Shown: piece after piece, positions 1 through 64,000 of the stretch
Layout of the letters: each line of letters opens with the position of its first letter
Numbering within the stretch: position 1 is the stretch's first letter
Assembly (NCBI GenBank): GCA_965235115.1
Contig: OZ249436.1
Location: 30,194,001-30,258,000, forward strand
DNA from: Laetmonice hystrix
Lineage: Eukaryota
Direction: 5' to 3'
DNA: 64,000 bases
Position numbers and translations under genes: made by a program
Notes under the pieces: model-generated
What the model was told of the DNA's origin: nothing
Seen by the model: the letters and a program-made list of their open reading frames with translations, nothing else
Database searches by the model: none

Positions 1-121
1 CTCACATTTAAAATAAACACACCGGAAGGCGGTTTTGAGGGTAATGCTACTCAGTTTTGGGTAAGACGGACGAATTGTCACGAGAACTGTGGGCGGACTC
101 TTGCTGACTAGAGATCCAATC

Positions 122-652
122 AATGCTGGTGAGCTGTTCCTTAACGAGAGAGGTCCTCCATGCTGGTGAGTGGTTCCTTAACGAGAGAGGTCATGTACTC
201 CATGCTGGTGAGCTGTTCCTTAACGAGAGAGGTCATATACTCCATGCTGGTGAGCTGTTCCTTAACGAGAGAGGTCCTCCATGCTGGTGAGTGGTTCCTT
301 AACGAGAGAGGTCATGTACTCCATGCTGGTGAGCTGTTCCTTAACGAGAGAGGTCATATACTCCATGCTGGTGAGCTGTTCCTTAACGAGAGAGGTCCTC
401 CATGCTGGTGAGCTGTTCCTTAACGAGAGAGGTCATATACTCCATGCTGGTGAGCTGTTCCTTAACGAGAGAGGTCATACACTCCATGCTGGTGAGCTGT
501 TCCTTAACGAGAGAGGTCATACTCCATTCTGGTGAGCTGTTCCTTAACGAGAGAGGTCATACTCCATTCTGGTGAGCTGTTCCTTAACGAGAGAGGTCAT
601 ATACTCCATGCTGGTGAGCTGTTCCCTAACGAGAGAGGTCATCCTCCATGCT
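122..652. repeat. Minisatellite, 13 units of 37-42 bp (core CATGCTGGTGAGCTGTTCCTTAACGAGAGAGGTC)
   Basis: Unit starts read at 122,159,201,243,280,322,364,401,443,485,525,565,607, plus a partial unit at 647. ORFs 160..411 and 281..535 are translations of the repeat. Confidence 0.97.
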
Positions 653-1184
653 CACCGATCGTAAGCACCAATTATCATTGACCTTGTCGAGGGGATTGTA
701 AGTGAGACAGCCATAACGCCTGCAGTTGACGTTTATATGACATGACTAGGATCGCGATTAACTGAGTGAGTCCCTCTCCTGTTGTAAAACGGACAAAAGA
801 CTGCGTGTATCTCGGGGGCAAGAATGCCGGAACTATCGGGGAAATCGGTGTGACGCCGAAAACCGCCTCGATCCTTCGCGTGAACTCGGCCTATTTTTCC
901 ACTAATAACCCTGGCCCTCGGCTATTATAGATCTACAGCTCCATCGATACCCTCAAGGGATCCAGGAGGCCCTATAGCCTTGTGAATATATAGAGAGCCA
1001 AAAAAGGGAGCCAAACAGAACAAGGAGTCACAGCTTGAGTTGTATGAAGGTTGACTGATCAGAGGACATCTCTGTCGAACAGAACCGTTCCGGGTGTATG
1101 GACCCCGCGGCAGATTTCGTGGGTTCCACACACAACAGCCATATAGAAGTATTTCGGTGCGAGGCCCAGTCAAGTAGAAGGGTC

Positions 1185-1494
1185 TGATCCACAAAGGCGG
1201 TTTCCCTTGCCACGGCCATGCGATTTTTGATTTTTAAAGGGGTAATTTTTTAATCTGAAATCTTTCCTGGCCAACCTTCCATGTTTCACCATCTCAAAAT
1301 CACAGTAAAATACTCAAGGCCCTGATCCACTAAGGTGGTTTTCCTTGCGACGGCCATGCGATTTTGACAGCACCCTTTTATTTTACTGTGATTTTGAGAT
1401 TAAAGGGTGGAACCTTTCCATGCAGAAACAGGGCAGGCCAGCCAGGAAAAATTTCACCATTGATTCAAAAATCGTATGGCCGTCGCAAGGACAA
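1185..1494. mobile_element. Foldback/MITE-like element with nested inverted repeats
   Basis: 1205-1230 vs 1465-1490 are inverted (24/26). 1291-1312 vs 1379-1400 form a perfect 22-bp inverted repeat. A further direct copy of the outer arm lies at about 1323-1367. Confidence 0.6.
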
Positions 1495-4400
1495 TCACAG
1501 TCATGGGCCTGTAGACATGGTCCAGTGCAGAAAGCGTTGGCCTGCTTTGGTTTTAGTGTTGTATGGTACCTAATATCATATCATACCCCGTTTTAACCTT
1601 GGTTGGCGGATATCAGGGGTCATATTGTAATATTATTCTCTAACACTACAGTCGTGAAATAGCCTCTGTGCTAATGTTTGTATTTTATTATATACGACTC
1701 TAAATAAAGTTTATCTTATCTTATCTCATCTTATGGTCAATTCTAATGCAAACACTTTTTATTTCATATTTCCATGTCCATGTATTATATCATGACAAGT
1801 TAATATCTATTTTCAAACTACGAATTTAGGCCTATCATGGCTAAGGAAGGTCCGATACGACGTGTGTACACACGAAGTAATGGCTGGTCTGTTCTGTTAT
1901 CGGGATCGAAGCAAAAGTATTGTTTTGAATTTATCAACGAATTCCTACAGAAGGGAACCCCCAACTAACGGCAGCTAATTAATAAATGTATAGTGACTCA
2001 CGTCATTAAAATCATTCAAGGCACTGATACCATTCTTAAATTAAACTCTTGAAGAAGGGTTTCAACCACCTCGATTTCCAAGAGTCTAGTTTGACACTTG
2101 ATTGATTTATATCCCTCGTGTAAATGACGTTTCAGTTTGGAAACGGTGATAATATTGATAAATCGAACAGATATATTGTTAACCATACCGATAAAGATAT
2201 CGTCACGTGGTGTTCTGACAGATACATTTACCAGATAACGTCTGTAAAAGGAAAGGAAACATTACCCCCTCGAGAGAGACAGAAATGTAAACATTTTTTC
2301 ATACCGCTTTGAAGAATTTCTAAGTATTATGGTATAAAATTGTCACCGTTACGATATCGTTCACGAAGAATGGGAGCCGCTTTCAGTTTGTCGCCGTCGT
2401 GTTGACACCGCCAGGGGGTGCCCACATCACCCTGTCGTCTGAACTGTTGTATAAGTTTTCGTTTATCTATCACTGAGGTATCAGTCTCCATCATTGTACA
2501 CATTCCTTAGGAGCGATAACCTTTCCTTGGCCAAGCAATATATACAGCTTTCTCCGCTCGCATCACCTTTATTCCTCGGTTATTCAGCCATGGAGACAAA
2601 ATAGGAAAAGAGGTGGTTTAATTGGAAGAAAACAGCGGACATAAATTACCGCTGATGTCAGTATTTTGAATGTATCCTTCGCAGTTTTAGTACAAATTGT
2701 CCAAAAGATGTGTAAAAGTAGGTGTTTCTTTGTTCATGTTTTAATACTCGTCACGGTCTGGTGGTGTTCGTGTACCGTGACGTAACCCCTTCCTCACATG
2801 TCACCCCTCTATACCTGCCACCCCCGGGAGCTGTCACACCCGAGAGCTGTCACCCCCCCTGATCTCCAACCCCCCTTCACTGCAGCATATCTTGGTGTCA
2901 CAGATCAAGGACCGGTCTGCCATACAGACCTCGTGGTTTGGCCCTTCTGAAAAGCTAAAGAATGAAATCTCGATTGGCTACCTATACATACTGCCTATCA
3001 CCGACTGACAGAGGCTGACAGAAGCGATGATCTGTCAGGGAGCCACATGTACCAGCGCTATTCTCCTGGCCTTTCAAAAGCGATCCCAGTTAAGGAGACA
3101 TGTTCAGCCAGGGCTTTCATTGAAGCAATTTTGAAGGAAGACCCTGCGGTTACTCGCCGTGTTTCTGTATTGTAATGTAACCGGGTTTAAACCATCTATC
3201 GCCTATTTCTATTGTATTTTCAGAGTTTGAGTTGAAATGCATTCTAACCCCTGTTCAGAAGATATTAAGGAATATCAAATAATTTACATACATGCACCGA
3301 TAATGCGCTTACATACGTAGCTGCATAAAAATGGCAATTTCTTCTTCTTCTTCCCCGGAATTGGCGGGAATAACATGTCATTCTGATTTAAGAGTGGGGT
3401 TAACTTGAAGCGAACGAATGTGACCTCGCACGAGCTTTTGCTGCAGGCTAAATTCTTTAGCCATGATGTAAGTGTGATTGATTTGTTATTTTGTAGATTG
3501 ACAGCAAGTCCCTCCCCACCGAATAATGATAATATTTGGATTTTTCAAGGTCCCAAGGGCATGTAGGCAAGCTTCAACGTGGAATTAGGTAGAAATGTCG
3601 GCACGGCATGCATACAAACTCCTTACTAAGTCTGTCTTGACTTGGATGCTATGAACACGATGGGATCTGCCAGTGGAATTAGCAGAAATTTACAGGACGC
3701 CGCAAGTCAGATTGGAGGTACATTAATTCGATTCAATCTCGGACATATCCCCTCAGGTATTGATTATAACATTCCACAGGCACCGCGGCCCCAGTCCACT
3801 GCCGTAACAAAGGAACTGCCCTGTATAGGAGTGACACTCCTTCCGATGTGGTCCCGTTTTAAGTCGGGTTTAACAACAATGCTGTTTGGAAATGACCTGT
3901 ATACACTAACGTATTGAAGACAGGCATTCGGCCATGCCCTTTCCCTTTGAACTGCCAATGATGGGTAACGTAACGTGCTTTTGGGCCACGGCGGTTCTCC
4001 CATGCAAACAGGTCATCCACCCCGCTTCAAAATATAGCCGTACGATTTCTCCTTACAAATTTTCTAAATACGACACTGCCTGTAAGCGTGTAGCACGGTC
4101 CCACCTTCTCTCAGGATTATCTATTCTTGACCCAATAAAAACCTGGCATCAATTGTTTGTTTATTGCTAAATGGTGAATACTGACAACAATACCCATAAT
4201 TTCTAATACAGAAAACACAAAGCGGCGATTCGAAATGGTATTTTTTTGTATACGCGTCATGCTTTAATGCAAATGCATGAAGATGCTTCATGGCTCTCTG
4301 ATGACGATCTGAGCATTGAATGTTTGAGGTATAGACTCAATTTACTTTATTTCAACAGTTTAGTTCGACATATTCTACCAATGTCACTTTATTGATTAGT

Positions 4401-7400
4401 GATTAGTTTGATGAGGAGCAGCATGTCACTCGTTGCAGGAACCATTGATGTATCTCTCAGTTCACCGGATGTCGCTAACATAGGCCTATAGATGTTTATT
4501 TCTCCGCAGCCAACTAAAACATACTCAGATATTTGACACCTTTAGCTGCTTCTACCTCTCCCAGTCGTGTCGCTTTGAACAACGCAATCTGTTCCAAGTG
4601 GGTTAACCAATTACAGTCATATTCTCTGGAGCCACCCTCTTTGTAAGAACATTCATGAACCCGGAACTGATGGACTTCTATAACATTGAGAAGACCATCC
4701 GGCAATAACCATATTTAGTGACACTGCATATTGCAAACCTGTTCCCACGCATTTGTGAACAAAATCGACAAAGTGTAATTTCCTTCGACTTTATAATTAC
4801 CAGTACGTATTATCTGAAACACCCATAGAATCAGTTCTGAATGGATGGTGACGTTCTTAGGACCTTGTGGGAAATCTCTCCTCTCCCCTGGCTTCTCTCG
4901 GGGCAAGAGGAAATACACTATCATAAAGGGTGAAGACTGGGTTCCAGGCATTAGGAGTCTCTAATGTGAACACAATATTCTTCCGACTTAGTGACTGCAG
5001 AGATTGTCACAGAAATGTTATCAATAGTTAAACAAACAACCAAATAAATAAATCTGATATTAGGATAGAATTCTGAAGGTAATGATATAATAGCTGAACT
5101 CGAATCTCCCGTAGTCGATGTGCTGTACTGGACGGGAACTTGAAGCTCGTGTTATATTTTAATAAGGGTTTCTTCAAATATACATACTCAAGGATAGCTC
5201 AGTTTAACACTTTAAACTGAGCTCCTAGAGTCATTTTCAATGCAGAGAGTTACACTCCTCATACAGTGCGCCCACTTCATTTAACCTAAAAGAGGCATAA
5301 CCGTAGCGAATTCAAACACTCCCTTTTTATACGGATGTGAGTTTCCAGTTGCATTGTATTTCTTGGAACCAGCCCTCCAGCTGTATGATCTGCGAGGTGG
5401 CATACATTATCCAACAAACATTCTCTGTACTTGGGCGACAGTAACACAGGGATAGGTGGCACCCGTCGGTCTGGTCCAAACGACACGCCTAATACCAGTA
5501 AGGGATTGGCGATGGGCTTATGTATATCGGATAGGCTCGCAGGGAATTCCACTGCAGAGAATCTCCATTTTCCTTCCCTTAAAGTGGATACCTGCCAAGT
5601 TACAAAGACCTCCACATTAGCATGACCTTTATGGAGGCGGGTGGATCCATGCATTTTTGCTTCAGTCAGAAATCCACATTACGCCCACAATTCATGATCT
5701 GTTTATCCATAAATCAATGTATTTATCAATGTATTTATGCCTGGGCACAGTTTAAAAAACATCAAAACTGAAGTACTTCCGCTTGAACTTAACGCTTCTG
5801 GTTGACGGATGTGCTTAGACTTAAGTTTAAAAAAAACTTATGTTTTGAAAAACCGCGGGCCATGCTCCTTTAAAACAAACGTTTCACTTGATAAGAATAG
5901 AAACTATCCGGGAAAACGCGACATAGTCTTTTTATTAGGACATTATATTTCGATGCGTCCCCATCAAGATGCCATGATCGGGTGAAAATCTACGATTATA
6001 GCCCCGAGAGGGTATCGTTAATGCTTGACTGTGTACGCAGAGATTGTCACTAAACGACAGATAGCATACGTTAATGTAAATAACGAACATAACGATAGTT
6101 CTTTGTCTTGTTACTCGTTGAAAGATTAACATCTTCATAGCGGGTCAGAACATGTAATTACGGTAGATCGACACGGATCAGGAGACACAGACTTTCCATC
6201 TCCTCCTCATTGTCTTTACCCCAGTCCTAATCTCGCAGGTTACGGACATTTGAATTTGCAGGTGGCCAATCTATGTGTCGTGAATTGCCCTGCGGAGACA
6301 GTAGGTAAATTTGATGTTTGTGATAGTTTCGTAGTTTGTTTCCACCACAGAAAGGAGGTAACATTTGAAGGAAGTATTCAATGAAATGAATGGGACTATA
6401 GGAGAGTCGCTCGTCCTTGGGCATACCTTCTTAGAAATTCGGAAAGCCGTAGTCAAATTAAACGTTCCTTGGGGCGGCTAAATAACATTTTATTCACTAT
6501 ATATATATACACACAAATACATATCTTATGCGACAACTCCTCTACGGTGTTAACTTGTGACAGTTTCTAAGGATCTAGAACGGGAGGTTTTATTCCGTAC
6601 TGCCGGAGGTTTTATCCCTCAAGGATATATCATTGTGAAGCAATGTGTCTGCTGGTCTGATGGTATATATAAGCTAAGCATTGCCTGATAGATTGAAGAC
6701 TTGTGGTGTATTTGCCGTTGTCCTTTGAGAACTATTGATGTTGACTGTTCATTGCTTATTACGGTCATATATCACAAGTGGTTTGCTGGGTTTTGAATGA
6801 ATGAATCCATTCATGTAGGCCTAGTGAGAATTTATGAGATTTTGGGCCAGGTTTGGGAGGTTTGGAGGTTTGGGATACTCTTACCTTAAAGATGAAAACG
6901 CGCCAGGATCAGGTGTTAAATGTCCTACGGTTACCTTTTTCAGTGAAATTTAATGTTAAGAGTATTTCTTCTAAAATGAAATGCCATCCATGCCTTCTAC
7001 TCAAAAAGCGAAGGATTTGCTCAAATACATATAGGACTGTATGGCTGGAATTTACTTTATGATATATGACCCAAGTAAGTTATTGCTTTTAAAGAAATCC
7101 GCTGAATGAGGAAGATCCATAACGCCAACCGTAATAATTACGGCACGCAACACGTCATGACACAGCTACTATACTAGTGATCAAATTAAAGAATGACACT
7201 TTCACTCAGTGTCGGAAGCCTCAACGCAGACCCACTCCTATTCTGAGGTGTTCCTGTAGCTTCGAACTTGCAGCTCATCTGTAAGATGGCTTCCTGAGCG
7301 AGTCGGTAAACTTCCGTCAACAGTACGGGTGTGAACGACGTCCCTGTCAACACGCCTAGCGTTGGGTCGGCGGCTGCTGCTGGCCCGTGTGTAAACGCTT

Positions 7401-8397
7401 GTGGTTTTTGGTCTTCGTGCGGTTACGGTGACAAAAGGTTATGGTCGGATATACATGAGGACCGACCAGGTATTTATAGGTGCATGCAAGGGGCATGATC
7501 CTTGGTTTAGATCCGCGCTTCCTCGCCGCCACAAAAGAGCATTGGCCACAAAAGCCAAAGTCTCATCCTGCTTCAGCACACTCTACTAAGCGCCATTATG
7601 CAGGCTCCCCCGGAAGAGGATAATTTTCCACGGAGGCTTGCATTGTTAAGGAGAAGAATGTAGGGCGTCTACCCCCTACGAACACGTGCGTGTAGGGGCT
7701 GGCATGAAAGATGTCGCTATCATGATGTTATCTCAGCCTTTTGTCATTTTGTATGCTGTTGTTCATGGCCGTAACAAGGATTTCCGAAAGGGGATTCGTT
7801 TTGAGATTTGAGATCGGAGGGTGCGAGCTCTTGGCCAACATAGCCCATAAAATGTTTAAAATCCATTGGTGCAAAACGTTCAAAAACGGATTTAAAGTGA
7901 AGAACGAAAGTACAGCTCAATATAATCTGCACAAAAAGTTGTCCCCCGTTGTCTTTTTGTACACCCCATTTATTTTTATTTAAAAACTTTATTTCTAAAT
8001 TCCCTGCATCAGTAAAGAGGCATTGCCTGCATTCGCTATTTTCTGATCCCACTCGACCACCGCCACTTCCATTAAAAGGAAGTTTTTTTGGTGGTCGAGC
8101 ACGACAATGGACCCTCCTACTTACACATATATTCCGAGATGAGACGGTCTAGATAGGGCTACATATATTTTTACGGGACATTCCACTGTTAAAGTAATCC
8201 TGGCACTGGCTAATTGTGTGATTTTTTTATGGGAAGGACTTTATCTCCACTGTGCACAGACATCAGATGTATATGGAGGCGATCTTGTTTTGGAGGTTTA
8301 GCAAGAAACATTAAACTGACGTACACGTAGGCCTGTCGCGACCTTTTCTGCCTTCCTTAGCTTTTACCCGGAGAGGGGGACGGCACTAAAGGGCATT

Positions 8398-8811
8398 AAT
8401 TAAAGCAATGAGAGAGTATCTCTCATTTCAATGATTCTAAAATGCAGACATCGGCTGTTTGGTTAGATAAGGCCTTAGACTACGTAAAACAATAAATGTA
8501 TACCCACAGACGTGGAGAAATATAATGACATTCAACATTCCAGTTGCCTGTTGTTGCCATGAAGCGAACGTCTCATAGCTGGTTGTTGATCTGGCATTGA
8601 CTTCAGCAGCCAATGAAATTCATCGGTTCATCGCATGCTCAATGCCACCAACCAGCCATGAACAAAATATATAAATGGAATGTTAAATTTCTTTAGATTT
8701 ATCTATTTCTGTGGGGAAATATATTGATTTATGAGGCCTTATCTAACCTAACAGCCCATTTCTGCATTTTGGAGTCATTGAAATGAGAGATATTTGCTGA
8801 TTGCTTTAATT
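8398..8811. mobile_element. About 414-bp imperfect palindrome, foldback MITE-like
   Basis: Outer 80-bp arms (8398-8477, 8732-8811) match 70/80 as reverse complements. Shorter internal arm matches continue towards the centre. Confidence 0.7.
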
Positions 8812-11800
8812 CGATCCTCCCCCAGCTCACAACCTTGATTTTGATGTCAAGCAGGAAAATAACACCTTCCTTCCCTTTCCTTGGTATGTGTCTCATTGAT
8901 CACTATCATCACTGGTGGTGATAAACTTTATGTCCATGAAGAGCGATAAGACGGTTTTCAACATTTTACAGTGCTAGTAAGATATATGGACATTTGACTG
9001 TGACTGTGATTATAAAGGTTAATTGAATCTTAGCTCTCCTCCTCACCGAATGTGTTTTTTACAACACACCACACAGTCATTACAAGAGGAGCCTTTCGGG
9101 TATAATCAGGCTTCCAAGTCATGGGTGGCTTTTAAAAATCGTATTTCCTGCAGTTTGTGTTTTGTGTGTGATACTGCTTTGGTGCTTGGATGCGTTCGAC
9201 TACAAACGGGACTATTTACATACCCTTCAGTGCATACAGACATGTCATACTAAATCTTACTTCAGGTATAAAAAAAACGAAGGTATATTGGCTGATAATG
9301 TACGTATAATATATAACCCCGTAGATATTAGGTACCTAACAAATATTCAAAAAATCTCCTTTTGATCGACATTCTGATATATTTCTTCGGAATACTAATT
9401 AGTTTAAACTGCTATTCAAAGGAAGGCAACGAATATGCGTATGAAAGACAGCAAAGCACACTTGGATAGCGTTACTTTATTAAAAACGAAATGACGTTCT
9501 ACTACATGTGTACTGGCAGTGATATATTTATTCACGATCTGGAGACTGTGTGTGTGTGTGCCGAAGTTTGGAACAACCATATTGGACTTTGGGTCTAGAG
9601 AATTCAAAAAAGACATGTATATCTACGAAATGCTTAGAGTTTCTTTGGTTCCCTCCGCATTCTACAGGTTGGAAGACAAATAGACGCAGCTGAAAAGAGA
9701 AGAAAACAAATAAGTTAAACAAACAAATCTTTCAACATGATATTGTTTGCTGTCTAGAGATTAATATAAATCTACGTCGACCAAGTCGCCAGACCAACCA
9801 TGTGCCACAATTTTTCGCTTTAAACGTTGTCTATGATCAGTAGGACTATTCTAGTACCATTTTGATTTTAAAAAGTGCAGAAAACTAAAGATGTATGTTA
9901 GTGAGTATATGAAGGAGTGAATTGGTGGTTTTTCGCACTGTCGGCAGCAGATCAAAGTCTTTGTGGGATCTATTGTTTCCACGAGTCCCGGATGATGATT
10001 AGAATAACGTGTGAAAGAACCAGCGACGGGGAGGCAATCATCTCCTCTTCTTAGAAATCAATGGCACAAATTCAAGAGAGCAGGACCCAAGCCCATCCTC
10101 ACCCCAAGGGTGATTCGGCAACCCGACTCTCTACCACTTCACCACACCAACACTTGCCGGTGGGGTCTTACAAGGGGTTTACTCGCAACCATTCATACCC
10201 CTGACACCTCCAAGGGGGAAATACGTAAGTGGCGAATGGTCTGAAAACAGAGTGAAGGCCAACGCTTGGATCTATTTGTGTACACCAGACTACACAAAAA
10301 TGATGAGTTACGCACACATTATGTACATAGACAGTGCACTTAATACTGTGTCTCTACAGTCTCTACAAAGTAAATACACTGGTGTGAATTCTACGTTCTC
10401 TTTGGTATTAATTGCATATTTGTCCAGTGGCAAAGGCTGTCGCATTTCCGCACCTCACCACATTGTGACAACATGCACGGAAAATATGAGGAAGAAAGGG
10501 CTTTGGAACATGACGTCAAGGGCCGCACACGAATATACAAACGCACAGTTGACTCTACGTTCCCCTTATGTTAATCTTTACATGCATGGTCTAACCCGAT
10601 GGCGTTTTGTATTACCAATCAAGGAACGAACCAGAGACTGCATGCAAATATTTGCAGGACCTGGTGCGAGGTTTATACGCGAAGAAAATGAAACAGAAAA
10701 AGTGTATAGAAAGGTCGACACACGATTCGATTCATGACTTGTTAGATTTCGTCCAGTCCATGTTAAAAGCGGTAGCTCAATCCTATACAGAAGCAAAATT
10801 ATAAAAAAATATAAGCTGCTGTGTTCCAGTGACAAAATATATCTGTGGTCCTTATTGAATGTTTTAAAGTCTGGCAGCCCTGCGTGAAGAAGACCCTGTC
10901 AATACGATAGGCACGGAGTCTTAAAAACCACCAGGTATTATGCGTGATGCGTGACTACTATTTTTTCTCTTTCATCTTTCCTTAACTTGTGTATCGGTCC
11001 AGACCACTTTCAAATATAATCGTCTGTAGTGGAATTAGTTAGTTGACGCTCATATAAACAGGTCCTATTTGATTCCTTTATGTTAGTCTAAAATCCACCT
11101 TTGAGTACCCTATTGTAATTTTATTCTGGTTCGAGAATAGTCCTCCTTGTATGAAAAACCTTTAAAACACAAGGCACGTGCGCAGACTTCGCGAGTCCTC
11201 AGGAGCCGTGAACGAAATACATTATACCGTTTAAAGGAGGTAAAGTTTCCCACATCAGGGATGGTTACAGCGATCTCAACCACTGCCACAGGGCGTTCCA
11301 CATCAACCCTTCCATCCCCGGGCTGTCCTACATCTAGCAATTGTTGTCCTTTCTTGTAGCATTACAGCATGTACTGCAATGAAAGGCCCGTGGTTCGTAT
11401 ATAAGCCATCGCAAACTTTCACGCAGTCTGAGTCCACAGACCAACATAAAATGGACTTGTATGTATTTAACATAAAGCACAGTGGCCGCATCCATGCACC
11501 ATGTCTCAGTGGTGCGACCATTTTTCAACAACTTGGCCTGGCCTTTGGATCACGAAGTACACACTGGCGTGACTAGTTTCTGATCACAAAGTAAAGCCCG
11601 GGATGGCCTATTTAAGGAGATCGTATAAGCTATACACCTGCCTTCAGTAGTCCTTTGGATAGTGCTAAATGAAGGCAGGCCCCTTGATAAAGTGGAATGA
11701 AATGGTTTACCCTTGGCCATTAGCGGGGCAAAACGCTGACCGAATACCTACGTCAATGGGTTACCCAACTGCCTCGGAATGCGGGAACTTTATATAGTGA

Positions 11801-14800
11801 ACGTGCATAATACCTGTATGGGTGGGACGACCTACTAACTTACAAAGGTTGTATAACAATTGTCCTAAGGTTTAGATATTTCAGTAATTCTTACAACTTA
11901 ACACTTATTACGTAAAATTACGATCAAATCCCCTGGCATTACTCTCCCCGAAGATACAATGGCTTAAGGTCTACTGAGTACTTTACAGTGTATTATAATG
12001 AGGAAGTTGCCGTTTGCCGTCCAGATCGACGTGGCAAATTAATAGAAGTTAGACTTTAGATATAAAAAAAGAAGAAGATGTTAAAATTTTTTTTAAAACC
12101 TCTGAAATGCAATTCTGTCGATGTTTTGGTCCATTATAGCGAATCTGGAGTGTTCCCTAAAATTCAAAATGGGGCACTATATATGGCGCTTGCCAACTGG
12201 CAGAGGCGGCCTTTGGGGACGGCCAGCTGACCTGACTTCAGAAGCATGGGAGGGTTGGGGGGGGGGTGTATACTGGAGCGTGTCCCACGACTTCTTACCC
12301 TGAAAGGATGGGGTTCATTGTTCAGAGTTGTACAATACCCCATAAAAATGCATTGGTCCTTGCTGAGGTTTTAGAGGGTTTCCATGAGAAAATGTCAAAA
12401 GGGCGCATTTGGAAATTACTTTTCCGTTTCAGTGATGAGATATATCATCCAAAGATGGTAAAAGAAGAATAAATTGACACTTTTAAAACAGGCTTTTCGG
12501 ACTTGCATCGAGGACTCATTGAAGGTGAAACTGGAAATATAAGTTTTACGCTCAAAATGTACATCTCTCCCACTTAGAAAATCTATACCAAACGTATGTT
12601 ATCTAAAGTTGTTTATTTCAACCCTCCCATATCTTTAAAATGTCCGAATTTGAGGACACGTAAATAGTTTTATTCCATGCACTGGGTTGCCTCGGGTCAT
12701 ATCGTTAATCAGAAAAAGAAACAAGGAAGAAAAATTTTACTTTTAAGACGCCGATCAAAATATAAACAACACAGCAAAGATCAGACTATCGTATACCGCT
12801 CGTTCTATAACCACTCGGCATAGTTTTTTTTCTGTATACAAACCCAGGTAACGGCAGCAGTTCGCAATCGATCCAGTTGCTTTTTCGACTGACAGAAATT
12901 ATGTGCCCCATTTCGTGAATAGACCGAGCAATGCTTGGCGGTGAAATAATATCATAACGGCTTCAATAATGCGTTCACGCATGAGTCTTGATTGGTGGCA
13001 TTCACAGCTTGACTGTGGATAGAGAACCCATGTCACGCATGGCAGGGCCCGGTGGTCGCGGGCGGGTGGTGGTGGTGGTGAGGTGGGGGATGTGTGGGTT
13101 TGGGGGTGGGGGCGTGTCGATAATCCGTCCCCAGTACCGTTGCTATCACTTAGCACTCTAGAAATCATGGGCTTAACATCAGTCTTAGACTCTCGGTATG
13201 GTTTACTGGATTTAGTTCCGTTCTTGCCATAGTCACATCACCCAAGACGGCATCACCCAGTGAGACTTGTGATGCTAACTAGTTATTAACGGGGTGTGCA
13301 CATAAATACCTGCTTGAAACTATAGATTGATTGACGCTTCTATCGCAAAACCGTGGAAAGTACCTACATGGATACCGGATTATTACAGTGATACGTGTAT
13401 TATGTGGAGATCGTCTGTTTACTATCCTATTTCATCATCCTGCTGAGAATACATGCAATGCAAGACGTACCCAAGATAAGGTAATTTATTGTTTGGTTAA
13501 ACGCCGTCAATACAAACACTTTCCATTTATCACGGAGTAAGGTGAGCTTATAACACTGCAACTCGGGTCGGTCCCTGGTCATCTGTTGACTTCCATTTAG
13601 CTTATACTTCATGTAGGAATCGGTCATCGAATGCAAGCACAAATGAGCATAATATTATTCTATTGTTACATACTCAAACAGGTCAAAGTAATTTCTTTTT
13701 TTCGTATTGCCCTTTTTATGGACTAAAGAGAGAGAAAAGAAGAAGAAAAGGGAAAGGTCAAGTACTAAACTTGACTCGCGGGAATGATTTTTTTCTCCCG
13801 TCATGCGGTAAAGAACAAGGCGTCCTAGCTATATATTGCAGGTAGTGAAGGGGGGGGGGGCTGGGTTAGGGGACCTACATCATGGTCTGGTGACTGAGAG
13901 ATCTGTGGAAAATCTCACGGGTCGACACATGTATCTCCTTTTGTATGGTTTGGATGCCGATAATTTCCAAACAAACTCCGAACTGTCGGCCATGTCATGC
14001 CTTCCCCCTGCGCTCCGCCATGGACACAGACTCGGCCGGTAGACGATAAGCTTTTTTCTTACAATACTTTGTTAACTGAAACACGGACGAAATCGTTGAT
14101 CTGGAAGGAATCTGGCCTGATGTAACCCGGTCAATCCCACCGCCTTCCCACTCAGGAATGCAGGACCTATTGCGCCACGATTGAGTGCATCTGGGCACGA
14201 TCCTCCCTCCCCCTCTCCCAATGGTGGCCCGACAGAGGCGGTTACTGGGTCCGTGCTGTACATAAGGCGCTGCGACTGGTATTACTTACAACCAGTCATC
14301 CTGAACGGCCATTCTGGTCGCCGACTGCATGCCTGACCGTTCTTTAAAGTGTAGGCGTATAGTCACGACTGCAGGCCAGACTTGTTCGACGTCACTGGCC
14401 CTCCGGAAGTACACCTGTGAAACCGCGCGGATTTAGGGTCGAGTAAAATCTGCCATGGAACGTGCCAAAAGACACTTATCAAAATTACCGCTGGACTGCA
14501 CCTCCAAAAAATAAGGCCGACTACTGGCTTCGATTTTGGTGGGGCAATCAAACATGTATTTACATGTGTGAGAAGCAAAAGCTGCTTTAAAGTCTAGTCT
14601 ATATTACGGAAATCAAAACAGCCAAGTAATTATAGGGCCAGCCCCCAAAGCAGCATTTATAAATAGGCCTAAGTATGCATCATTGCACCAAGACAGCCAT
14701 TACAGTATTCATTGACCAACTAAGGCGTCTCCTCTTAAGTTCCCAAGAAAATCGTATTCGCCAAGTGGGGAAAAAAGACGATATAGTAAAACGTGGTTCG

Positions 14801-15589
14801 ACTTTTGACTGGGCGAATTCCTGAATATTTCAATGGTGAACCAAGGTGGGCCAAAGTGCATGAAACAATGCCTATATGTGGCCATAGGCGAGTAGAGCTA
14901 TGACGTTCAACGACATATATTGTACTGAAAAGTAACAGTGCCTGCAGGGATGTATTTGTCTTCCGAGGAAGCGGCTTTCTCCACACTGGCCTTTTTCAAT
15001 AAGCACAAAAACTAAAGTGAGCCTTGACCAAAAGGGGACAAACGATGAAAAACAATGATTTACAATAATACATGTGTAGTCTATAAGGTATAACATTGTG
15101 TATCCTTCATTGTAGTTGTTTTGACGTTTTGTTATTGTTTTGCTCTTATCAGACAGCCATTAAAATCGGCGTAATGCAATGAGAACCTTGCTCAATATAT
15201 CAGGCTAATTGTCCCCACGCATACATCACACCCGTGAGCTTATCCTCGCGATGTGACGCCTGAATGGGGTAATTAAATAAGTACAATATTATTATGGTGG
15301 TTAGGTACAACCATGAGAGGGAAGGGACATTCTCCAAGCGGGACACAATCGGATCTCTGGCAGAAGTCCAGGTACCTAACAGTGCAAAGGCAAATGTCAC
15401 GATCGAGTAATTCCACAGTATGTCCACCAGAATTGGAGATTTAAAATAATAAAGTGAGAAATCAGGTTGGAGATATATCTTGCCGTGTTTTCTTGACCTT
15501 CACATGTCCTCGAATGAGGCTTTCTTTAATTTACTACAAGAAAAGTACCATTTAGGAGGTTTGCAAGGCATGCTCAGTGCGAATGTATT

Positions 15590-15943
15590 TATAGCCAATG
15601 GAACTCGCTTAGCCAGTGTGAGGGAGCTACCATTGGTTGGAGGTGGGCGCCGTCGAAGCGAGGCGGGCGCACTGAGGCGTGGAGAGCCTCGCGCGGTCAG
15701 CTTGCGGACGGGGAGTCGGTCGGCGGGGAACAAGATTAAGAGTGGCCGCCGCAGACGGGCGAAAGTTTAAGGTGTGGGAATAGCGCAAGCTTTCCTACAG
15801 GAGTGCCCTAGTAGATCAAAGTCTTCAGTAGGACTGGCGCACATGGATAGGCCTATGGTCTGATTATACGTGGGGTTTTACGTACGATGGGCTGGAAGGC
15901 CGCAACCAGCGCGTCCAATCATGTGCTGAAAACTTTGGTAAGT
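15590..15943 (+). promoter_or_regulatory. Candidate CpG-rich promoter / non-coding first exon of the collagen gene
   Basis: Locally GC/CpG-rich segment with CCAAT motifs in both orientations, followed by a consensus donor GTAAGT at 15938. The ATG exon at 17617 has a 3' splice site, so an upstream exon is expected. Confidence 0.3.
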
Positions 15944-17619
15944 TGTGTCTATGCCTGCCGTCAGGGTCTTTCAGTGTCTTAAGATCCATGTTGTAACCGC
16001 TGTCAGATTATGCCATCTCCTTAAGGCATGCTCTGTGCCCCCCCCCCCGCCCCCCTTTTATTTTCCATCTGGCCGGTACTAAGTCTGCTCCTTGTCGATC
16101 TGGCATCCCTGGACGGGCCGTATTGCCAGGACGGGGTAGCACCTACAGTTTTCGTTTGACCTCACCATGCTGTCTGGCTACAAATTGCATGCCAAACAGG
16201 CCCGGGCAACAAGGGGCTGGGGACGGGGCTGGCATTGCCTCTTGGCTGAAGGTCTGACCCATTACCAAGGCCGCCTGCCACATTCCGTGTTTAGTATGTC
16301 CCAAAATATATACAGTCAATAAAATTTATACGTATGGGGAAGCGTGTGCTGAGATAGGTTAGTAGTTATGAACCTTACAGCAAGAAGTATTCATGTGGCC
16401 AGATGCTTTGCATGCAGGTATTTCCCTCTGGACACACGGTGACTATCAGAGCGGTCTTTAAGAACCGAGTGAAGGTGGTTAGCAATATGTATCATAGCAA
16501 CAAGCAGTAGGCCGGGTTATCTCGACAATGAGAGCAAGTGTTGGGGTACTGTAGGGTTATAGGACGTACATTCTGTATACCTGTGAACATTGAAAAGTGA
16601 CCACCGACATGGTGTCACTGGTAGCCTTAATAGGTGATATATCAACAGGCTATACCGGAAACCTTCTCTTCCCTTGGGGTTGTCTGATCGTGTCGTGCCT
16701 AGGAACTATAGCCCCCGCCATTCCACCATTAGCTTACCCTACAAAGCTCGCACACACTGCGCTGTCACTGAAACAAAATATTTGCTTCTTGATACCCGGT
16801 AGTAGAACACCCCCCCCCCCCCCTTAAACTCCCACCCCCAGAAAGCTCACGTATCCTACGCCTAGGTTGAGGTAACTCTTTGGCTGACCAGGTAAACTCG
16901 AGACATCCCACCTCAGGTGAAGGAGGAGGGCTGTTTGGGGGGCGCATTCCAGAGTCTGCGGGTTTACGTCACGGGCCAAAGGCGGCTTGCGTGTCTCCAA
17001 GTCGCCGACACATAACCACTATACATTCATGACCTTCTTTCCTGAAAACAAGAGGCGTCTTCAAAATAGCCTGGGTATATATTTGGCCATTGATGAACCG
17101 TGGTCATTTGAGGCCTTGTCCACCTGGAAGCATCTTAGCCCACATTATAGCTCCAAGCCTTAGCGTCGCCGCTGCTTAAATGCTGCAGAATAATAATTAA
17201 ACTGCAGTATATACCGGCAAACTTACACGGCCAACAGCAATGGAATGTCGAAGTACACTGGCTGCTTTTGGGGCAACAGGAGTTGTGCCTTACTGATGTC
17301 GACCGAGGATTTACTAGATGCGACCTATTTCAGTTTATGTTGACTTACCCTCGTGCTACTGTGGAAAGACATGAAGGAGACAGATGAGGAGGACATCAAG
17401 ACAGTGCTGACATATTGCTTTTATCGTTTTTAAGACTTGCCGTATTGCTGGACAATATTGTGCACACCTGATTCTACCCGTATCCCCGGAGGATTCTGGA
17501 TACGATCCACACGCTGCGGACGTCTATACAATAATCTCATTGCCTTAGCAGAGACTAAAGGACTCCGATATTATTTATCCAAAGGACTCAGATAGTATTA
17601 TTATTATTATTTACAGGAG

Positions 17620-17683
17620 ATGAAGATTTTCGTGGGAATCGTTTTACTAGCGGCGCTCACTGCTGGGCCGGTCCTTGGTCAAG
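17620..17683 (+). CDS. Coding exon 1: signal peptide MKIFVGIVLLAALTAGPVLGQ
   Basis: TTACAG acceptor, then GAG ATG. Basic residue, hydrophobic core and small-residue cleavage region. Phase-1 donor GTAAGG at 17684. Confidence 0.85.
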
Positions 17684-20600
17684 GTAAGGTCTTTTTGTTT
17701 CAAGCCTGGTCATTATAACCTTCGTGTTCTCGCCAGAGTATGTTAAGACACCGAATATTAGTTAAGTCCTAGATTTAAGCATCAAACTAGTCGTAAGAGA
17801 ATGGCTTTTAGCATTAAGTGTTTCATTATGTTGTGTTGTGTTTCTTACAGGTCACGGAAAAGATTCAATTGTTTCCTCTTTTCTTAGGGGATCTCTGCTA
17901 ATATTGTTCTAACATGTTAATATTATTTTGATTTTATATCTCTGCATTGAATGTGAATCTTAGATGTATTACATTAATGACTCTGAATACACCCGTTTAA
18001 CCTTGACGTCCAACATATATACCTACATAATATATAGTGACATCTAGTTTCTAAATAACGGATTAGTACCGTAATTCTCCTTCCCCATTCGCCGTGTTTA
18101 CCCATTCAATTTAAATATACAACGTCTCGACATGATTAACATGAATCAAGAAATACATAAAGGGTCTAAAGTAATCGTTCTGTACCTGCTCCCTGCAAGC
18201 CATTTCCGTATGACACTTCTCAAAGCGCTCCCACAAAGCAACACGAGGACTTTGAGCCAGTTTCTTCGGTTTTTAATCTTTTTTTGTTATTTCCCCGAGC
18301 CCCTTTCATGCCAAGGCATTGTGAGAGAATCCAAATACTGTTGTTGACAGCCCACGTTGCCCTTTATATCCGATGCTGGTCACATAGGCAGTTCCCGTGT
18401 CTCCGACACAGCCAGAACCACCTACACACTGTCATATTTCGACTTAAATACCCTTTCGGAATACATGTTCTTTTTTTCAACAAACCTGCACTCGTTCAAA
18501 TAGGCCCACCGGAATAAGTAGGCGAACGACCATGAAGGCAAAACGTAGACAGACAACAACAAAAAACGGCGGCTACAGAATATAGACACGGGACGGGGTG
18601 GGGGGTGGGGGGTATACATTGTCTGGGGGAAGAATCAGATCCCGCCAAGTTTAATATCACTTTAGTTACCTGGCGGGCATGGCCAACCAACCTCTTCCGT
18701 ACCGTGGGCATGTTGTAGCTCTTAAACAAGTAGAACGATCGCGAAAGACGGTGGGAAACGCGCCCTGATTAACATGGTTGCCCAAATAACCAGGTCAAGT
18801 GCAGGAGTTCAAATGTGTGCAAGCCAGTGCACGTCAAGATGCCATGCTATATGTATGTTGATGTTCAGGGAAGAAACTACCGTACACCTTTACTATTACC
18901 CGCATATTTGGTTGGGCCAGACGTCTCGCCCTTACCTGAACTTCTTCTTATCCCCCCAAAATCGCCACTTTTGAATGTGTGAAAATAACGCTCTCAATTA
19001 GTCAGGTATGGAAGACGTCTATTGTTTCCGTTTTAATTATCATGCGATATGTATTTTTTTTAATAACAAAAGACGATTCTGTGAAATATGCAACAAACGA
19101 TCGCCCTGCGACTACCAGGTTACGTGCATGCCTTTTGTCGGGCATACTAAAACCTTCGTGATATGTATCGAGTTGCTATGTAAAACCTTGCATGCACGCA
19201 ATCATGCGTTACTCGAAATGACGGTGACGACTTTGACAATATGTAGTAGACCTATGCATACTATGTACGAATGCATTCAAACAGACCGTGCATTGTTCAT
19301 GGGTAGTACCTATAAGTAACATAATAATGTATTGAGATTGTTTTCTAGTGACATGTGTATTATGAGTCCACATTTCATTCAAAAACAAAGTGATTACATA
19401 AAACAAACCAGAGAAGGCGAAAACGCTAATTAATCCCACAAAGGAGCCAAAAGGAGCAGTATATATAATAAGCAAACCTTTTGTTATGAGATTTGTAAGA
19501 AAACACATACCCTAACACATTACCACATAACACGTTCCGACACTTATAATCACGTAACAGTACACGGCAGTCGCTTCACGCATGGCTAAACTTGGGCGGC
19601 GTGCAAGCGGTACCTGTACCATGCATGCATGCTGACAATTATAAAGATCCGATTTCTTTAAAATATAAAACTTCATAAGCAGACCAATGCCAAAATGGTG
19701 CGATTCAGTTCACCATTTTGTAGGACTGGTTTTCGATTGAATTGATGACACCTGAACAGTTTAAATTGCTGTTCACACTCTCGGTCGTATTTTTGTAAGG
19801 GATCTTTGCCTTCGAATACGATATTGACGGTAGTATGAGACGGACTATTATAAACATGCTGACAGTGTAATTTCTGTAGACAGTGTATAATGCAAAATGT
19901 ACGACAAACGTGTTTTGGTGCTAATTAGCGTTATAAAGATACGTTGGGACAATATAACGCTCAGTAAACAATGGTATTGGATACTATTATAGGCACATTA
20001 TTACTATTACAACCTCTATTGTAGACCTTCACGAATGAATATGGACAGTTACCTACTTATTTGATCTAATTAAGGAATAAACGAGTCATTTTCTTTGAAC
20101 CATTTTAAATGAGTGCATGCAGGCCGGTGGTCATAGCCCTGGTAAGAATACGTTATATGAAAATAGTTAGAGAGCGATGAAAATTTTTTTTAGGGGAGAG
20201 TCTTTCTGGCCAAGTTAAGCGCCAATAGTTAATATATAGCGACAGCTGACAGCTTTCAATATTATTGCTTGTCTTACCGAAAAATTAAAATAGGTATCGG
20301 AGCCTACTTCTAAAATCAGATATACCTTGTGCAATATCTGCAATGTTAAATGTCACTTTAAACGTAATGTAATGGAAACTGGAAATATTTGTCTAATATC
20401 CTACCCCTGTATTCTATTCCTTGTTGAATAAGTATAATTTTGTTGGGAGTTTCCAATTAAAAAAAGAAAGGGAAAAATTGTCAAAAGCTTATTGTCAACA
20501 AATGTGATTATTCTCCATGTGTATGTTATGTAGGGCAGGCGTGCACCATTCGTATTACCAGTATGTATTAATTCACATGTTTCTGTGTCAGAATGAGTGC

Positions 20601-21029
20601 TCATTTAAATGCAAACCAGGCCGTTGGAATGTTTCTTTTCAAAACTATAAGAAGATGCAGAAAAAAAGGATACCGAGGGAAGTGAAGATGATAATTAAGT
20701 TAGGTGTGTGGCATGCTTGTGGCTGAATGGTATTTTCCGTGGAATATCACACCATTCCCATTACAAAAGGCTCCGTATATATAAATGTACATAGTAAACA
20801 CTAATTAGGCGATGACGTAAAGGGGTCACGACATTGTGAAGGATGTCACTGTCAGTCTATGAGTGTAGACCGTCCTGAACCCAGAGAGCACGCGCTGTAT
20901 GTAAATACACGTGTTAGAGGACACGCAATAAAAATGTAGTGAATCAAAACTATAAGGTCATGCACATAATATGCACATACATATATTATACACACATAGA
21001 CAGGTTAGAACTGAAGTGCAGACAGGAGT

Positions 21030-21199
21030 CAGGGGTGGATCCAGGATTTTGGTAAAGGGGGGAGGCTTCAGGGGTAGAATTTGCTAAGGGGGGGGGGGGG
21101 TTCATCATGGTCAATTCAGAAAGTTCTATGGGGAAAAAATAATAATTGGTTGCCAAAGGGGGGGGGGGTCGAACCCCCTGCCCCCCGACCAGCCCCTTG
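21030..21199. mobile_element. Short G-rich non-autonomous element fragment (CAGGGGTGGATCC terminus)
   Basis: The 5' end resembles the terminus of the 39131 element. It has internal G tracts, and the right end is degenerate. Confidence 0.35.
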
Positions 21200-22172
21200 G
21201 GGTGACACAAAGACAGACTGAATTGTCTTCCCGAATTATTCGTCGCTATAAAGTTTCTTGAGCGGAATCGTATTTCCTAATCGTAGGATGGTATTTCAAG
21301 ACTTCCTCTGCTGTACTCCTCGTTCTCCCAATAATTATCACTAACATTGAGAAATTGGCCTCAGAGATAAAGAATGAACAGTTTATACTTAGAGGAGATA
21401 TGCAATGAGCAAGAACACGCTCGAGTCTATTCTGGACCAGTGGCGTGAGAGGGGACATGGGCCATGTAGTACGAACACTTCATCTTTCTTTCCGAATCCT
21501 CAGAGGGATTCTGGGCAACCATTTCAAGGTTACTAGGCCATAGACAACACCCTGTCTATTTTCAGGAACAATTTAAGCGTGCTCTTTTCGTTCTTGTCTC
21601 TCTTAATTATTATGTGAATGACACAGATGGAGAGTTCTACATCCTAGGTTACGCACCATACCAATGGAATAAAATAGCGGAAAGCAATTAGGTTAGCGGC
21701 TCAATATTATGACTCGTGTCTGCTTTACTTCAGCAGCCTGTGGATTTGTGGATGGAACTGGAGATGTATTGACAGGATTCATGTCCTCATTCTATAGCTA
21801 GAGCTAGACTGGTCTTCTTTCCTCCAAGTCATTTCCATTTATCGTACATTGCTCGCTAAGTATGGCAACCGGTTTGACGAGCGCCTTAGCTATTTTTAAC
21901 CAGTGACCCACAAGAAAGGGATCATGGTGCAATGCCTGCCATAAGGTCATATGCCGTTACGTATCCCGTAGCATGTAGACCGCAGGCCCGATTTAAAACA
22001 AAGACACTTGAGTCAGCTCATGATCGGATATTTTAAATACTCAGTGTACATAGTATATGATTACATATGGATGTGGGGATAGTTGGCACTCTGAATAGAG
22101 GCATGGGAAGTCAAGCCGTAGAGCGTGAACAGTCGCACACGAGCATGCAATGAATGGATTAGACAAGACTTT

Positions 22173-22608
22173 CTGTCATACAGGAAGCCACTGGACCACT
22201 GTCATCAGGGAAGACATTGACCGCATATTATTTAGGAAGCCGTTGGCTTCTTGTCATGAAGGAACATTGCCCCCGCATGACATCGAGGGACACAGTGACT
22301 TGGTGTGAAAAACTGAGGAAGGCATTGACATCCTGTCATGAAGGAAGGCATTTACCTCTTGTGTAGGAAGCCACTGACGTCCCCTTATGATTGAAGCCAT
22401 TGACCTTATACCATAAACGAAGATACTGACCTCCTGTTCATGGAGGAAACTATTAACTTCCTGTCTTGAAGGAAGCCATTGACCTCATGTAGGAAGCCAT
22501 TGACCTCATGCAGGAAGCCATTGAACTCATGTCATAGAGGAAGCCAGTGTCCTTACTCTGACCTCTTCTCATTAAGGAAACTAGTGACCTGTCATGCAGG
22601 AAGCCACT
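22173..22608. repeat. Degenerate minisatellite (core AGGAAGCCATTGACCTC)
   Basis: Regular 21-bp period at 22470/22491/22512, with more diverged copies on both sides. Confidence 0.8.
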
Positions 22609-25600
22609 TAATGCCAACCGTCTGTGAACATAAACATTGATTGTGGAGGAAAACCATAAAAAAATATTCGTGAAACTATAGAGTCGATACCATTATTTTG
22701 TTATTGATTATGTCAAACATGCAGAAATATATGTCCGTATGCATGCAGTGAGGATGTGGATAGGAAATGGCAGGGCTGACAAAGGCGTAAGAGAAACACA
22801 GAGAAAGAAATAAAGTATTTTCAATTTACCTCAGTCGGGTCATGGTTGAGGGGATATTCAAGCTCTGGTTACCACTGTGCAATATTTCGAACTCCTTCAA
22901 CAACAAAAGAAAAAAACCACAGAGGCATCAAGCAGTCACTTGTCACTCTCTCCCAAAAATATGATCACAGGCCATAACTTCGAATGGACTGTTTATGGAG
23001 CAGTTCGCTGAGGTTATGTATGGGTATTTCTAAATGATGAATTGTTTGCATGACTTCACAGCAAATTCCGACTTTATTGACCGTAATAGGCCATAGTCGA
23101 TGGCACCCACTGTCGTTGGTTCATTAGCGTGGATATTTATGAAAATTTTTAATTTGGTTCCTGGGTCTAATGGCATGCGCCCGTGACCATTCTACGGGAT
23201 GTTTTCAACCAACGCAAGTACCAGGGGGGTATCCTCGGTTTGCAATGGCCCACTGTCATTGGCGTAAATGCATGACTTGGAAAAAAAGTTTAAGCAATTA
23301 GTGTGACTCACACATTCCGATTCATTTGGGGGACATGTCGGTGTGGTGGTACGCCCCCATATCTAATTCTTTCACAAAGGATATACCTGGAAGAAAAACA
23401 ACCCCATAAATTATGATTGGCTTATATAAGAACTATGGAATTCTCTGTATTTTTCTATCCATAATACTATTATAAAGAGAACACAACGGTTGTCACAATG
23501 TTGGCTTTGGCAAAACTTAGGAACATGCTAAGCAGTGCATGTCGTCTACGTGAAATGATCCAACTCGGTAAAATATGTTTTTATAACTTAGATAGAAACA
23601 CCTTTAGTAAGTTAATTAAGATTTCTGGTTAGAACTACCAATATAAGATACACAAGACCTCGGCATAAGTTAAATGGGATATCAATGAATTGGAGCAATT
23701 GTTATAATTATAGCCAATGGCGATTCCTATCTATGGCGCTTAATTATTAGGGTCACATGTGTGTGCAAATGGGATACACTTCAATGCGGTTAGCCCTGAG
23801 GCATGTCCAAACCACGAATCGTGAGGTCTCGAACAAATAGAGTCTGACCGGAAGTTTGGACAGCTATTTCTTCGGAAATTGGCCTTTCGAATAATTCTCA
23901 GACTTATATATGAGATACCAAATAAGATTATTAAAAACAAAATGGAAATTCATAAGCAAAAGATTTGCCTGTACTGTTAAACCTTTTTTATTAGTAATTT
24001 TGAATTAGATATGTTCTGTACTAGGAATTATCCATGGTAATTGGTACAAAATAAGGCTCCCTTATTTATGTGATAGAGCTATAAGAACGGATAGGTCAAC
24101 CCTAACTGACGCCGTATATAGGATAGATTTTCACCCGCGGCAGATACACGTAGCTTCCATTATAGGCACTGTAGGCATTTTCCACAGAAATGAAATAAAT
24201 AAATAAAAATGCCAAAAAGAGGAGATGGCGGTTATAGGTCTAGGGTATGTGTAAAATTAAATTAAAAATAGATTCTAAAAAAAGTACCAGAATTCCTCTT
24301 TCATAAACGCTAGTTCCTTACTCTGACCGCTGGCGTTTTTATTGAGGCAAAAGGGCCTGTACGTTTATTTCAGCCAAGATAAGCCCCTGATATAGAGAGT
24401 ACACCAGAGCTCCCCCCGCTCTCTGTATTTATCCTGAGTCCCTCAGTGGTCAGTGGTGGTCAGTGTTTCCATTACGAGAAGTGCTGAGCTCGGAGCTCAC
24501 ACTGACCGGGGTGACTGACTGCCCTACTAGTCCAGAGAGAGTGCCTCGATCTGAAAGCGATCCGACCGGTGTGACCGGGTCTCCGTGTGGTGGGTCACTC
24601 ACTCACTAACCCACTCCCAACCACCACCACTGCCACCATCACCACCACCACCACCACTACCACAGACACCCCTTGAGTACAACTCCCCCACTGGAAGCCC
24701 TACCTGTCCCGCATTCACGCATCAGTGACCCGCGCATTGGCCCGTGTCTTCGCCGATCATTTTCAGCGCGAACAAAAGACTGCGAAAATTAGAGCACGGA
24801 CATACACGCATTAAGATATATATTAATTTTCCCGCGACTCGTGATAGAAAAGGGATGAAAATCAATCAGAGATCAATAACCGTTCCCCTCACCCACATGC
24901 ACACACAACTGCCTCACTTCCACCCCCCCCCCCCAGCCCTCCCCCCTTCGGCCCGCATGCACACGAGGTCGGGCGGGCGTGAAGCCATTATGTACACAAT
25001 CCGCGGTTAATCACCAGGTGGGGGTAAGGTGGGGGTGGTTATTTGTCCCTGATTATTCGAGTTATTTTCAAAACGAGAGGAGAACCCATGAACTATATAT
25101 ATACCCATACTTTCTAATGCACTCTCGACGAATTCAAAACGAGACCACGTTCGATTACACTATGTGCACTTTCCGCGACTGCAATTGACGATCCGGAGAT
25201 TTGTAGAAATCATTGGTCCTATATCGAGGGAGGAGGGGAGGGGGTGCAAATACACCACAGACAGTGTCTATATTATGTGCCAACATGTCTCCTCGTTAAT
25301 GGGCAGCTAGGTTCACACCAGTCGTCCTTTCCTTCACAACCAACAAGGCAGTCAAAAGCAAATTTAGTTCTGCTCTGATTGTGCCAGCCTTGGATGCTTA
25401 TTGAATATACACAGCGGCGATTGTAACCATACTGGAATGCAGACTGGTGCGTCCGACCGGCCTAGATCGACTGGCCTTGCGTAACCATTGCTAAAACAAT
25501 TCATATTTTCTCCTTCCTAATTGACCCTCAGACTGCATTCATGATCAAAATATTAAAGACACAACAGCCAGGCCGCCGTCTACAATAAATTGCTCTACGG

Positions 25601-25829
25601 AGCAAATTTACTTTTGGTGTGGCCTATGTGCCTTGGCATTTTTGTCGACTCTTTTTTTACCATTATTTATTGGTGGTTGGATGAATGTACTGAAGACAGA
25701 AATAGGGCAACGTGTCTGTGAAACAAATTCTATGGTTACAGTGGTACGTCTGATATTTCTATTGGTTTGATTTATTTATCAGTTTTATTTATTTGTCAGA
25801 GTCAAGCAAAATATGTCTGTTTGGTTTAG

Positions 25830-26474
25830 GTTCGGTTCGTGCAAGCGTCAGACCTATGGTCCAGTCTATGGTGGACCTGACTCTGTGCTTCCACACCAGC
25901 TCGGACCTCCGAAATGGCGAGAGGGAGGCTATGGTCAATCAAGCAAAGTCACTTCTCGACTTCATTTTGATTGGCCCGGACCAAACCCGCGTTTCGTTGG
26001 TGTTCTATGACGGCCTACGAGCGCGGGTTGTCCGAAGGTTCCAACAGAATGGGGGTGTCATTGCCAACACGGAGAACCTCAAGTCAGAAATCGATGGGGT
26101 CCTCACTGAGGTGGGTCAATCCGGGGCCGCCGTCTCTGAAGTCTTGCGGCTTCTCGTCGACGATATTTATACGGCTGATTCCGGAGATAGAGAAAATGTA
26201 GGGAATCTAGTCCTACTGATGGTAGGCGGAGGAGGGAACCTTGTCCTGTCCTCGCTTCAAAACATTCAGTTCCAAGTGAGCCGACTGCGACGTGAAGAGA
26301 TCGGAATTCTTGTGATGGCCCTCAACAGCCAGTTCTCGACGGAGGTGCAGTCCCGTCTGGAGGTAGCATCGTGGCGTTCCTCCAGTCTTCTCCAACCTCG
26401 CAACACCAACACGTTCATCACTGACCAACTGCGCACCATACTCCTGCTCGGACAGGCCATTGTGTCCAGCTTTG
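25830..26474 (+). CDS. vWA domain 1 exon (alternative in-phase acceptor at 25800)
   Basis: ORF 25793..26509 has vWA-type motifs VDLTLCF, TRVSLVFY and SGDRENVGNLVLLM. Acceptor TTTAG, donor GTGAGA, phase 1-1. Confidence 0.88.
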
Positions 26475-26581
26475 GTGAGAAACCCAGCTTTTGGGACGCC
26501 ATGCCTTGAATGATAAACCATCTATATATCGCTTCCGGTGGTTGGGAAAGCAGCCTTCATTCTATCTTCTTATATCTATTT

Positions 26582-27011
26582 TTGGATGTTGATTCGTGAT
26601 CCACCATAACTACTCCTCATCCATCTTTTGGTATTTTGCCAACCACCATCCACTCCTTTATTCAATGCAATGTTCTTGGATGTTGATCCATGACCCACAT
26701 TTACTACTCCCCATCCATCCTTTTACAACCCCCACACTCCTTTATTCAATGCAATGTTCTTGGATGTTGATCCATGACCCACTTTTACTACTCCCCATCC
26801 ATCCTTTTACAACCCCCACACTCCTGTATTCAATGCAATGTTCTTGGATGTTGATCCATGACCCACTTTTACTACTCCCCATCCATCCTTTTGCAACCCC
26901 CACACTCCTTTATTCAATGCAATGTTCTTGGATGTTGATCCATGACCCACTTTTACTACTCCCCATCCATCCTTTTGCAACCCCCCCCCACTCCTGTATT
27001 CAATGCAATGT
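26582..27011. repeat. 84-bp tandem repeat, about 4.3 copies plus a degenerate leading copy
   Basis: Unit starts at 26653, 26737, 26821, 26905 and 26991. ORF 26596..27156 is a repeat translation. Confidence 0.95.
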
Positions 27012-27846
27012 CCCTGATTGCTATGGTAACCGTTTCAACTTAATTATTCCTGTTAAACATCTGCGCCTCTTCCTCTTCTCTTCGCTGCCCCTTTACTTAG
27101 TGACTACTGTCTCTTCATTGACCTACTTTATCATAATCACATACTCTTCCTCTTAGTTACTCTCTCCGGTGTCTTGGTCTTCAGCATTGTCTCTTTGCTA
27201 TACTGATTCTTTTTTAAACGTTGACTGCTCTCTCGAAAGGAAAACTGGATTTGTAAAACAGAAAGCAGCATCTGGTTTCCTTACAAGAAAGTTGTTCAAC
27301 GGCCCATTTTACATTGGTATCCATATCAACCGGCCCTTACTATGATTTCCTACTCCACCACGATGCCCCATTTATATAATGCACGGATTCTTCTAACCAA
27401 TGTTATCCCATGGCCCATTAATTGTAGTGATAGATATAACCCTTAAAGAAATAGCCTTCGTCTAACCTCCCTTCTTGAGAAAATAATCGTAAAAATCTTT
27501 ACCTTTACTATGTATGATCAGCATTTCATAGCCACCTACGTCTAACTATACAGTGATTATTATTACCTAAGTTTTGCTACCCATGTACTGTCATATAGTC
27601 TATGTACAACATAAAGCTACAATCTATAGCCCACAAATCTGTGATAAGTACCTCAAGCCTATCATTCATTATCCTACATTACTGACTACTAATGTCTTGT
27701 TTAAGTAATATCGCACTGGGACCTTAAGGCGTATCCTATTCCCAAGCTTTAATTTGCACTCGTACCTCGGTGCAAGGTGGCCGTTTCCAGTTTCCACTGC
27801 ACTCATATAATAAATGCGTCTCCTTTCTTTTTTTCCTAATCCAAAG

Positions 27847-28506
27847 ACGAAGTCCCAGTAAGGTCACGGTCCAACATTGTTCTCATCGTTCAAACATCAT
27901 CGAACCTCCGGGAACAGAGGTCAATTATTGAGACGTTCCTTTTCAACTTCATCAATTACTTCGACTTCACGAGCGGAGAAATTAATTTTGCCGTCTTGAC
28001 CTACAATGGACAGCCTTTAACTAATCCTAATTACAAATTTACATTCGCCGTTGACCAGAATCGAGAGAACATCTTAGGGTTGACTGGCGATGTTCTTGAG
28101 GCCAGTTTCAATGCTGGCGGAAGTGGAAATGACATTGCGGAAGCCCTAGACTATGCAAGGGTGAACCTCTTCCAGTCAAGATTTAGAGACTCCAATTATG
28201 TCGTGGCTGTAATGGGAAGCGTGAATCCAGAAGAACAAGTAAGAATTCAAACTGCAGCACAGCAAATGAGAAACCGAAGAGTTCTGGTGATTGGCCTGCG
28301 CTATCCAACGTCGCAAATCCAACCACAGCAACTGCAATGGATTACGTACGGACCAGAGCAGTCTCTTTACAATGTGGACCTGTCTTTTGGAGACACATTC
28401 GGAGTTCTACAAAACGTACAGAGGTCTGCCTCCATATTCCAACCTACAGGTGCTGTAGATCCACCTCCTCCTGTCGTAGTCCCGGGACCAGCCCTACCAC
28501 CCCCAG
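27847..28506 (+). CDS. vWA domain 2 exon with Pro-rich C-terminal linker
   Basis: Reads SNIVLIVQTSSN...INFAVLTY...DIAEALDYAR...PPPPVVVPGPALPPP. Acceptor after a polypyrimidine tract, donor GTTAGT, phase 1-1. Confidence 0.88.
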
Positions 28507-29408
28507 GTTAGTTAGTCCGTCGGCAATGGTCCACGGTTCCGTATTGCCTGAGGTCGATGCATTGTTTGTAAATCGGAGGTGGAGCTTGACAGGGCCGGAT
28601 CTAGAAATGTTTGACTTGGTTATGTTTTGCCCGAAGAAACAAGGGTTAAGGGATTCGGGTTGGTATGGTTGCTTCTTTTCACTGGTTACAAACCTTGATA
28701 GTGCTAACTGCACGTGCATGTATTGTAGATAGGCTTTTCTTGTGTGTTTCCTGCGTTGAATCTTCTAGGTTATATGGATGCCTTTTCACAGGTAAGGTAT
28801 TGCTCTGTTTGAAAAAGCGATCAGACGTCAGGGTATGTAAATACTTAGTAACAATTATGCTGACCTTTGACAGTTTTTGGGAAAACGGCAACGTCTTAGG
28901 TTGTGTCTGACCCCTGTCCTCTCCGAGAGATTGCTCAATCCTAATAAATTGTCATTTCAGGATATGATTGAAAGAAATCAAGTTTTCCAGCGTATAGGGA
29001 GCAATTGTATATTTTGTCAGGCACTTTACTTTTTTTGTTGCGCATTTGAACATTTACTGTGTCATACATTATGCATGCATGAGCTTATATTAGAACTGTC
29101 TGATGTGATTTAACATGCTGCTCCCGACTCCAGCTGTGTGGTCTGGAGTCGCTGCACCACGAGAAATGTGACATTAGTTTTCCCCCATCAGGAAGGGCAG
29201 TCACTGCAACAAGGGGACAGCAATTAAGATATTGCTGTGAGTGTACATAAGATTTAACACCCAGTGTTCTTTATTTTGCAGATTGACATTGTACAATATT
29301 ACAGGCTCAAGAACCCTAAATTCAGGGCGATTGGATTTGTCTGGAGGAGCCTCAGTCAACATTCAATAACATTGGTCATGATTATCTTTATTTTATTCAT
29401 TTGTAAAG

Positions 29409-29996
29409 ATGGCTTGGACGTGGCAGACGTTACGTTTGTCCTTCACGGAGCGGTGGATGTTTCCCCCGAGTATTTCCGAGCTCAGAAAGATCTGGCGAAC
29501 TTGTTACTCGATGCGTTCCCAGCGTACGGGGCAGATGGCGTGCGCGTCGCCGTCGTCCTTTATGGCGGCAATGCCGTTATTTGGTACTTCCTGAGCAGTT
29601 ACCGCACGTATCCAAACAAAACAGACATTAAGGATGCGATTGATAGACTGCCTCGCAACGCTGAACGGGGGGCAAACTTTAGAGAGGTATTTCGATTGCT
29701 CAAGGACCGGATCTATTCCCAAGCCTATGATTACTATGGCCCGCGCAAAGGGTCCCCTAAAATAGTGTTTTGGATGGTCGCTTACAAACAACCTAATACT
29801 GCCATAATCACTGATGCCGCATCTGCAAGAGAACGTGGGATGAAAATTTATGGCATCACGTTCTCCCAAAATGTGTCGGCCGAGTTCTTGCAAGACCTGT
29901 CATGGAACACCACATACCAGCTCCGGGTGGCCGATTTACGGACCCTTGCAGGCAACTCAAGGGCCATCTTCAGACAGTTAGGAGTCAGTGATCAGG
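29409..29996 (+). CDS. vWA domain 3 exon
   Basis: Reads ADVTFVLHG...VRVAVVLYG...GPRKGSPKIVF. Acceptor TAAAG, donor GTAGGT, phase 1-1. Confidence 0.9.
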
Positions 29997-30834
29997 GTAG
30001 GTTGATCGAGTAATCACCCAGCCAGCTTAGGTTTTTAATGGATCAGTAGACGCTATTTCCCGCGGTTTAGCGTGCGTTCCAAATGGCTGCGTATAGGGGC
30101 CTCATGCTTTGTCTCTTTTGGAGTCGAATTTAGATCCTTGGACATAAAGGACCCCCCAAAAACCATTGCTCCTGTGCAAGAGTGTAGGGAGCCATGTAGG
30201 GGAATAGAACACAAGACCCCCCCCCCCCCCATGAAAACATAAGAACTCGATTTCGTCGGAAATCGCTCAATTATATTACAAAAGTTTAGTTTGCTTGCCT
30301 CATCCAACAAATCCCCAGCTCTCACAACTCTCTACGTGCCAGCTGCCTTACATGGTACCATGCGAGTAGAGTGCAATGCCCGTAGAAGCAAGAACGTTCC
30401 CTTTGCCTGGGAGAAGTGAGTGTGATATCATTGCCTCAGCAATCATTGGCTTTAAAAGCACACGGCAAACTAGGAGGCCGACAACCCAACCTTCTTCTCC
30501 CTGTCTTTTCAAAGTTCTCGAACCAACGTCGCCAAGGCTGTGTGGCTCTCTCAGGTCGACTAACACATTTATCTTTTATGTATCATTCCAGCCTTCTTCT
30601 TCAGGATGAGCTAAATACCTTGAACCTCGCCTTGGCCTGCATCCTCCCCGAAGCTTCTACATCCCTTATATGAACCCTGACCTTGCGTGTGAATGAGTAA
30701 ACCATGCATGCTTGTTATCATGAAAAGAACATGAATATTGTTGATGTTGAAATAGTTATGAGATCATGACGTATATTTTTTGCTGTAAGAAGAAAACTAA
30801 AATTTGATTTTCATTTCTTTTTGACCACGAATAG

Positions 30835-31398
30835 ATGTCGGCACAGGAAGCCGGGTGGACGTTGCGATCATCTTGCAAAACTCGCGAGATCTCGGAGACG
30901 CAGTGTACGGCACACTGCGAAATAAAGTAATCGCACTTATTCAGACCTACAGGGTTGATCGCAATAATGCTCGGATTTCGTTAGTAACGTTTGATCGAAT
31001 GGCTGAAGTGCAGTTTTCCTTGGAACGATATGGAAACATAGCAGACGTCATCACGGCAGTCACTCGAACCCCAATAGGAGAGACAGGAACGAACCTGGCA
31101 GCAGGCCTTAGAATAGTTCGATCACAGGTTTTTCTAGGGTCCGGGGACCGGCCTCGGATTGCTTACGTGTTTATGGGAAGTCGTTCGACTATAGAAGGTA
31201 TTCAAGAAATAACGCAAGCTGCCTTGAGCCTTCGGGACAGTCGGATAGGTGTGGTGACGGTTGGAATCCGAGGTCTACCAGATTTGTCCGAACAACTACT
31301 TGCCGCAGCTTGGTCGGCGCAATACGCCGAGACGTACGCAAGTGCTGGCAGCATTGACATCAGGAACGTGAAACGGTCGGGAAGTCTATTAGCAGTGG
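30835..31398 (+). CDS. vWA domain 4 exon
   Basis: Reads VDVAIILQNS...ARISLVTFD...GTNLAAGL...SGDRP. Donor GTGAGT, phase 1-1. Confidence 0.92.
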
Positions 31399-31977
31399 GT
31401 GAGTGTCCACCAACAATTCACAACCCCTGTGAGGAAACCCTTTCCATTATTGAGACCTTCATAGTAGAATATAGAACACGCTCCATTTTGTTGAGGATTT
31501 CAAATGTGTGTCTGCATATAGTTTTTGTTTTCCCTGCCATTTTAGCGGTTTGGCTTTTCAGTAGTTTGTTGTGTTATGCATGTTTGTCTAGAAATTAGCG
31601 TAGGCTAGTTTCCGCCTTTGTTTTACCATTTTTAGTATGAATTGTCGGTTATACTGTAGCTATTAGTGAGGAAAGGGGAAAACCCTGAACACCACAAGTA
31701 AAAACACCTTCGATGCATGTCAACCATGGTTCTTTGTCATCTGCAATATGCAACCATCGTTAGGGAATGGATTTTCTCTAATCATTACGTTTAAATCTGA
31801 CTAGAGTTCCGGAATGTTTTGGACCCATGGCTGAAACCTAAAACAAAGAAGCTGCGCGATGCTATGTTCCGACCAGGATTGCCTATTGTAGATGCGAGGC
31901 CTCATGTACATGCTCGATCCCCCAAACCCCATCCCCCGGCATGGACTGATCGTGCTGACTGATTTGGTTCCTCACAG

Positions 31978-32523
31978 CACTCACCCGGCAAGATGTCACC
32001 TTTGTGGTGCCAGGAAACAGGAGAGTCGATTCCACTGCGGTCAAAGACTACATAAAAACCCTTGTACGCCTATATCTAGTAGGGCGTAACGCGGCTAGGA
32101 TAGCTGTAGTGGTTTTCGACAGACAGGCCCGGATTCAGTTTGATTTTGACGATTATTCCACCGAAAGAGATGTCTTAAATGCCATCGATAACATACGGTT
32201 TGACGGAGATGGGTTCAACCTTACGGATGCAATGTATACTATGAGAACGCAGCTTTATAGACCCAACAGAGGAGACAGACCAGGTGTACCAAACATAGCG
32301 TACTTGTTGGTGTCCCAGCGCCCCACGGACCAAGGCCTTGATGACCAGGCCGCACTCCTAAGGACAAGAAGGATTGGGGCTATTGTATTGGGCTATGGAC
32401 GCGACGTCTTCCGGACCGATATAGAGAGACTTGCATGGAATAGAAACTTTGTCCGGCGCACAAACCGGCTGGACGAGCTCCCCAGGAGTACCCTCACCAG
32501 CCTTTCATTTACCCTTTTGAGGG
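31978..32523 (+). CDS. vWA domain 5 exon
   Basis: Reads QDVTFVV...ARIAVVVFD...RGDRPGVPNIAYLL. Acceptor CACAG, donor GTGAGT, phase 1-1. Confidence 0.92.
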
Positions 32524-33522
32524 GTGAGTAACAGAGATACGGTTTACTCGCTTCATGCTTTTTGCTGGTTGATATTGGTGCTTTCCTAGTTCCTCGTGGA
32601 CGGGACACAAGTATTAAAGTATCAGGCGAGGAGATATTTAAAAGAAAGCTCCCACCCAAAATACTTTTTCAGATTGTCGAACGATCTCGTTAACATTCCT
32701 AACAAAAGTTCCGCCAGTAACTTAGGGAGAAAAGTATCCTTCTTGACAAGCAGGTGCCTTTTAAATGGATGGAAATGTGCTCTTAATGATAAGTGCCCCT
32801 TGGAACCGTAGTCTGGCCCCTGGCAATGTTTGTCTGCGTACGGGCCTGATAATAATATAATGATGCCTGTAATGACGAAGACAAATAGACACCCATTTGA
32901 ATGCACAGCTCTATCTATAAAACTATACAAACATTTGTACAAATAAATACAAAACATTTGGCAAATTACTCAACTGTATAGCACCCCTTCTCCTCGCAAC
33001 ATTGCGCTTTTCTGCAGGGTGGGGGTGGGGGGTGGGGGGCTTTAACTAGATTGAAGCATTGAAACCACCACCATCTTTTGTGCCCCTATGCTTGCTCATG
33101 ATATATAGGTTTAGAAAAAGACAAATTAGCCTATACTGCGTAAACTGCTTTTCCGCAATTAAACATGTTACATGATCCTCTGGTTTAAAAAGGCTCTCCT
33201 CGCGCTAATAATTATTGCTATTAGAATAAGTTTCCATAGGAACATAGAAAAGGTTCACATTCCCTTATCATATCATTGATAATATTAACAACCTGGAGAA
33301 AGGCCTTTAAAGGACGGGACTGATCATTAAGGGCGTTATCAAACCTAACTTAACCAATGATAAAGAACAAAATAAGTTTGGCTGATGGTCATTATGTATA
33401 GCAGAATGCCGAAGAGCCCCCCCCCCCGTGTAAAAGGAAAAGAGCCTCTGATAAGCTATACAGATATATGTAGGCATGAAGTTTTTGATGGGGTATTGTT
33501 GATGTCATTTGTTGTACTGTAG

Positions 33523-34101
33523 ATATCCAAGACGTCACCACTGGTTTAGTATTTGTGGTCAATATCAACACGGATATGCGGCAGGACGATATCAGACAAC
33601 TCAAGACCCTAATCATCGACCTCATCCGACGAGACTTCGAATCAGGAACCACCTCGAAGAGAGTTGTGATGATCGTATTCGATTCACAAGCTCGCGTGGA
33701 GTTCCAGTATGACATCGAGACCTCCCAAGATTTGGGCCGAATTAACCAACTCGTAAATAACATCGCAGCACGAGGCAGAGGCACAAGAATCGCAGAGGGT
33801 CTGCGATTGGCCAGAGACACAATAGACACATTAATCCGAGACGGGGTCATAGACACCAGCAACATCTATCTACTGGTTGGCCGTCCGGACGACGACTCCC
33901 CAGGGACGATTCAGTTACAGAGTACTATACTCAGGGAACGAACCATCAGCGTCTTCCCCATCGGTTTCACCAACCTCGCTCGCCAAACTGACCTCGAGGC
34001 CGCAGCCACGTTTCCAAGTTATGTAGTTACTGCCTCGAGTCCAAGTTCATTAAACGTTACAAGGATAGTGTTTCTGTCGCGAACATTGGTGCTGATGGTT
34101 G
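33523..34101 (+). CDS. vWA domain 6 exon
   Basis: Reads GLVFVVN...RVVMIVFDSQARVEF...GTRIAEGL. Acceptor TGTAG, donor GTGAGT, phase 1-1. Confidence 0.9.
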
Positions 34102-35505
34102 GTGAGTTTTCTTATTATGAGGCGAAGGCCCCTTTGTGTCGCATCTCGCCCTGAACCAAGGCTCGGCAACCCTTCCAACAGTCCTCTTCTGTTGAAGTAA
34201 TCTGCTACCTGCTGCCTGCCTGTGTGTATGTGATTTCGCACTAGAAGGCCGCTTCCAAGTGATGACAAGAGAGCAACAGCTATGTACGGACGCATGTGTA
34301 CATTCTGTTGTGTGCGTTCGGCCCCTGCAACTGTGTAACCTGCACTTTGTTTGACCATCCGAATGTGATCCTACTGTTTATCAGTTGTCCGTCCCCACAG
34401 GGACATGACGAGGCTTGACAGTCGCTCTGTGGATGGTCTTGCTTTAACAAGAGTTTAAACTGCGCGGGCGGCAATTCAGAAAGGTCGGCTTTGTTGGTAT
34501 CAACTGATGTTGTTATCATTCGGCTTCTCAGAATGTCGCTGCCCACAGAGCTTTTGCCTTGAATCCAGATACCATGACTCGCCCATACAGATTACTTTCT
34601 GCCGTTATCATTCGTATTCTTTCCCGCATATGGAGGAAATACTCGTCTGCATGGGCCTCATGTGACCTGTTGATTTGCGTATACATGTACTCGTCTGTTT
34701 ACATCCCTCTATTTTGCTTGTTATCTGATCCTCCATTTGCAAGGTGTAGGGAAGTCTTAGAGCTTTCTGTATTGGCATGTGCGTGTTGTATTTGAAGCCA
34801 GAACAATCGTCAAATGATGTGCTTGCATGTGAATCTACTAAATACCCGTATCCTCTCTTTCAGAATTCCTTTACCAGACCTGGTTTTTCGCATTGCTTAC
34901 TCCATCCCAAATTCCCTACATTTTGTGGGGACGGAGTTTTATATTGTTTCTCTTTTGCATTTGTCTGTCTCACTGCTATTGTCTCATTCCCCGGTGAAGG
35001 TTTATTTTAACATTCCTTTCACTGTACATAAAATGATCACACTAGTAACTGGCATGGTGGTCTAATGTAAACCCCTGCTACATTTTATGGAGTAGACGCT
35101 TTAAAAACAGAAGACTAATAAAGGCACGATGCCTTGTTGGTGATATTGAAATGATTATTTTGACTATGGAATTTCTTTTGAGTTAATCATGGTTGTGATA
35201 AGATACATTCCTATACCGTCATATTAAAGATGTACTCAACTTTCAAGTACATTCGGTATTTCCATGTGTTTCCTGGAACGAAAAAGTCGTAAATCTAAAA
35301 TTGATTGGCTAGATTGAAAATACCAATAGTCATCAATTCAATACGTTCAGTCTTTAATGCCAAATGTTTAATACGTAATTGCAAATAGACACAAATTATA
35401 TTTTACTTTAGTACTTTGAAGTCAAAAGGAAGAACATATCATAGCGGAATTGCAATCGATTCATATGAATGAGATTTAACTTATTATAATTCGTCTTTTT
35501 AACAG

Positions 35506-35538
35506 ATACTAGTGACCAAAGAGTCATCGTGATACCAG
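35506..35538 (+). CDS. 33-nt microexon (DTSDQRVIVIPG linker)
   Basis: TTTTTAACAG acceptor and GTAAAT donor. Open and frame-preserving, phase 1-1. Confidence 0.6.
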
Positions 35539-35797
35539 GTAAATTATATTGTGGTCAATAAAAATAGATTATGTAACAGGTTTATGAATAATTAAATGAC
35601 GAATGTTTCCTCTATCTGAAAGGTCTCCAGCACAAAATATCTTAAGTAGTCTTTCCCGTTCTCCAATTTTCGTTGTCTTAGGACGAAAACAACTCCAAAT
35701 TCTTGCATAGATCAAACAGACATTCTCAGTTCGCAAATTTGACTTTATAATCCAAGCCTCACACAGCTTCAATGTTTGCCTCATCTGTTTTTTCCAG

Positions 35798-36084
35798 GTG
35801 GCACCCTCTTGTCTTCCACTCCCAGGTATTTTGGGAACAACGTAACACTCAGGACTGCATACTTGCCCACTGGCGCTAAAAAGTCGTGGATAGACTTCGA
35901 AACCGAACTGCCGCCCGGATCGCTGCAAAGGTTCACATTTTTCGTTCACAACATTTCGTCGATATCCGAAGGTGTTGTACGCCTGCAGATTTGGCGGCCC
36001 GTCGATGTGATCGACTACGAGTTCCGGCTGGTGTGGGAAGCCCGACTTCGTGTTCAGACGGGACCCTTGGGCAACCTCTACACG
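35798..36084 (+). CDS. Unknown domain, N-terminal half
   Basis: TTTTTCCAG acceptor. Reads GGTLLS...FTFFV...VRLQIWRP...EFRLVWE. Phase-0 donor GTAGGT. Confidence 0.85.
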
Positions 36085-39000
36085 GTAGGTCATCGAGATA
36101 CGGTCAGGACTCGTTTATCCGAACACTATTGGCACCCAGTATTAATGTTCCGATTGCGAACCAGGCGGATTCCTGAATCATTTTGACTCGAGAATGATAC
36201 AAGGGAGTTTGTTCGGATTGTGAAACATAAATATTAAAGAGGGCCGGATTAACGAGGTCTGACTGTGTATTTGCCTATCTCTTTGTCAGCGTTTCTCACA
36301 TATATCTCACTGTTGATTCATGATGCTGAAGGATTATGTATAACTAATTTCTGGTTTTTGAAAGCAGCATTCAGCCGAGCCCTATCTACAACACAATCAC
36401 TAACTTGAAATAATGGCTCCTTCCAAGGTGGTAGTACGTGAAGATTTAGGTTCGTTCATACTACAAGGTTCTGGTTATACTGACATCCACAGACTTGTCA
36501 AGAGATGGCTCTCTGGTCTCCTGCTCTTCTGATAAGGTTTTTTGATTGTCATGGTGTCAAGAACCGTGTCTACCTACAAGGATACACTCGTACAAATTAG
36601 CACAGATATTCATACAAGCCCTTGGCAAGTCGAACGTCTAAGCGTGCCAGCGCACTAGAGTCTACTGCTGCTTAATGTTAATGCATCCATAGGTTAGGTC
36701 AATTCAGGTGTAGCATTAGACCTAAATCGCTAAACTGGAGGCCCAATTAGATATTTCCATAATGACAGGTCATCCAGGATTCAGCGTGTATTTTTTGAAA
36801 AATTCTGCTTCCAGATATTTTGCGATTTGATATTTTGAAGTAAACTAAATTGTGCCTCATTTCGTAGGCCGATTAATTCAAATTATTTGATTCGTAGGAA
36901 CCCAAGGGAGAGGTCCTAATATTTTAGGCCTAACTATACCAAGATAGTGAAAGGACAGACTGGCGCACCCGGCGGTCCTGGGTTATTTTGTATTAGATTA
37001 AGGTTTCTCTGATTTATCAAGTAATGTTTCGCATCCCTGGTTTCGAATAATTTCCTGGTCACCTAAACCAAAAGCAGTAGGCCGTAGAAAACTGGTCAGG
37101 GAGTGGTCCTGCTGTTCCTATAAACGGAAGGGTGACGTCGGCTGCTTCTGACCAGAACAGGTTTCACATCATCCAAAATCTCAACCGTAAACAGGGCCAG
37201 TCAGTGACCCAGGCTGAGGGCTTGGCTGGCGATCAGTCGTCCCTTACGTGTGGACCATCGACCCACAAGGAGCTCTATCACCTGGGGAAGTGGGAGGTAG
37301 CTGGCTCCTATACATGCTGACACGACCCTTCGGCGGGGATGAATGCATTTTGCATCACTTCATGACAGTTTGGAGGGGAGGATGGAAGGTCGTATGAGTT
37401 TATTGCGAGGGAGGGGGACGTGGCTGGGGGGGGGGGGTGCCCCCCTACAGGTCGGGGTGCGTGTGTGGGGGTGTCTGAGGGTGCAGGAGTAGGTGGGAAG
37501 GGGCCACTTTTTTCCCTCGATGTCTGAACATAAACGTCACGATTGGTCACTTTAACAAAAAGTACGCCACAATCAAGTGATGGTATTGTCGCTGTTTTCA
37601 TTGTACACAACACTGGTCAGTGATTCACGCGCAAGAATTTCAAACATATAAAAAAAAGAAAGAAAGAAACAAATTTCCTACTTTAAAGCGTTTTTGCTCT
37701 AAAACATCGTTACACATTCGGTCGCAAGGGGTGACTGTCACGCTGAAAATTGGGATCATTCGAGGGCAAGTAACCAGAGCGTTCGTCGATCCTGGCGGCT
37801 GTGAATGTACGCGCGGCGCGAGTCACACTCGACTTCCTTGCGTATTATGAACTACCTACAGCGCCGCCAACTCCCAACCAACTTGTCCATTGTAGAGGTC
37901 CCCCGAGCGTGCGGGGCCAGTTGCAACCACACAACAATTATAGTTTTTGACCCGTTTGTTTAGGCACGCGTGACGACTGGCATGGTTGGGACCCAGAAGC
38001 CGGGGTCGATCCAGTGACGTGCCCATATTGCAGGGCACGTCATAATAAATAATATGATGCGCGGAAGCCTTTTTGCACAAGCTGAACGACCCTTCATGCA
38101 AAGTGTTAGCCCGCCAATAAAACACTCAAACATCATTTTGGTATACGTAAACACGCAGAGCTATAGGTAACTTGAACTTCGTGGTTTTGAACCTAAGTCT
38201 GGCTGGCGCATACTCATATAGTTCCCATGGGCAGAAAGATGGGTTGGTCATGTCAATATTACCTTTAGAAAATTTGAAATGAAAATGGATCAGAAGTTTG
38301 TTTAAATGTATTTTTCAACTTTTTATTTATTTTATTGGTGTATGAATAATTGGACTTATGTTTTATGATACCAATTAAAGTTAATTAAGCGATCTACAGA
38401 CTAGAAATATTAGTACTAATGGAATCGACCAACAAGATGCGTGTCCACGTGCATTTTGATTTTATTGCAATTTACACAGACAGGGCAGAAAGAGGGGGAA
38501 AAAACTTTTGAATACCCAAAAAGCAATGAGTCACCAGCAACCTGCACTCCCCCCTCCCCCGACTCGATGTGTGTCCTATCGATGTTCAACTAAAGCTAAT
38601 GTTTTCACAACGGAAGATTCATATTAGACGTGGTCATGGCCGGAGAAATTAGCAAAAGACAAGAATGTTCGTTACTGATTTGATCAGCTCTGCAGGCCTA
38701 TATCAAACAAAACGTTCTAGTCACTCTAGACCTGTTTGACTTGGCGGCCGGCCTTGGTGCACGGCGCCAAATGTTCGACACGAGGTTAGTCTTGAGGCGA
38801 CATGTTCAAGGGACCACGGCGGTTTTTTTAAAGAAGCATCTGGCACGCAGCACTTGCATATATAATCCATATTTCATTTTCTTATCCACCCTAGGTCAGG
38901 AACAGCGTCGAGTAAGTTAGACATACATTCCTCAAAGTAGGGCATATTTCACTCCAAGCGGGTCAATATACACACAGACATAACGGGATCGTACTCGTCT

Positions 39001-39130
39001 CGGCCGACATTGAAGGCAAACGGGAGCCTTAACTCCAAGGCTATAGAAATGATTTATTTTATAGTGCTATGGTCTGAATGCCCGTAGTATTTGCAATCTT
39101 TAAGTAGGAAAATGTGCAGTGAATAATCTT

Positions 39131-39359
39131 CAGTGGCGGATTGGGGGGGGGGGAGGGGGGCGCACCAGTGCTGTCGGAAGTAAAAAAAGTGGGGGGGGGG
39201 GGGGAGGGTGAAAATCGTGTTACTCTACCGCGAATGAGTCGTGCATGTGGCGGGGGTCCAGGGGTCCTCCCCCGATTTTGTTTTTATTTTCCCGACATCT
39301 GGAATAAACATTTTGACGCCAAAGAGGGGGCGGCGGGCCGACCCCTAAATCCGCCACTG
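39131..39359. mobile_element. MITE-like element with 12-bp perfect TIR CAGTGGCGGATT
   Basis: 39131-39142 and 39348-39359 are exact reverse complements. No TSD is evident. Confidence 0.65.
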
Positions 39360-40392
39360 TTTTTAGCGAAAGTAATGTACCCTTTTTCTCTTAATTTCGT
39401 GAGAATGGTGCAACTATGAATTCAATACTGGATCAGATAAGTACGCTTAATGGAAAGAACCAGAAATCCTTTATGTGTTGGAACTGTGGCCGTCGGCAGA
39501 CTCTCGTGTTGGTTGGAGTCGTCTTTCTTTGGAACAGTGCACCAGGCTGAAGGCGATGGGTGGGTGGGTGTGAGGGTGAAAGACATCCCTCACCACATAC
39601 AGACTAGCTGAGATCATAGGCGGTTGGGCAGCACCTCATCTTCAGATCCCCCATCGTCGTTTTGGTGTCATGCACACTGACGAAGATCTTAACACGCACA
39701 CACGCTCCACCTGCTCATCGTCCTGGCGAGCCCGTGGACGTCACCCAACCCCGAGGATTTAGCCAAGTCCTCATCGCGTTAACATTAGTATTCTTAACAC
39801 TGCAGTATACGTGTCACCTGACCTTCGTAAATTTACCGAAAGAGAAGGGATGTTGTTAGTTGCTATGCCGTCATCTAGACTTTATATAATCAACTTTATA
39901 TTTGTTATTCATTGAAAACGTTTCTCCTTGAGTTCCTCCCACAGCATTCAAAAATTTAATTTAAGTTGTTGCTTATGTTAGTCCGGTTCAGAAGACGTGA
40001 AGCAAGAGCGAGTTCAGATAATGGGAATACTCGAGAGAATCTTAATGACATTGGTTAAACGAGATGTTTTTTAAAATGCCACGCTGAGGCCACTTTTTTC
40101 AGAATTAAAAGTGAAGGGAAAATATTCCCGAACTTCATGCTTCTAAAACGGACAGCATAACTATATAGTTTATGATGCTAGTCAAATGGTGTGGTTAGAG
40201 ACTTTAAGCCCATTACACTTGCCAAGACCATTAGAAAAAATACAGACATGCCCCGGTATAACCTTATATGACTGCATTCCTGTGATTCGCTTCTCTTCCG
40301 GCGCAATTAGCCCCAATTATTTTTTCATACTGACCCCATTTATAATTTCCTTATTATACGAAAAAAACTGGGCGCTTCCGTTTCCTTTTTCT

Positions 40393-41262
40393 TCTCCTAC
40401 ACCTTTTCTCTCTGACTGTCTGTGGGCCTGTGTGTCTCCTACACCTTTTCTCTCTTACTGTCTGTGGGCCTGTGTGTCGCCTTCACCTTTTCTCTCTGAC
40501 TGTCTGTGGGCCTGTGTGTCTTCACCTTTTCTCTCTGACTGTCTGTGGGCCTGTGTGCCTCCTTCACCTTTTCTCTCTGACTGTCTGTGGGCCTGTGTGT
40601 CTCCTTCACCCTTTCTCTCTTACTGTCTGTGAGCCTGTGTGTCTTCACCTTTTCTCTCTGACTGTCTGTGGGCCTGTGTGTCTCCTTCACCTTTTCTCTC
40701 TGACTGTCTGTGGGCCTGTGTGTCTACCACACCTTTTCTCTCTGACTGTCTCTGGACCTAGCTGTGTGTCTTCACCTTTTCTCTCTTACTGTCTGTGAGC
40801 CTGTGTGTCTCCTTCACCCTTTCTCTCTGACTGTCTGTGGGCCTGTGTGTCTACTGCACCTTTTCTCTCTGACTGTCTCTGGACCTAGCTGTGTGTCTTC
40901 ACCTTTTCTCTCTGACTGTTTGTGGGCCTGTGTGTCTCCTTCACCCTTTCTCTCTGACTGTCTGTGGGCCTGTGTGTCTACTGCACCTTTTCTCTCTGAC
41001 TGTCTCTGGACCTAGCTGTGTGTCTTCACCTTTTCTCTCTGACTGTCTGTGGGCCTGTTGGTCTACTGCACCTTTTCTCTCTGACTGTCTGTGGACCTGT
41101 TTGTCTACTGCACCTTTTCTCTCTGACTGTCTGTGAGCCTGTGTGTCTCCTGCACCTTTTCTCTCTGACTGTCTGTGGGCCTGTGTGTCTCCTACACCTT
41201 TTCTCTCTGACTGTCTGTGGGCCTGTGTGTCTCCTACACCTTTTCTCTCTTACTGTTTGTGG
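40393..41262. repeat. Pyrimidine-rich minisatellite, 39-43-bp units, about 20 copies
   Basis: Consensus TCTCCTTCACCTTTTCTCTCTGACTGTCTGTGGGCCTGTGTG. It explains the cluster of repetitive ORFs at 40186-41532. Confidence 0.97.
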
Positions 41263-41456
41263 GCGTCCTTCTCCGAACCAGCTGGCATTTCTATCTTCGA
41301 CACAGTTGACAGAGGGACTCAATCCAATAACATTTCATTTCTTCTTCTCTTCTCCCTGGCTGTCGACATGGACGTCTCTCCATTCCTTGGACTAGTTGGT
41401 ATTTCTATCTTATCGACTACTCTCTTAATATACGATATTAATGATCCCCCTTTCAG

Positions 41457-41673
41457 TATACTCTGCAAGATCCGTTTATCGTACAAGAAGGGGACCGGAT
41501 TGGGTGGACCTTTGAGAACACCTATGGAGTGATCAGCTTCCAGTACGTCGAAGGTCATAGAACTTATTTCCGAAAGGTCGACGACGACAACTTTCCGGCT
41601 GTCGGGCAGAGCTATATTTTCGACAACATACACTTGCCCAGTATTTTCTCTGTTGCTGCTGAAATCTTAGCAA
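41457..41673 (+). CDS. Unknown domain, C-terminal half
   Basis: TTTCAG acceptor, phase 0, matching the previous donor. Reads YTLQDPFIVQEGDRIGWTF...FSVAAEILA. Phase-1 donor GTAAGT. Confidence 0.87.
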
Positions 41674-41830
41674 GTAAGTATGGTTTTGCTTTCCTTCACG
41701 ACCTCCAGATGCAGTATGATGTTCTAAAAAGTCCAGTTTTTTTTAGAAGAAATGCGTTCTTACTTGAATTTATATTTGTGGTGGTACCAATATACCATTC
41801 CTGAAAATCATATTCTTCGTTCCCTGACAG

Positions 41831-41917
41831 CACCACCATCCGTTGGCGCGACTGGAGCTACTGGTGCTATTGGCCCTGTCGGACCCGTAGGTCCCATCGG
41901 ACCTGTTGGCCCTATAG
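41831..41917 (+). CDS. First collagenous exon ([25 protein letters not shown])
   Basis: GACAG acceptor, GTAAAA donor, Gly-X-Y register. Confidence 0.88.
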
Positions 41918-42058
41918 GTAAAAACCTACTCTGTCACTTGTTACTGAGCAATATACCAATAATATTTCTCCTGGTCGTAAGTATTGAACGAATAAGTTAA
42001 TATAAAGAGATGACAATGATGATGATTGGAATATAAACGAAGATATTTTGTATAATAG

Positions 42059-43096
42059 GGCCTGCAGGTCGTGATGGTGTCGGTGGCGGTGGCGGAGCAG
42101 GATTTCCGGGAGCAACTGGTGCGCGTGGTCCCGTCGGACCGCAGGGTCTTCCAGGGTCTCCGGGCACTCCCGGCCGGGACGGTATCGGGCGTCCGGGACC
42201 GATTGGTCCCATCGGACCGCCTGGACTACCCGGGAGAGACGGCGGTGGCGGTGGCGGCGACGGCGACGGCGGCGGCGACGGCGGCGGCCGAGGGGGCCAA
42301 CCAGGGAGAACAGGGGCGACGGGTCCGTTCGGCCCGGTCGGCCCTACTGGAGGGACAGGAGCGATTGGTCCAACCGGACCCACAGGGGCTACCGGCCCAG
42401 GTGGTCCAACCGGGCCAACTGGAGCCACTGGAGCCCGCGGTCCTTTCGGTCGAACGGGCGCCACTGGTCTTGGAGGCACTCCAGGTCGAGATGGTCGTCC
42501 AGGGAGTGACGGTCGTCCTGGGGTCCCAGGAACGATCGGAGCCACAGGGCGGCAGGGTCCACCAGGGACTCCCGGTGCAAGTATCCCCGGCCAAGGAACG
42601 GCTGGCACACCAGGACGGACTGGAGCATCGGGCGCTACCGGCCCTGGGGGTCCCACCGGCGGCACGGGCGCCACCGGTCCCACGGGACCAACGGGGGCAA
42701 CTGGTTCTGGTGGACCGACCGGTCCTACAGGTGCGACTGGAGCAAGAGGACGGGACGGGCGAACGGGAGCCAGTGGATCATTCGGGCCTGCTGGACCAGC
42801 TGGTGCAACTGGAATACAAGGTGTGCCTGGAAGAGATGGAGGCCCTGGAGGAAGAGGTCTACCCGGGCCTCCTGGACCCCGTGGAGACGGTGGCGAGGGA
42901 AGCATCGGGGCGACAGGGGCTCCTGGAGACCCTGGTAGAGCGGGAGCACCAGGCCGCCTAGGCCCGTCAGGCCCAACAGGAGGAACAGGTGCCATGGGGC
43001 CAACGGGACCAACTGGGTCAACTGGGTCGTCAGGGCCTACCGGACCTACAGGAGGTACCGGTGCAACTGGTCCGTTTGGCCGGACTGGTGCGACAG
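42059..43096 (+). CDS. Collagenous exon with interruptions and Gly/Asp-rich hinge (346 codons)
   Basis: AATAG acceptor, GTATGT donor. The antisense Pro-Val ORF 41997..43238 mirrors the Gly codons. Confidence 0.93.
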
Positions 43097-43304
43097 GTAT
43101 GTAACAATGCAGCAGGAATGCAAAACAATGAGACACAAAAAATAATGAGTACAACTGAAAAACAATGGTTTTCGGACCAATGAGGTAACAGTAACACGAT
43201 GCAGAATTATTCAAACGCAGATATGAGAGATAATACACACTTGCCCTATTATGCGTTTGGACAATTATTTATTAGTTTGCTAATCAGGTACCATCTGTTT
43301 GCAG

Positions 43305-44933
43305 GTCTTCAAGGACGTCCTGGAGTTCAAGGCTTTACCGGATCAACGGGTCCCATCGGTGGAACCGGAGGATTTGGATCCACTGGGCCAAGAGGTCTAC
43401 CAGGGCCACCTGGCTCTGATGGAAGACCTGGCTTCACGGGCCCTCGGGGACCTCCCGGATCAGATGGAGCCCCGGGCCAGTCAGGACGTCCCGGATTTAC
43501 AGGATCGGCTGGTCCAGCAGGGAGACCTGGCAACGACGGCAGACCTGGCAACGACGGCAGACCTGGATCAACAGGGCCCCCTGGCAGGGACGGGCGTCCT
43601 GGAGGGCCGGGCGGTGCTGGACCATCGGGCCCCACGGGTGGGACCGGTGCGATTGGCCCCACGGGACCGACTGGGTCAACAGGAACAACCGGCCCGACTG
43701 GTCCTACTGGAGCTACTGGAGCGCGTGGACGTGATGGACGAACCGGAGCAACCGGTACGTCCGGTTCCCCAGGGCGCGAGGGCGGACCTGGTCCTGCCGG
43801 CGCTACTGGTCAGAGGGGGCCAGAGGGAGGGCGAGGATTGCCTGGCGCAACTGGAATACGGGGTGTTGACGGAGGAACTGGACAGCGGGGATTCCCTGGA
43901 GAAGCAGGACCTCAGGGAGGTAGAGGAGATCCTGGACCACGTGGCCCGCTCGGTTTTACTGGAGCAACTGGACCTCTAGGTCGACCCGGAGGACCAGGAC
44001 CGGGTGGAGCTCCAGGCAGACCAGGAGCTACAGGTCCACGAGGTGGACCAGGAGCCGATGGCCGACCAGGAGGACCAGGACCTTTTGGACCATCTGGGCC
44101 CACCGGAGGCACTGGAGCAAGAGGACCTACCGGTCCGACAGGATCTACGGGTGTCACAGGACCTACTGGGCCAACTGGTGGTACTGGAGCAACTGGACCG
44201 TTCGGAAGGACTGGGGCTACAGGAACACGGGGTCCGTTTGGTTTTACTGGATCGACAGGTCCAGCTGGACCCAGGGGACAGTCTGGTTTTCCTGGGGAGA
44301 CTGGGCGTCCTGGCCCAAGCGGCCCTCGTGGATTCACAGGAGCTACAGGCCCCCTAGGATTTACTGGAGCCACTGGTCGACGCGGAACCGATGGAAGGCC
44401 TGGTGAAACTGGTCCTCGTGGCCCCTCAGGAGGCCCTGGGGCTACTGGAATCTCGGGACGACCTGGTGCAACTGGTGCTACAGGCGGATTCGGCCAACCA
44501 GGACCAGCAGGCAGGCCAGGGTCAACTGGACCACTCGGTCCCACAGGAGGAACTGGTGCCACTGGACCCACTGGTCCAACCGGGTCAACTGGTACCACTG
44601 GTCCAACAGGGCCTACTGGAGGCACTGGTTCGACGGGTCCCGTGGGCAGAACGGGTGCAACAGGAGGTAGAGGCTTCCCAGGATTCACTGGATCAACTGG
44701 TCCCTCAGGCCAACCAGGTCGACCAGGATCAACTGGTCCACAAGGGCAGACTGGATCCACAGGTCCATCTGGTCCTCGTGGATTCACAGGAAATACTGGC
44801 CCGACTGGTGCAACAGGAATCCGCGGCAGAGATGGATTCACAGGGGCTACTGGTCGCCCTGGTCAGACTGGTAGTTCTGGCCGAGACGGCGCCACAGGAC
44901 CGAGAGGCCCGGAAGGACCAAGAGGGTTCCAAG
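43305..44933 (+). CDS. Collagen exon, 181 triplets
   Basis: ORF 43199..44941. TGCAG acceptor, GTATGT donor. Confidence 0.95.
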
Positions 44934-45092
44934 GTATGTAGTTTAACTAACAAGTCATCTACATCTGAAATAGTCTGGGATGACTCTTACTAGCTAGATA
45001 AGTCAGTTTACTATTTGGCCAGTTACCATTTATAACCATATATCGACCAATCACTCTTGAAACTTAGATGTAACCTATCCGTGTGATTTCAG

Positions 45093-46001
45093 GTGCAACT
45101 GGTTCAGTTGGTTCAACTGGCCGCTCTGGTCCGGAGGGTCCTCGTGGTTCGCCAGGTGATGACGGAAGTACCGGTCCCATGGGTCCAACTGGTGGTACCG
45201 GGGCGGCTGGTCCAACCGGACCTACGGGATCCACTGGAACCACTGGCCCAACTGGACCTACTGGAGGAACTGGAGTAACTGGTCCAACTGGACGGACTGG
45301 TGCTACCGGAAGTCGTGGTCGGCCAGGCTTCACCGGCGACAGAGGCCCTCAGGGATTTACAGGGGCATCAGGGCGTGATGGAAGGCCAGGCTTCACTGGT
45401 GCAACAGGACCACAGGGACGAACAGGAGAAACGGGCTCTACGGGCCGACCTGGTTTCGATGGAGCTACAGGACCAAGGGGCCAACAGGGTTTCACGGGAG
45501 GCATAGGACCGCGTGGGCCACAAGGATTTACGGGAAGTACCGGACCCAGCGGTGGCACTGGGTCGCCAGGAAGGACAGGTCCTGAAGGGCGACCTGGTAC
45601 CCCAGGCGGTGATGGACAAACTGGAGGTACTGGTGCCAGAGGCCCAACAGGTCCAACCGGCTCCACAGGTACTACGGGACCAACTGGGCCAACTGGAGGT
45701 ACGGGATCAACTGGCCCCACGGGTCGAACAGGAGCCACTGGAAGTATAGGTCGGCAAGGGTTTACGGGAACTACTGGACCAACTGGTCGTACTGGTGCTA
45801 CTGGTCGAGATGGTCGTCCCGGACAGACTGGGTCTACCGGTCGTCAGGGACCACAAGGCTTTACTGGTGCTACTGGACCAAGTGGTCCGCGAGGTTTTAC
45901 TGGTGGAACCGGCAGGGAAGGTGCTACTGGAGAGACTGGTCCACAAGGTCCTAGAGGATTCTCTGGTGGTACTGGAGATAGAGGACCAACTGGTTTCACC
46001 G
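45093..46001 (+). CDS. Collagen exon, 101 triplets
   Basis: ORF 45083..46045. TTCAG acceptor, GTAAGT donor. Confidence 0.95.
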
Positions 46002-46618
46002 GTAAGTCATGTCCTGTCGCGATGACCTTACCAGTCAGGCACTAATAGCTAATAGCTAATTATTGACGAAGGCATCTTATACGATATTTCCTTAACATTT
46101 CTTCTGAATAATATTTTCTAGAAAATTTGAACAAATGATGTCAAGTTACATACATACGTGTGAGTCTCCCTGAAATGCAGGTCCATTCCTAGGACTTGAA
46201 GTACGTTGTGTTGTATTAATATTTTTTCATAATCCTGTCCCTAATCCTAACCTTAACCGTAATCCATTTGTATTTTCTTAATTATATTGTCTTGTACAAC
46301 ATGTACCACGAAGTTGATGACCTACGACCTGCATAACCAAGGAATCCAGGTCCGGCGGATCTCCATTCCGGCGGACTTACATTCCGTTCACACCTGCTTA
46401 GTATTTGCAAATGAATATCAGCTTATATTACAACTTTTCTTTAGATACTACCCTAAGATAAGTTTTTATCTTGTCGAATATTTTCCTTTAAATACCCGAT
46501 GTTGTTTTCCCGTTATTTGTGCTGTTTGCTTGTGTTTTAACCTCCATGTGCGTTGCTATGTTACATTTACATGAGTTGTAGAAGGATTATTTTTAAATGA
46601 TACTTTTAAATCTTATAG

Positions 46619-47059
46619 GTTCCACGGGGCCGACTGGTTCCACTGGTCCTCGGGGCGGCGACGGACGTCCCGGTTCAGATGGAAGGCCTGGTTCCACTGG
46701 CCCATCTGGTCCAACTGGAGCAACTGGCAGAAGAGGACCCACCGGCCCGACTGGGTCTACTGGAACAACTGGACCTACAGGTCCAACCGGAGGCACTGGA
46801 TCAACTGGTCCAACAGGCAGAACAGGTGCAACAGGACCTCGAGGTCGCTTTGGATTCACTGGCGCCACCGGCCGACCCGGAGGCGATGGCCGACCTGGTG
46901 ACAGAGGGCCTGTCGGTAATACAGGAGCTACAGGACAGCGAGGATTTGATGGTTTCACTGGCCCCACCGGTCCAACAGGAGCAACCGGGAGACGTGGACC
47001 GGAGGGACCGGAGGGAAGAGACGGGGCTACTGGAATACGTGGACCCAGTGGATTTACTG
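46619..47059 (+). CDS. Collagen exon, 49 triplets
   Basis: ORF 46597..47157. TATAG acceptor, GTAAGC donor. Confidence 0.93.
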
Positions 47060-47182
47060 GTAAGCGATTTTCCTTGGTTATAAAAAGGCGTTTGTACGAC
47101 CCAATCAACTTTTTAGAAGTGTCTTACAGTTGTTTCTTTTCCTCGCCTCTTTACTAATTCAATTTCGTGCGTTTTATTTAAG

Positions 47183-47614
47183 GATCAACCGGACGTCCAG
47201 GGCCAATAGGTGCAACTGGTCAATTCGGTTCAGATGGTCGCCCAGGAACTCCAGGATCAACAGGACCGTTAGGACCCACTGGAGGCACTGGAGCTACTGG
47301 ACCAACTGGACCTACTGGAATAACAGGTTCTACTGGGCCTACTGGGCCTACTGGAGGAACTGGTTCCACAGGGCCCACGGGAAGGACAGGAGCAACAGGT
47401 GTCCGTGGACCGCAAGGATTTACTGGATCATCTGGTCCAAGAGGCTTTGTAGGAGAAACTGGATCTACTGGCCCGGTCGGTCGTACTGGAGCAACTGGTA
47501 GAGATGGAAGAGATGGAGCAACTGGATTAACTGGACCTAGAGGATTTACAGGATCAACTGGCCCGACTGGATTTACTGGTTCAACTGGACCCCAAGGACG
47601 CGACGGCCGCCCAG
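47183..47614 (+). CDS. Collagen exon, 48 triplets
   Basis: Read manually as Gly-X-Y. TTAAG acceptor, GTATGT donor. Confidence 0.92.
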
Positions 47615-47779
47615 GTATGTAAAGCATCTAGCATAGTTCCCTTACTTTAGTTCTACATCGTTGTTTTCTTTCGTCCTGCCAGTATTGACTAAAAAATGTT
47701 GGCTCTAAATATTGATGAATGAACTCGTTTAAGAGCTAAGGGTTAAAATTTGGCGTTCATCAATATCTATTTTCTTTAA

Positions 47780-48220
<441 letters not shown>

Positions 48221-48444
48221 TGATCATTGTTTATGAACGAAAGGGAAAGTTTAAGTGCTTTTCTGCAGCTTCGAATAGCTTATCCCGCTAAGATACGCCG
48301 CTACTCTTATTACCAGTGGGTATTTTAGTGTAATACGCCTATAAATGATCTGAAATCTGATGCTGAATAAAAGAAGAAAGTAAAAACTCTACTTCAAAAA
48401 TACTCCAGTAGGCATGTAAAGAATGCCATTGTAATTGCTCACAG

Positions 48445-49029
48445 GTTCGACTGGTCCGGTTGGAAGTACTGGCTCGACTGGTCGACAAGGTCGGGATGGG
48501 TCTACTGGAGCCATAGGCCCAACTGGTCCCTTTGGTTTTACTGGATCAACTGGACCGTCTGGTCCAACAGGAGCAACTGGGCGTAGGGGTCCAACCGGCC
48601 CTACGGGCTCTACTGGTACAACTGGACCGACCGGCCCAACAGGAGGAACGGGTTCAACTGGTCCAACTGGACGGACCGGAGCGACAGGTTCGAGAGGACC
48701 CCAAGGATTCACGGGAAACACCGGACCTGAGGGACGTACTGGTGCATCAGGCCGGGACGGACGCCCTGGAACCACTGGTGCAACCGGTCCTATCGGTTCA
48801 ACAGGCCGTGACGGTCGGCCCGGATTCACTGGTGCCACTGGGCCCTCGGGTCGAACAGGCGCCACTGGTCTGAGAGGCCGTGAAGGATTCACAGGGTCGA
48901 CGGGTCCGACAGGGAACACTGGCGCGACGGGTCGGGACGGTCGTCCAGGCCGGGACGGTGCGACTGGATTAACGGGTCCAGGCGGCAGGCCTGGAGCCAC
49001 AGGTCTCTCCGGTCCAGATGGAAGACCTG
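48445..49029 (+). CDS. Collagen exon, 65 triplets
   Basis: ORF 48435..49061. CACAG acceptor, GTGAGT donor. Confidence 0.93.
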
Positions 49030-49245
49030 GTGAGTGTTTTTCTACAACGTCACACACCTAGTACTCTGTTTAGATGGAATTAATAAGATATTATAAATGA
49101 TCTACTCGAGGACTTGAAAGTCGTCCAGTTATACAAAATAATGAATAATATATTCCAATTGCAGTTTTCTTTATACATTTTGCATTATGATAATATGAAA
49201 CTCCCTACTGAGTTTAACCGCTTCCATATTCTTTCTGTGATACAG

Positions 49246-49794
49246 GGAGGCCAGGGTTTACTGGAGCGACTGGTCCAGGTGGTCGGGAAGGCCGTGACGG
49301 AGCAACTGGATCCACTGGACCCAGCGGCCCAACTGGTGCAACTGGTTCCCGTGGCCCAACCGGCCCAACAGGTTCAACTGGAACAACCGGTCCTACAGGT
49401 CCAACTGGAGGAACTGGTTCTACAGGACCCACTGGACGAACTGGAGCAACAGGAATGAGAGGTCCTGAAGGTCAGACAGGTGCAACTGGCCGGGACGGCC
49501 GACCTGGATTTACGGGTTCGACTGGGCCCACCGGCAGGACTGGAGCTACTGGCAGACAAGGACGTGACGGATTTACTGGAGCCACTGGTCCACAGGGCCC
49601 GCGGGGAGAGACGGGTGGAACTGGCCGCGAAGGCTTCACCGGAGCCACAGGACCGACGGGTAGAAGTGGTGCCACTGGTCGGCAAGGTCCTCAAGGATTT
49701 ACCGGCAGGCCTGGACGTGACGGTAACACTGGATCTACAGGTCGTGTCGGACGGACCGGCGGCACTGGAGCAACTGGTCCAACTGGATTTACAG
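49246..49794 (+). CDS. Collagen exon, 61 triplets
   Basis: TACAG acceptor. Weak GTACCA donor placed where Gly-X-Y ends. Confidence 0.88.
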
Positions 49795-50358
49795 GTACCA
49801 TGGAGATTGAGCAACATTTTTATAACTAATACCCTGATACAATACATCTTACCTGAGGTTACAAACAGTAAGCAACCATATGATAAATCAGGCCATATCA
49901 TTCATGATAGTGTCCTAGCAATATAGCACAATATTATAGAAAGTGGCCCAAAAGACGCAACGGCATACCTAGCCATATGGGGGACCTAAATCATTGATTT
50001 GAATTCGTTGAGGAATTTTTGTTTAAAGGAGAATGACATCAAGAACTCCTGATTCGATTCAGTGGTATTGATTTTAGAACCATTTTACTGAAGCAAAGTA
50101 ATGGCCATTTGATCTTGGCTGAATGGAATAGAAATGACCATGATCCATGTCATAGCTAATTAATTGTTCAATGACACCAAAGGGAATCAGTATGATGTAA
50201 TGACGTGCTGTTGAAAGGGGTGCTCTCGGATTGCGCTAGAATGATTAGGGAGACAGTTGGGGCCAGATGTATGGTTCTCATCTACATCAAAACAGCCACA
50301 AAAATGGCTCTAGAATCAAAACCACTCAACCGAATCAGTGGTGTTCTTGGTGTCAGTC

Positions 50359-50526
50359 NNNNNNNNNNNNNNNNNNNNNNNNNNNNNNNNNNNNNNNNNN
50401 NNNNNNNNNNNNNNNNNNNNNNNNNNNNNNNNNNNNNNNNNNNNNNNNNNNNNNNNNNNNNNNNNNNNNNNNNNNNNNNNNNNNNNNNNNNNNNNNNNNN
50501 NNNNNNNNNNNNNNNNNNNNNNNNNN
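50359..50526. other. Assembly gap (168 N) inside an intron
   Basis: Run of N. Confidence 1.
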
Positions 50527-50666
50527 TATATGGCAGACGTGCGCCGTTGCGTCTTTTTAGGTCCCCTATAAAACGAGTTTTAGTCCGATTCAAGCTGGCC
50601 CATACTTTATAACCGTAAGTCTATTGATGAATGTAATTTGACAAGCAAAGCAACTTTGTTCTTAAG

Positions 50667-50882
50667 GATCTACTGGCCCAATGGGAGCGACTGGAAGGGA
50701 GGGCCCTTCTGGTCCACAGGGACGAGATGGATCCACTGGATCCACTGGACCAGGTGGCCCAACTGGTGCAACTGGTTCCCGTGGCCCAACCGGCCCCACT
50801 GGTTCAACTGGAACAACCGGTCCTACAGGTCCAACTGGAGGAACTGGTTCTACAGGACCCACTGGACGAACTGGAGCAACAG
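50667..50882 (+). CDS. Collagen exon, 24 triplets
   Basis: TTAAG acceptor, GTGAGA donor. Confidence 0.9.
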
Positions 50883-51047
50883 GTGAGAAAACAATGAAGA
50901 GAAATTAAAAATGTAAGTCTAAGAAATCGTTAGAGTCCTTAAGAAACTTTCAAGGTTTGAACAATTTGAAACAGTTACATCTTTTATATTTAAAATACAT
51001 GAGGATTATTTGATTTCAATATACATTACGTAATGTTTTCGTCTCAG

Positions 51048-51452
51048 GTTCACGGGGACCCCAAGGATTCACTGGAACAACTGGGCCGACTGGTCGTACT
51101 GGTGCTACTGGATTCCCTGGTCGTGACGGTGCCACTGGTCTCCGTGGACCGCAGGGACCGCGAGGTTTCACTGGAGGGACCGGCGGGAGAGGTGACACTG
51201 GTACTACTGGACCGACAGGTCGCACTGGAGGCACAGGAGCCAGAGGTCCCACCGGCTTCACCGGCTCAAGAGGTCCTGAGGGACGGGTGGGCGCTACGGG
51301 TCCTCAAGGACCTCGTGGTTTTACTGGCGGCCCCGGACGAGACGGGAGAACAGGAGCGACTGGACGGCAAGGATTTTCTGGTGCGACTGGTCCGCAGGGA
51401 CCACGTGGTGAGACTGGAAGTACAGGACCCGGAGGACGACCGGGCGGCCCAG
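51048..51452 (+). CDS. Collagen exon, 45 triplets
   Basis: CTCAG acceptor, GTATGC donor. Confidence 0.92.
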
Positions 51453-51683
51453 GTATGCATTTTATAATCTTCATGGGAAAGTAGGAACATAATCAGAAAA
51501 TATGTTAGAAATAACGTATGAAACAGTCTATACTTGACAGATGTCACATGCAGATGATTTTGGATGTTTATTTTTCAACGTCAAAGCTAGGTACTTGATT
51601 TTACATATTGTATTATGCCTGTTGGGCACAAGTGTTAATTCCCATGAAAACGCAAAGTGAAAAGACACATGACCTCATTCCAG

Positions 51684-51845
51684 GCCGTGATGGTGACACT
51701 GGCGCTACTGGACCCAGCGGACCACAGGGAAGGGAAGGCTTCACTGGTCCCAGAGGACCTGAGGGTTTCACTGGTGCAACTGGTCCAAGTGGTCCCACTG
51801 GAGCAACAGGTCGTGCCGGACCTACTGGGCCAACCGGCTCCACAG
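51684..51845 (+). CDS. Collagen exon, 18 triplets
   Basis: TCCAG acceptor, GTTAGT donor. Confidence 0.9.
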
Positions 51846-51998
51846 GTTAGTGTCTCGTCCATTCCTTGTTTCAAGGCGATTTCGGTTATCGTAAACAAAT
51901 AATGCTAAATTTGTAGCTTGGATGTCACCTTCTCTACCGATCACTGATGATTGATATCTTTAAGAAGCCAATTCCTAACACGCCTCAAATAATTTTAG

Positions 51999-52484
51999 GT
52001 ACAACTGGTCCGACTGGCCCCACTGGTGGCACTGGATCAACTGGCCCCACTGGAAGAACAGGAGCCACTGGTAGAAGAGGACCTCAAGGTTTGACGGGAG
52101 CCACAGGACCGACAGGCCGGACAGGAGGGACAGGTCCTCAGGGACGTACCGGATTTACAGGATCCACAGGACGACCTGGATTTACTGGAGCTACCGGTCG
52201 TGACGGGCGCAGTGGGGCAACTGGTTCCACTGGTCCGACTGGATTTACAGGTTCTACAGGCCCTCAAGGTCCGCGAGGTTTCCAGGGAGGAACTGGACGT
52301 GAGGGTCCAAGAGGCCAGACTGGCAGCACAGGTTCTACAGGTCCAGGTGGACCCATTGGTGCCACCGGGTCTACTGGTCCAGGCGGTCAGCCAGGAAGGG
52401 TTGGAGGTACAGGTGCCACTGGTGTACCTGGACCCACTGGACCAAGGGGATTTGATGGCGGAACAGGCCGTGACGGCTTTACAG
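51999..52484 (+). CDS. Collagen exon, 54 triplets
   Basis: TTTAG acceptor, GTACTT donor. Confidence 0.9.
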
Positions 52485-52593
52485 GTACTTAGCTTCATTA
52501 TTTACTGGAAATATTAATTCATTGCTGTCGTTTGCTGAATACCGTCATATACCCATAGGCCTACACGCATTTATGACATGATTTCGTTTTAAG

Positions 52594-52935
52594 GTGCAAC
52601 TGGTCCTTCTGGACCAACTGGTGCCACTGGCGGTAGAGGGCCTACCGGTCCCACTGGCTCAACCGGGACAACCGGTCCAACTGGCCCTACTGGAGGTACT
52701 GGATCAACTGGACCCACCGGCCGAACTGGTGCTACTGGCAGGCAGGGACCGCAAGGAGTTACTGGAGCGACGGGCAGAGACGGCCGCGATGGAAGGACCG
52801 GCGGAACTGGTTCCACGGGACCGAGCGGGCGGACTGGTTCAACTGGACCGCAGGGACCAAGCGGCTTCACCGGATCTACTGGTCCTACCGGTCGCACTGG
52901 TGCTACGGGCTTCCAAGGTCGACCCGGGTTTACAG
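52594..52935 (+). CDS. Collagen exon, 38 triplets
   Basis: TTAAG acceptor. Weak GTGCTG donor placed where Gly-X-Y ends. Confidence 0.85.
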
Positions 52936-53186
52936 GTGCTGACATTGGTCAAAATATTAATAATGGTTAAAATCACCTGATAAAAATTTGAAAGGGTCCA
53001 CAATTTAGTTTGTTCCTATAATACAATGTGCAGTTGAATCTCATCCTTGAAGATTTGACGCTTTGGTATCTTTGAATCAGGTACACCCTCCCCCGTCCCT
53101 CAATCTGAAGCCATCAAGCTACACAATAGTGTATCCATACTCAAATAGATAAAACATAATTAAGTCTTTCTCCAACATGTTAAAAG

Positions 53187-53375
53187 GCGCACCTGGTCGG
53201 GACGGCCGCCCTGGAGAGACTGGATCAACGGGTCCTACCGGACGTACAGGAGGCACTGGTAGAGAAGGTCCGCGTGGGTTCAGTGGTGCACCCGGCCGTG
53301 ATGGACGTCCTGGAGACCCTGGACGAGAAGGTCGGCCCGGATTCACGGGGGCCACTGGACCAACAGGATTCACAG
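53187..53375 (+). CDS. Collagen exon, 21 triplets
   Basis: ORF 53177..53434. AAAAG acceptor, GTGGGT donor. Confidence 0.87.
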
Positions 53376-53668
53376 GTGGGTGTCACAAACATGGGACTAA
53401 ATTGGTTTATTTATACCTGCCAAAAATATCTTAAGTCAACCAGTGATGGCAAATAACTTTGGTATTTCGTTCTTAATGATTGAAGTGTCCGCTAGGGGTT
53501 AGTCTAGTCATCTCTAGATTGGTAGGTCCTATGTCGGACTGATTCTCATGGTTTAATATCTTTATAGTGCCCGTTTTCTATTAACAAGCATTGTCATTGT
53601 TTTTGACATATCAAGATATTTTTCCTGTCGAGCGATGTACACTCTGTAACAATGTTGTTCTATTTTAG

Positions 53669-54514
53669 GATCAACGGGTCCCATTGGAGCTACGGGATCC
53701 ACTGGTCGTGGAGGACCGACAGGAGCAACTGGAAGCACTGGCCCTGGCGGACGCACTGGAAGTACTGGTTTAACTGGTCCAACAGGACCCACTGGATCAA
53801 CTGGATCAACTGGTCGCCAAGGACGGACTGGCGCCACTGGATCTACCGGTCGAGAGGGCGCCACTGGACTGACGGGTCGTCCTGGACCTTTTGGTGCAAC
53901 TGGATTACCAGGCCGGGCAGGTCCGGAAGGAAGGGACGGTTCAACGGGTGCAATCGGGCCATCCGGTCCAACCGGAGCGACTGGGCGTTCGGGACCGACT
54001 GGGCCCACAGGAGCAACAGGAGGAATTGGGCGTCAAGGCAGGACCGGTGGAACAGGATCAACTGGTCCTACAGGAAGAACTGGTTCCACTGGGTTGACGG
54101 GTCGACCAGGTACTTCAGGCGCGAGAGGTGCTACTGGAATCCGTGGACCTGAAGGTTTTACTGGATCTACAGGTCCGACAGGTCGCACTGGAGCAACTGG
54201 TCTGAGAGGTCCAGGTGGCTTCACAGGTGCAACAGGTCGGCCAGGGTTCAGAGGTGATACAGGATCAACGGGTCCGTCAGGTCGAACTGGAGCCACAGGA
54301 AGACTGGGCCCGTCGGGTTTCACTGGATCGACTGGGCCGACTGGTCGAACTGGTGCCACCGGCCCGCGAGGTTTTGATGGCAGGGATGGGCGCACAGGAG
54401 GCACTGGGGCGACTGGTCCCGGCGGCCGAACCGGGGCAACAGGACCGACTGGACCGCAAGGCTTCACAGGGTCCACTGGACGGGATGGGCGGCCTGGACG
54501 TGATGGAGCCACAG
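53669..54514 (+). CDS. Collagen exon, 94 triplets
   Basis: TTTAG acceptor, GTTCGT donor. Confidence 0.9.
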
Positions 54515-54881
54515 GTTCGTTTTCACACTTGAGCAGGGTATATTAATTAGTGATTCAAATGTCACGCTCTCGCGTCTGGCGAGGGCCACAAGGTAGAATT
54601 AGTGGTTCTAATTTTATGACAACTAATAATTAGTTGTTGTCATAAAAAATTGGTTATCAGTAGTTATTAAGACGGGTCTCAGTGAAAAGAAAAATGCTTC
54701 GTTCCATGAATTGAAATTTACTTACCGAAGATATAATAAATTAATATAAAGGCAAATGTTGAGGGGTATAAATAACAAAGGAGCGCAGTCATGTTATGTT
54801 CTTTGGTCTAACATTGCAAATCTGTTTTACTTTATGTCGACCCATATGCAAACCTATTATAAATGATGCGGTTGTTTTCAG

Positions 54882-55673
54882 GATTAACTGGGCCCCGTGG
54901 TGGACCTGGATTCGCTGGAGCCACCGGCCCCAGCGGCCCAACTGGTGGTACTGGTGCTACTGGTCCCTCAGGGCGCACAGGTTCTACAGGCTTAACTGGT
55001 CCGTCCGGCCCAACAGGAGGTACTGGATCAACTGGTCCCTCAGGGCGCACAGGAGCTACTGGAAGCATCGGCGCCTCTGGTTTCCCTGGACGGGATGGAG
55101 ATACAGGCTCAACTGGTCGACAGGGCCCTCGAGGCTTCACTGGAGCCACTGGTCCCCTTGGTAGAACGGGTGCAACTGGCCGCCCAGGTGCAACGGGAAG
55201 AGATGGACGAGATGGTCGCACCGGCGGCACTGGCGCTACTGGCCCGACTGGGTTCACTGGAAGAACTGGGCCAACTGGAAGAACTGGAGGCACTGGAGCC
55301 ACAGGCCGAGACGGCCGCACGGGCGCAACCGGCTCAACGGGAGAACGTGGTTTCACGGGATCCATTGGGCCCTTGGGTCCACAAGGATTTACTGGTTCAA
55401 CTGGTCCCGCAGGCCGCACCGGCGGCACGGGAAGCACTGGTTTCCCGGGCCGAGACGGTCGTCCTGGAGATACTGGAGCAACTGGCCGACCAGGCTTCGA
55501 TGGAGCCACTGGCCGGGAAGGGCGCGATGGCAACACGGGCGCTACTGGAAGGCCAGGTCTGGATGGCAGGCCTGGGTCCACTGGGCCCACGGGACGAACG
55601 GGGGCCACTGGACGCGACGGCCGCGATGGGTCCACAGGAGCTACGGGACGATCCGGGCAGACTGGTGGAACTG
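54882..55673 (+). CDS. Collagen exon, 88 triplets
   Basis: ORF 54863..55684. TTCAG acceptor, GTATGT donor. Confidence 0.93.
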
Positions 55674-55985
55674 GTATGTGGTAGTTATATCTTAACAAGC
55701 TACTGGTTAAACAGTAATATTTATAATACTGACTTTCTATACTTTCAATTAGTTACTTCAAAAACCTGTCTATAAACACAAAAGTAAAGGCAATCCCAGC
55801 AAAATAACAAACTAACATGCAATATTCGCATTTCCTTAATTGTCTTAATTGCCTTACTTATAACGTGAAGGAGTGTAGGTCTCCAGTAGTTCCACTGAAA
55901 AAATATAGAATGATGCTATTTTTTCTAAAGCTGAAGTTCATAAATAATTTCAAGAAATACTCAAGTAAATCTTTCTTTTGAACAG

Positions 55986-58154
55986 GTGCGACTGGTCCAT
56001 CTGGCCAAACTGGAGCCACTGGTCGTATAGGACCAGGAGGGCCGACAGGCGCGACTGGTGCCATAGGTCGTGACGGAAGAACAGGAGGTACCGGGTCCAC
56101 TGGCCCGACTGGTAGGACTGGAGCCACTGGTGGTTTTGGAGCTACAGGAAGGCCTGGCATTGACGGCCGACCTGGCCGAGATGGAGACATTGGTTCCACG
56201 GGTCCAACGGGACAGACAGGTGGAACTGGATTCCCTGGACGGCGAGGACCTACTGGAAGTACAGGAACCACTGGTCCAACGGGACGCACTGGAGCTACGG
56301 GACGTGACGGAAGACCGGGTATCACTGGGGTACCAGGACGCGATGGCCGCCCTGGGTTCTCGGGAGCTACAGGTTTCCCAGGCCGTGACGGTAGGCCTGG
56401 AAACGATGGCGATCGGGGCCGACCTGGCGATACGGGCTCAACTGGCAGAATTGGGCCTGAAGGACGCACGGGAGCAACAGGACCCCAGGGACCTCTAGGC
56501 TTCACTGGAACCACAGGCCCAACTGGTCCGACTGGTGCTACGGGTAGATCTGGACCCACCGGTCCAACAGGTGCGACGGGCTCGACTGGACGACAAGGTC
56601 AGACTGGCGGGACTGGAGCAACAGGTCCTGGTGGTCGCACTGGTGGCACTGGAGCTACTGGTGAAACTGGTCGGCAAGGAAGGGACGGGTTCACAGGAGC
56701 AACAGGACCGTCAGGTCGCACTGGTGCAACAGGTATCCAAGGTCCGCGAGGATTCTCGGGTGCCCCTGGACGAGATGGACGCACGGGTGGTACTGGTAGA
56801 CCTGGATTCCAAGGCCGAGATGGATTCACTGGAGCTACTGGCCCGCAAGGAAGAACTGGTGCCACAGGTGAAACTGGCCGACCAGGTCGAACTGGAACCA
56901 TAGGTGCGACCGGTTTTATCGGACCTCAAGGCCCCAGCGGCTTTACTGGATCGACTGGCCCCACGGGAAGAACAGGTGCTACTGGTAGAGATGGTCGCCC
57001 AGGACCTACTGGAAGGACTGGTGCTACTGGACGTGACGGACGACCCGGAAGAACTGGGGGCCTCGGAGCAACTGGTTTCACAGGCCGAACTGGTGCCACT
57101 GGATTAGAGGGAGCCACTGGGCGGGAAGGAAGACCAGGACGACCTGGAGATCCAGGATTCACTGGGACTACTGGACCTACTGGCCGCACGGGTGCTACGG
57201 GTTCCCCTGGTCGTGATGGTCGCCCAGGACCTCAAGGATTCGCAGGAGCCACAGGTCCTCAAGGGCGCACTGGAGGCACTGGTGCGACTGGGCGAGATGG
57301 AAGGGATGGACAGACTGGTGCAACCGGACCCTCTGGTCCAACTGGTGCCACAGGCAGAATTGGACCAAGTGGACGAACTGGAGGTACTGGGTTCACTGGA
57401 CCGACTGGACGGACCGGTGCTACTGGTTCGACAGGAAGACCTGGTCAGACTGGAGCCACGGGTGGCCCAGGAAGAGATGGTCGCACAGGAGGTACTGGTG
57501 CAACAGGTGAAACCGGTCGACCTGGTAGCGATGGACGTGATGGTGCTACCGGCCTAACAGGACGTACAGGTGCAACTGGTGGTTTTGGAGCTACAGGTCG
57601 CGACGGTCGCAGTGGAGCAACTGGTTTCCCAGGACGGGATGGTCGTGATGGATTTACTGGATCTACTGGTCCCACAGGACGCACTGGAGCGACGGGTGCT
57701 CCAGGCCGTGACGGAGCTACTGGAGGCAGGGGCTTTGATGGCAGAACAGGTGGAACTGGTGCAATTGGACCAACGGGACCCACAGGTGCTACTGGCCCTC
57801 GTGGTATCGGAGGTAGAACAGGAGGAACTGGTGCTACTGGTCCTGGTGGAAGGACTGGAGCTACAGGTTCAACTGGTAGGACTGGAGACCAAGGATTCAC
57901 TGGGTCAACTGGCCCAACTGGACGCACTGGTGGCACTGGGTCTACTGGGCGACCTGGACGTGATGGATTCACTGGCTCCACCGGTCCTGAAGGTCGCTCT
58001 GGTGCTCCTGGCCGACAAGGTTTCACAGGTTTTCCTGGTCGTGACGGTTTTACAGGAGCCACGGGACCTTCAGGCAGAACAGGGGCAACTGGTTCAACCG
58101 GTCGGGAAGGTCCACAGGGACGACCAGGTTCAACTGGTCTTACTGGATTTACAG
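55986..58154 (+). CDS. Collagen exon, 241 triplets (largest, 2169 nt)
   Basis: AACAG acceptor, GTATAA donor. Gly-X-Y frame spot-checked. It is absent from the ORF track, probably because it lacks an in-frame start codon. Confidence 0.9.
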
Positions 58155-58474
58155 GTATAAGTCGCAAAATGTACAAGGAATTACAATTACTTAAAATAAT
58201 TAATTCCAATATATAGGGAGGCACTTCTATAACATTTAAGTGATTATGACACCGCAATGTTGTTACACCACTCATTCTACTTAATATTGAAAATATTGAA
58301 ACTTATGTATAATAGAATTGTTCACTAATCATGCAAATAAACAGTGCCTTTTTCACTAATCTTCACAAATTGGACGAAATAAATTACACATAAAGAACTC
58401 GGCATTTGATCTCGGGCTAAAGTTTAACACAGAATGGGTGGCCTGATATTAGCTGACATTTTACTTTGTTGTTA

Positions 58475-59721
<1,247 letters not shown>

Positions 59722-59869
59722 GTACGAACAGTTCATACTATACCTAACGCAAATAATGATTGAGGTGTACGTATTTTGTTTAGGTACGGCTAATGGAATG
59801 AGGATTTAATCATACCCAAATATCTATATTGTATTTAAGTAAAAAAAAATACTTATCTGAATGTTATAG

Positions 59870-61534
59870 GTGCATCTGGACGTGATGGAAGAACTGGTGC
59901 AACTGGACGTGATGGAAGATCTGGTGCCCAGGGTCAAACAGGTTCAACTGGTCCAGTTGGTCCAGAGGGTAGGTCAGGCGCCATTGGACGCACCGGTTTC
60001 ACTGGTCCAACTGGCCGTACGGGAGCCACCGGTTCTACTGGACCCACTGGTCGCACGGGTGCAACAGGAAGAAGAGGAAACTCTGGAGCTACTGGAAGCA
60101 CTGGTTTCCCTGGACGAGACGGCCGCCCTGGATTCACGGGCGGCACCGGTTCCACTGGTAGAACAGGTGCTATTGGTTCAACTGGTTCCACTGGACCGAC
60201 TGGGCGGACAGGTGCTACTGGATCTACGGGACCTGTTGGTCGCACAGGCCGAACAGGTGCAACTGGTTTCACTGGTCGCTCAGGTGCAACTGGATCAACT
60301 GGTCCTACAGGCCGAACAGGAGCCACGGGCTCAACTGGAAGAGACGGACGTGATGGTGCAACTGGTAGTACCGGAATGACTGGAGCGTCAGGTTTCGCGG
60401 GACGAACTGGGGGCACTGGAGCCACTGGTCCAACTGGAAGGACTGGAGCAACGGGATCGTCAGGACCAACGGGTAGAACCGGAGCGACTGGGTCCACCGG
60501 TCCTGGAGGTAGAACTGGATCAACTGGAGCCACTGGAGCTCCTGGATTCCAAGGTCGAACTGGATCCACAGGTGCAACTGGAAGAGATGGCAGAGATGGT
60601 AATACCGGTTCGACTGGTCCAGAGGGAAGAACCGGGGCAACTGGTCCATCTGGTAGGACCGGAGCGACTGGTCGTGACGGCAGGATTGGCGCCACTGGTT
60701 TCTCAGGACGGGATGGCCGGGATGGCTTCACTGGTTCAACTGGTCCAACTGGAAGGACTGGTGCCACGGGAGGCACTGGAGCAACAGGTTTCCCAGGAAG
60801 GCAGGGTCTCACTGGAGCGACTGGATCAACTGGTAGAGATGGTAGAGATGGATTCACGGGTTCAACTGGTCCTACGGGTAGAACTGGAGCTACTGGATCT
60901 ACCGGTCCCATTGGTCTGCCTGGACGAGATGGTCGCACTGGAGGTATTGGTGCTACGGGTTTCACTGGTAGAGACGGATTTACAGGATCTACTGGACCCA
61001 CTGGACGAACTGGTGCAACTGGTAGCAGTGGAGCCACTGGAGTTCCCGGAAGAGATGGTCGCACAGGTGGCATCGGAGCAACAGGTTTCTCAGGAAGGGA
61101 TGGATTCACTGGATCGACGGGTCCCACTGGAAGAACAGGGGCCACTGGAGCAACAGGTGTGGCTGGTCCTAGAGGTTTTGATGGATTCACCGGAGCAACA
61201 GGCAGGGATGGCCGCACAGGAAACCCCGGTGTCACGGGCTCCACTGGACCTACTGGTAGAACAGGAGCAACTGGGTCGACAGGAGCAACAGGTATTAGGG
61301 GTCGGGATGGTGTCACTGGAGCAACTGGGCCGACAGGGCGAACCGGTGCAACAGGAGTAACGGGACCGACAGGTCGAACTGGAGCAACCGGTTCTTCAGG
61401 ACCTACGGGCAGAACGGGAGCGACTGGTTCTACAGGTCTGAGTGGTCGAACTGGAGCAACTGGCCAAACTGGACCCCGTGGAAGAGATGGCCGGACGGGA
61501 GCACTTGGACCCTCTGGAATGACAGGATCTACAG
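59870..61534 (+). CDS. Collagen exon, 185 triplets
   Basis: TATAG acceptor, GTGAGT donor. ORF 60376..61605 covers the 3' part. Confidence 0.93.
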
Positions 61535-61743
61535 GTGAGTTTCTTCAGGCATGTGTAATGTCAACAATACATGATAATATATTGTTAGATGTTTTGTATC
61601 CTTGATACATAGTCAGATGTCAAGGGTTTATAATGTGGCTGATACCATCTGGAACTCCGACTTCTTTTGTAGTAGTAGAACAGGGTTCCTTAAATCATTA
61701 TACCAACATACATACTGAGAGATCTGCTTCATAATGACTCCAG

Positions 61744-62724
61744 GTCCGACTGGAAGGACGGGAGCCACTGGCTCCACGGGTGGCTCTGGTCGCGATGGCA
61801 GAAGTGGCGCCACAGGATCTACTGGATTCCCTGGTCGCGAAGGATTTACAGGCGCTACTGGACCAACTGGGCGAACTGGTGCAACTGGTAGCACTGGAAG
61901 ACAAGGTTTACCAGGTCGACAAGGATTTACTGGATCGTCTGGTGCCACTGGTCGCGAGGGTCCAACAGGCCGAACCGGCGCCACTGGATTCACAGGTAGG
62001 CCTGGAATACAGGGACGCGACGGTTTCACAGGCGCTACCGGTTTTCCAGGTCGGGACGGCCAAACGGGAGGAAGGGGAGCCACCGGTTTCTCAGGTGCCA
62101 CAGGTGCGACCGGACCAACGGGTCGCACAGGCGCCACTGGACTCCGTGGAAGCACCGGTTTCACTGGAGAGCGCGGAAGAACAGGTGCCACCGGAGCCAC
62201 TGGTGATCGTGGTTTCGATGGATTTACTGGTGCTACTGGACCCACCGGGAGAACAGGCGCTACTGGTTCAACGGGTGTGCGTGGACCTTCTGGGTTCACC
62301 GGTAGCACCGGTAGAACTGGTGCAACTGGTTCTACAGGTCGGGATGGATTCACGGGTGCAACTGGTCCGTCCGGGCGCACAGGAGGCTCCGGAGCTACTG
62401 GCTTCCCCGGACGGGATGGTTCAACTGGTGCTACAGGAAGAGACGGGGCTACCGGACCGACAGGCAGGACTGGTGCAACTGGAACAACTGGGCCAACTGG
62501 CCGCACGGGCGCGACGGGATCGTCGGGTCCCACTGGCCGCACGGGCGCCACCGGGTCAACTGGTCCGTTCGGTCGGACGGGAGCCACTGGTTTTACTGGA
62601 CCGAGGGGAGAGCGTGGTTTTGATGGTGGTAAGGGTGACACTGGATCACGGGGTTTCACTGGTCGTACTGGTGCCACCGGCCCCGCCGGACCCCCAGGTC
62701 CTGTCATCGCAGGCGATATTGGAG
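61744..62724 (+). CDS. Last collagen exon, helix ends [15 protein letters not shown]
   Basis: ORF 61734..62813. TCCAG acceptor, GTAAGA donor. Confidence 0.93.
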
Positions 62725-62920
62725 GTAAGACCACAGGATGGAAACGTTTTGTCTTATTATTGAACAATACACAATATAACTTCACCTACATTTCTGGACA
62801 ATCTGACCAGTAACATTCAAACATAACGATAATTTGAATTAATAAAACGGTTACTTCAGTGAGGTTTTTCCTACTTCTCCAGGATGCTTCGACTAATTTT
62901 GATACGTCCCTGTTTGACAG

Positions 62921-63079
62921 AATATGAAGCCAACCTATGTCGGGACAAGCAGTGTGACAGCGAGTGTCAGACAGCAGTTACTGTGTCCGGATTTAACCGA
63001 ACGATCGTCATCGCCTTCTGTATGTGTGACGTGCCAGGTCTGGGCAAGATCCGGCTACCTGACGGACAGAGGTGTTCAG
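62921..63079 (+). CDS. EGF-like domain 1 exon (atypical spacing)
   Basis: Six Cys: CRDKQCDSEC...FCMC...QRC. GACAG acceptor, GTGAGT donor, phase 1-1. Confidence 0.85.
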
Positions 63080-63534
63080 GTGAGTCACCATCAATCAACA
63101 GATGTCGGTCTCTCTATCTCCTCAAGGTGATTCCGTACGGTACAACGTACTGGTAAAGGTCGTAGGAACCAGTGAGGAGTCTTTACGGGAAAACCAGCTG
63201 GCATGAATAGAGATAGGGTTCCCCATCACTGGGTATCTCAGATAGGGCCTACTATAGTATAGAGGCTATAAGTGATATAAATAAATAAATGGTAATGGCG
63301 GTAATTGCTTTCTTTAGGTTTTCTCAGTATATCAGTCTCTAATATTATGCTATATTATAACGGTACATGAACCGTATATGATACCCCTAGACCTAAACAG
63401 ACCTAAACAGGTCTCAATAATTTTGTACAGTGTAAATTTACCAAAACAAAACTCATGGGGACATGAGGAGTATAGTTGAATACCTACGTATATTGCCAAG
63501 CTGAATTCATGAATATTTCTTTCGTCGCCCTTAG

Positions 63535-63726
63535 ATGTGAGGATCTGCGAATACAACTACGGAGACTGCGAGCAAATCTGTACTCCAGTCCAAGGTTTCA
63601 ACCAGAACCACTGTAGCTGCTACCCTGGCTTCGTACTCTCTGACAACAAACGGAGCTGCCTGCCCGTCGGTGTCGGGCCAACCTTCCAACCCAGGCCCGG
63701 CGGTGCCGACTTCCTCTTCGGACATA
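63535..63726 (+). CDS. EGF-like domain 2 exon; gene continues past window
   Basis: Reads CEYNYGDCEQICT...CSCYPGFVLSDNKRSC. CTTAG acceptor, GTGAGT phase-1 donor with no stop codon. Confidence 0.9.
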
Positions 63727-64000
63727 GTGAGTTCGCCTACTTCAGTAGCCGTACTTCAGAAAGTTACTTCACAAAACAATTTAAAAAAAATCCTTTTGAT
63801 TGAGTCTTTATAGTGATATTATCTCTGAATCTCTTAATTCTGTTCAACATATTTGATATATTCCATAACTGAAAAGCGTACACTTGAATTATCATGAGGG
63901 TTGATTTAGTTTCTCTCCTAGACTTGAATTCGTCCTTTCTTTTTATGAAGTCTGGCGTTTATACTTTGCAATTTACTGAATAGTCCATCTTATAAGCTAT

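Follow-up and report, generated by a model that had tools for sequence, protein, structure and literature searches.

A locus on the + strand of a Laetmonice hystrix contig raises the question of whether one gene encodes a collagen chain of several thousand residues, and whether such a chain could belong to the annelid cuticle. An initial annotation of the window (the whole 64,000-nt stretch that was analysed) described an open chain of more than 6,700 amino acids, and an exon chain built independently agrees: the in-window exons, which comprise the signal peptide (SP) exon, six vWA exons, two exons for a domain then left unnamed, 21 collagen exons and two EGF exons, sum to 20,101 nt and give 6,700 codons with 0 stops and a phase-1 donor open at 63,726. 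The gene extends 3.1 kb beyond the window, through three more EGF exons (EGF3-5) and an exon that carries a transmembrane (TM) helix, a tail and the stop codon. The complete locus covers ~49.5 kb, and its 37 coding exons predict a product of ~6,993 residues (670 kDa unmodified). The exons of the chain are phase-compatible and have consensus splice sites, and since none of those from the jelly-roll domain described below through to the TM exon has a start codon or signal peptide of its own, a single transcript is indicated. The head exons, the 21 collagen exons, and the EGF and TM exons are one gene.

Exon 1 (17620..17683) supplies the start codon and signal peptide (MKIFVGIVLLAALTAGPVLGQ) and ends in a phase-1 donor, CAAG/gtaagg. 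The vWA exons are all phase 1-1, and all six score 37.8-84.5 bits against Pfam VWA (cut-off 23.8 bits): vWA1 (25800..26474, 225 codons, 37.8 bits), vWA2 (27847..28506, 39.8 bits), vWA3 (29409..29996, 61.7 bits), vWA4 (30835..31398, 60.4 bits), vWA5 (31978..32523, 84.5 bits) and vWA6 (33523..34101, 49.3 bits). The first three lie outside the RNA-tested part, and were placed by Pfam match and splice sites. Collagen VI alpha-3 is the closest solved relative of vWA5 (E 2e-61), but the DxSxS metal site is missing, by sequence reading, from all of the vWA domains here, a difference from that protein and from other vWA collagens. The domain left unnamed is encoded by two exons, 35798..36084 (phase 1-0) and 41457..41673 (phase 0-1), of which the first found 177 homologues (best E 3.5e-24) and the second, bounded by splice sites, is contiguous with the first in homologues P0032, P0018, P0083 and P0105. 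A fold model of a homologue (pLDDT 93.6) identifies this domain as a lectin-like jelly-roll; the best structural matches of the model are phage decoration and tail proteins (Z 11.3-11.4), and it also matches lectin-like, CBM32 and F-lectin folds (Z 6-9.6).

To follow splicing, we used RNA-type contigs of run X4, which come from the same animal and were located on exons only. The contigs contain GT..AG joints at 31398>31978, 32523>33523, 34101>35506 and 35538>35798, confirming four junctions predicted for the chain, all between head exons. One contig (record 12) adds a 33-nt micro-exon (35506..35538, TSDQRVIVIP) with two GT..AG joints, which the first chain did not include. A single contig spans the 5' end, and it joins the SP exon directly to vWA4 at 30835; vWA1-3 are skipped, and these three domains may be optional. 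Because of this joint, the six vWA domains of the initial annotation, although each is a genuine Pfam match, represent a maximum and not a demonstrated isoform. RNA support ends at the first jelly-roll exon, which has a contig depth of 4-8, compared with 13-19 for vWA4-6. Run X4 is not among the listed holders of 33523-43096, which includes the second jelly-roll exon and the first collagen exons, so X4 contigs cover little of these exons.

Such a pattern would also be expected if the locus made mainly shorter products by alternative splicing or polyadenylation (a vWA/jelly-roll head on its own, or a rod that lacks vWA1-3 or skips many cassettes) and not one 7,000-residue chain. The joint from the SP exon to vWA4, the fall in depth and the missing X4 listing over the first collagen exons all fit this explanation, as do the phase 1-1 cassette form of each collagen exon and the stops that lie, in read-through, 5 and 17 codons beyond the vWA3 and vWA6 donors. 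We nevertheless consider it improbable. A transcript ending after 36084 would code for only half a jelly-roll, the single ORFs of homologues run both jelly-roll halves straight into collagen, and the second half is in phase with the first collagen exon across an intron of 157 nt. vWA1-3 share 20-31% identity with the other vWAs and are open over 196-225 codons each, and are for these reasons old, maintained exons. In addition, contigs are no measure of expression, and low depth may merely fragment their assembly.

The single long chain then depends on the collagenous region, which was delimited by its Gly-X-Y frame and splice sites. From 41,845 to 62,705, the + strand has 5,205 aa in runs of at least 5 uninterrupted Gly-X-Y triplets; the entire minus strand has 33 aa in such runs. 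The first collagen exon (41831..41917) begins with TPPSV, a spacing of five residues between jelly-roll and helix. It is followed by collagen exons 1 (42059..43096, with five short helix imperfections), 2 (43305..44933, 543 codons), 3 (45093..46001), 4 (46619..47059), 5 (47183..47614), 6 (47781..48185), 7 (48445..49029) and 8 (49246..49794), and, after an assembly gap, by exons 9 (50667..50882), 10 (51048..51452), 11 (51684..51845), 12 (51999..52484), 13 (52594..52935), 14 (53187..53375), 15 (53669..54514), 16 (54882..55673), 17 (55986..58154, the largest at 723 codons), 18 (58480..59721), 19 (59870..61534) and 20 (61744..62724), in which the helix ends with GPPGPV before IAGDIG. Lengths are multiples of 9 nt, and because the G of each AG acceptor opens a Gly codon and each exon ends in G/GT, all 21 are phase 1-1. 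The giant collagenous stretch originally put at about 5,190 residues is thus real, and recounts to 5,179, of which the last 4,872 are uninterrupted. At 0.286 nm per residue the predicted rod is 1.48 µm long, close to the earlier estimate of about 1.5 µm. Over the whole helix, 57% of Y positions are Thr and 9.6% are Pro, and there are 502 Arg and one Lys.

The gap (N, 50359..50526) is intronic: 564 nt separate it from the donor at 49,794, and 140 nt from the acceptor at 50,667. Since both flanking exons are phase 1-1, the frame is unchanged whatever the gap contains. However, exon 9 repeats part of exon 8 at 93% identity (in self-comparison, 50720-50888 copies 49290-49460), and since the gap falls within this local duplication it may conceal more cassette exons, leaving the helix length uncertain there by whole triplets; with symmetric cassettes throughout, the expressed helix may differ from 5,179 residues. 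That repeats were misassembled over the locus at large, inflating or deflating a helix whose fit to 1.5 µm would then be accidental, seems to us very unlikely. The gap beside a 93% duplicated segment speaks for such an error, and the authors of the Alvinella genome voice the same concern about giant collagens (PMC12403961). The other collagen exons are, however, only 63-78% identical to one another (DNA or protein), a divergence too great for a long-read assembly to collapse or expand them. Of the sequence words sampled from the locus, 81-91% occur in each of three DNA runs, which come from the same sample and so are not independent.

The C-terminal end changes the picture of the molecule. Both of the EGF domains first described are present in the window (EGF-like exon 1, 62921..63079, with six Cys and no Pfam match; EGF exon 2, 63535..63726, with cEGF at 28.7 bits and FXa_inhibition at 33 bits). 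In the genomic sequence downstream (G000:C1:30258288-30261134; coordinates here continue those of the window) lie EGF3 (64288-64428), EGF4 (64491-64628), EGF5 (66317-66454) and the TM/tail exon (66704-67134). The five EGF-like domains are thus followed by a short neck, a hydrophobic 23-mer and RRWRR, and a cytoplasmic tail of 87 residues that is acidic, rich in Ser and closed by T-R-L, and the product is, as read from its sequence, a type I membrane protein. A rod with a globular vWA end, as pictured at first, was too simple a description. No furin-type site was found in the segment between helix and membrane. At 33% identity (E 7e-7), the TM/tail exon matches the exon that encodes the anchor in another giant collagen gene, located on contig 21 of the same genome; the similarity takes in the exon-initial ALGQ and the tail motif D-x-E-x-GSN-x-G.

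The contig 21 gene belongs to a pair encoding membrane-anchored collagens of ~8,650 residues, which resemble the Thr-type product in having giant uninterrupted helices with almost no Lys, and a C-terminal neck, TM helix and tail. In contrast, their helices are longer, their Y positions are occupied by Arg, Pro, Ala or Gln with almost no Thr, and tblastn of the vWA, jelly-roll and EGF sequences against 60 kb of the contig 21 locus gave no match. The two genes there are also matched in length, whereas a genome search gave the Thr-type gene no length-matched partner of its own kind, which favours a homotrimer. The cuticle collagen of polychaetes (of Alvinella, in the initial annotation) is reportedly ~2.4-2.5 µm long, and the contig 21 pair is a better candidate than the Thr-type gene for this main 2.5-µm collagen.

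A closer relative in layout was found at G000:C1:51.745-51.761 Mb, where a paralogue has a jelly-roll, Thr-rich collagen, EGF domains and a TM segment in the same order, with a collagen helix of only ~1,371 residues. This paralogue points to a putative family of membrane-anchored proteins with a head on a collagen stalk, and the giant product could be a type I, lectin-headed member that stays permanently tethered as a spacer or adhesion molecule and is no bulk cuticle fibre; its 1.5-µm rod would then connect the cuticle or epicuticle with microvilli or the apical cell membrane, or would serve some other tissue. We treat this as possible but somewhat doubtful. The EGF domains, the TM helix with its cytoplasmic tail, the lack of a furin-type site before the membrane, and the short-helix paralogue are all in keeping with a tether, as are homologues P0093, P0018 and P0083, in which the jelly-roll is carried on membrane proteins. 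The anchor itself is no argument against a cuticle role, however, since the contig 21 cuticle-collagen candidates share it; shedding by non-furin proteases is possible, and a tether may at the same time be a structural component.

We propose instead that the gene encodes a giant annelid collagen of a "Gly-X-Thr" type and represents the kind of gene that underlies Riftia-type cuticle collagen, present beside the Pro-type pair in an ordinary polychaete, and we judge this proposal to be evenly balanced. The original cuticle-collagen reading keeps the support of the annelid host, the length, the Thr at Y and the lack of a matching named type, and is weakened by the membrane anchor, the short paralogue and the better candidates on contig 21. 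The helix of Riftia pachyptila cuticle collagen is said to be ~1.5 µm long, against 1.48 µm computed here, and both are annelid proteins with a globular end and with Thr instead of Hyp dominating the Y positions. As summarised in papers that cite the original work, Thr-rich Y positions carrying galactose are the hallmark of the Riftia protein (Mann et al., 1996, cited in PMC11766948 and PMC10141479), and globular domains accompany the very long helices of annelid cuticle collagens (Gaill et al., 1995, cited in PMC11766948). The Riftia collagen differs in that it is known from biochemistry and partial peptides and not from a gene, no gene or domain structure for it being found in the literature searched, and an EGF and TM end has never been reported for it. 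The mitochondrial ND3 of the present host is closest to Phyllodocida/Aphroditiformia. Because the animal is a phyllodocid-like polychaete and not a siboglinid tubeworm, the two proteins are equated through composition and length alone, and orthology with the Riftia protein would be an inference; our searches retrieved no orthologue of the Thr-type gene from another species.

Under the proposed Riftia-type reading, three identical chains would be kept in register through their C-terminal membrane anchors, and their Thr residues would be O-glycosylated as in Riftia, with this glycosylation and not hydroxyproline stabilising the helix. In keeping with such a role, Ac-(Gly-Pro-Thr)10 folds only if galactosylated (PMC11923368). 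Epidermal cells would expose the rod to the collagenous cuticle or release it there, placing the vWA and lectin head 1.5 µm from the cell, where it could bind other cuticle components. The gene would then be the first candidate for a "sugar-stabilised" cuticle collagen, so far known only as the Riftia protein.

Other collagens share parts of this architecture. The initial annotation matched it to no named collagen type, and we likewise know of none with the order SP, vWA, jelly-roll, giant helix, EGF and TM. Alvinellids and Eisenia andrei, also annelids, have giant collagens (7,719-8,859 aa; PMC12403961, Table 1) that are several times longer than any vertebrate chain and are discussed as cuticle-related, but these are Pro-rich (G-X-P 22-33%) and longer, whereas the gene here is Thr-type, with 5,179 helix residues, vWA domains at the head and EGF and TM segments at the base. 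The same study gives no domain architecture for the giants, and reports that such long collagen models are missing from siboglinid gene sets (PMC12403961). Collagen VI alpha-3 and the vWA collagens VII, XII, XIV, XXII and XXVIII likewise place an N-terminal vWA array before the helix, but the helices of this group (336 to ~1,500 residues) are interrupted, and its members carry FN3, TSPN or Kunitz domains and no TM helix. Collagens XIII, XVII, XXIII and XXV are integral membrane proteins that bear a helix, for which shedding is possible; these have type II topology, an N-terminal anchor that precedes the helix, and short interrupted helices, in contrast to the type I, C-terminal anchor found here.

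The best database matches of the collagen exon are bacterial, and the best viral matches of the jelly-roll are phage proteins, several with collagen repeats. BclA/BclB and phage tail fibres similarly join Gly-X-Thr repeats to a jelly-roll head, and those of BclA are glycosylated. However, head identity is 8-13%, the domain order is reversed, and the jelly-roll family here is widespread among animals, including sponges; the similarity in the collagen part may be purely compositional.

Perfect Gly-X-Y repeats on the plus strand between 41.8 and 62.7 kb amount to 5,205 residues in 26 runs, against 33 residues on the entire minus strand, which rules out chance or a minus-strand artefact. Every run begins at an AG with the G opening a Gly codon and terminates at G|GT; the collagen exons are thus all phase 1-1, with lengths divisible by nine. 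Upstream of the collagen, six open exons each match Pfam VWA (37.8-84.5 bits), a signal-peptide exon at 17620-17683 (plus strand) ends in a phase-1 donor, and two plus-strand exons at 35798-36084 and 41457-41673, which have a phase-0 intron between them and lack a Pfam match, encode a domain that we describe below as a predicted jelly-roll. When chained through two EGF exons, these exons gave exactly 6,700 codons, free of stops and open at 63,726, so that independent chaining reproduced to the residue the exon chain of the initial annotation, which had comprised 6,700 residues and been open at the window end. With the exons beyond the window included, 37 coding exons spread across 49.5 kb make up the full model, which encodes 6,993 residues (670 kDa). 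This locus, termed here the giant Thr-type gene, is a real gene with a new architecture. ORFs of at least 75 aa upstream of the gene, in window 1-17600, had no Pfam match, and at least 17 kb on that side appears to be free of a recognisable coding neighbour. A 42-nt minisatellite at 40393-41264 (20.8 copies, 88% match; a 127-nt period can also be read), lying in the 5.4-kb intron between the two jelly-roll exons, gives long false ORFs in three frames.

Splicing was evaluated with X4, a whole-sample sequencing run on the sample that also gave the genome reads, whose contigs carry no RNA label and were taken as transcripts from their behavior. These contigs map to exons only, and their GT..AG joints (31398>31978, 32523>33523, 34101>35506 and 35538>35798) confirm three predicted introns and expose a 33-nt micro-exon encoding TSDQRVIVIP. 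In one contig, the end of the signal-peptide exon is fused to 30835, indicating that the 5' exon is real and that vWA1-3 were skipped in that molecule. The vWA1-3 exons are 20-31% identical to the other vWA exons and still open, and we read them as old copies that act as alternative cassettes. X4 support stops at the first jelly-roll exon, and X4 is not listed for 33523-43096. The joints leading from the jelly-roll into the collagen are predicted, and rest on phase, a short intron and the ORFs of homologues: just 157 nt of intron separate the first collagen exon from the second jelly-roll exon, with the exons in phase, and in P0032 and P0105, two proteins homologous to the jelly-roll domain, one ORF runs through both jelly-roll halves straight into collagen.

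The assembly gap, an N run at 50359-50526, is intronic, lying 564 nt past a donor and 140 nt ahead of an acceptor, and since the exons on either side are phase 1-1, the reading frame is continuous whatever the gap contains. The segments that flank it are close copies, with 50720-50888 being 93% identical to 49290-49460 while the remaining exon pairs are all below 79%, a similarity that points to a local duplication of recent date or to gene conversion. With this copy beside it, the gap would sit in a local duplication, and extra cassette exons could be hidden there.

The 3.1 kb past the window contain four further exons, all phase 1. Two are EGF exons matching FXa_inhibition (39.9 and 39.6 bits; cut-off 33.4), one is an EGF exon of the calcium-binding type, and all EGF exons begin with an intron-split Asp codon. 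In the product of the last exon (plus strand, G000:C1:30260704-30261134, on the genome contig that holds the window), a neck leads into a 23-residue hydrophobic helix, then RRWRR, and finally a tail of 87 residues, acidic and rich in Ser, after which comes a stop. The hydrophobic segment lies at about residues 6,883-6,905, directly ahead of RRWRR, and the sole other one is the cleavable N-terminal signal peptide; the giant Thr-type protein is predicted from this arrangement to be a type I membrane protein. The last residues of its tail, T-R-L, are consistent with a class I PDZ-binding motif.

The helix occupies residues 1410-6588, with five small imperfections within its first 307 residues and an uninterrupted stretch over the remaining 4,872, and the computed length of its 5,179 Gly-X-Y residues is 1.48 μm at 0.286 nm per residue. 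Thr accounts for 57.0% of Y positions (1,735 triplets), followed by Pro (9.6%) and Asp (8%), and X positions are mainly Arg (23%), Pro (22%), Ala (17%), Ser (11%) and Phe (8.5%). There are 1,022 Thr, 502 Arg and a single Lys in the helix, and the near absence of Lys argues against lysyl-oxidase cross-links; neither Cys nor an N-glycosylation sequon was found over residues 1410-6588. Thr triplets are described as unusual in eukaryotic collagens, and Ac-(Gly-Pro-Thr)10 folds only if galactosylated (PMC11923368). When the 722-aa collagen exon was used in a sequence search, the best matches were bacterial and phage Gly-X-Thr collagen-like proteins, and with these dominating, an annelid orthologue was not recognisable among the matches.

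The domain between the vWA array and the collagen, left as an unknown domain by the initial annotation, is a jelly-roll as judged by structural modelling. The structure modelled was that of P0032 (residues 45-232; pLDDT 93.6), which is 46% identical to the domain of the giant Thr-type gene, and its best solved matches were a cyanophage decoration protein (Z 11.4) and the Bxb1 tail tip (Z 11.3), followed at Z 6-9.6 by the Cwp84 lectin-like domain, esterase N-domains, CBM32, CBM6 and F-lectins. Predicted-structure libraries contain the domain in uncharacterised sponge, brachiopod, mollusc and annelid proteins, and also in phage tail proteins, several of them with collagen repeats. Pfam, a PDB sequence search and the protein atlas returned no family for it, and a word search with the P0032 jelly-roll matched P0032 alone. 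Among 1.8 billion library proteins we found 177 relatives, mostly exon-sized fragments; the complete relatives P0032 and P0105 consist of a signal peptide, the domain and collagen, and the domain also occurs on membrane proteins (P0093, P0083 and an Owenia Ig/FN3 protein). No vWA was seen upstream of the jelly-roll in one 6.8-kb contig of a top match. BclA-like proteins and phage fibres likewise pair a jelly-roll with Gly-X-Thr collagen, but head identities are just 8-13%, and the likeness may reflect either convergence or very old shared ancestry.

A fibrillar collagen was rejected because the C-terminal exons contain no COLFI/C-propeptide and the helix is five times the length of ∼1,014 residues. 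The vWA-containing collagens (VI, VII, XII, XIV, XX-XXII, and XXVIII) share the combination of vWA and helix, but Pfam finds no FN3, TSPN, Kunitz or C-terminal vWA in the gene, and in contrast to their short or interrupted helices, the helix here is long and is adjoined by the putative jelly-roll, a module lacking a Pfam family. The MACIT collagens (XIII, XVII, XXIII, and XXV) are type II proteins with an N-terminal TM anchor and were rejected because the predicted anchor is C-terminal, an orientation opposite to that of all named membrane collagens. As in annelid cuticle collagens, the helix is micrometre-long and one end is globular (the vWA array and jelly-roll, at the N-terminal end), and as in the Riftia type, Thr rather than Pro/Hyp is dominant at Y. 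The annelid cuticle collagen literature describes no EGF domains at the opposite end of the rod, where the giant Thr-type protein has them.

Contig 21 of the same genome carries a pair of giant, C-terminally anchored collagens, in which Y positions are Arg, Pro, Ala, or Gln, with almost no Thr. By tblastn, the last exon of the giant Thr-type gene matches one of this pair (33% identity over 96 residues, E 7e-7), and the last exons have the motifs ALGQ, IVTIAL and D-x-E-x-GSN-x-G in common, the third of which, located in the tail, hints at a conserved intracellular partner. The giant Thr-type gene shows the features of the contig 21 type (giant helix, neck, TM helix, and homologous last exon), but differs in having five EGF domains inserted ahead of the neck. 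A Thr-type paralogue was located on the minus strand at G000:C1:51745335-51760570 (loci L026, L015, and L027), with a jelly-roll, collagen, three EGF exons and a TM/tail exon; its helix of ∼1,371 residues is Thr-rich and encoded by 15 exons of ∼96-108 residues, and no vWA was present within 40 kb upstream. The genome search returned no Thr-type partner of matching length, which favours a homotrimer.

Since 1996, Riftia cuticle collagen, with its glycosylated Thr, has stood as a textbook exception to the rule that helix stability is based on hydroxyproline, and to our knowledge, it has never been linked to a gene. Thr at Y, in galactosylated form, is described as its hallmark (Mann 1996, as described in PMC11766948 and PMC10141479), and one recent review describes Thr glycosylation as specific to the species (PMC11766948). 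The 2025 Alvinella genome paper reports no giant collagen in siboglinid gene sets, and the nearest published sequences are the Pro-type giant collagens of its Table 1, presented without architecture (PMC12403961). Our literature searches returned no description of a gene such as this one, a collagen of this kind goes unmentioned in the genome and proteome papers on tubeworms, and lengths of 1.5 and 2.5 μm are not given in the open papers searched.

The proposal made in the initial annotation, that the gene encodes an annelid-type cuticle collagen of ∼1.5 μm as in Riftia, holds in part. The strikingly Riftia-like length and Thr chemistry, as well as the anchor exon linking the gene to the contig 21 pair, count in its favour, but in this species the pair fits the classical 2.5-μm cuticle collagen better, which counts against the giant Thr-type gene as "the" cuticle collagen, and so does the shorter paralogue, which points to a membrane-tethered family. 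We judge the chances to be about even that the gene encodes the annelid giant collagen of the Gly-X-Thr type, synthesised as an anchored precursor and acting in the cuticle. The main rival, which we consider less likely, is that the giant Thr-type protein stays on the cell as a 1.5-μm tether. It seems improbable that annelid cuticle collagens as a group are type I membrane proteins, with the Thr-type one forming a tethered 1.5-μm ruler or tie. Under such a scheme, the C-terminal anchor would perform chain registration in place of the missing C-propeptide, the sugar-coated rod would span the cuticle while the vWA and lectin head gripped its outer layers and set cuticle thickness, and the same gene family would have turned into the bulk cuticle collagen in Riftia. 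What the locus contributes is a gene model, complete and from an ordinary polychaete, for a Gly-X-Thr giant collagen whose helix has the right length. If the link to Riftia is true, the Thr type would be an old annelid paralogue and not a vent adaptation, the Riftia gene could be searched for by way of the jelly-roll, EGF and anchor exons, and the glycosyltransferase and the folding of a ∼5,000-residue rod would become testable.

Annelid origin of the genome is borne out by mitochondrial ND3, which is nearest to Aphroditiformia (scale worms), Nephtys, and Glycera at 65-73% identity, values that are understated because translation used code 11, and on this marker the host is placed as an errant polychaete, not a tubeworm. 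The mitochondrial contig (G000:C35, 16,826 nt; L018 1-2045) opens with about four tandem copies of a ∼512-nt unit, presumably a repeated control region, and the same 120-aa and 135-aa pseudo-ORFs recur every 512 nt.

What the first reader, a model, noticed from the sequence alone, without database searches (positions are those of the whole stretch)
43305..62702. About 1,600 apparently uninterrupted Gly-X-Y triplets with Thr rather than Pro/Hyp at Y
Seen: 18 consecutive exons sum to 1,496 triplets, plus about 106 in the last exon. [15 protein letters not shown] and GGT dominate; 22 of the first 30 triplets of exon 58480 have Thr at Y and only 3 have Pro. Established: O-glycosylated Thr at Y can replace 4-Hyp as helix stabiliser, as reported for Riftia cuticle collagen and (Gly-Pro-Thr)n glycopeptides. 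Inference: this is a heavily O-glycosylated, low-hydroxyproline rod needing a dedicated Thr glycosyltransferase.
Basis: partly seen in the sequence, partly recalled or inferred. Interest (0 to 1): 0.8.

Follow-up and report, generated by a model that had tools for sequence, protein, structure and literature searches.

The report
Membrane-anchored giant threonine-rich worm collagen
The stretch is the rod-forming core of one expressed worm gene for a collagen about 1.5 micrometres long that has threonine where other collagens have hydroxyproline, and the whole protein carries binding domains at its far end and a membrane anchor at its near end.

Summary
Nineteen phase-1 exons (43305-62724) give 1,603 unbroken Gly-X-Y triplets. 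Thr fills 59% of Y positions and Pro 9%.

The unbroken run starts 21 triplets earlier, in the preceding exon, so it has 1,624 triplets. The whole helix has 1,722 triplets, about 1.5 µm. Only 7 of them are Gly-Pro-Pro.

The N gap lies inside an intron between two phase-1 exons. The frame is therefore safe, but a hidden exon cannot be excluded.

A stop-free model of 37 exons (about 6,970 aa) reads: signal peptide, six VWA domains, an unnamed jelly-roll "head", the helix, four or five EGF-like modules, one transmembrane helix and a 95-residue cytoplasmic tail. The last four exons lie just beyond the window. Spliced contigs from a run of the same sample confirm five junctions at the 3' end.

The gene differs from this genome's two ~8,700-residue cuticle collagens, where Thr at Y is only 2-4%. 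In length, terminal globule and Thr content it resembles the Riftia cuticle collagen, which has glycosylated Thr.

Thr glycosylation, and a dedicated transferase for it, are plausible but cannot be tested here.

The scan has already reported C-terminally anchored giant collagens on other DNA of this genome. This is a third, differently built one, and a shorter paralogue with the same layout exists.

The parts
17620..17683 (+). Proposed exon 1: ATG and a 21-residue signal peptide, phase-1 donor GTAAGG
   Evidence: Hydrophobicity scan and DNA reading. Its phase fits the VWA1 acceptor. Inferred; there is no RNA evidence for it.
25830..26474 (+). VWA domain 1 exon
   Evidence: Pfam VWA E=2.9e-09; AG/GT sites, phase 1-1.
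27847..28506 (+). VWA domain 2 exon
   Evidence: Pfam VWA E=7.2e-10; phase 1-1.
29409..29996 (+). VWA domain 3 exon
   Evidence: Pfam VWA E=1.4e-16; phase 1-1.
30835..31398 (+). VWA domain 4 exon
   Evidence: Pfam VWA E=3.5e-16; phase 1-1.
31978..32523 (+). VWA domain 5 exon
   Evidence: Pfam VWA E=1.3e-23; phase 1-1.
33523..34101 (+). VWA domain 6 exon
   Evidence: Pfam VWA E=8.9e-13; phase 1-1.
35798..36084 (+). Head domain, first exon (no Pfam family)
   Evidence: 177 relatives at E<=0.001 among 1.84 billion proteins; aligned with full-length relatives.
41457..41673 (+). Head domain, second exon; a jelly-roll beta-sandwich together with the first exon
   Evidence: Alignment. A model of a relative has pLDDT 79. 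Fold matches to phage capsid and tail-tip jelly rolls and to lectin/CBM domains.
41831..41917 (+). First collagen exon (8 triplets after TPPSV)
42059..43096 (+). Collagen exon with six short breaks, relatively rich in Pro at Y and in Gly-Pro-Pro; its last 21 triplets open the unbroken run
   Evidence: Pfam Collagen E=5.7e-25; breaks mapped; composition gradient.
43305..49794 (+). Seven collagen exons: 43305-44933, 45093-46001, 46619-47059, 47183-47614, 47781-48185, 48445-49029, 49246-49794. Together 550 triplets, no break
50359..50526 (.). Assembly gap inside the intron 49795-50666
   Evidence: Both flanking exons are phase 1, and the flanks of the gap hold no Gly-X-Y coding.
50667..58154 (+). 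Nine collagen exons: 50667-50882, 51048-51452, 51684-51845, 51999-52484, 52594-52935, 53187-53375, 53669-54514, 54882-55673, 55986-58154. Together 623 triplets, no break
58480..62724 (+). Last three collagen exons: 58480-59721, 59870-61534, 61744-62724. Gly-X-Y ends at 62705, followed by IAGDIG
   Evidence: Pfam Collagen E=5.2e-55 for 58479-59720. Spliced contigs confirm the junctions 59721>59870 and 61534>61744.
62921..63079 (+). EGF-like module 1 (six Cys, no Pfam match)
   Evidence: Spliced contig joins 62722|62919 and 63077|63533; sequence reading.
63535..63726 (+). EGF-like module 2 plus a short linker; donor at 63726
   Evidence: Pfam cEGF 27.5 bits against a cut-off of 26.6. The spliced contig ends this exon at 63726 and continues into the exon at G000:C1:30258491.

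Best explanation
What it is. The finding is the collagenous core of one expressed gene. The gene runs from window position 17620 to about 3.1 kb beyond the window end, at G000:C1:30261134.

The protein, about 6,925-6,972 residues, reads in order:
- a cleavable signal peptide;
- six VWA domains;
- an unnamed jelly-roll head domain that resembles lectins and carbohydrate-binding modules;
- a collagen domain of about 5,190 residues (1,722 triplets, the last 1,624 unbroken, about 1.5 µm);
- four or five EGF-like modules;
- one transmembrane helix;
- a 95-residue cytoplasmic tail ending in T-R-L.

Shown. The exon structure, the composition, the domains, and transcription and splicing of the 3' part.

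Inferred.
1. Three identical chains form a rod that is basic and has no Lys, Cys or Tyr.
2. The rod has almost no Gly-Pro-Hyp sites. By analogy with the Riftia cuticle collagen, it is held together mainly by O-glycosylated Thr at Y.
3. The rod stays tethered to the secreting cell, most likely an epidermal cell, or is shed from it.
4. It presents the VWA and head domains about 1.5 µm away from the membrane, where they tie the cell surface to the cuticle or matrix.
5. The Pro-at-Y and Gly-Pro-Pro sites are concentrated in the first 200 triplets next to the head. This suggests that folding starts at the N-terminal end.
For: Gene model. 37 exons, all with AG/GT sites, all phases compatible, 20.9 kb of coding sequence without a stop.

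Transcription. A contig of run X4 lacks the introns. It joins 61531|61741, 62722|62919 and 63077|63533, then runs from 63726 into the start of the exon at C1:30258491. A second contig joins 59723 to the start of exon 59870. The DNA run X1 covers the introns.

Domains. Six VWA. Collagen. EGF-like modules at 39.9 and 39.6 bits against a cut-off of 33.4. A 24-residue hydrophobic helix followed by RRWRR, then the tail.

Composition. Thr is 59% of Y. There are 7 Gly-Pro-Pro triplets in 1,722. Pro at Y falls from 18-24% to 4-10% along the rod while Thr at Y rises from 30% to 72%.

A different class from the cuticle pair. This genome's giant collagen pair at C21 has about 2,900 triplets per gene, with only 1.6-4.5% Thr at Y.

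The layout recurs. The head domain is followed directly by Thr-rich collagen in an Owenia protein and in a metagenomic protein. A paralogue at C1:51.745-51.762 Mb has head, Gly-X-Thr collagen (44% Thr at Y), EGF-like modules and a transmembrane helix.

Precedent. Papers quote glycosylated Thr as a helix stabiliser in Riftia cuticle collagen, and report that Ac-(Gly-Pro-Thr)10 folds only when galactosylated.
Against: - No data here show glycosylation, hydroxylation, trimer state, tissue or subcellular place.
- The 5' half of the model (signal-peptide exon, links between the VWA exons, and the VWA-to-head link) rests on splice phase and proximity alone.
- One exon (EGF3) is skipped in the only transcript contig seen.
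- The gap may hide exons.
- The head-trimer prediction gave no verdict.
- The Riftia figures of 1.5 µm length, terminal globule and Thr content are quoted from my memory of Gaill et al. 1991 and Mann et al. 1996. I could not open either paper.
- Orthology to the Riftia protein was not tested.
Confidence: 0.6

Rival explanations
1. Same gene and same rod, but Thr is not glycosylated, or only sparsely. Stability would come from the great length, Pro at X (21%), Arg and Arg-Asp pairs, and the terminal domains, as in bacterial and phage Gly-X-Thr collagen-like proteins that lack hydroxyproline.
For: The nearest sequence matches to an exon are bacterial and phage collagen-like proteins with the same Gly-X-Thr bias. 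Arg is 24% of X, and GRD occurs 102 times.
Against: Unglycosylated (Gly-Pro-Thr)10 does not fold, according to the paper read. Only 7 Gly-Pro-Pro triplets are present, and 68% of triplets lack any Pro. From my own knowledge, annelid cuticle collagens are generally O-glycosylated on Thr and Ser.
Confidence: 0.2
2. The membrane anchor is only a biosynthetic handle. The ectodomain is cut off and becomes a free fibre-forming cuticle collagen, the direct counterpart of the extractable 1.5 µm Riftia molecule. On this view it is not a permanent tether between cell and matrix.
For: The computed length of about 1.48 µm and the globular N-terminal end fit my recollection of the extracted Riftia molecule. 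Earlier notes of this scan describe anchors on the 2.5 µm cuticle collagens too.
Against: There is no dibasic or furin-type site between the helix and the membrane (sequence read). A 95-residue cytoplasmic tail with a PDZ-type ending suggests a lasting intracellular link.
Confidence: 0.3
3. The long unbroken helix is an assembly or annotation artefact, or the gene is dead.
For: A gap lies inside the gene, and collagen repeats are prone to misassembly.
Against: The open frame is intact over 37 exons. The sequence is diverged and non-tandem. An independent DNA contig spans 3.7 kb of it, and spliced transcript contigs exist.
Confidence: 0.03

Closest known systems
Riftia pachyptila cuticle collagen (Gaill et al. 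1991; Mann et al. 1996)
   Same: Thr rather than Hyp dominates the Y positions. It is a very long single helix of about 1.5 µm with a globule at one end (figures quoted from memory). It has low imino acid content and comes from an annelid.
   Different: Only peptide sequences of the Riftia protein were published, and no gene or domain plan is known to me. Here the full plan is seen: six VWA, head, EGF-like modules, transmembrane helix and tail. Glycosylation is shown for Riftia and is not shown here. Orthology was not tested.
Giant (about 8,700-residue, 2.5 µm) annelid cuticle collagens, such as the C21 pair of this genome and the alvinellid and earthworm proteins in PMC12403961
   Same: They are giant unbroken helices in annelids. 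According to earlier notes of this scan, they also carry a C-terminal membrane anchor.
   Different: Their Y positions hold Ala, Pro and Arg, with only 1.6-4.5% Thr. They are about 1.7 times longer. By the earlier notes they have no EGF-like modules, and their tail is unrelated.
Vertebrate membrane collagens (XIII, XVII, XXIII, XXV) and collagenous receptors (MARCO, SR-A)
   Same: A collagen helix on a membrane-spanning chain.
   Different: Those are type II proteins, with the N-terminus inside the cell and a signal anchor, and their helices are short and interrupted. This one has a cleavable signal peptide and a C-terminal anchor, and its helix is 10-20 times longer.
VWA-bearing collagens (VI, VII, XII, XIV, XXII, XXVIII)
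   Same: An array of N-terminal VWA domains ahead of a triple helix.
   Different: No FN3 or Kunitz modules were seen. The helix is far longer and Thr-rich. The protein is membrane-anchored.
Bacterial and phage collagen-like proteins with Gly-X-Thr repeats (such as BclA of the Bacillus exosporium)
   Same: Thr at Y, and no dependence on Hyp. BclA Thr residues are glycosylated. A jelly-roll globular domain sits next to the helix.
   Different: This is an animal gene with 36 introns, a signal peptide, VWA and EGF-like modules and a transmembrane helix. The likeness is in composition only. The head's likeness to such globular domains is only a lead.

Membership tests
Collagen triple-helix proteins | Long runs of Gly-X-Y with Gly at every third residue | tested here: met
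   1,722 triplets, the last 1,624 unbroken. Pfam Collagen E=5.2e-55.
Riftia-type Thr-rich cuticle collagen | Thr is the commonest Y residue and Hyp-forming Pro at Y is scarce | tested here: met
   At Y, Thr is 59.1% and Pro 9.2%. There are 7 Gly-Pro-Pro triplets.
Riftia-type Thr-rich cuticle collagen | A single helix of about 1.5 µm with a globular domain at one end | tested here: met
   1,722 triplets at 0.86 nm each give about 1.48 µm. Six VWA domains plus the head sit at the N-terminal end. The Riftia figures are quoted from memory.
Riftia-type Thr-rich cuticle collagen | Y-position Thr carries O-linked galactose | not testable with these tools
   This needs glycoproteomics.
Riftia-type Thr-rich cuticle collagen | Located in the cuticle; sequence matches the published Riftia peptides | not tested
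   No tissue data are available. Mann et al. 1996 is not held. No siboglinid orthologue could be fetched: a Ridgeia head-domain gene has no collagen nearby.
Type II membrane collagens (XIII/XVII/XXIII/XXV) | N-terminal cytoplasmic domain and signal anchor, with the C-terminus outside the cell | tested here: not met
   The model has an N-terminal signal peptide. A C-terminal helix is followed by RRWRR and a tail. This is the opposite orientation.
VWA-bearing collagens (VI, XII, XIV and relatives) | VWA domains flanking a short or interrupted helix, often with FN3 or other modules | tested here: inconclusive
   Six VWA domains are present. No FN3 was seen in the exons scanned. The helix is of a different order of length, so this is a resemblance only.
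Giant 2.5 µm annelid cuticle collagens | About 2,900 triplets with Ala, Pro and Arg at Y | tested here: not met
   Here there are 1,722 triplets with Thr at Y. The C21 pair has 1.6-4.5% Thr at Y.

The most novel reading that the evidence does not exclude
Annelids have a second, undescribed class of giant collagens. These are type I membrane-anchored rods of about 1.5 µm with a VWA and lectin-like head, and their helix is built on Thr instead of hydroxyproline. This gene class would be what lies behind the glycosylated-Thr cuticle collagen purified from Riftia in the 1990s. If so, the worm cuticle would be laid down from rods that are born tethered to the epidermal cell membrane.
Probability: 0.4. 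Interest if true: 0.8.

Novelty: new variant of a known kind. Interest (0 to 1): 0.66.

Why it matters
A triple helix stabilised by Thr has been known since 1996, but only from peptides of one vent worm. I know of no published gene, domain plan, folding start or modifying enzyme for it.

A complete gene model in a chromosome-level genome makes several of these questions testable:
- which glycosyltransferase is co-expressed with the gene;
- how a helix of about 4,900 unbroken residues with almost no Gly-Pro-Hyp nucleates and zips up;
- whether giant cuticle collagens are assembled while tethered to the cell.

The C-terminal anchor is the reverse of all described membrane collagens. It now appears in at least two unrelated giant collagen types in this animal. 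The Hyp-free, Lys-free and Cys-free rod is also of interest as a design for recombinant collagen materials.

Tried and rejected
- Exon search for orthologues. A 723-residue exon searched against 5.8 billion proteins returned only bacterial, phage and metagenomic Gly-X-Thr collagen-like proteins. This is a likeness of composition and is no use for orthology.
- Length filter. The protein search's length limits made full-length animal orthologues unreachable. A search with the Owenia head region found only three Owenia proteins.
- RNA runs. Two searches listed no run on record as RNA. The small run X4 nevertheless proved to hold spliced contigs.
An upstream open frame on one of them gave no VWA match.
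- A Ridgeia (vestimentiferan) head-domain gene has no collagen within 10 kb.
- The head homotrimer prediction gave no verdict, with a score of 0.04 against a mark of 0.32. It is not evidence either way.
- Foldseek likeness of the head to the TNF/C1q family is weak, with E about 0.01 and TM 0.2-0.4. The Atlas lead to domains associated with phage and BclB collagen-like proteins scored below 0.9.
- There is no long-range periodicity of charge, Phe or Pro along the rod.
- The cytoplasmic tail has no relative in the C21 cuticle collagens.
- Mann et al. 1996 could not be opened.
Full report
**Observation**

A scan of all six frames for Gly-X-Y runs found 26 runs on the + strand between 41845 and 62705 and essentially none elsewhere. 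Every run from 43304 on begins at the G of an AG acceptor and ends at an in-frame G|GT donor. Every exon length is a multiple of nine.

The 18 exons 43305-61534 hold 181+101+49+48+45+65+61+24+45+18+54+38+21+94+88+241+138+185 = 1,496 triplets. The last exon adds 106 more.

The spliced translation has no stop, and Gly is first in all 1,603 triplets.
- Y positions: Thr 59.1%, Pro 9.2%, Asp 8.2%.
- X positions: Arg 24%, Pro 21.5%, Ala 16.5%, Ser 12%, Phe 9%.
- The count of 22 Thr and 3 Pro in the first 30 triplets of exon 58480 is exact.

The sequence is not a simple tandem array. Only 2-5 copies of degenerate 18-72 bp units are found, and all four Thr codons are used.

**The gap**

N 50359-50526 lies 565 bases after the donor of exon 49246-49794 and 140 bases before the acceptor of exon 50667-50882. 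Both junctions split a Gly codon after its first base. Neither flank of the gap holds Gly-X-Y coding in any frame.

The frame is therefore kept whatever the gap holds. A whole exon could still be hidden there, so the count is a lower bound, and 'uninterrupted' applies only to what was read.

**Extent of the helix**

The helix starts earlier than the finding says. Exon 41831-41917 and exon 42059-43096 are collagenous as well (Pfam Collagen). Six short breaks lie in the first 98 triplets.

The last 21 triplets of exon 42059-43096 join the run, which makes it 1,624 unbroken triplets. The whole helix has 1,722 triplets in about 5,190 residues. At 0.86 nm per triplet that is about 1.48 µm.

**The whole gene**

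Upstream on the same strand lie six exons that each encode one VWA domain (Pfam E from 1e-9 to 1e-23). After them come two exons of a domain without a Pfam family. A short exon at 17620 encodes a classic signal peptide and ends in a phase-1 GTAAGG donor.

Downstream there are two EGF-like exons inside the window. I fetched the next 20 kb of the genome and found three more EGF-like exons. Two of them pass Pfam's cut-off.

The final exon encodes a 24-residue hydrophobic helix, then RRWRR, then a 95-residue acidic, Ser-rich tail that ends in T-R-L before the stop.

All 37 exons have AG/GT sites and compatible phases. Joined, they give 20.9 kb of open frame, or 6,972 residues. The topology is type I: N-terminus outside the cell, C-terminal anchor.

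The 5' half of this model rests on splice phase and proximity only.

**Expression**

No run is on record as RNA. One small run from the same sample, X4, nevertheless holds contigs that lack the introns.
- One 2,769-base contig lies on 61018-61531, 61741-62722, 62919-63077 and 63533-63726 without the stretches between.
- That contig then continues into letters that equal the start of the exon at G000:C1:30258491.
- Another contig ends at 59723 with loose letters that equal the start of exon 59870.
- X4 has no depth over the introns, whereas the DNA run X1 covers them.

This confirms five predicted junctions. It also moved the EGF2 donor from my first guess to 63726, and it shows that the EGF3 exon is skipped in that transcript.

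**How this gene relates to other collagens of the genome**

Earlier notes of this scan describe two neighbouring collagens of about 8,650 residues with C-terminal anchors on another chromosome. They are thought to be the 2.5 µm cuticle collagen.

I fetched that region. It holds about 2,900 triplets on each strand, with Ala, Pro and Arg at Y and only 1.6-4.5% Thr. The present gene therefore belongs to a different class. Its tail is also unrelated to theirs.

A shorter paralogue at C1:51.745-51.762 Mb has the same plan: head, Gly-X-Thr collagen (44% Thr at Y), EGF-like modules and a transmembrane helix.

**The head domain**

It has 177 relatives at E<=0.001 among 1.84 billion proteins. Those that carry a name are unnamed proteins of the annelids Owenia and Ridgeia.

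In an Owenia protein and in a metagenomic protein the head is followed directly by collagen, and the Owenia one is rich in Gly-X-Thr.

A model of a full-length relative (pLDDT 79, pTM 0.81) is a jelly-roll sandwich.
- Its best structural matches are a cyanophage capsid protein (Z 11.8) and a mycobacteriophage tail tip (Z 11.3).
- Lectin-like and carbohydrate-binding modules follow at Z 6-10.
- Likeness to the TNF/C1q family is weak.
- A trimer prediction gave no verdict.

**Mechanism**

Only 7 of 1,722 triplets are Gly-Pro-Pro. Six of these lie in the first 200 triplets, next to the head. No Pro at all is present in 68% of triplets.

Pro at Y falls from 18-24% to 4-10% along the rod, while Thr at Y rises from 30% to 72%. 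The helix has one Lys, no Cys, Tyr, His or Trp, and a net charge of about +286.

Such a rod lacks the usual stabiliser. Papers read here state two things:
- glycosylated Thr takes over that role in the Riftia cuticle collagen;
- Ac-(Gly-Pro-Thr)10 folds only when galactosylated.

I therefore think it most likely, at about 0.6, that the Thr residues here are O-glycosylated and that this holds the rod together. The Pro-rich N-terminal end next to the head is the likeliest place for folding to start. Both points are inference.

The anchor and tail suggest a rod that is born tethered to the cell, and perhaps stays so. The tail ends in a PDZ-type motif, and there is no furin-type site between the helix and the membrane. 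On this reading the rod presents its VWA and head domains about 1.5 µm out from the cell.

**Comparison with what is known**

By my recollection of Gaill et al. 1991 and Mann et al. 1996, which I could not open, the Riftia cuticle collagen is about 1.5 µm long, has a terminal globule and holds roughly 18-20 mol% Thr. This protein has 20.3 mol% Thr in the unbroken run.

The Alvinella genome paper lists giant collagens by length and Pro content. It notes none of that length in siboglinid gene sets, and it does not describe a Thr-rich class. I found no description of a gene or domain plan for a Thr-based giant collagen, nor of type I anchored collagens.

The verdict is a new variant of a known kind. 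The chemistry has a precedent, but the gene architecture and the anchoring do not.

Noticed in passing
window 40393-41264: A minisatellite inside the 5.4 kb intron between the two head-domain exons. The unit is 42 bp, with about 21 copies at 88% match, and there is a higher-order period of 127 bp.
   Followed up: partly
window 26651-27011: An 84 bp unit repeated 4.3 times at 97% identity, in the intron after the first VWA exon.
   Followed up: no
G000:C1:51745000-51762000 (loci L023, L024), minus strand: A shorter paralogue with the same plan: head domain, many small exons of Gly-X-Thr collagen (457 triplets seen, 44% Thr at Y), EGF-like modules and a transmembrane exon.
   Followed up: partly
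G000:C1:2874451-2882363 and C1:21864082-21865084: Further copies of the head domain. The first lies 8 kb from a weak match to this gene's transmembrane and tail exon. These may be the 'globular head on a short collagen stalk' membrane proteins that the scan noted earlier.
   Followed up: no
G000:C1:234001-244000 (locus L025): An odd open frame of 284 triplets that reads mostly Gly-Ser-Thr and Gly-Cys-Lys. It is probably a simple repeat rather than a collagen.
   Followed up: no
G000:C1:30258288-30258428 (locus L021:288-428): An EGF-like exon (EGF3) with good splice sites that passes Pfam's cut-off, yet is skipped in the one transcript contig seen. It is possibly an alternative exon.
   Followed up: partly
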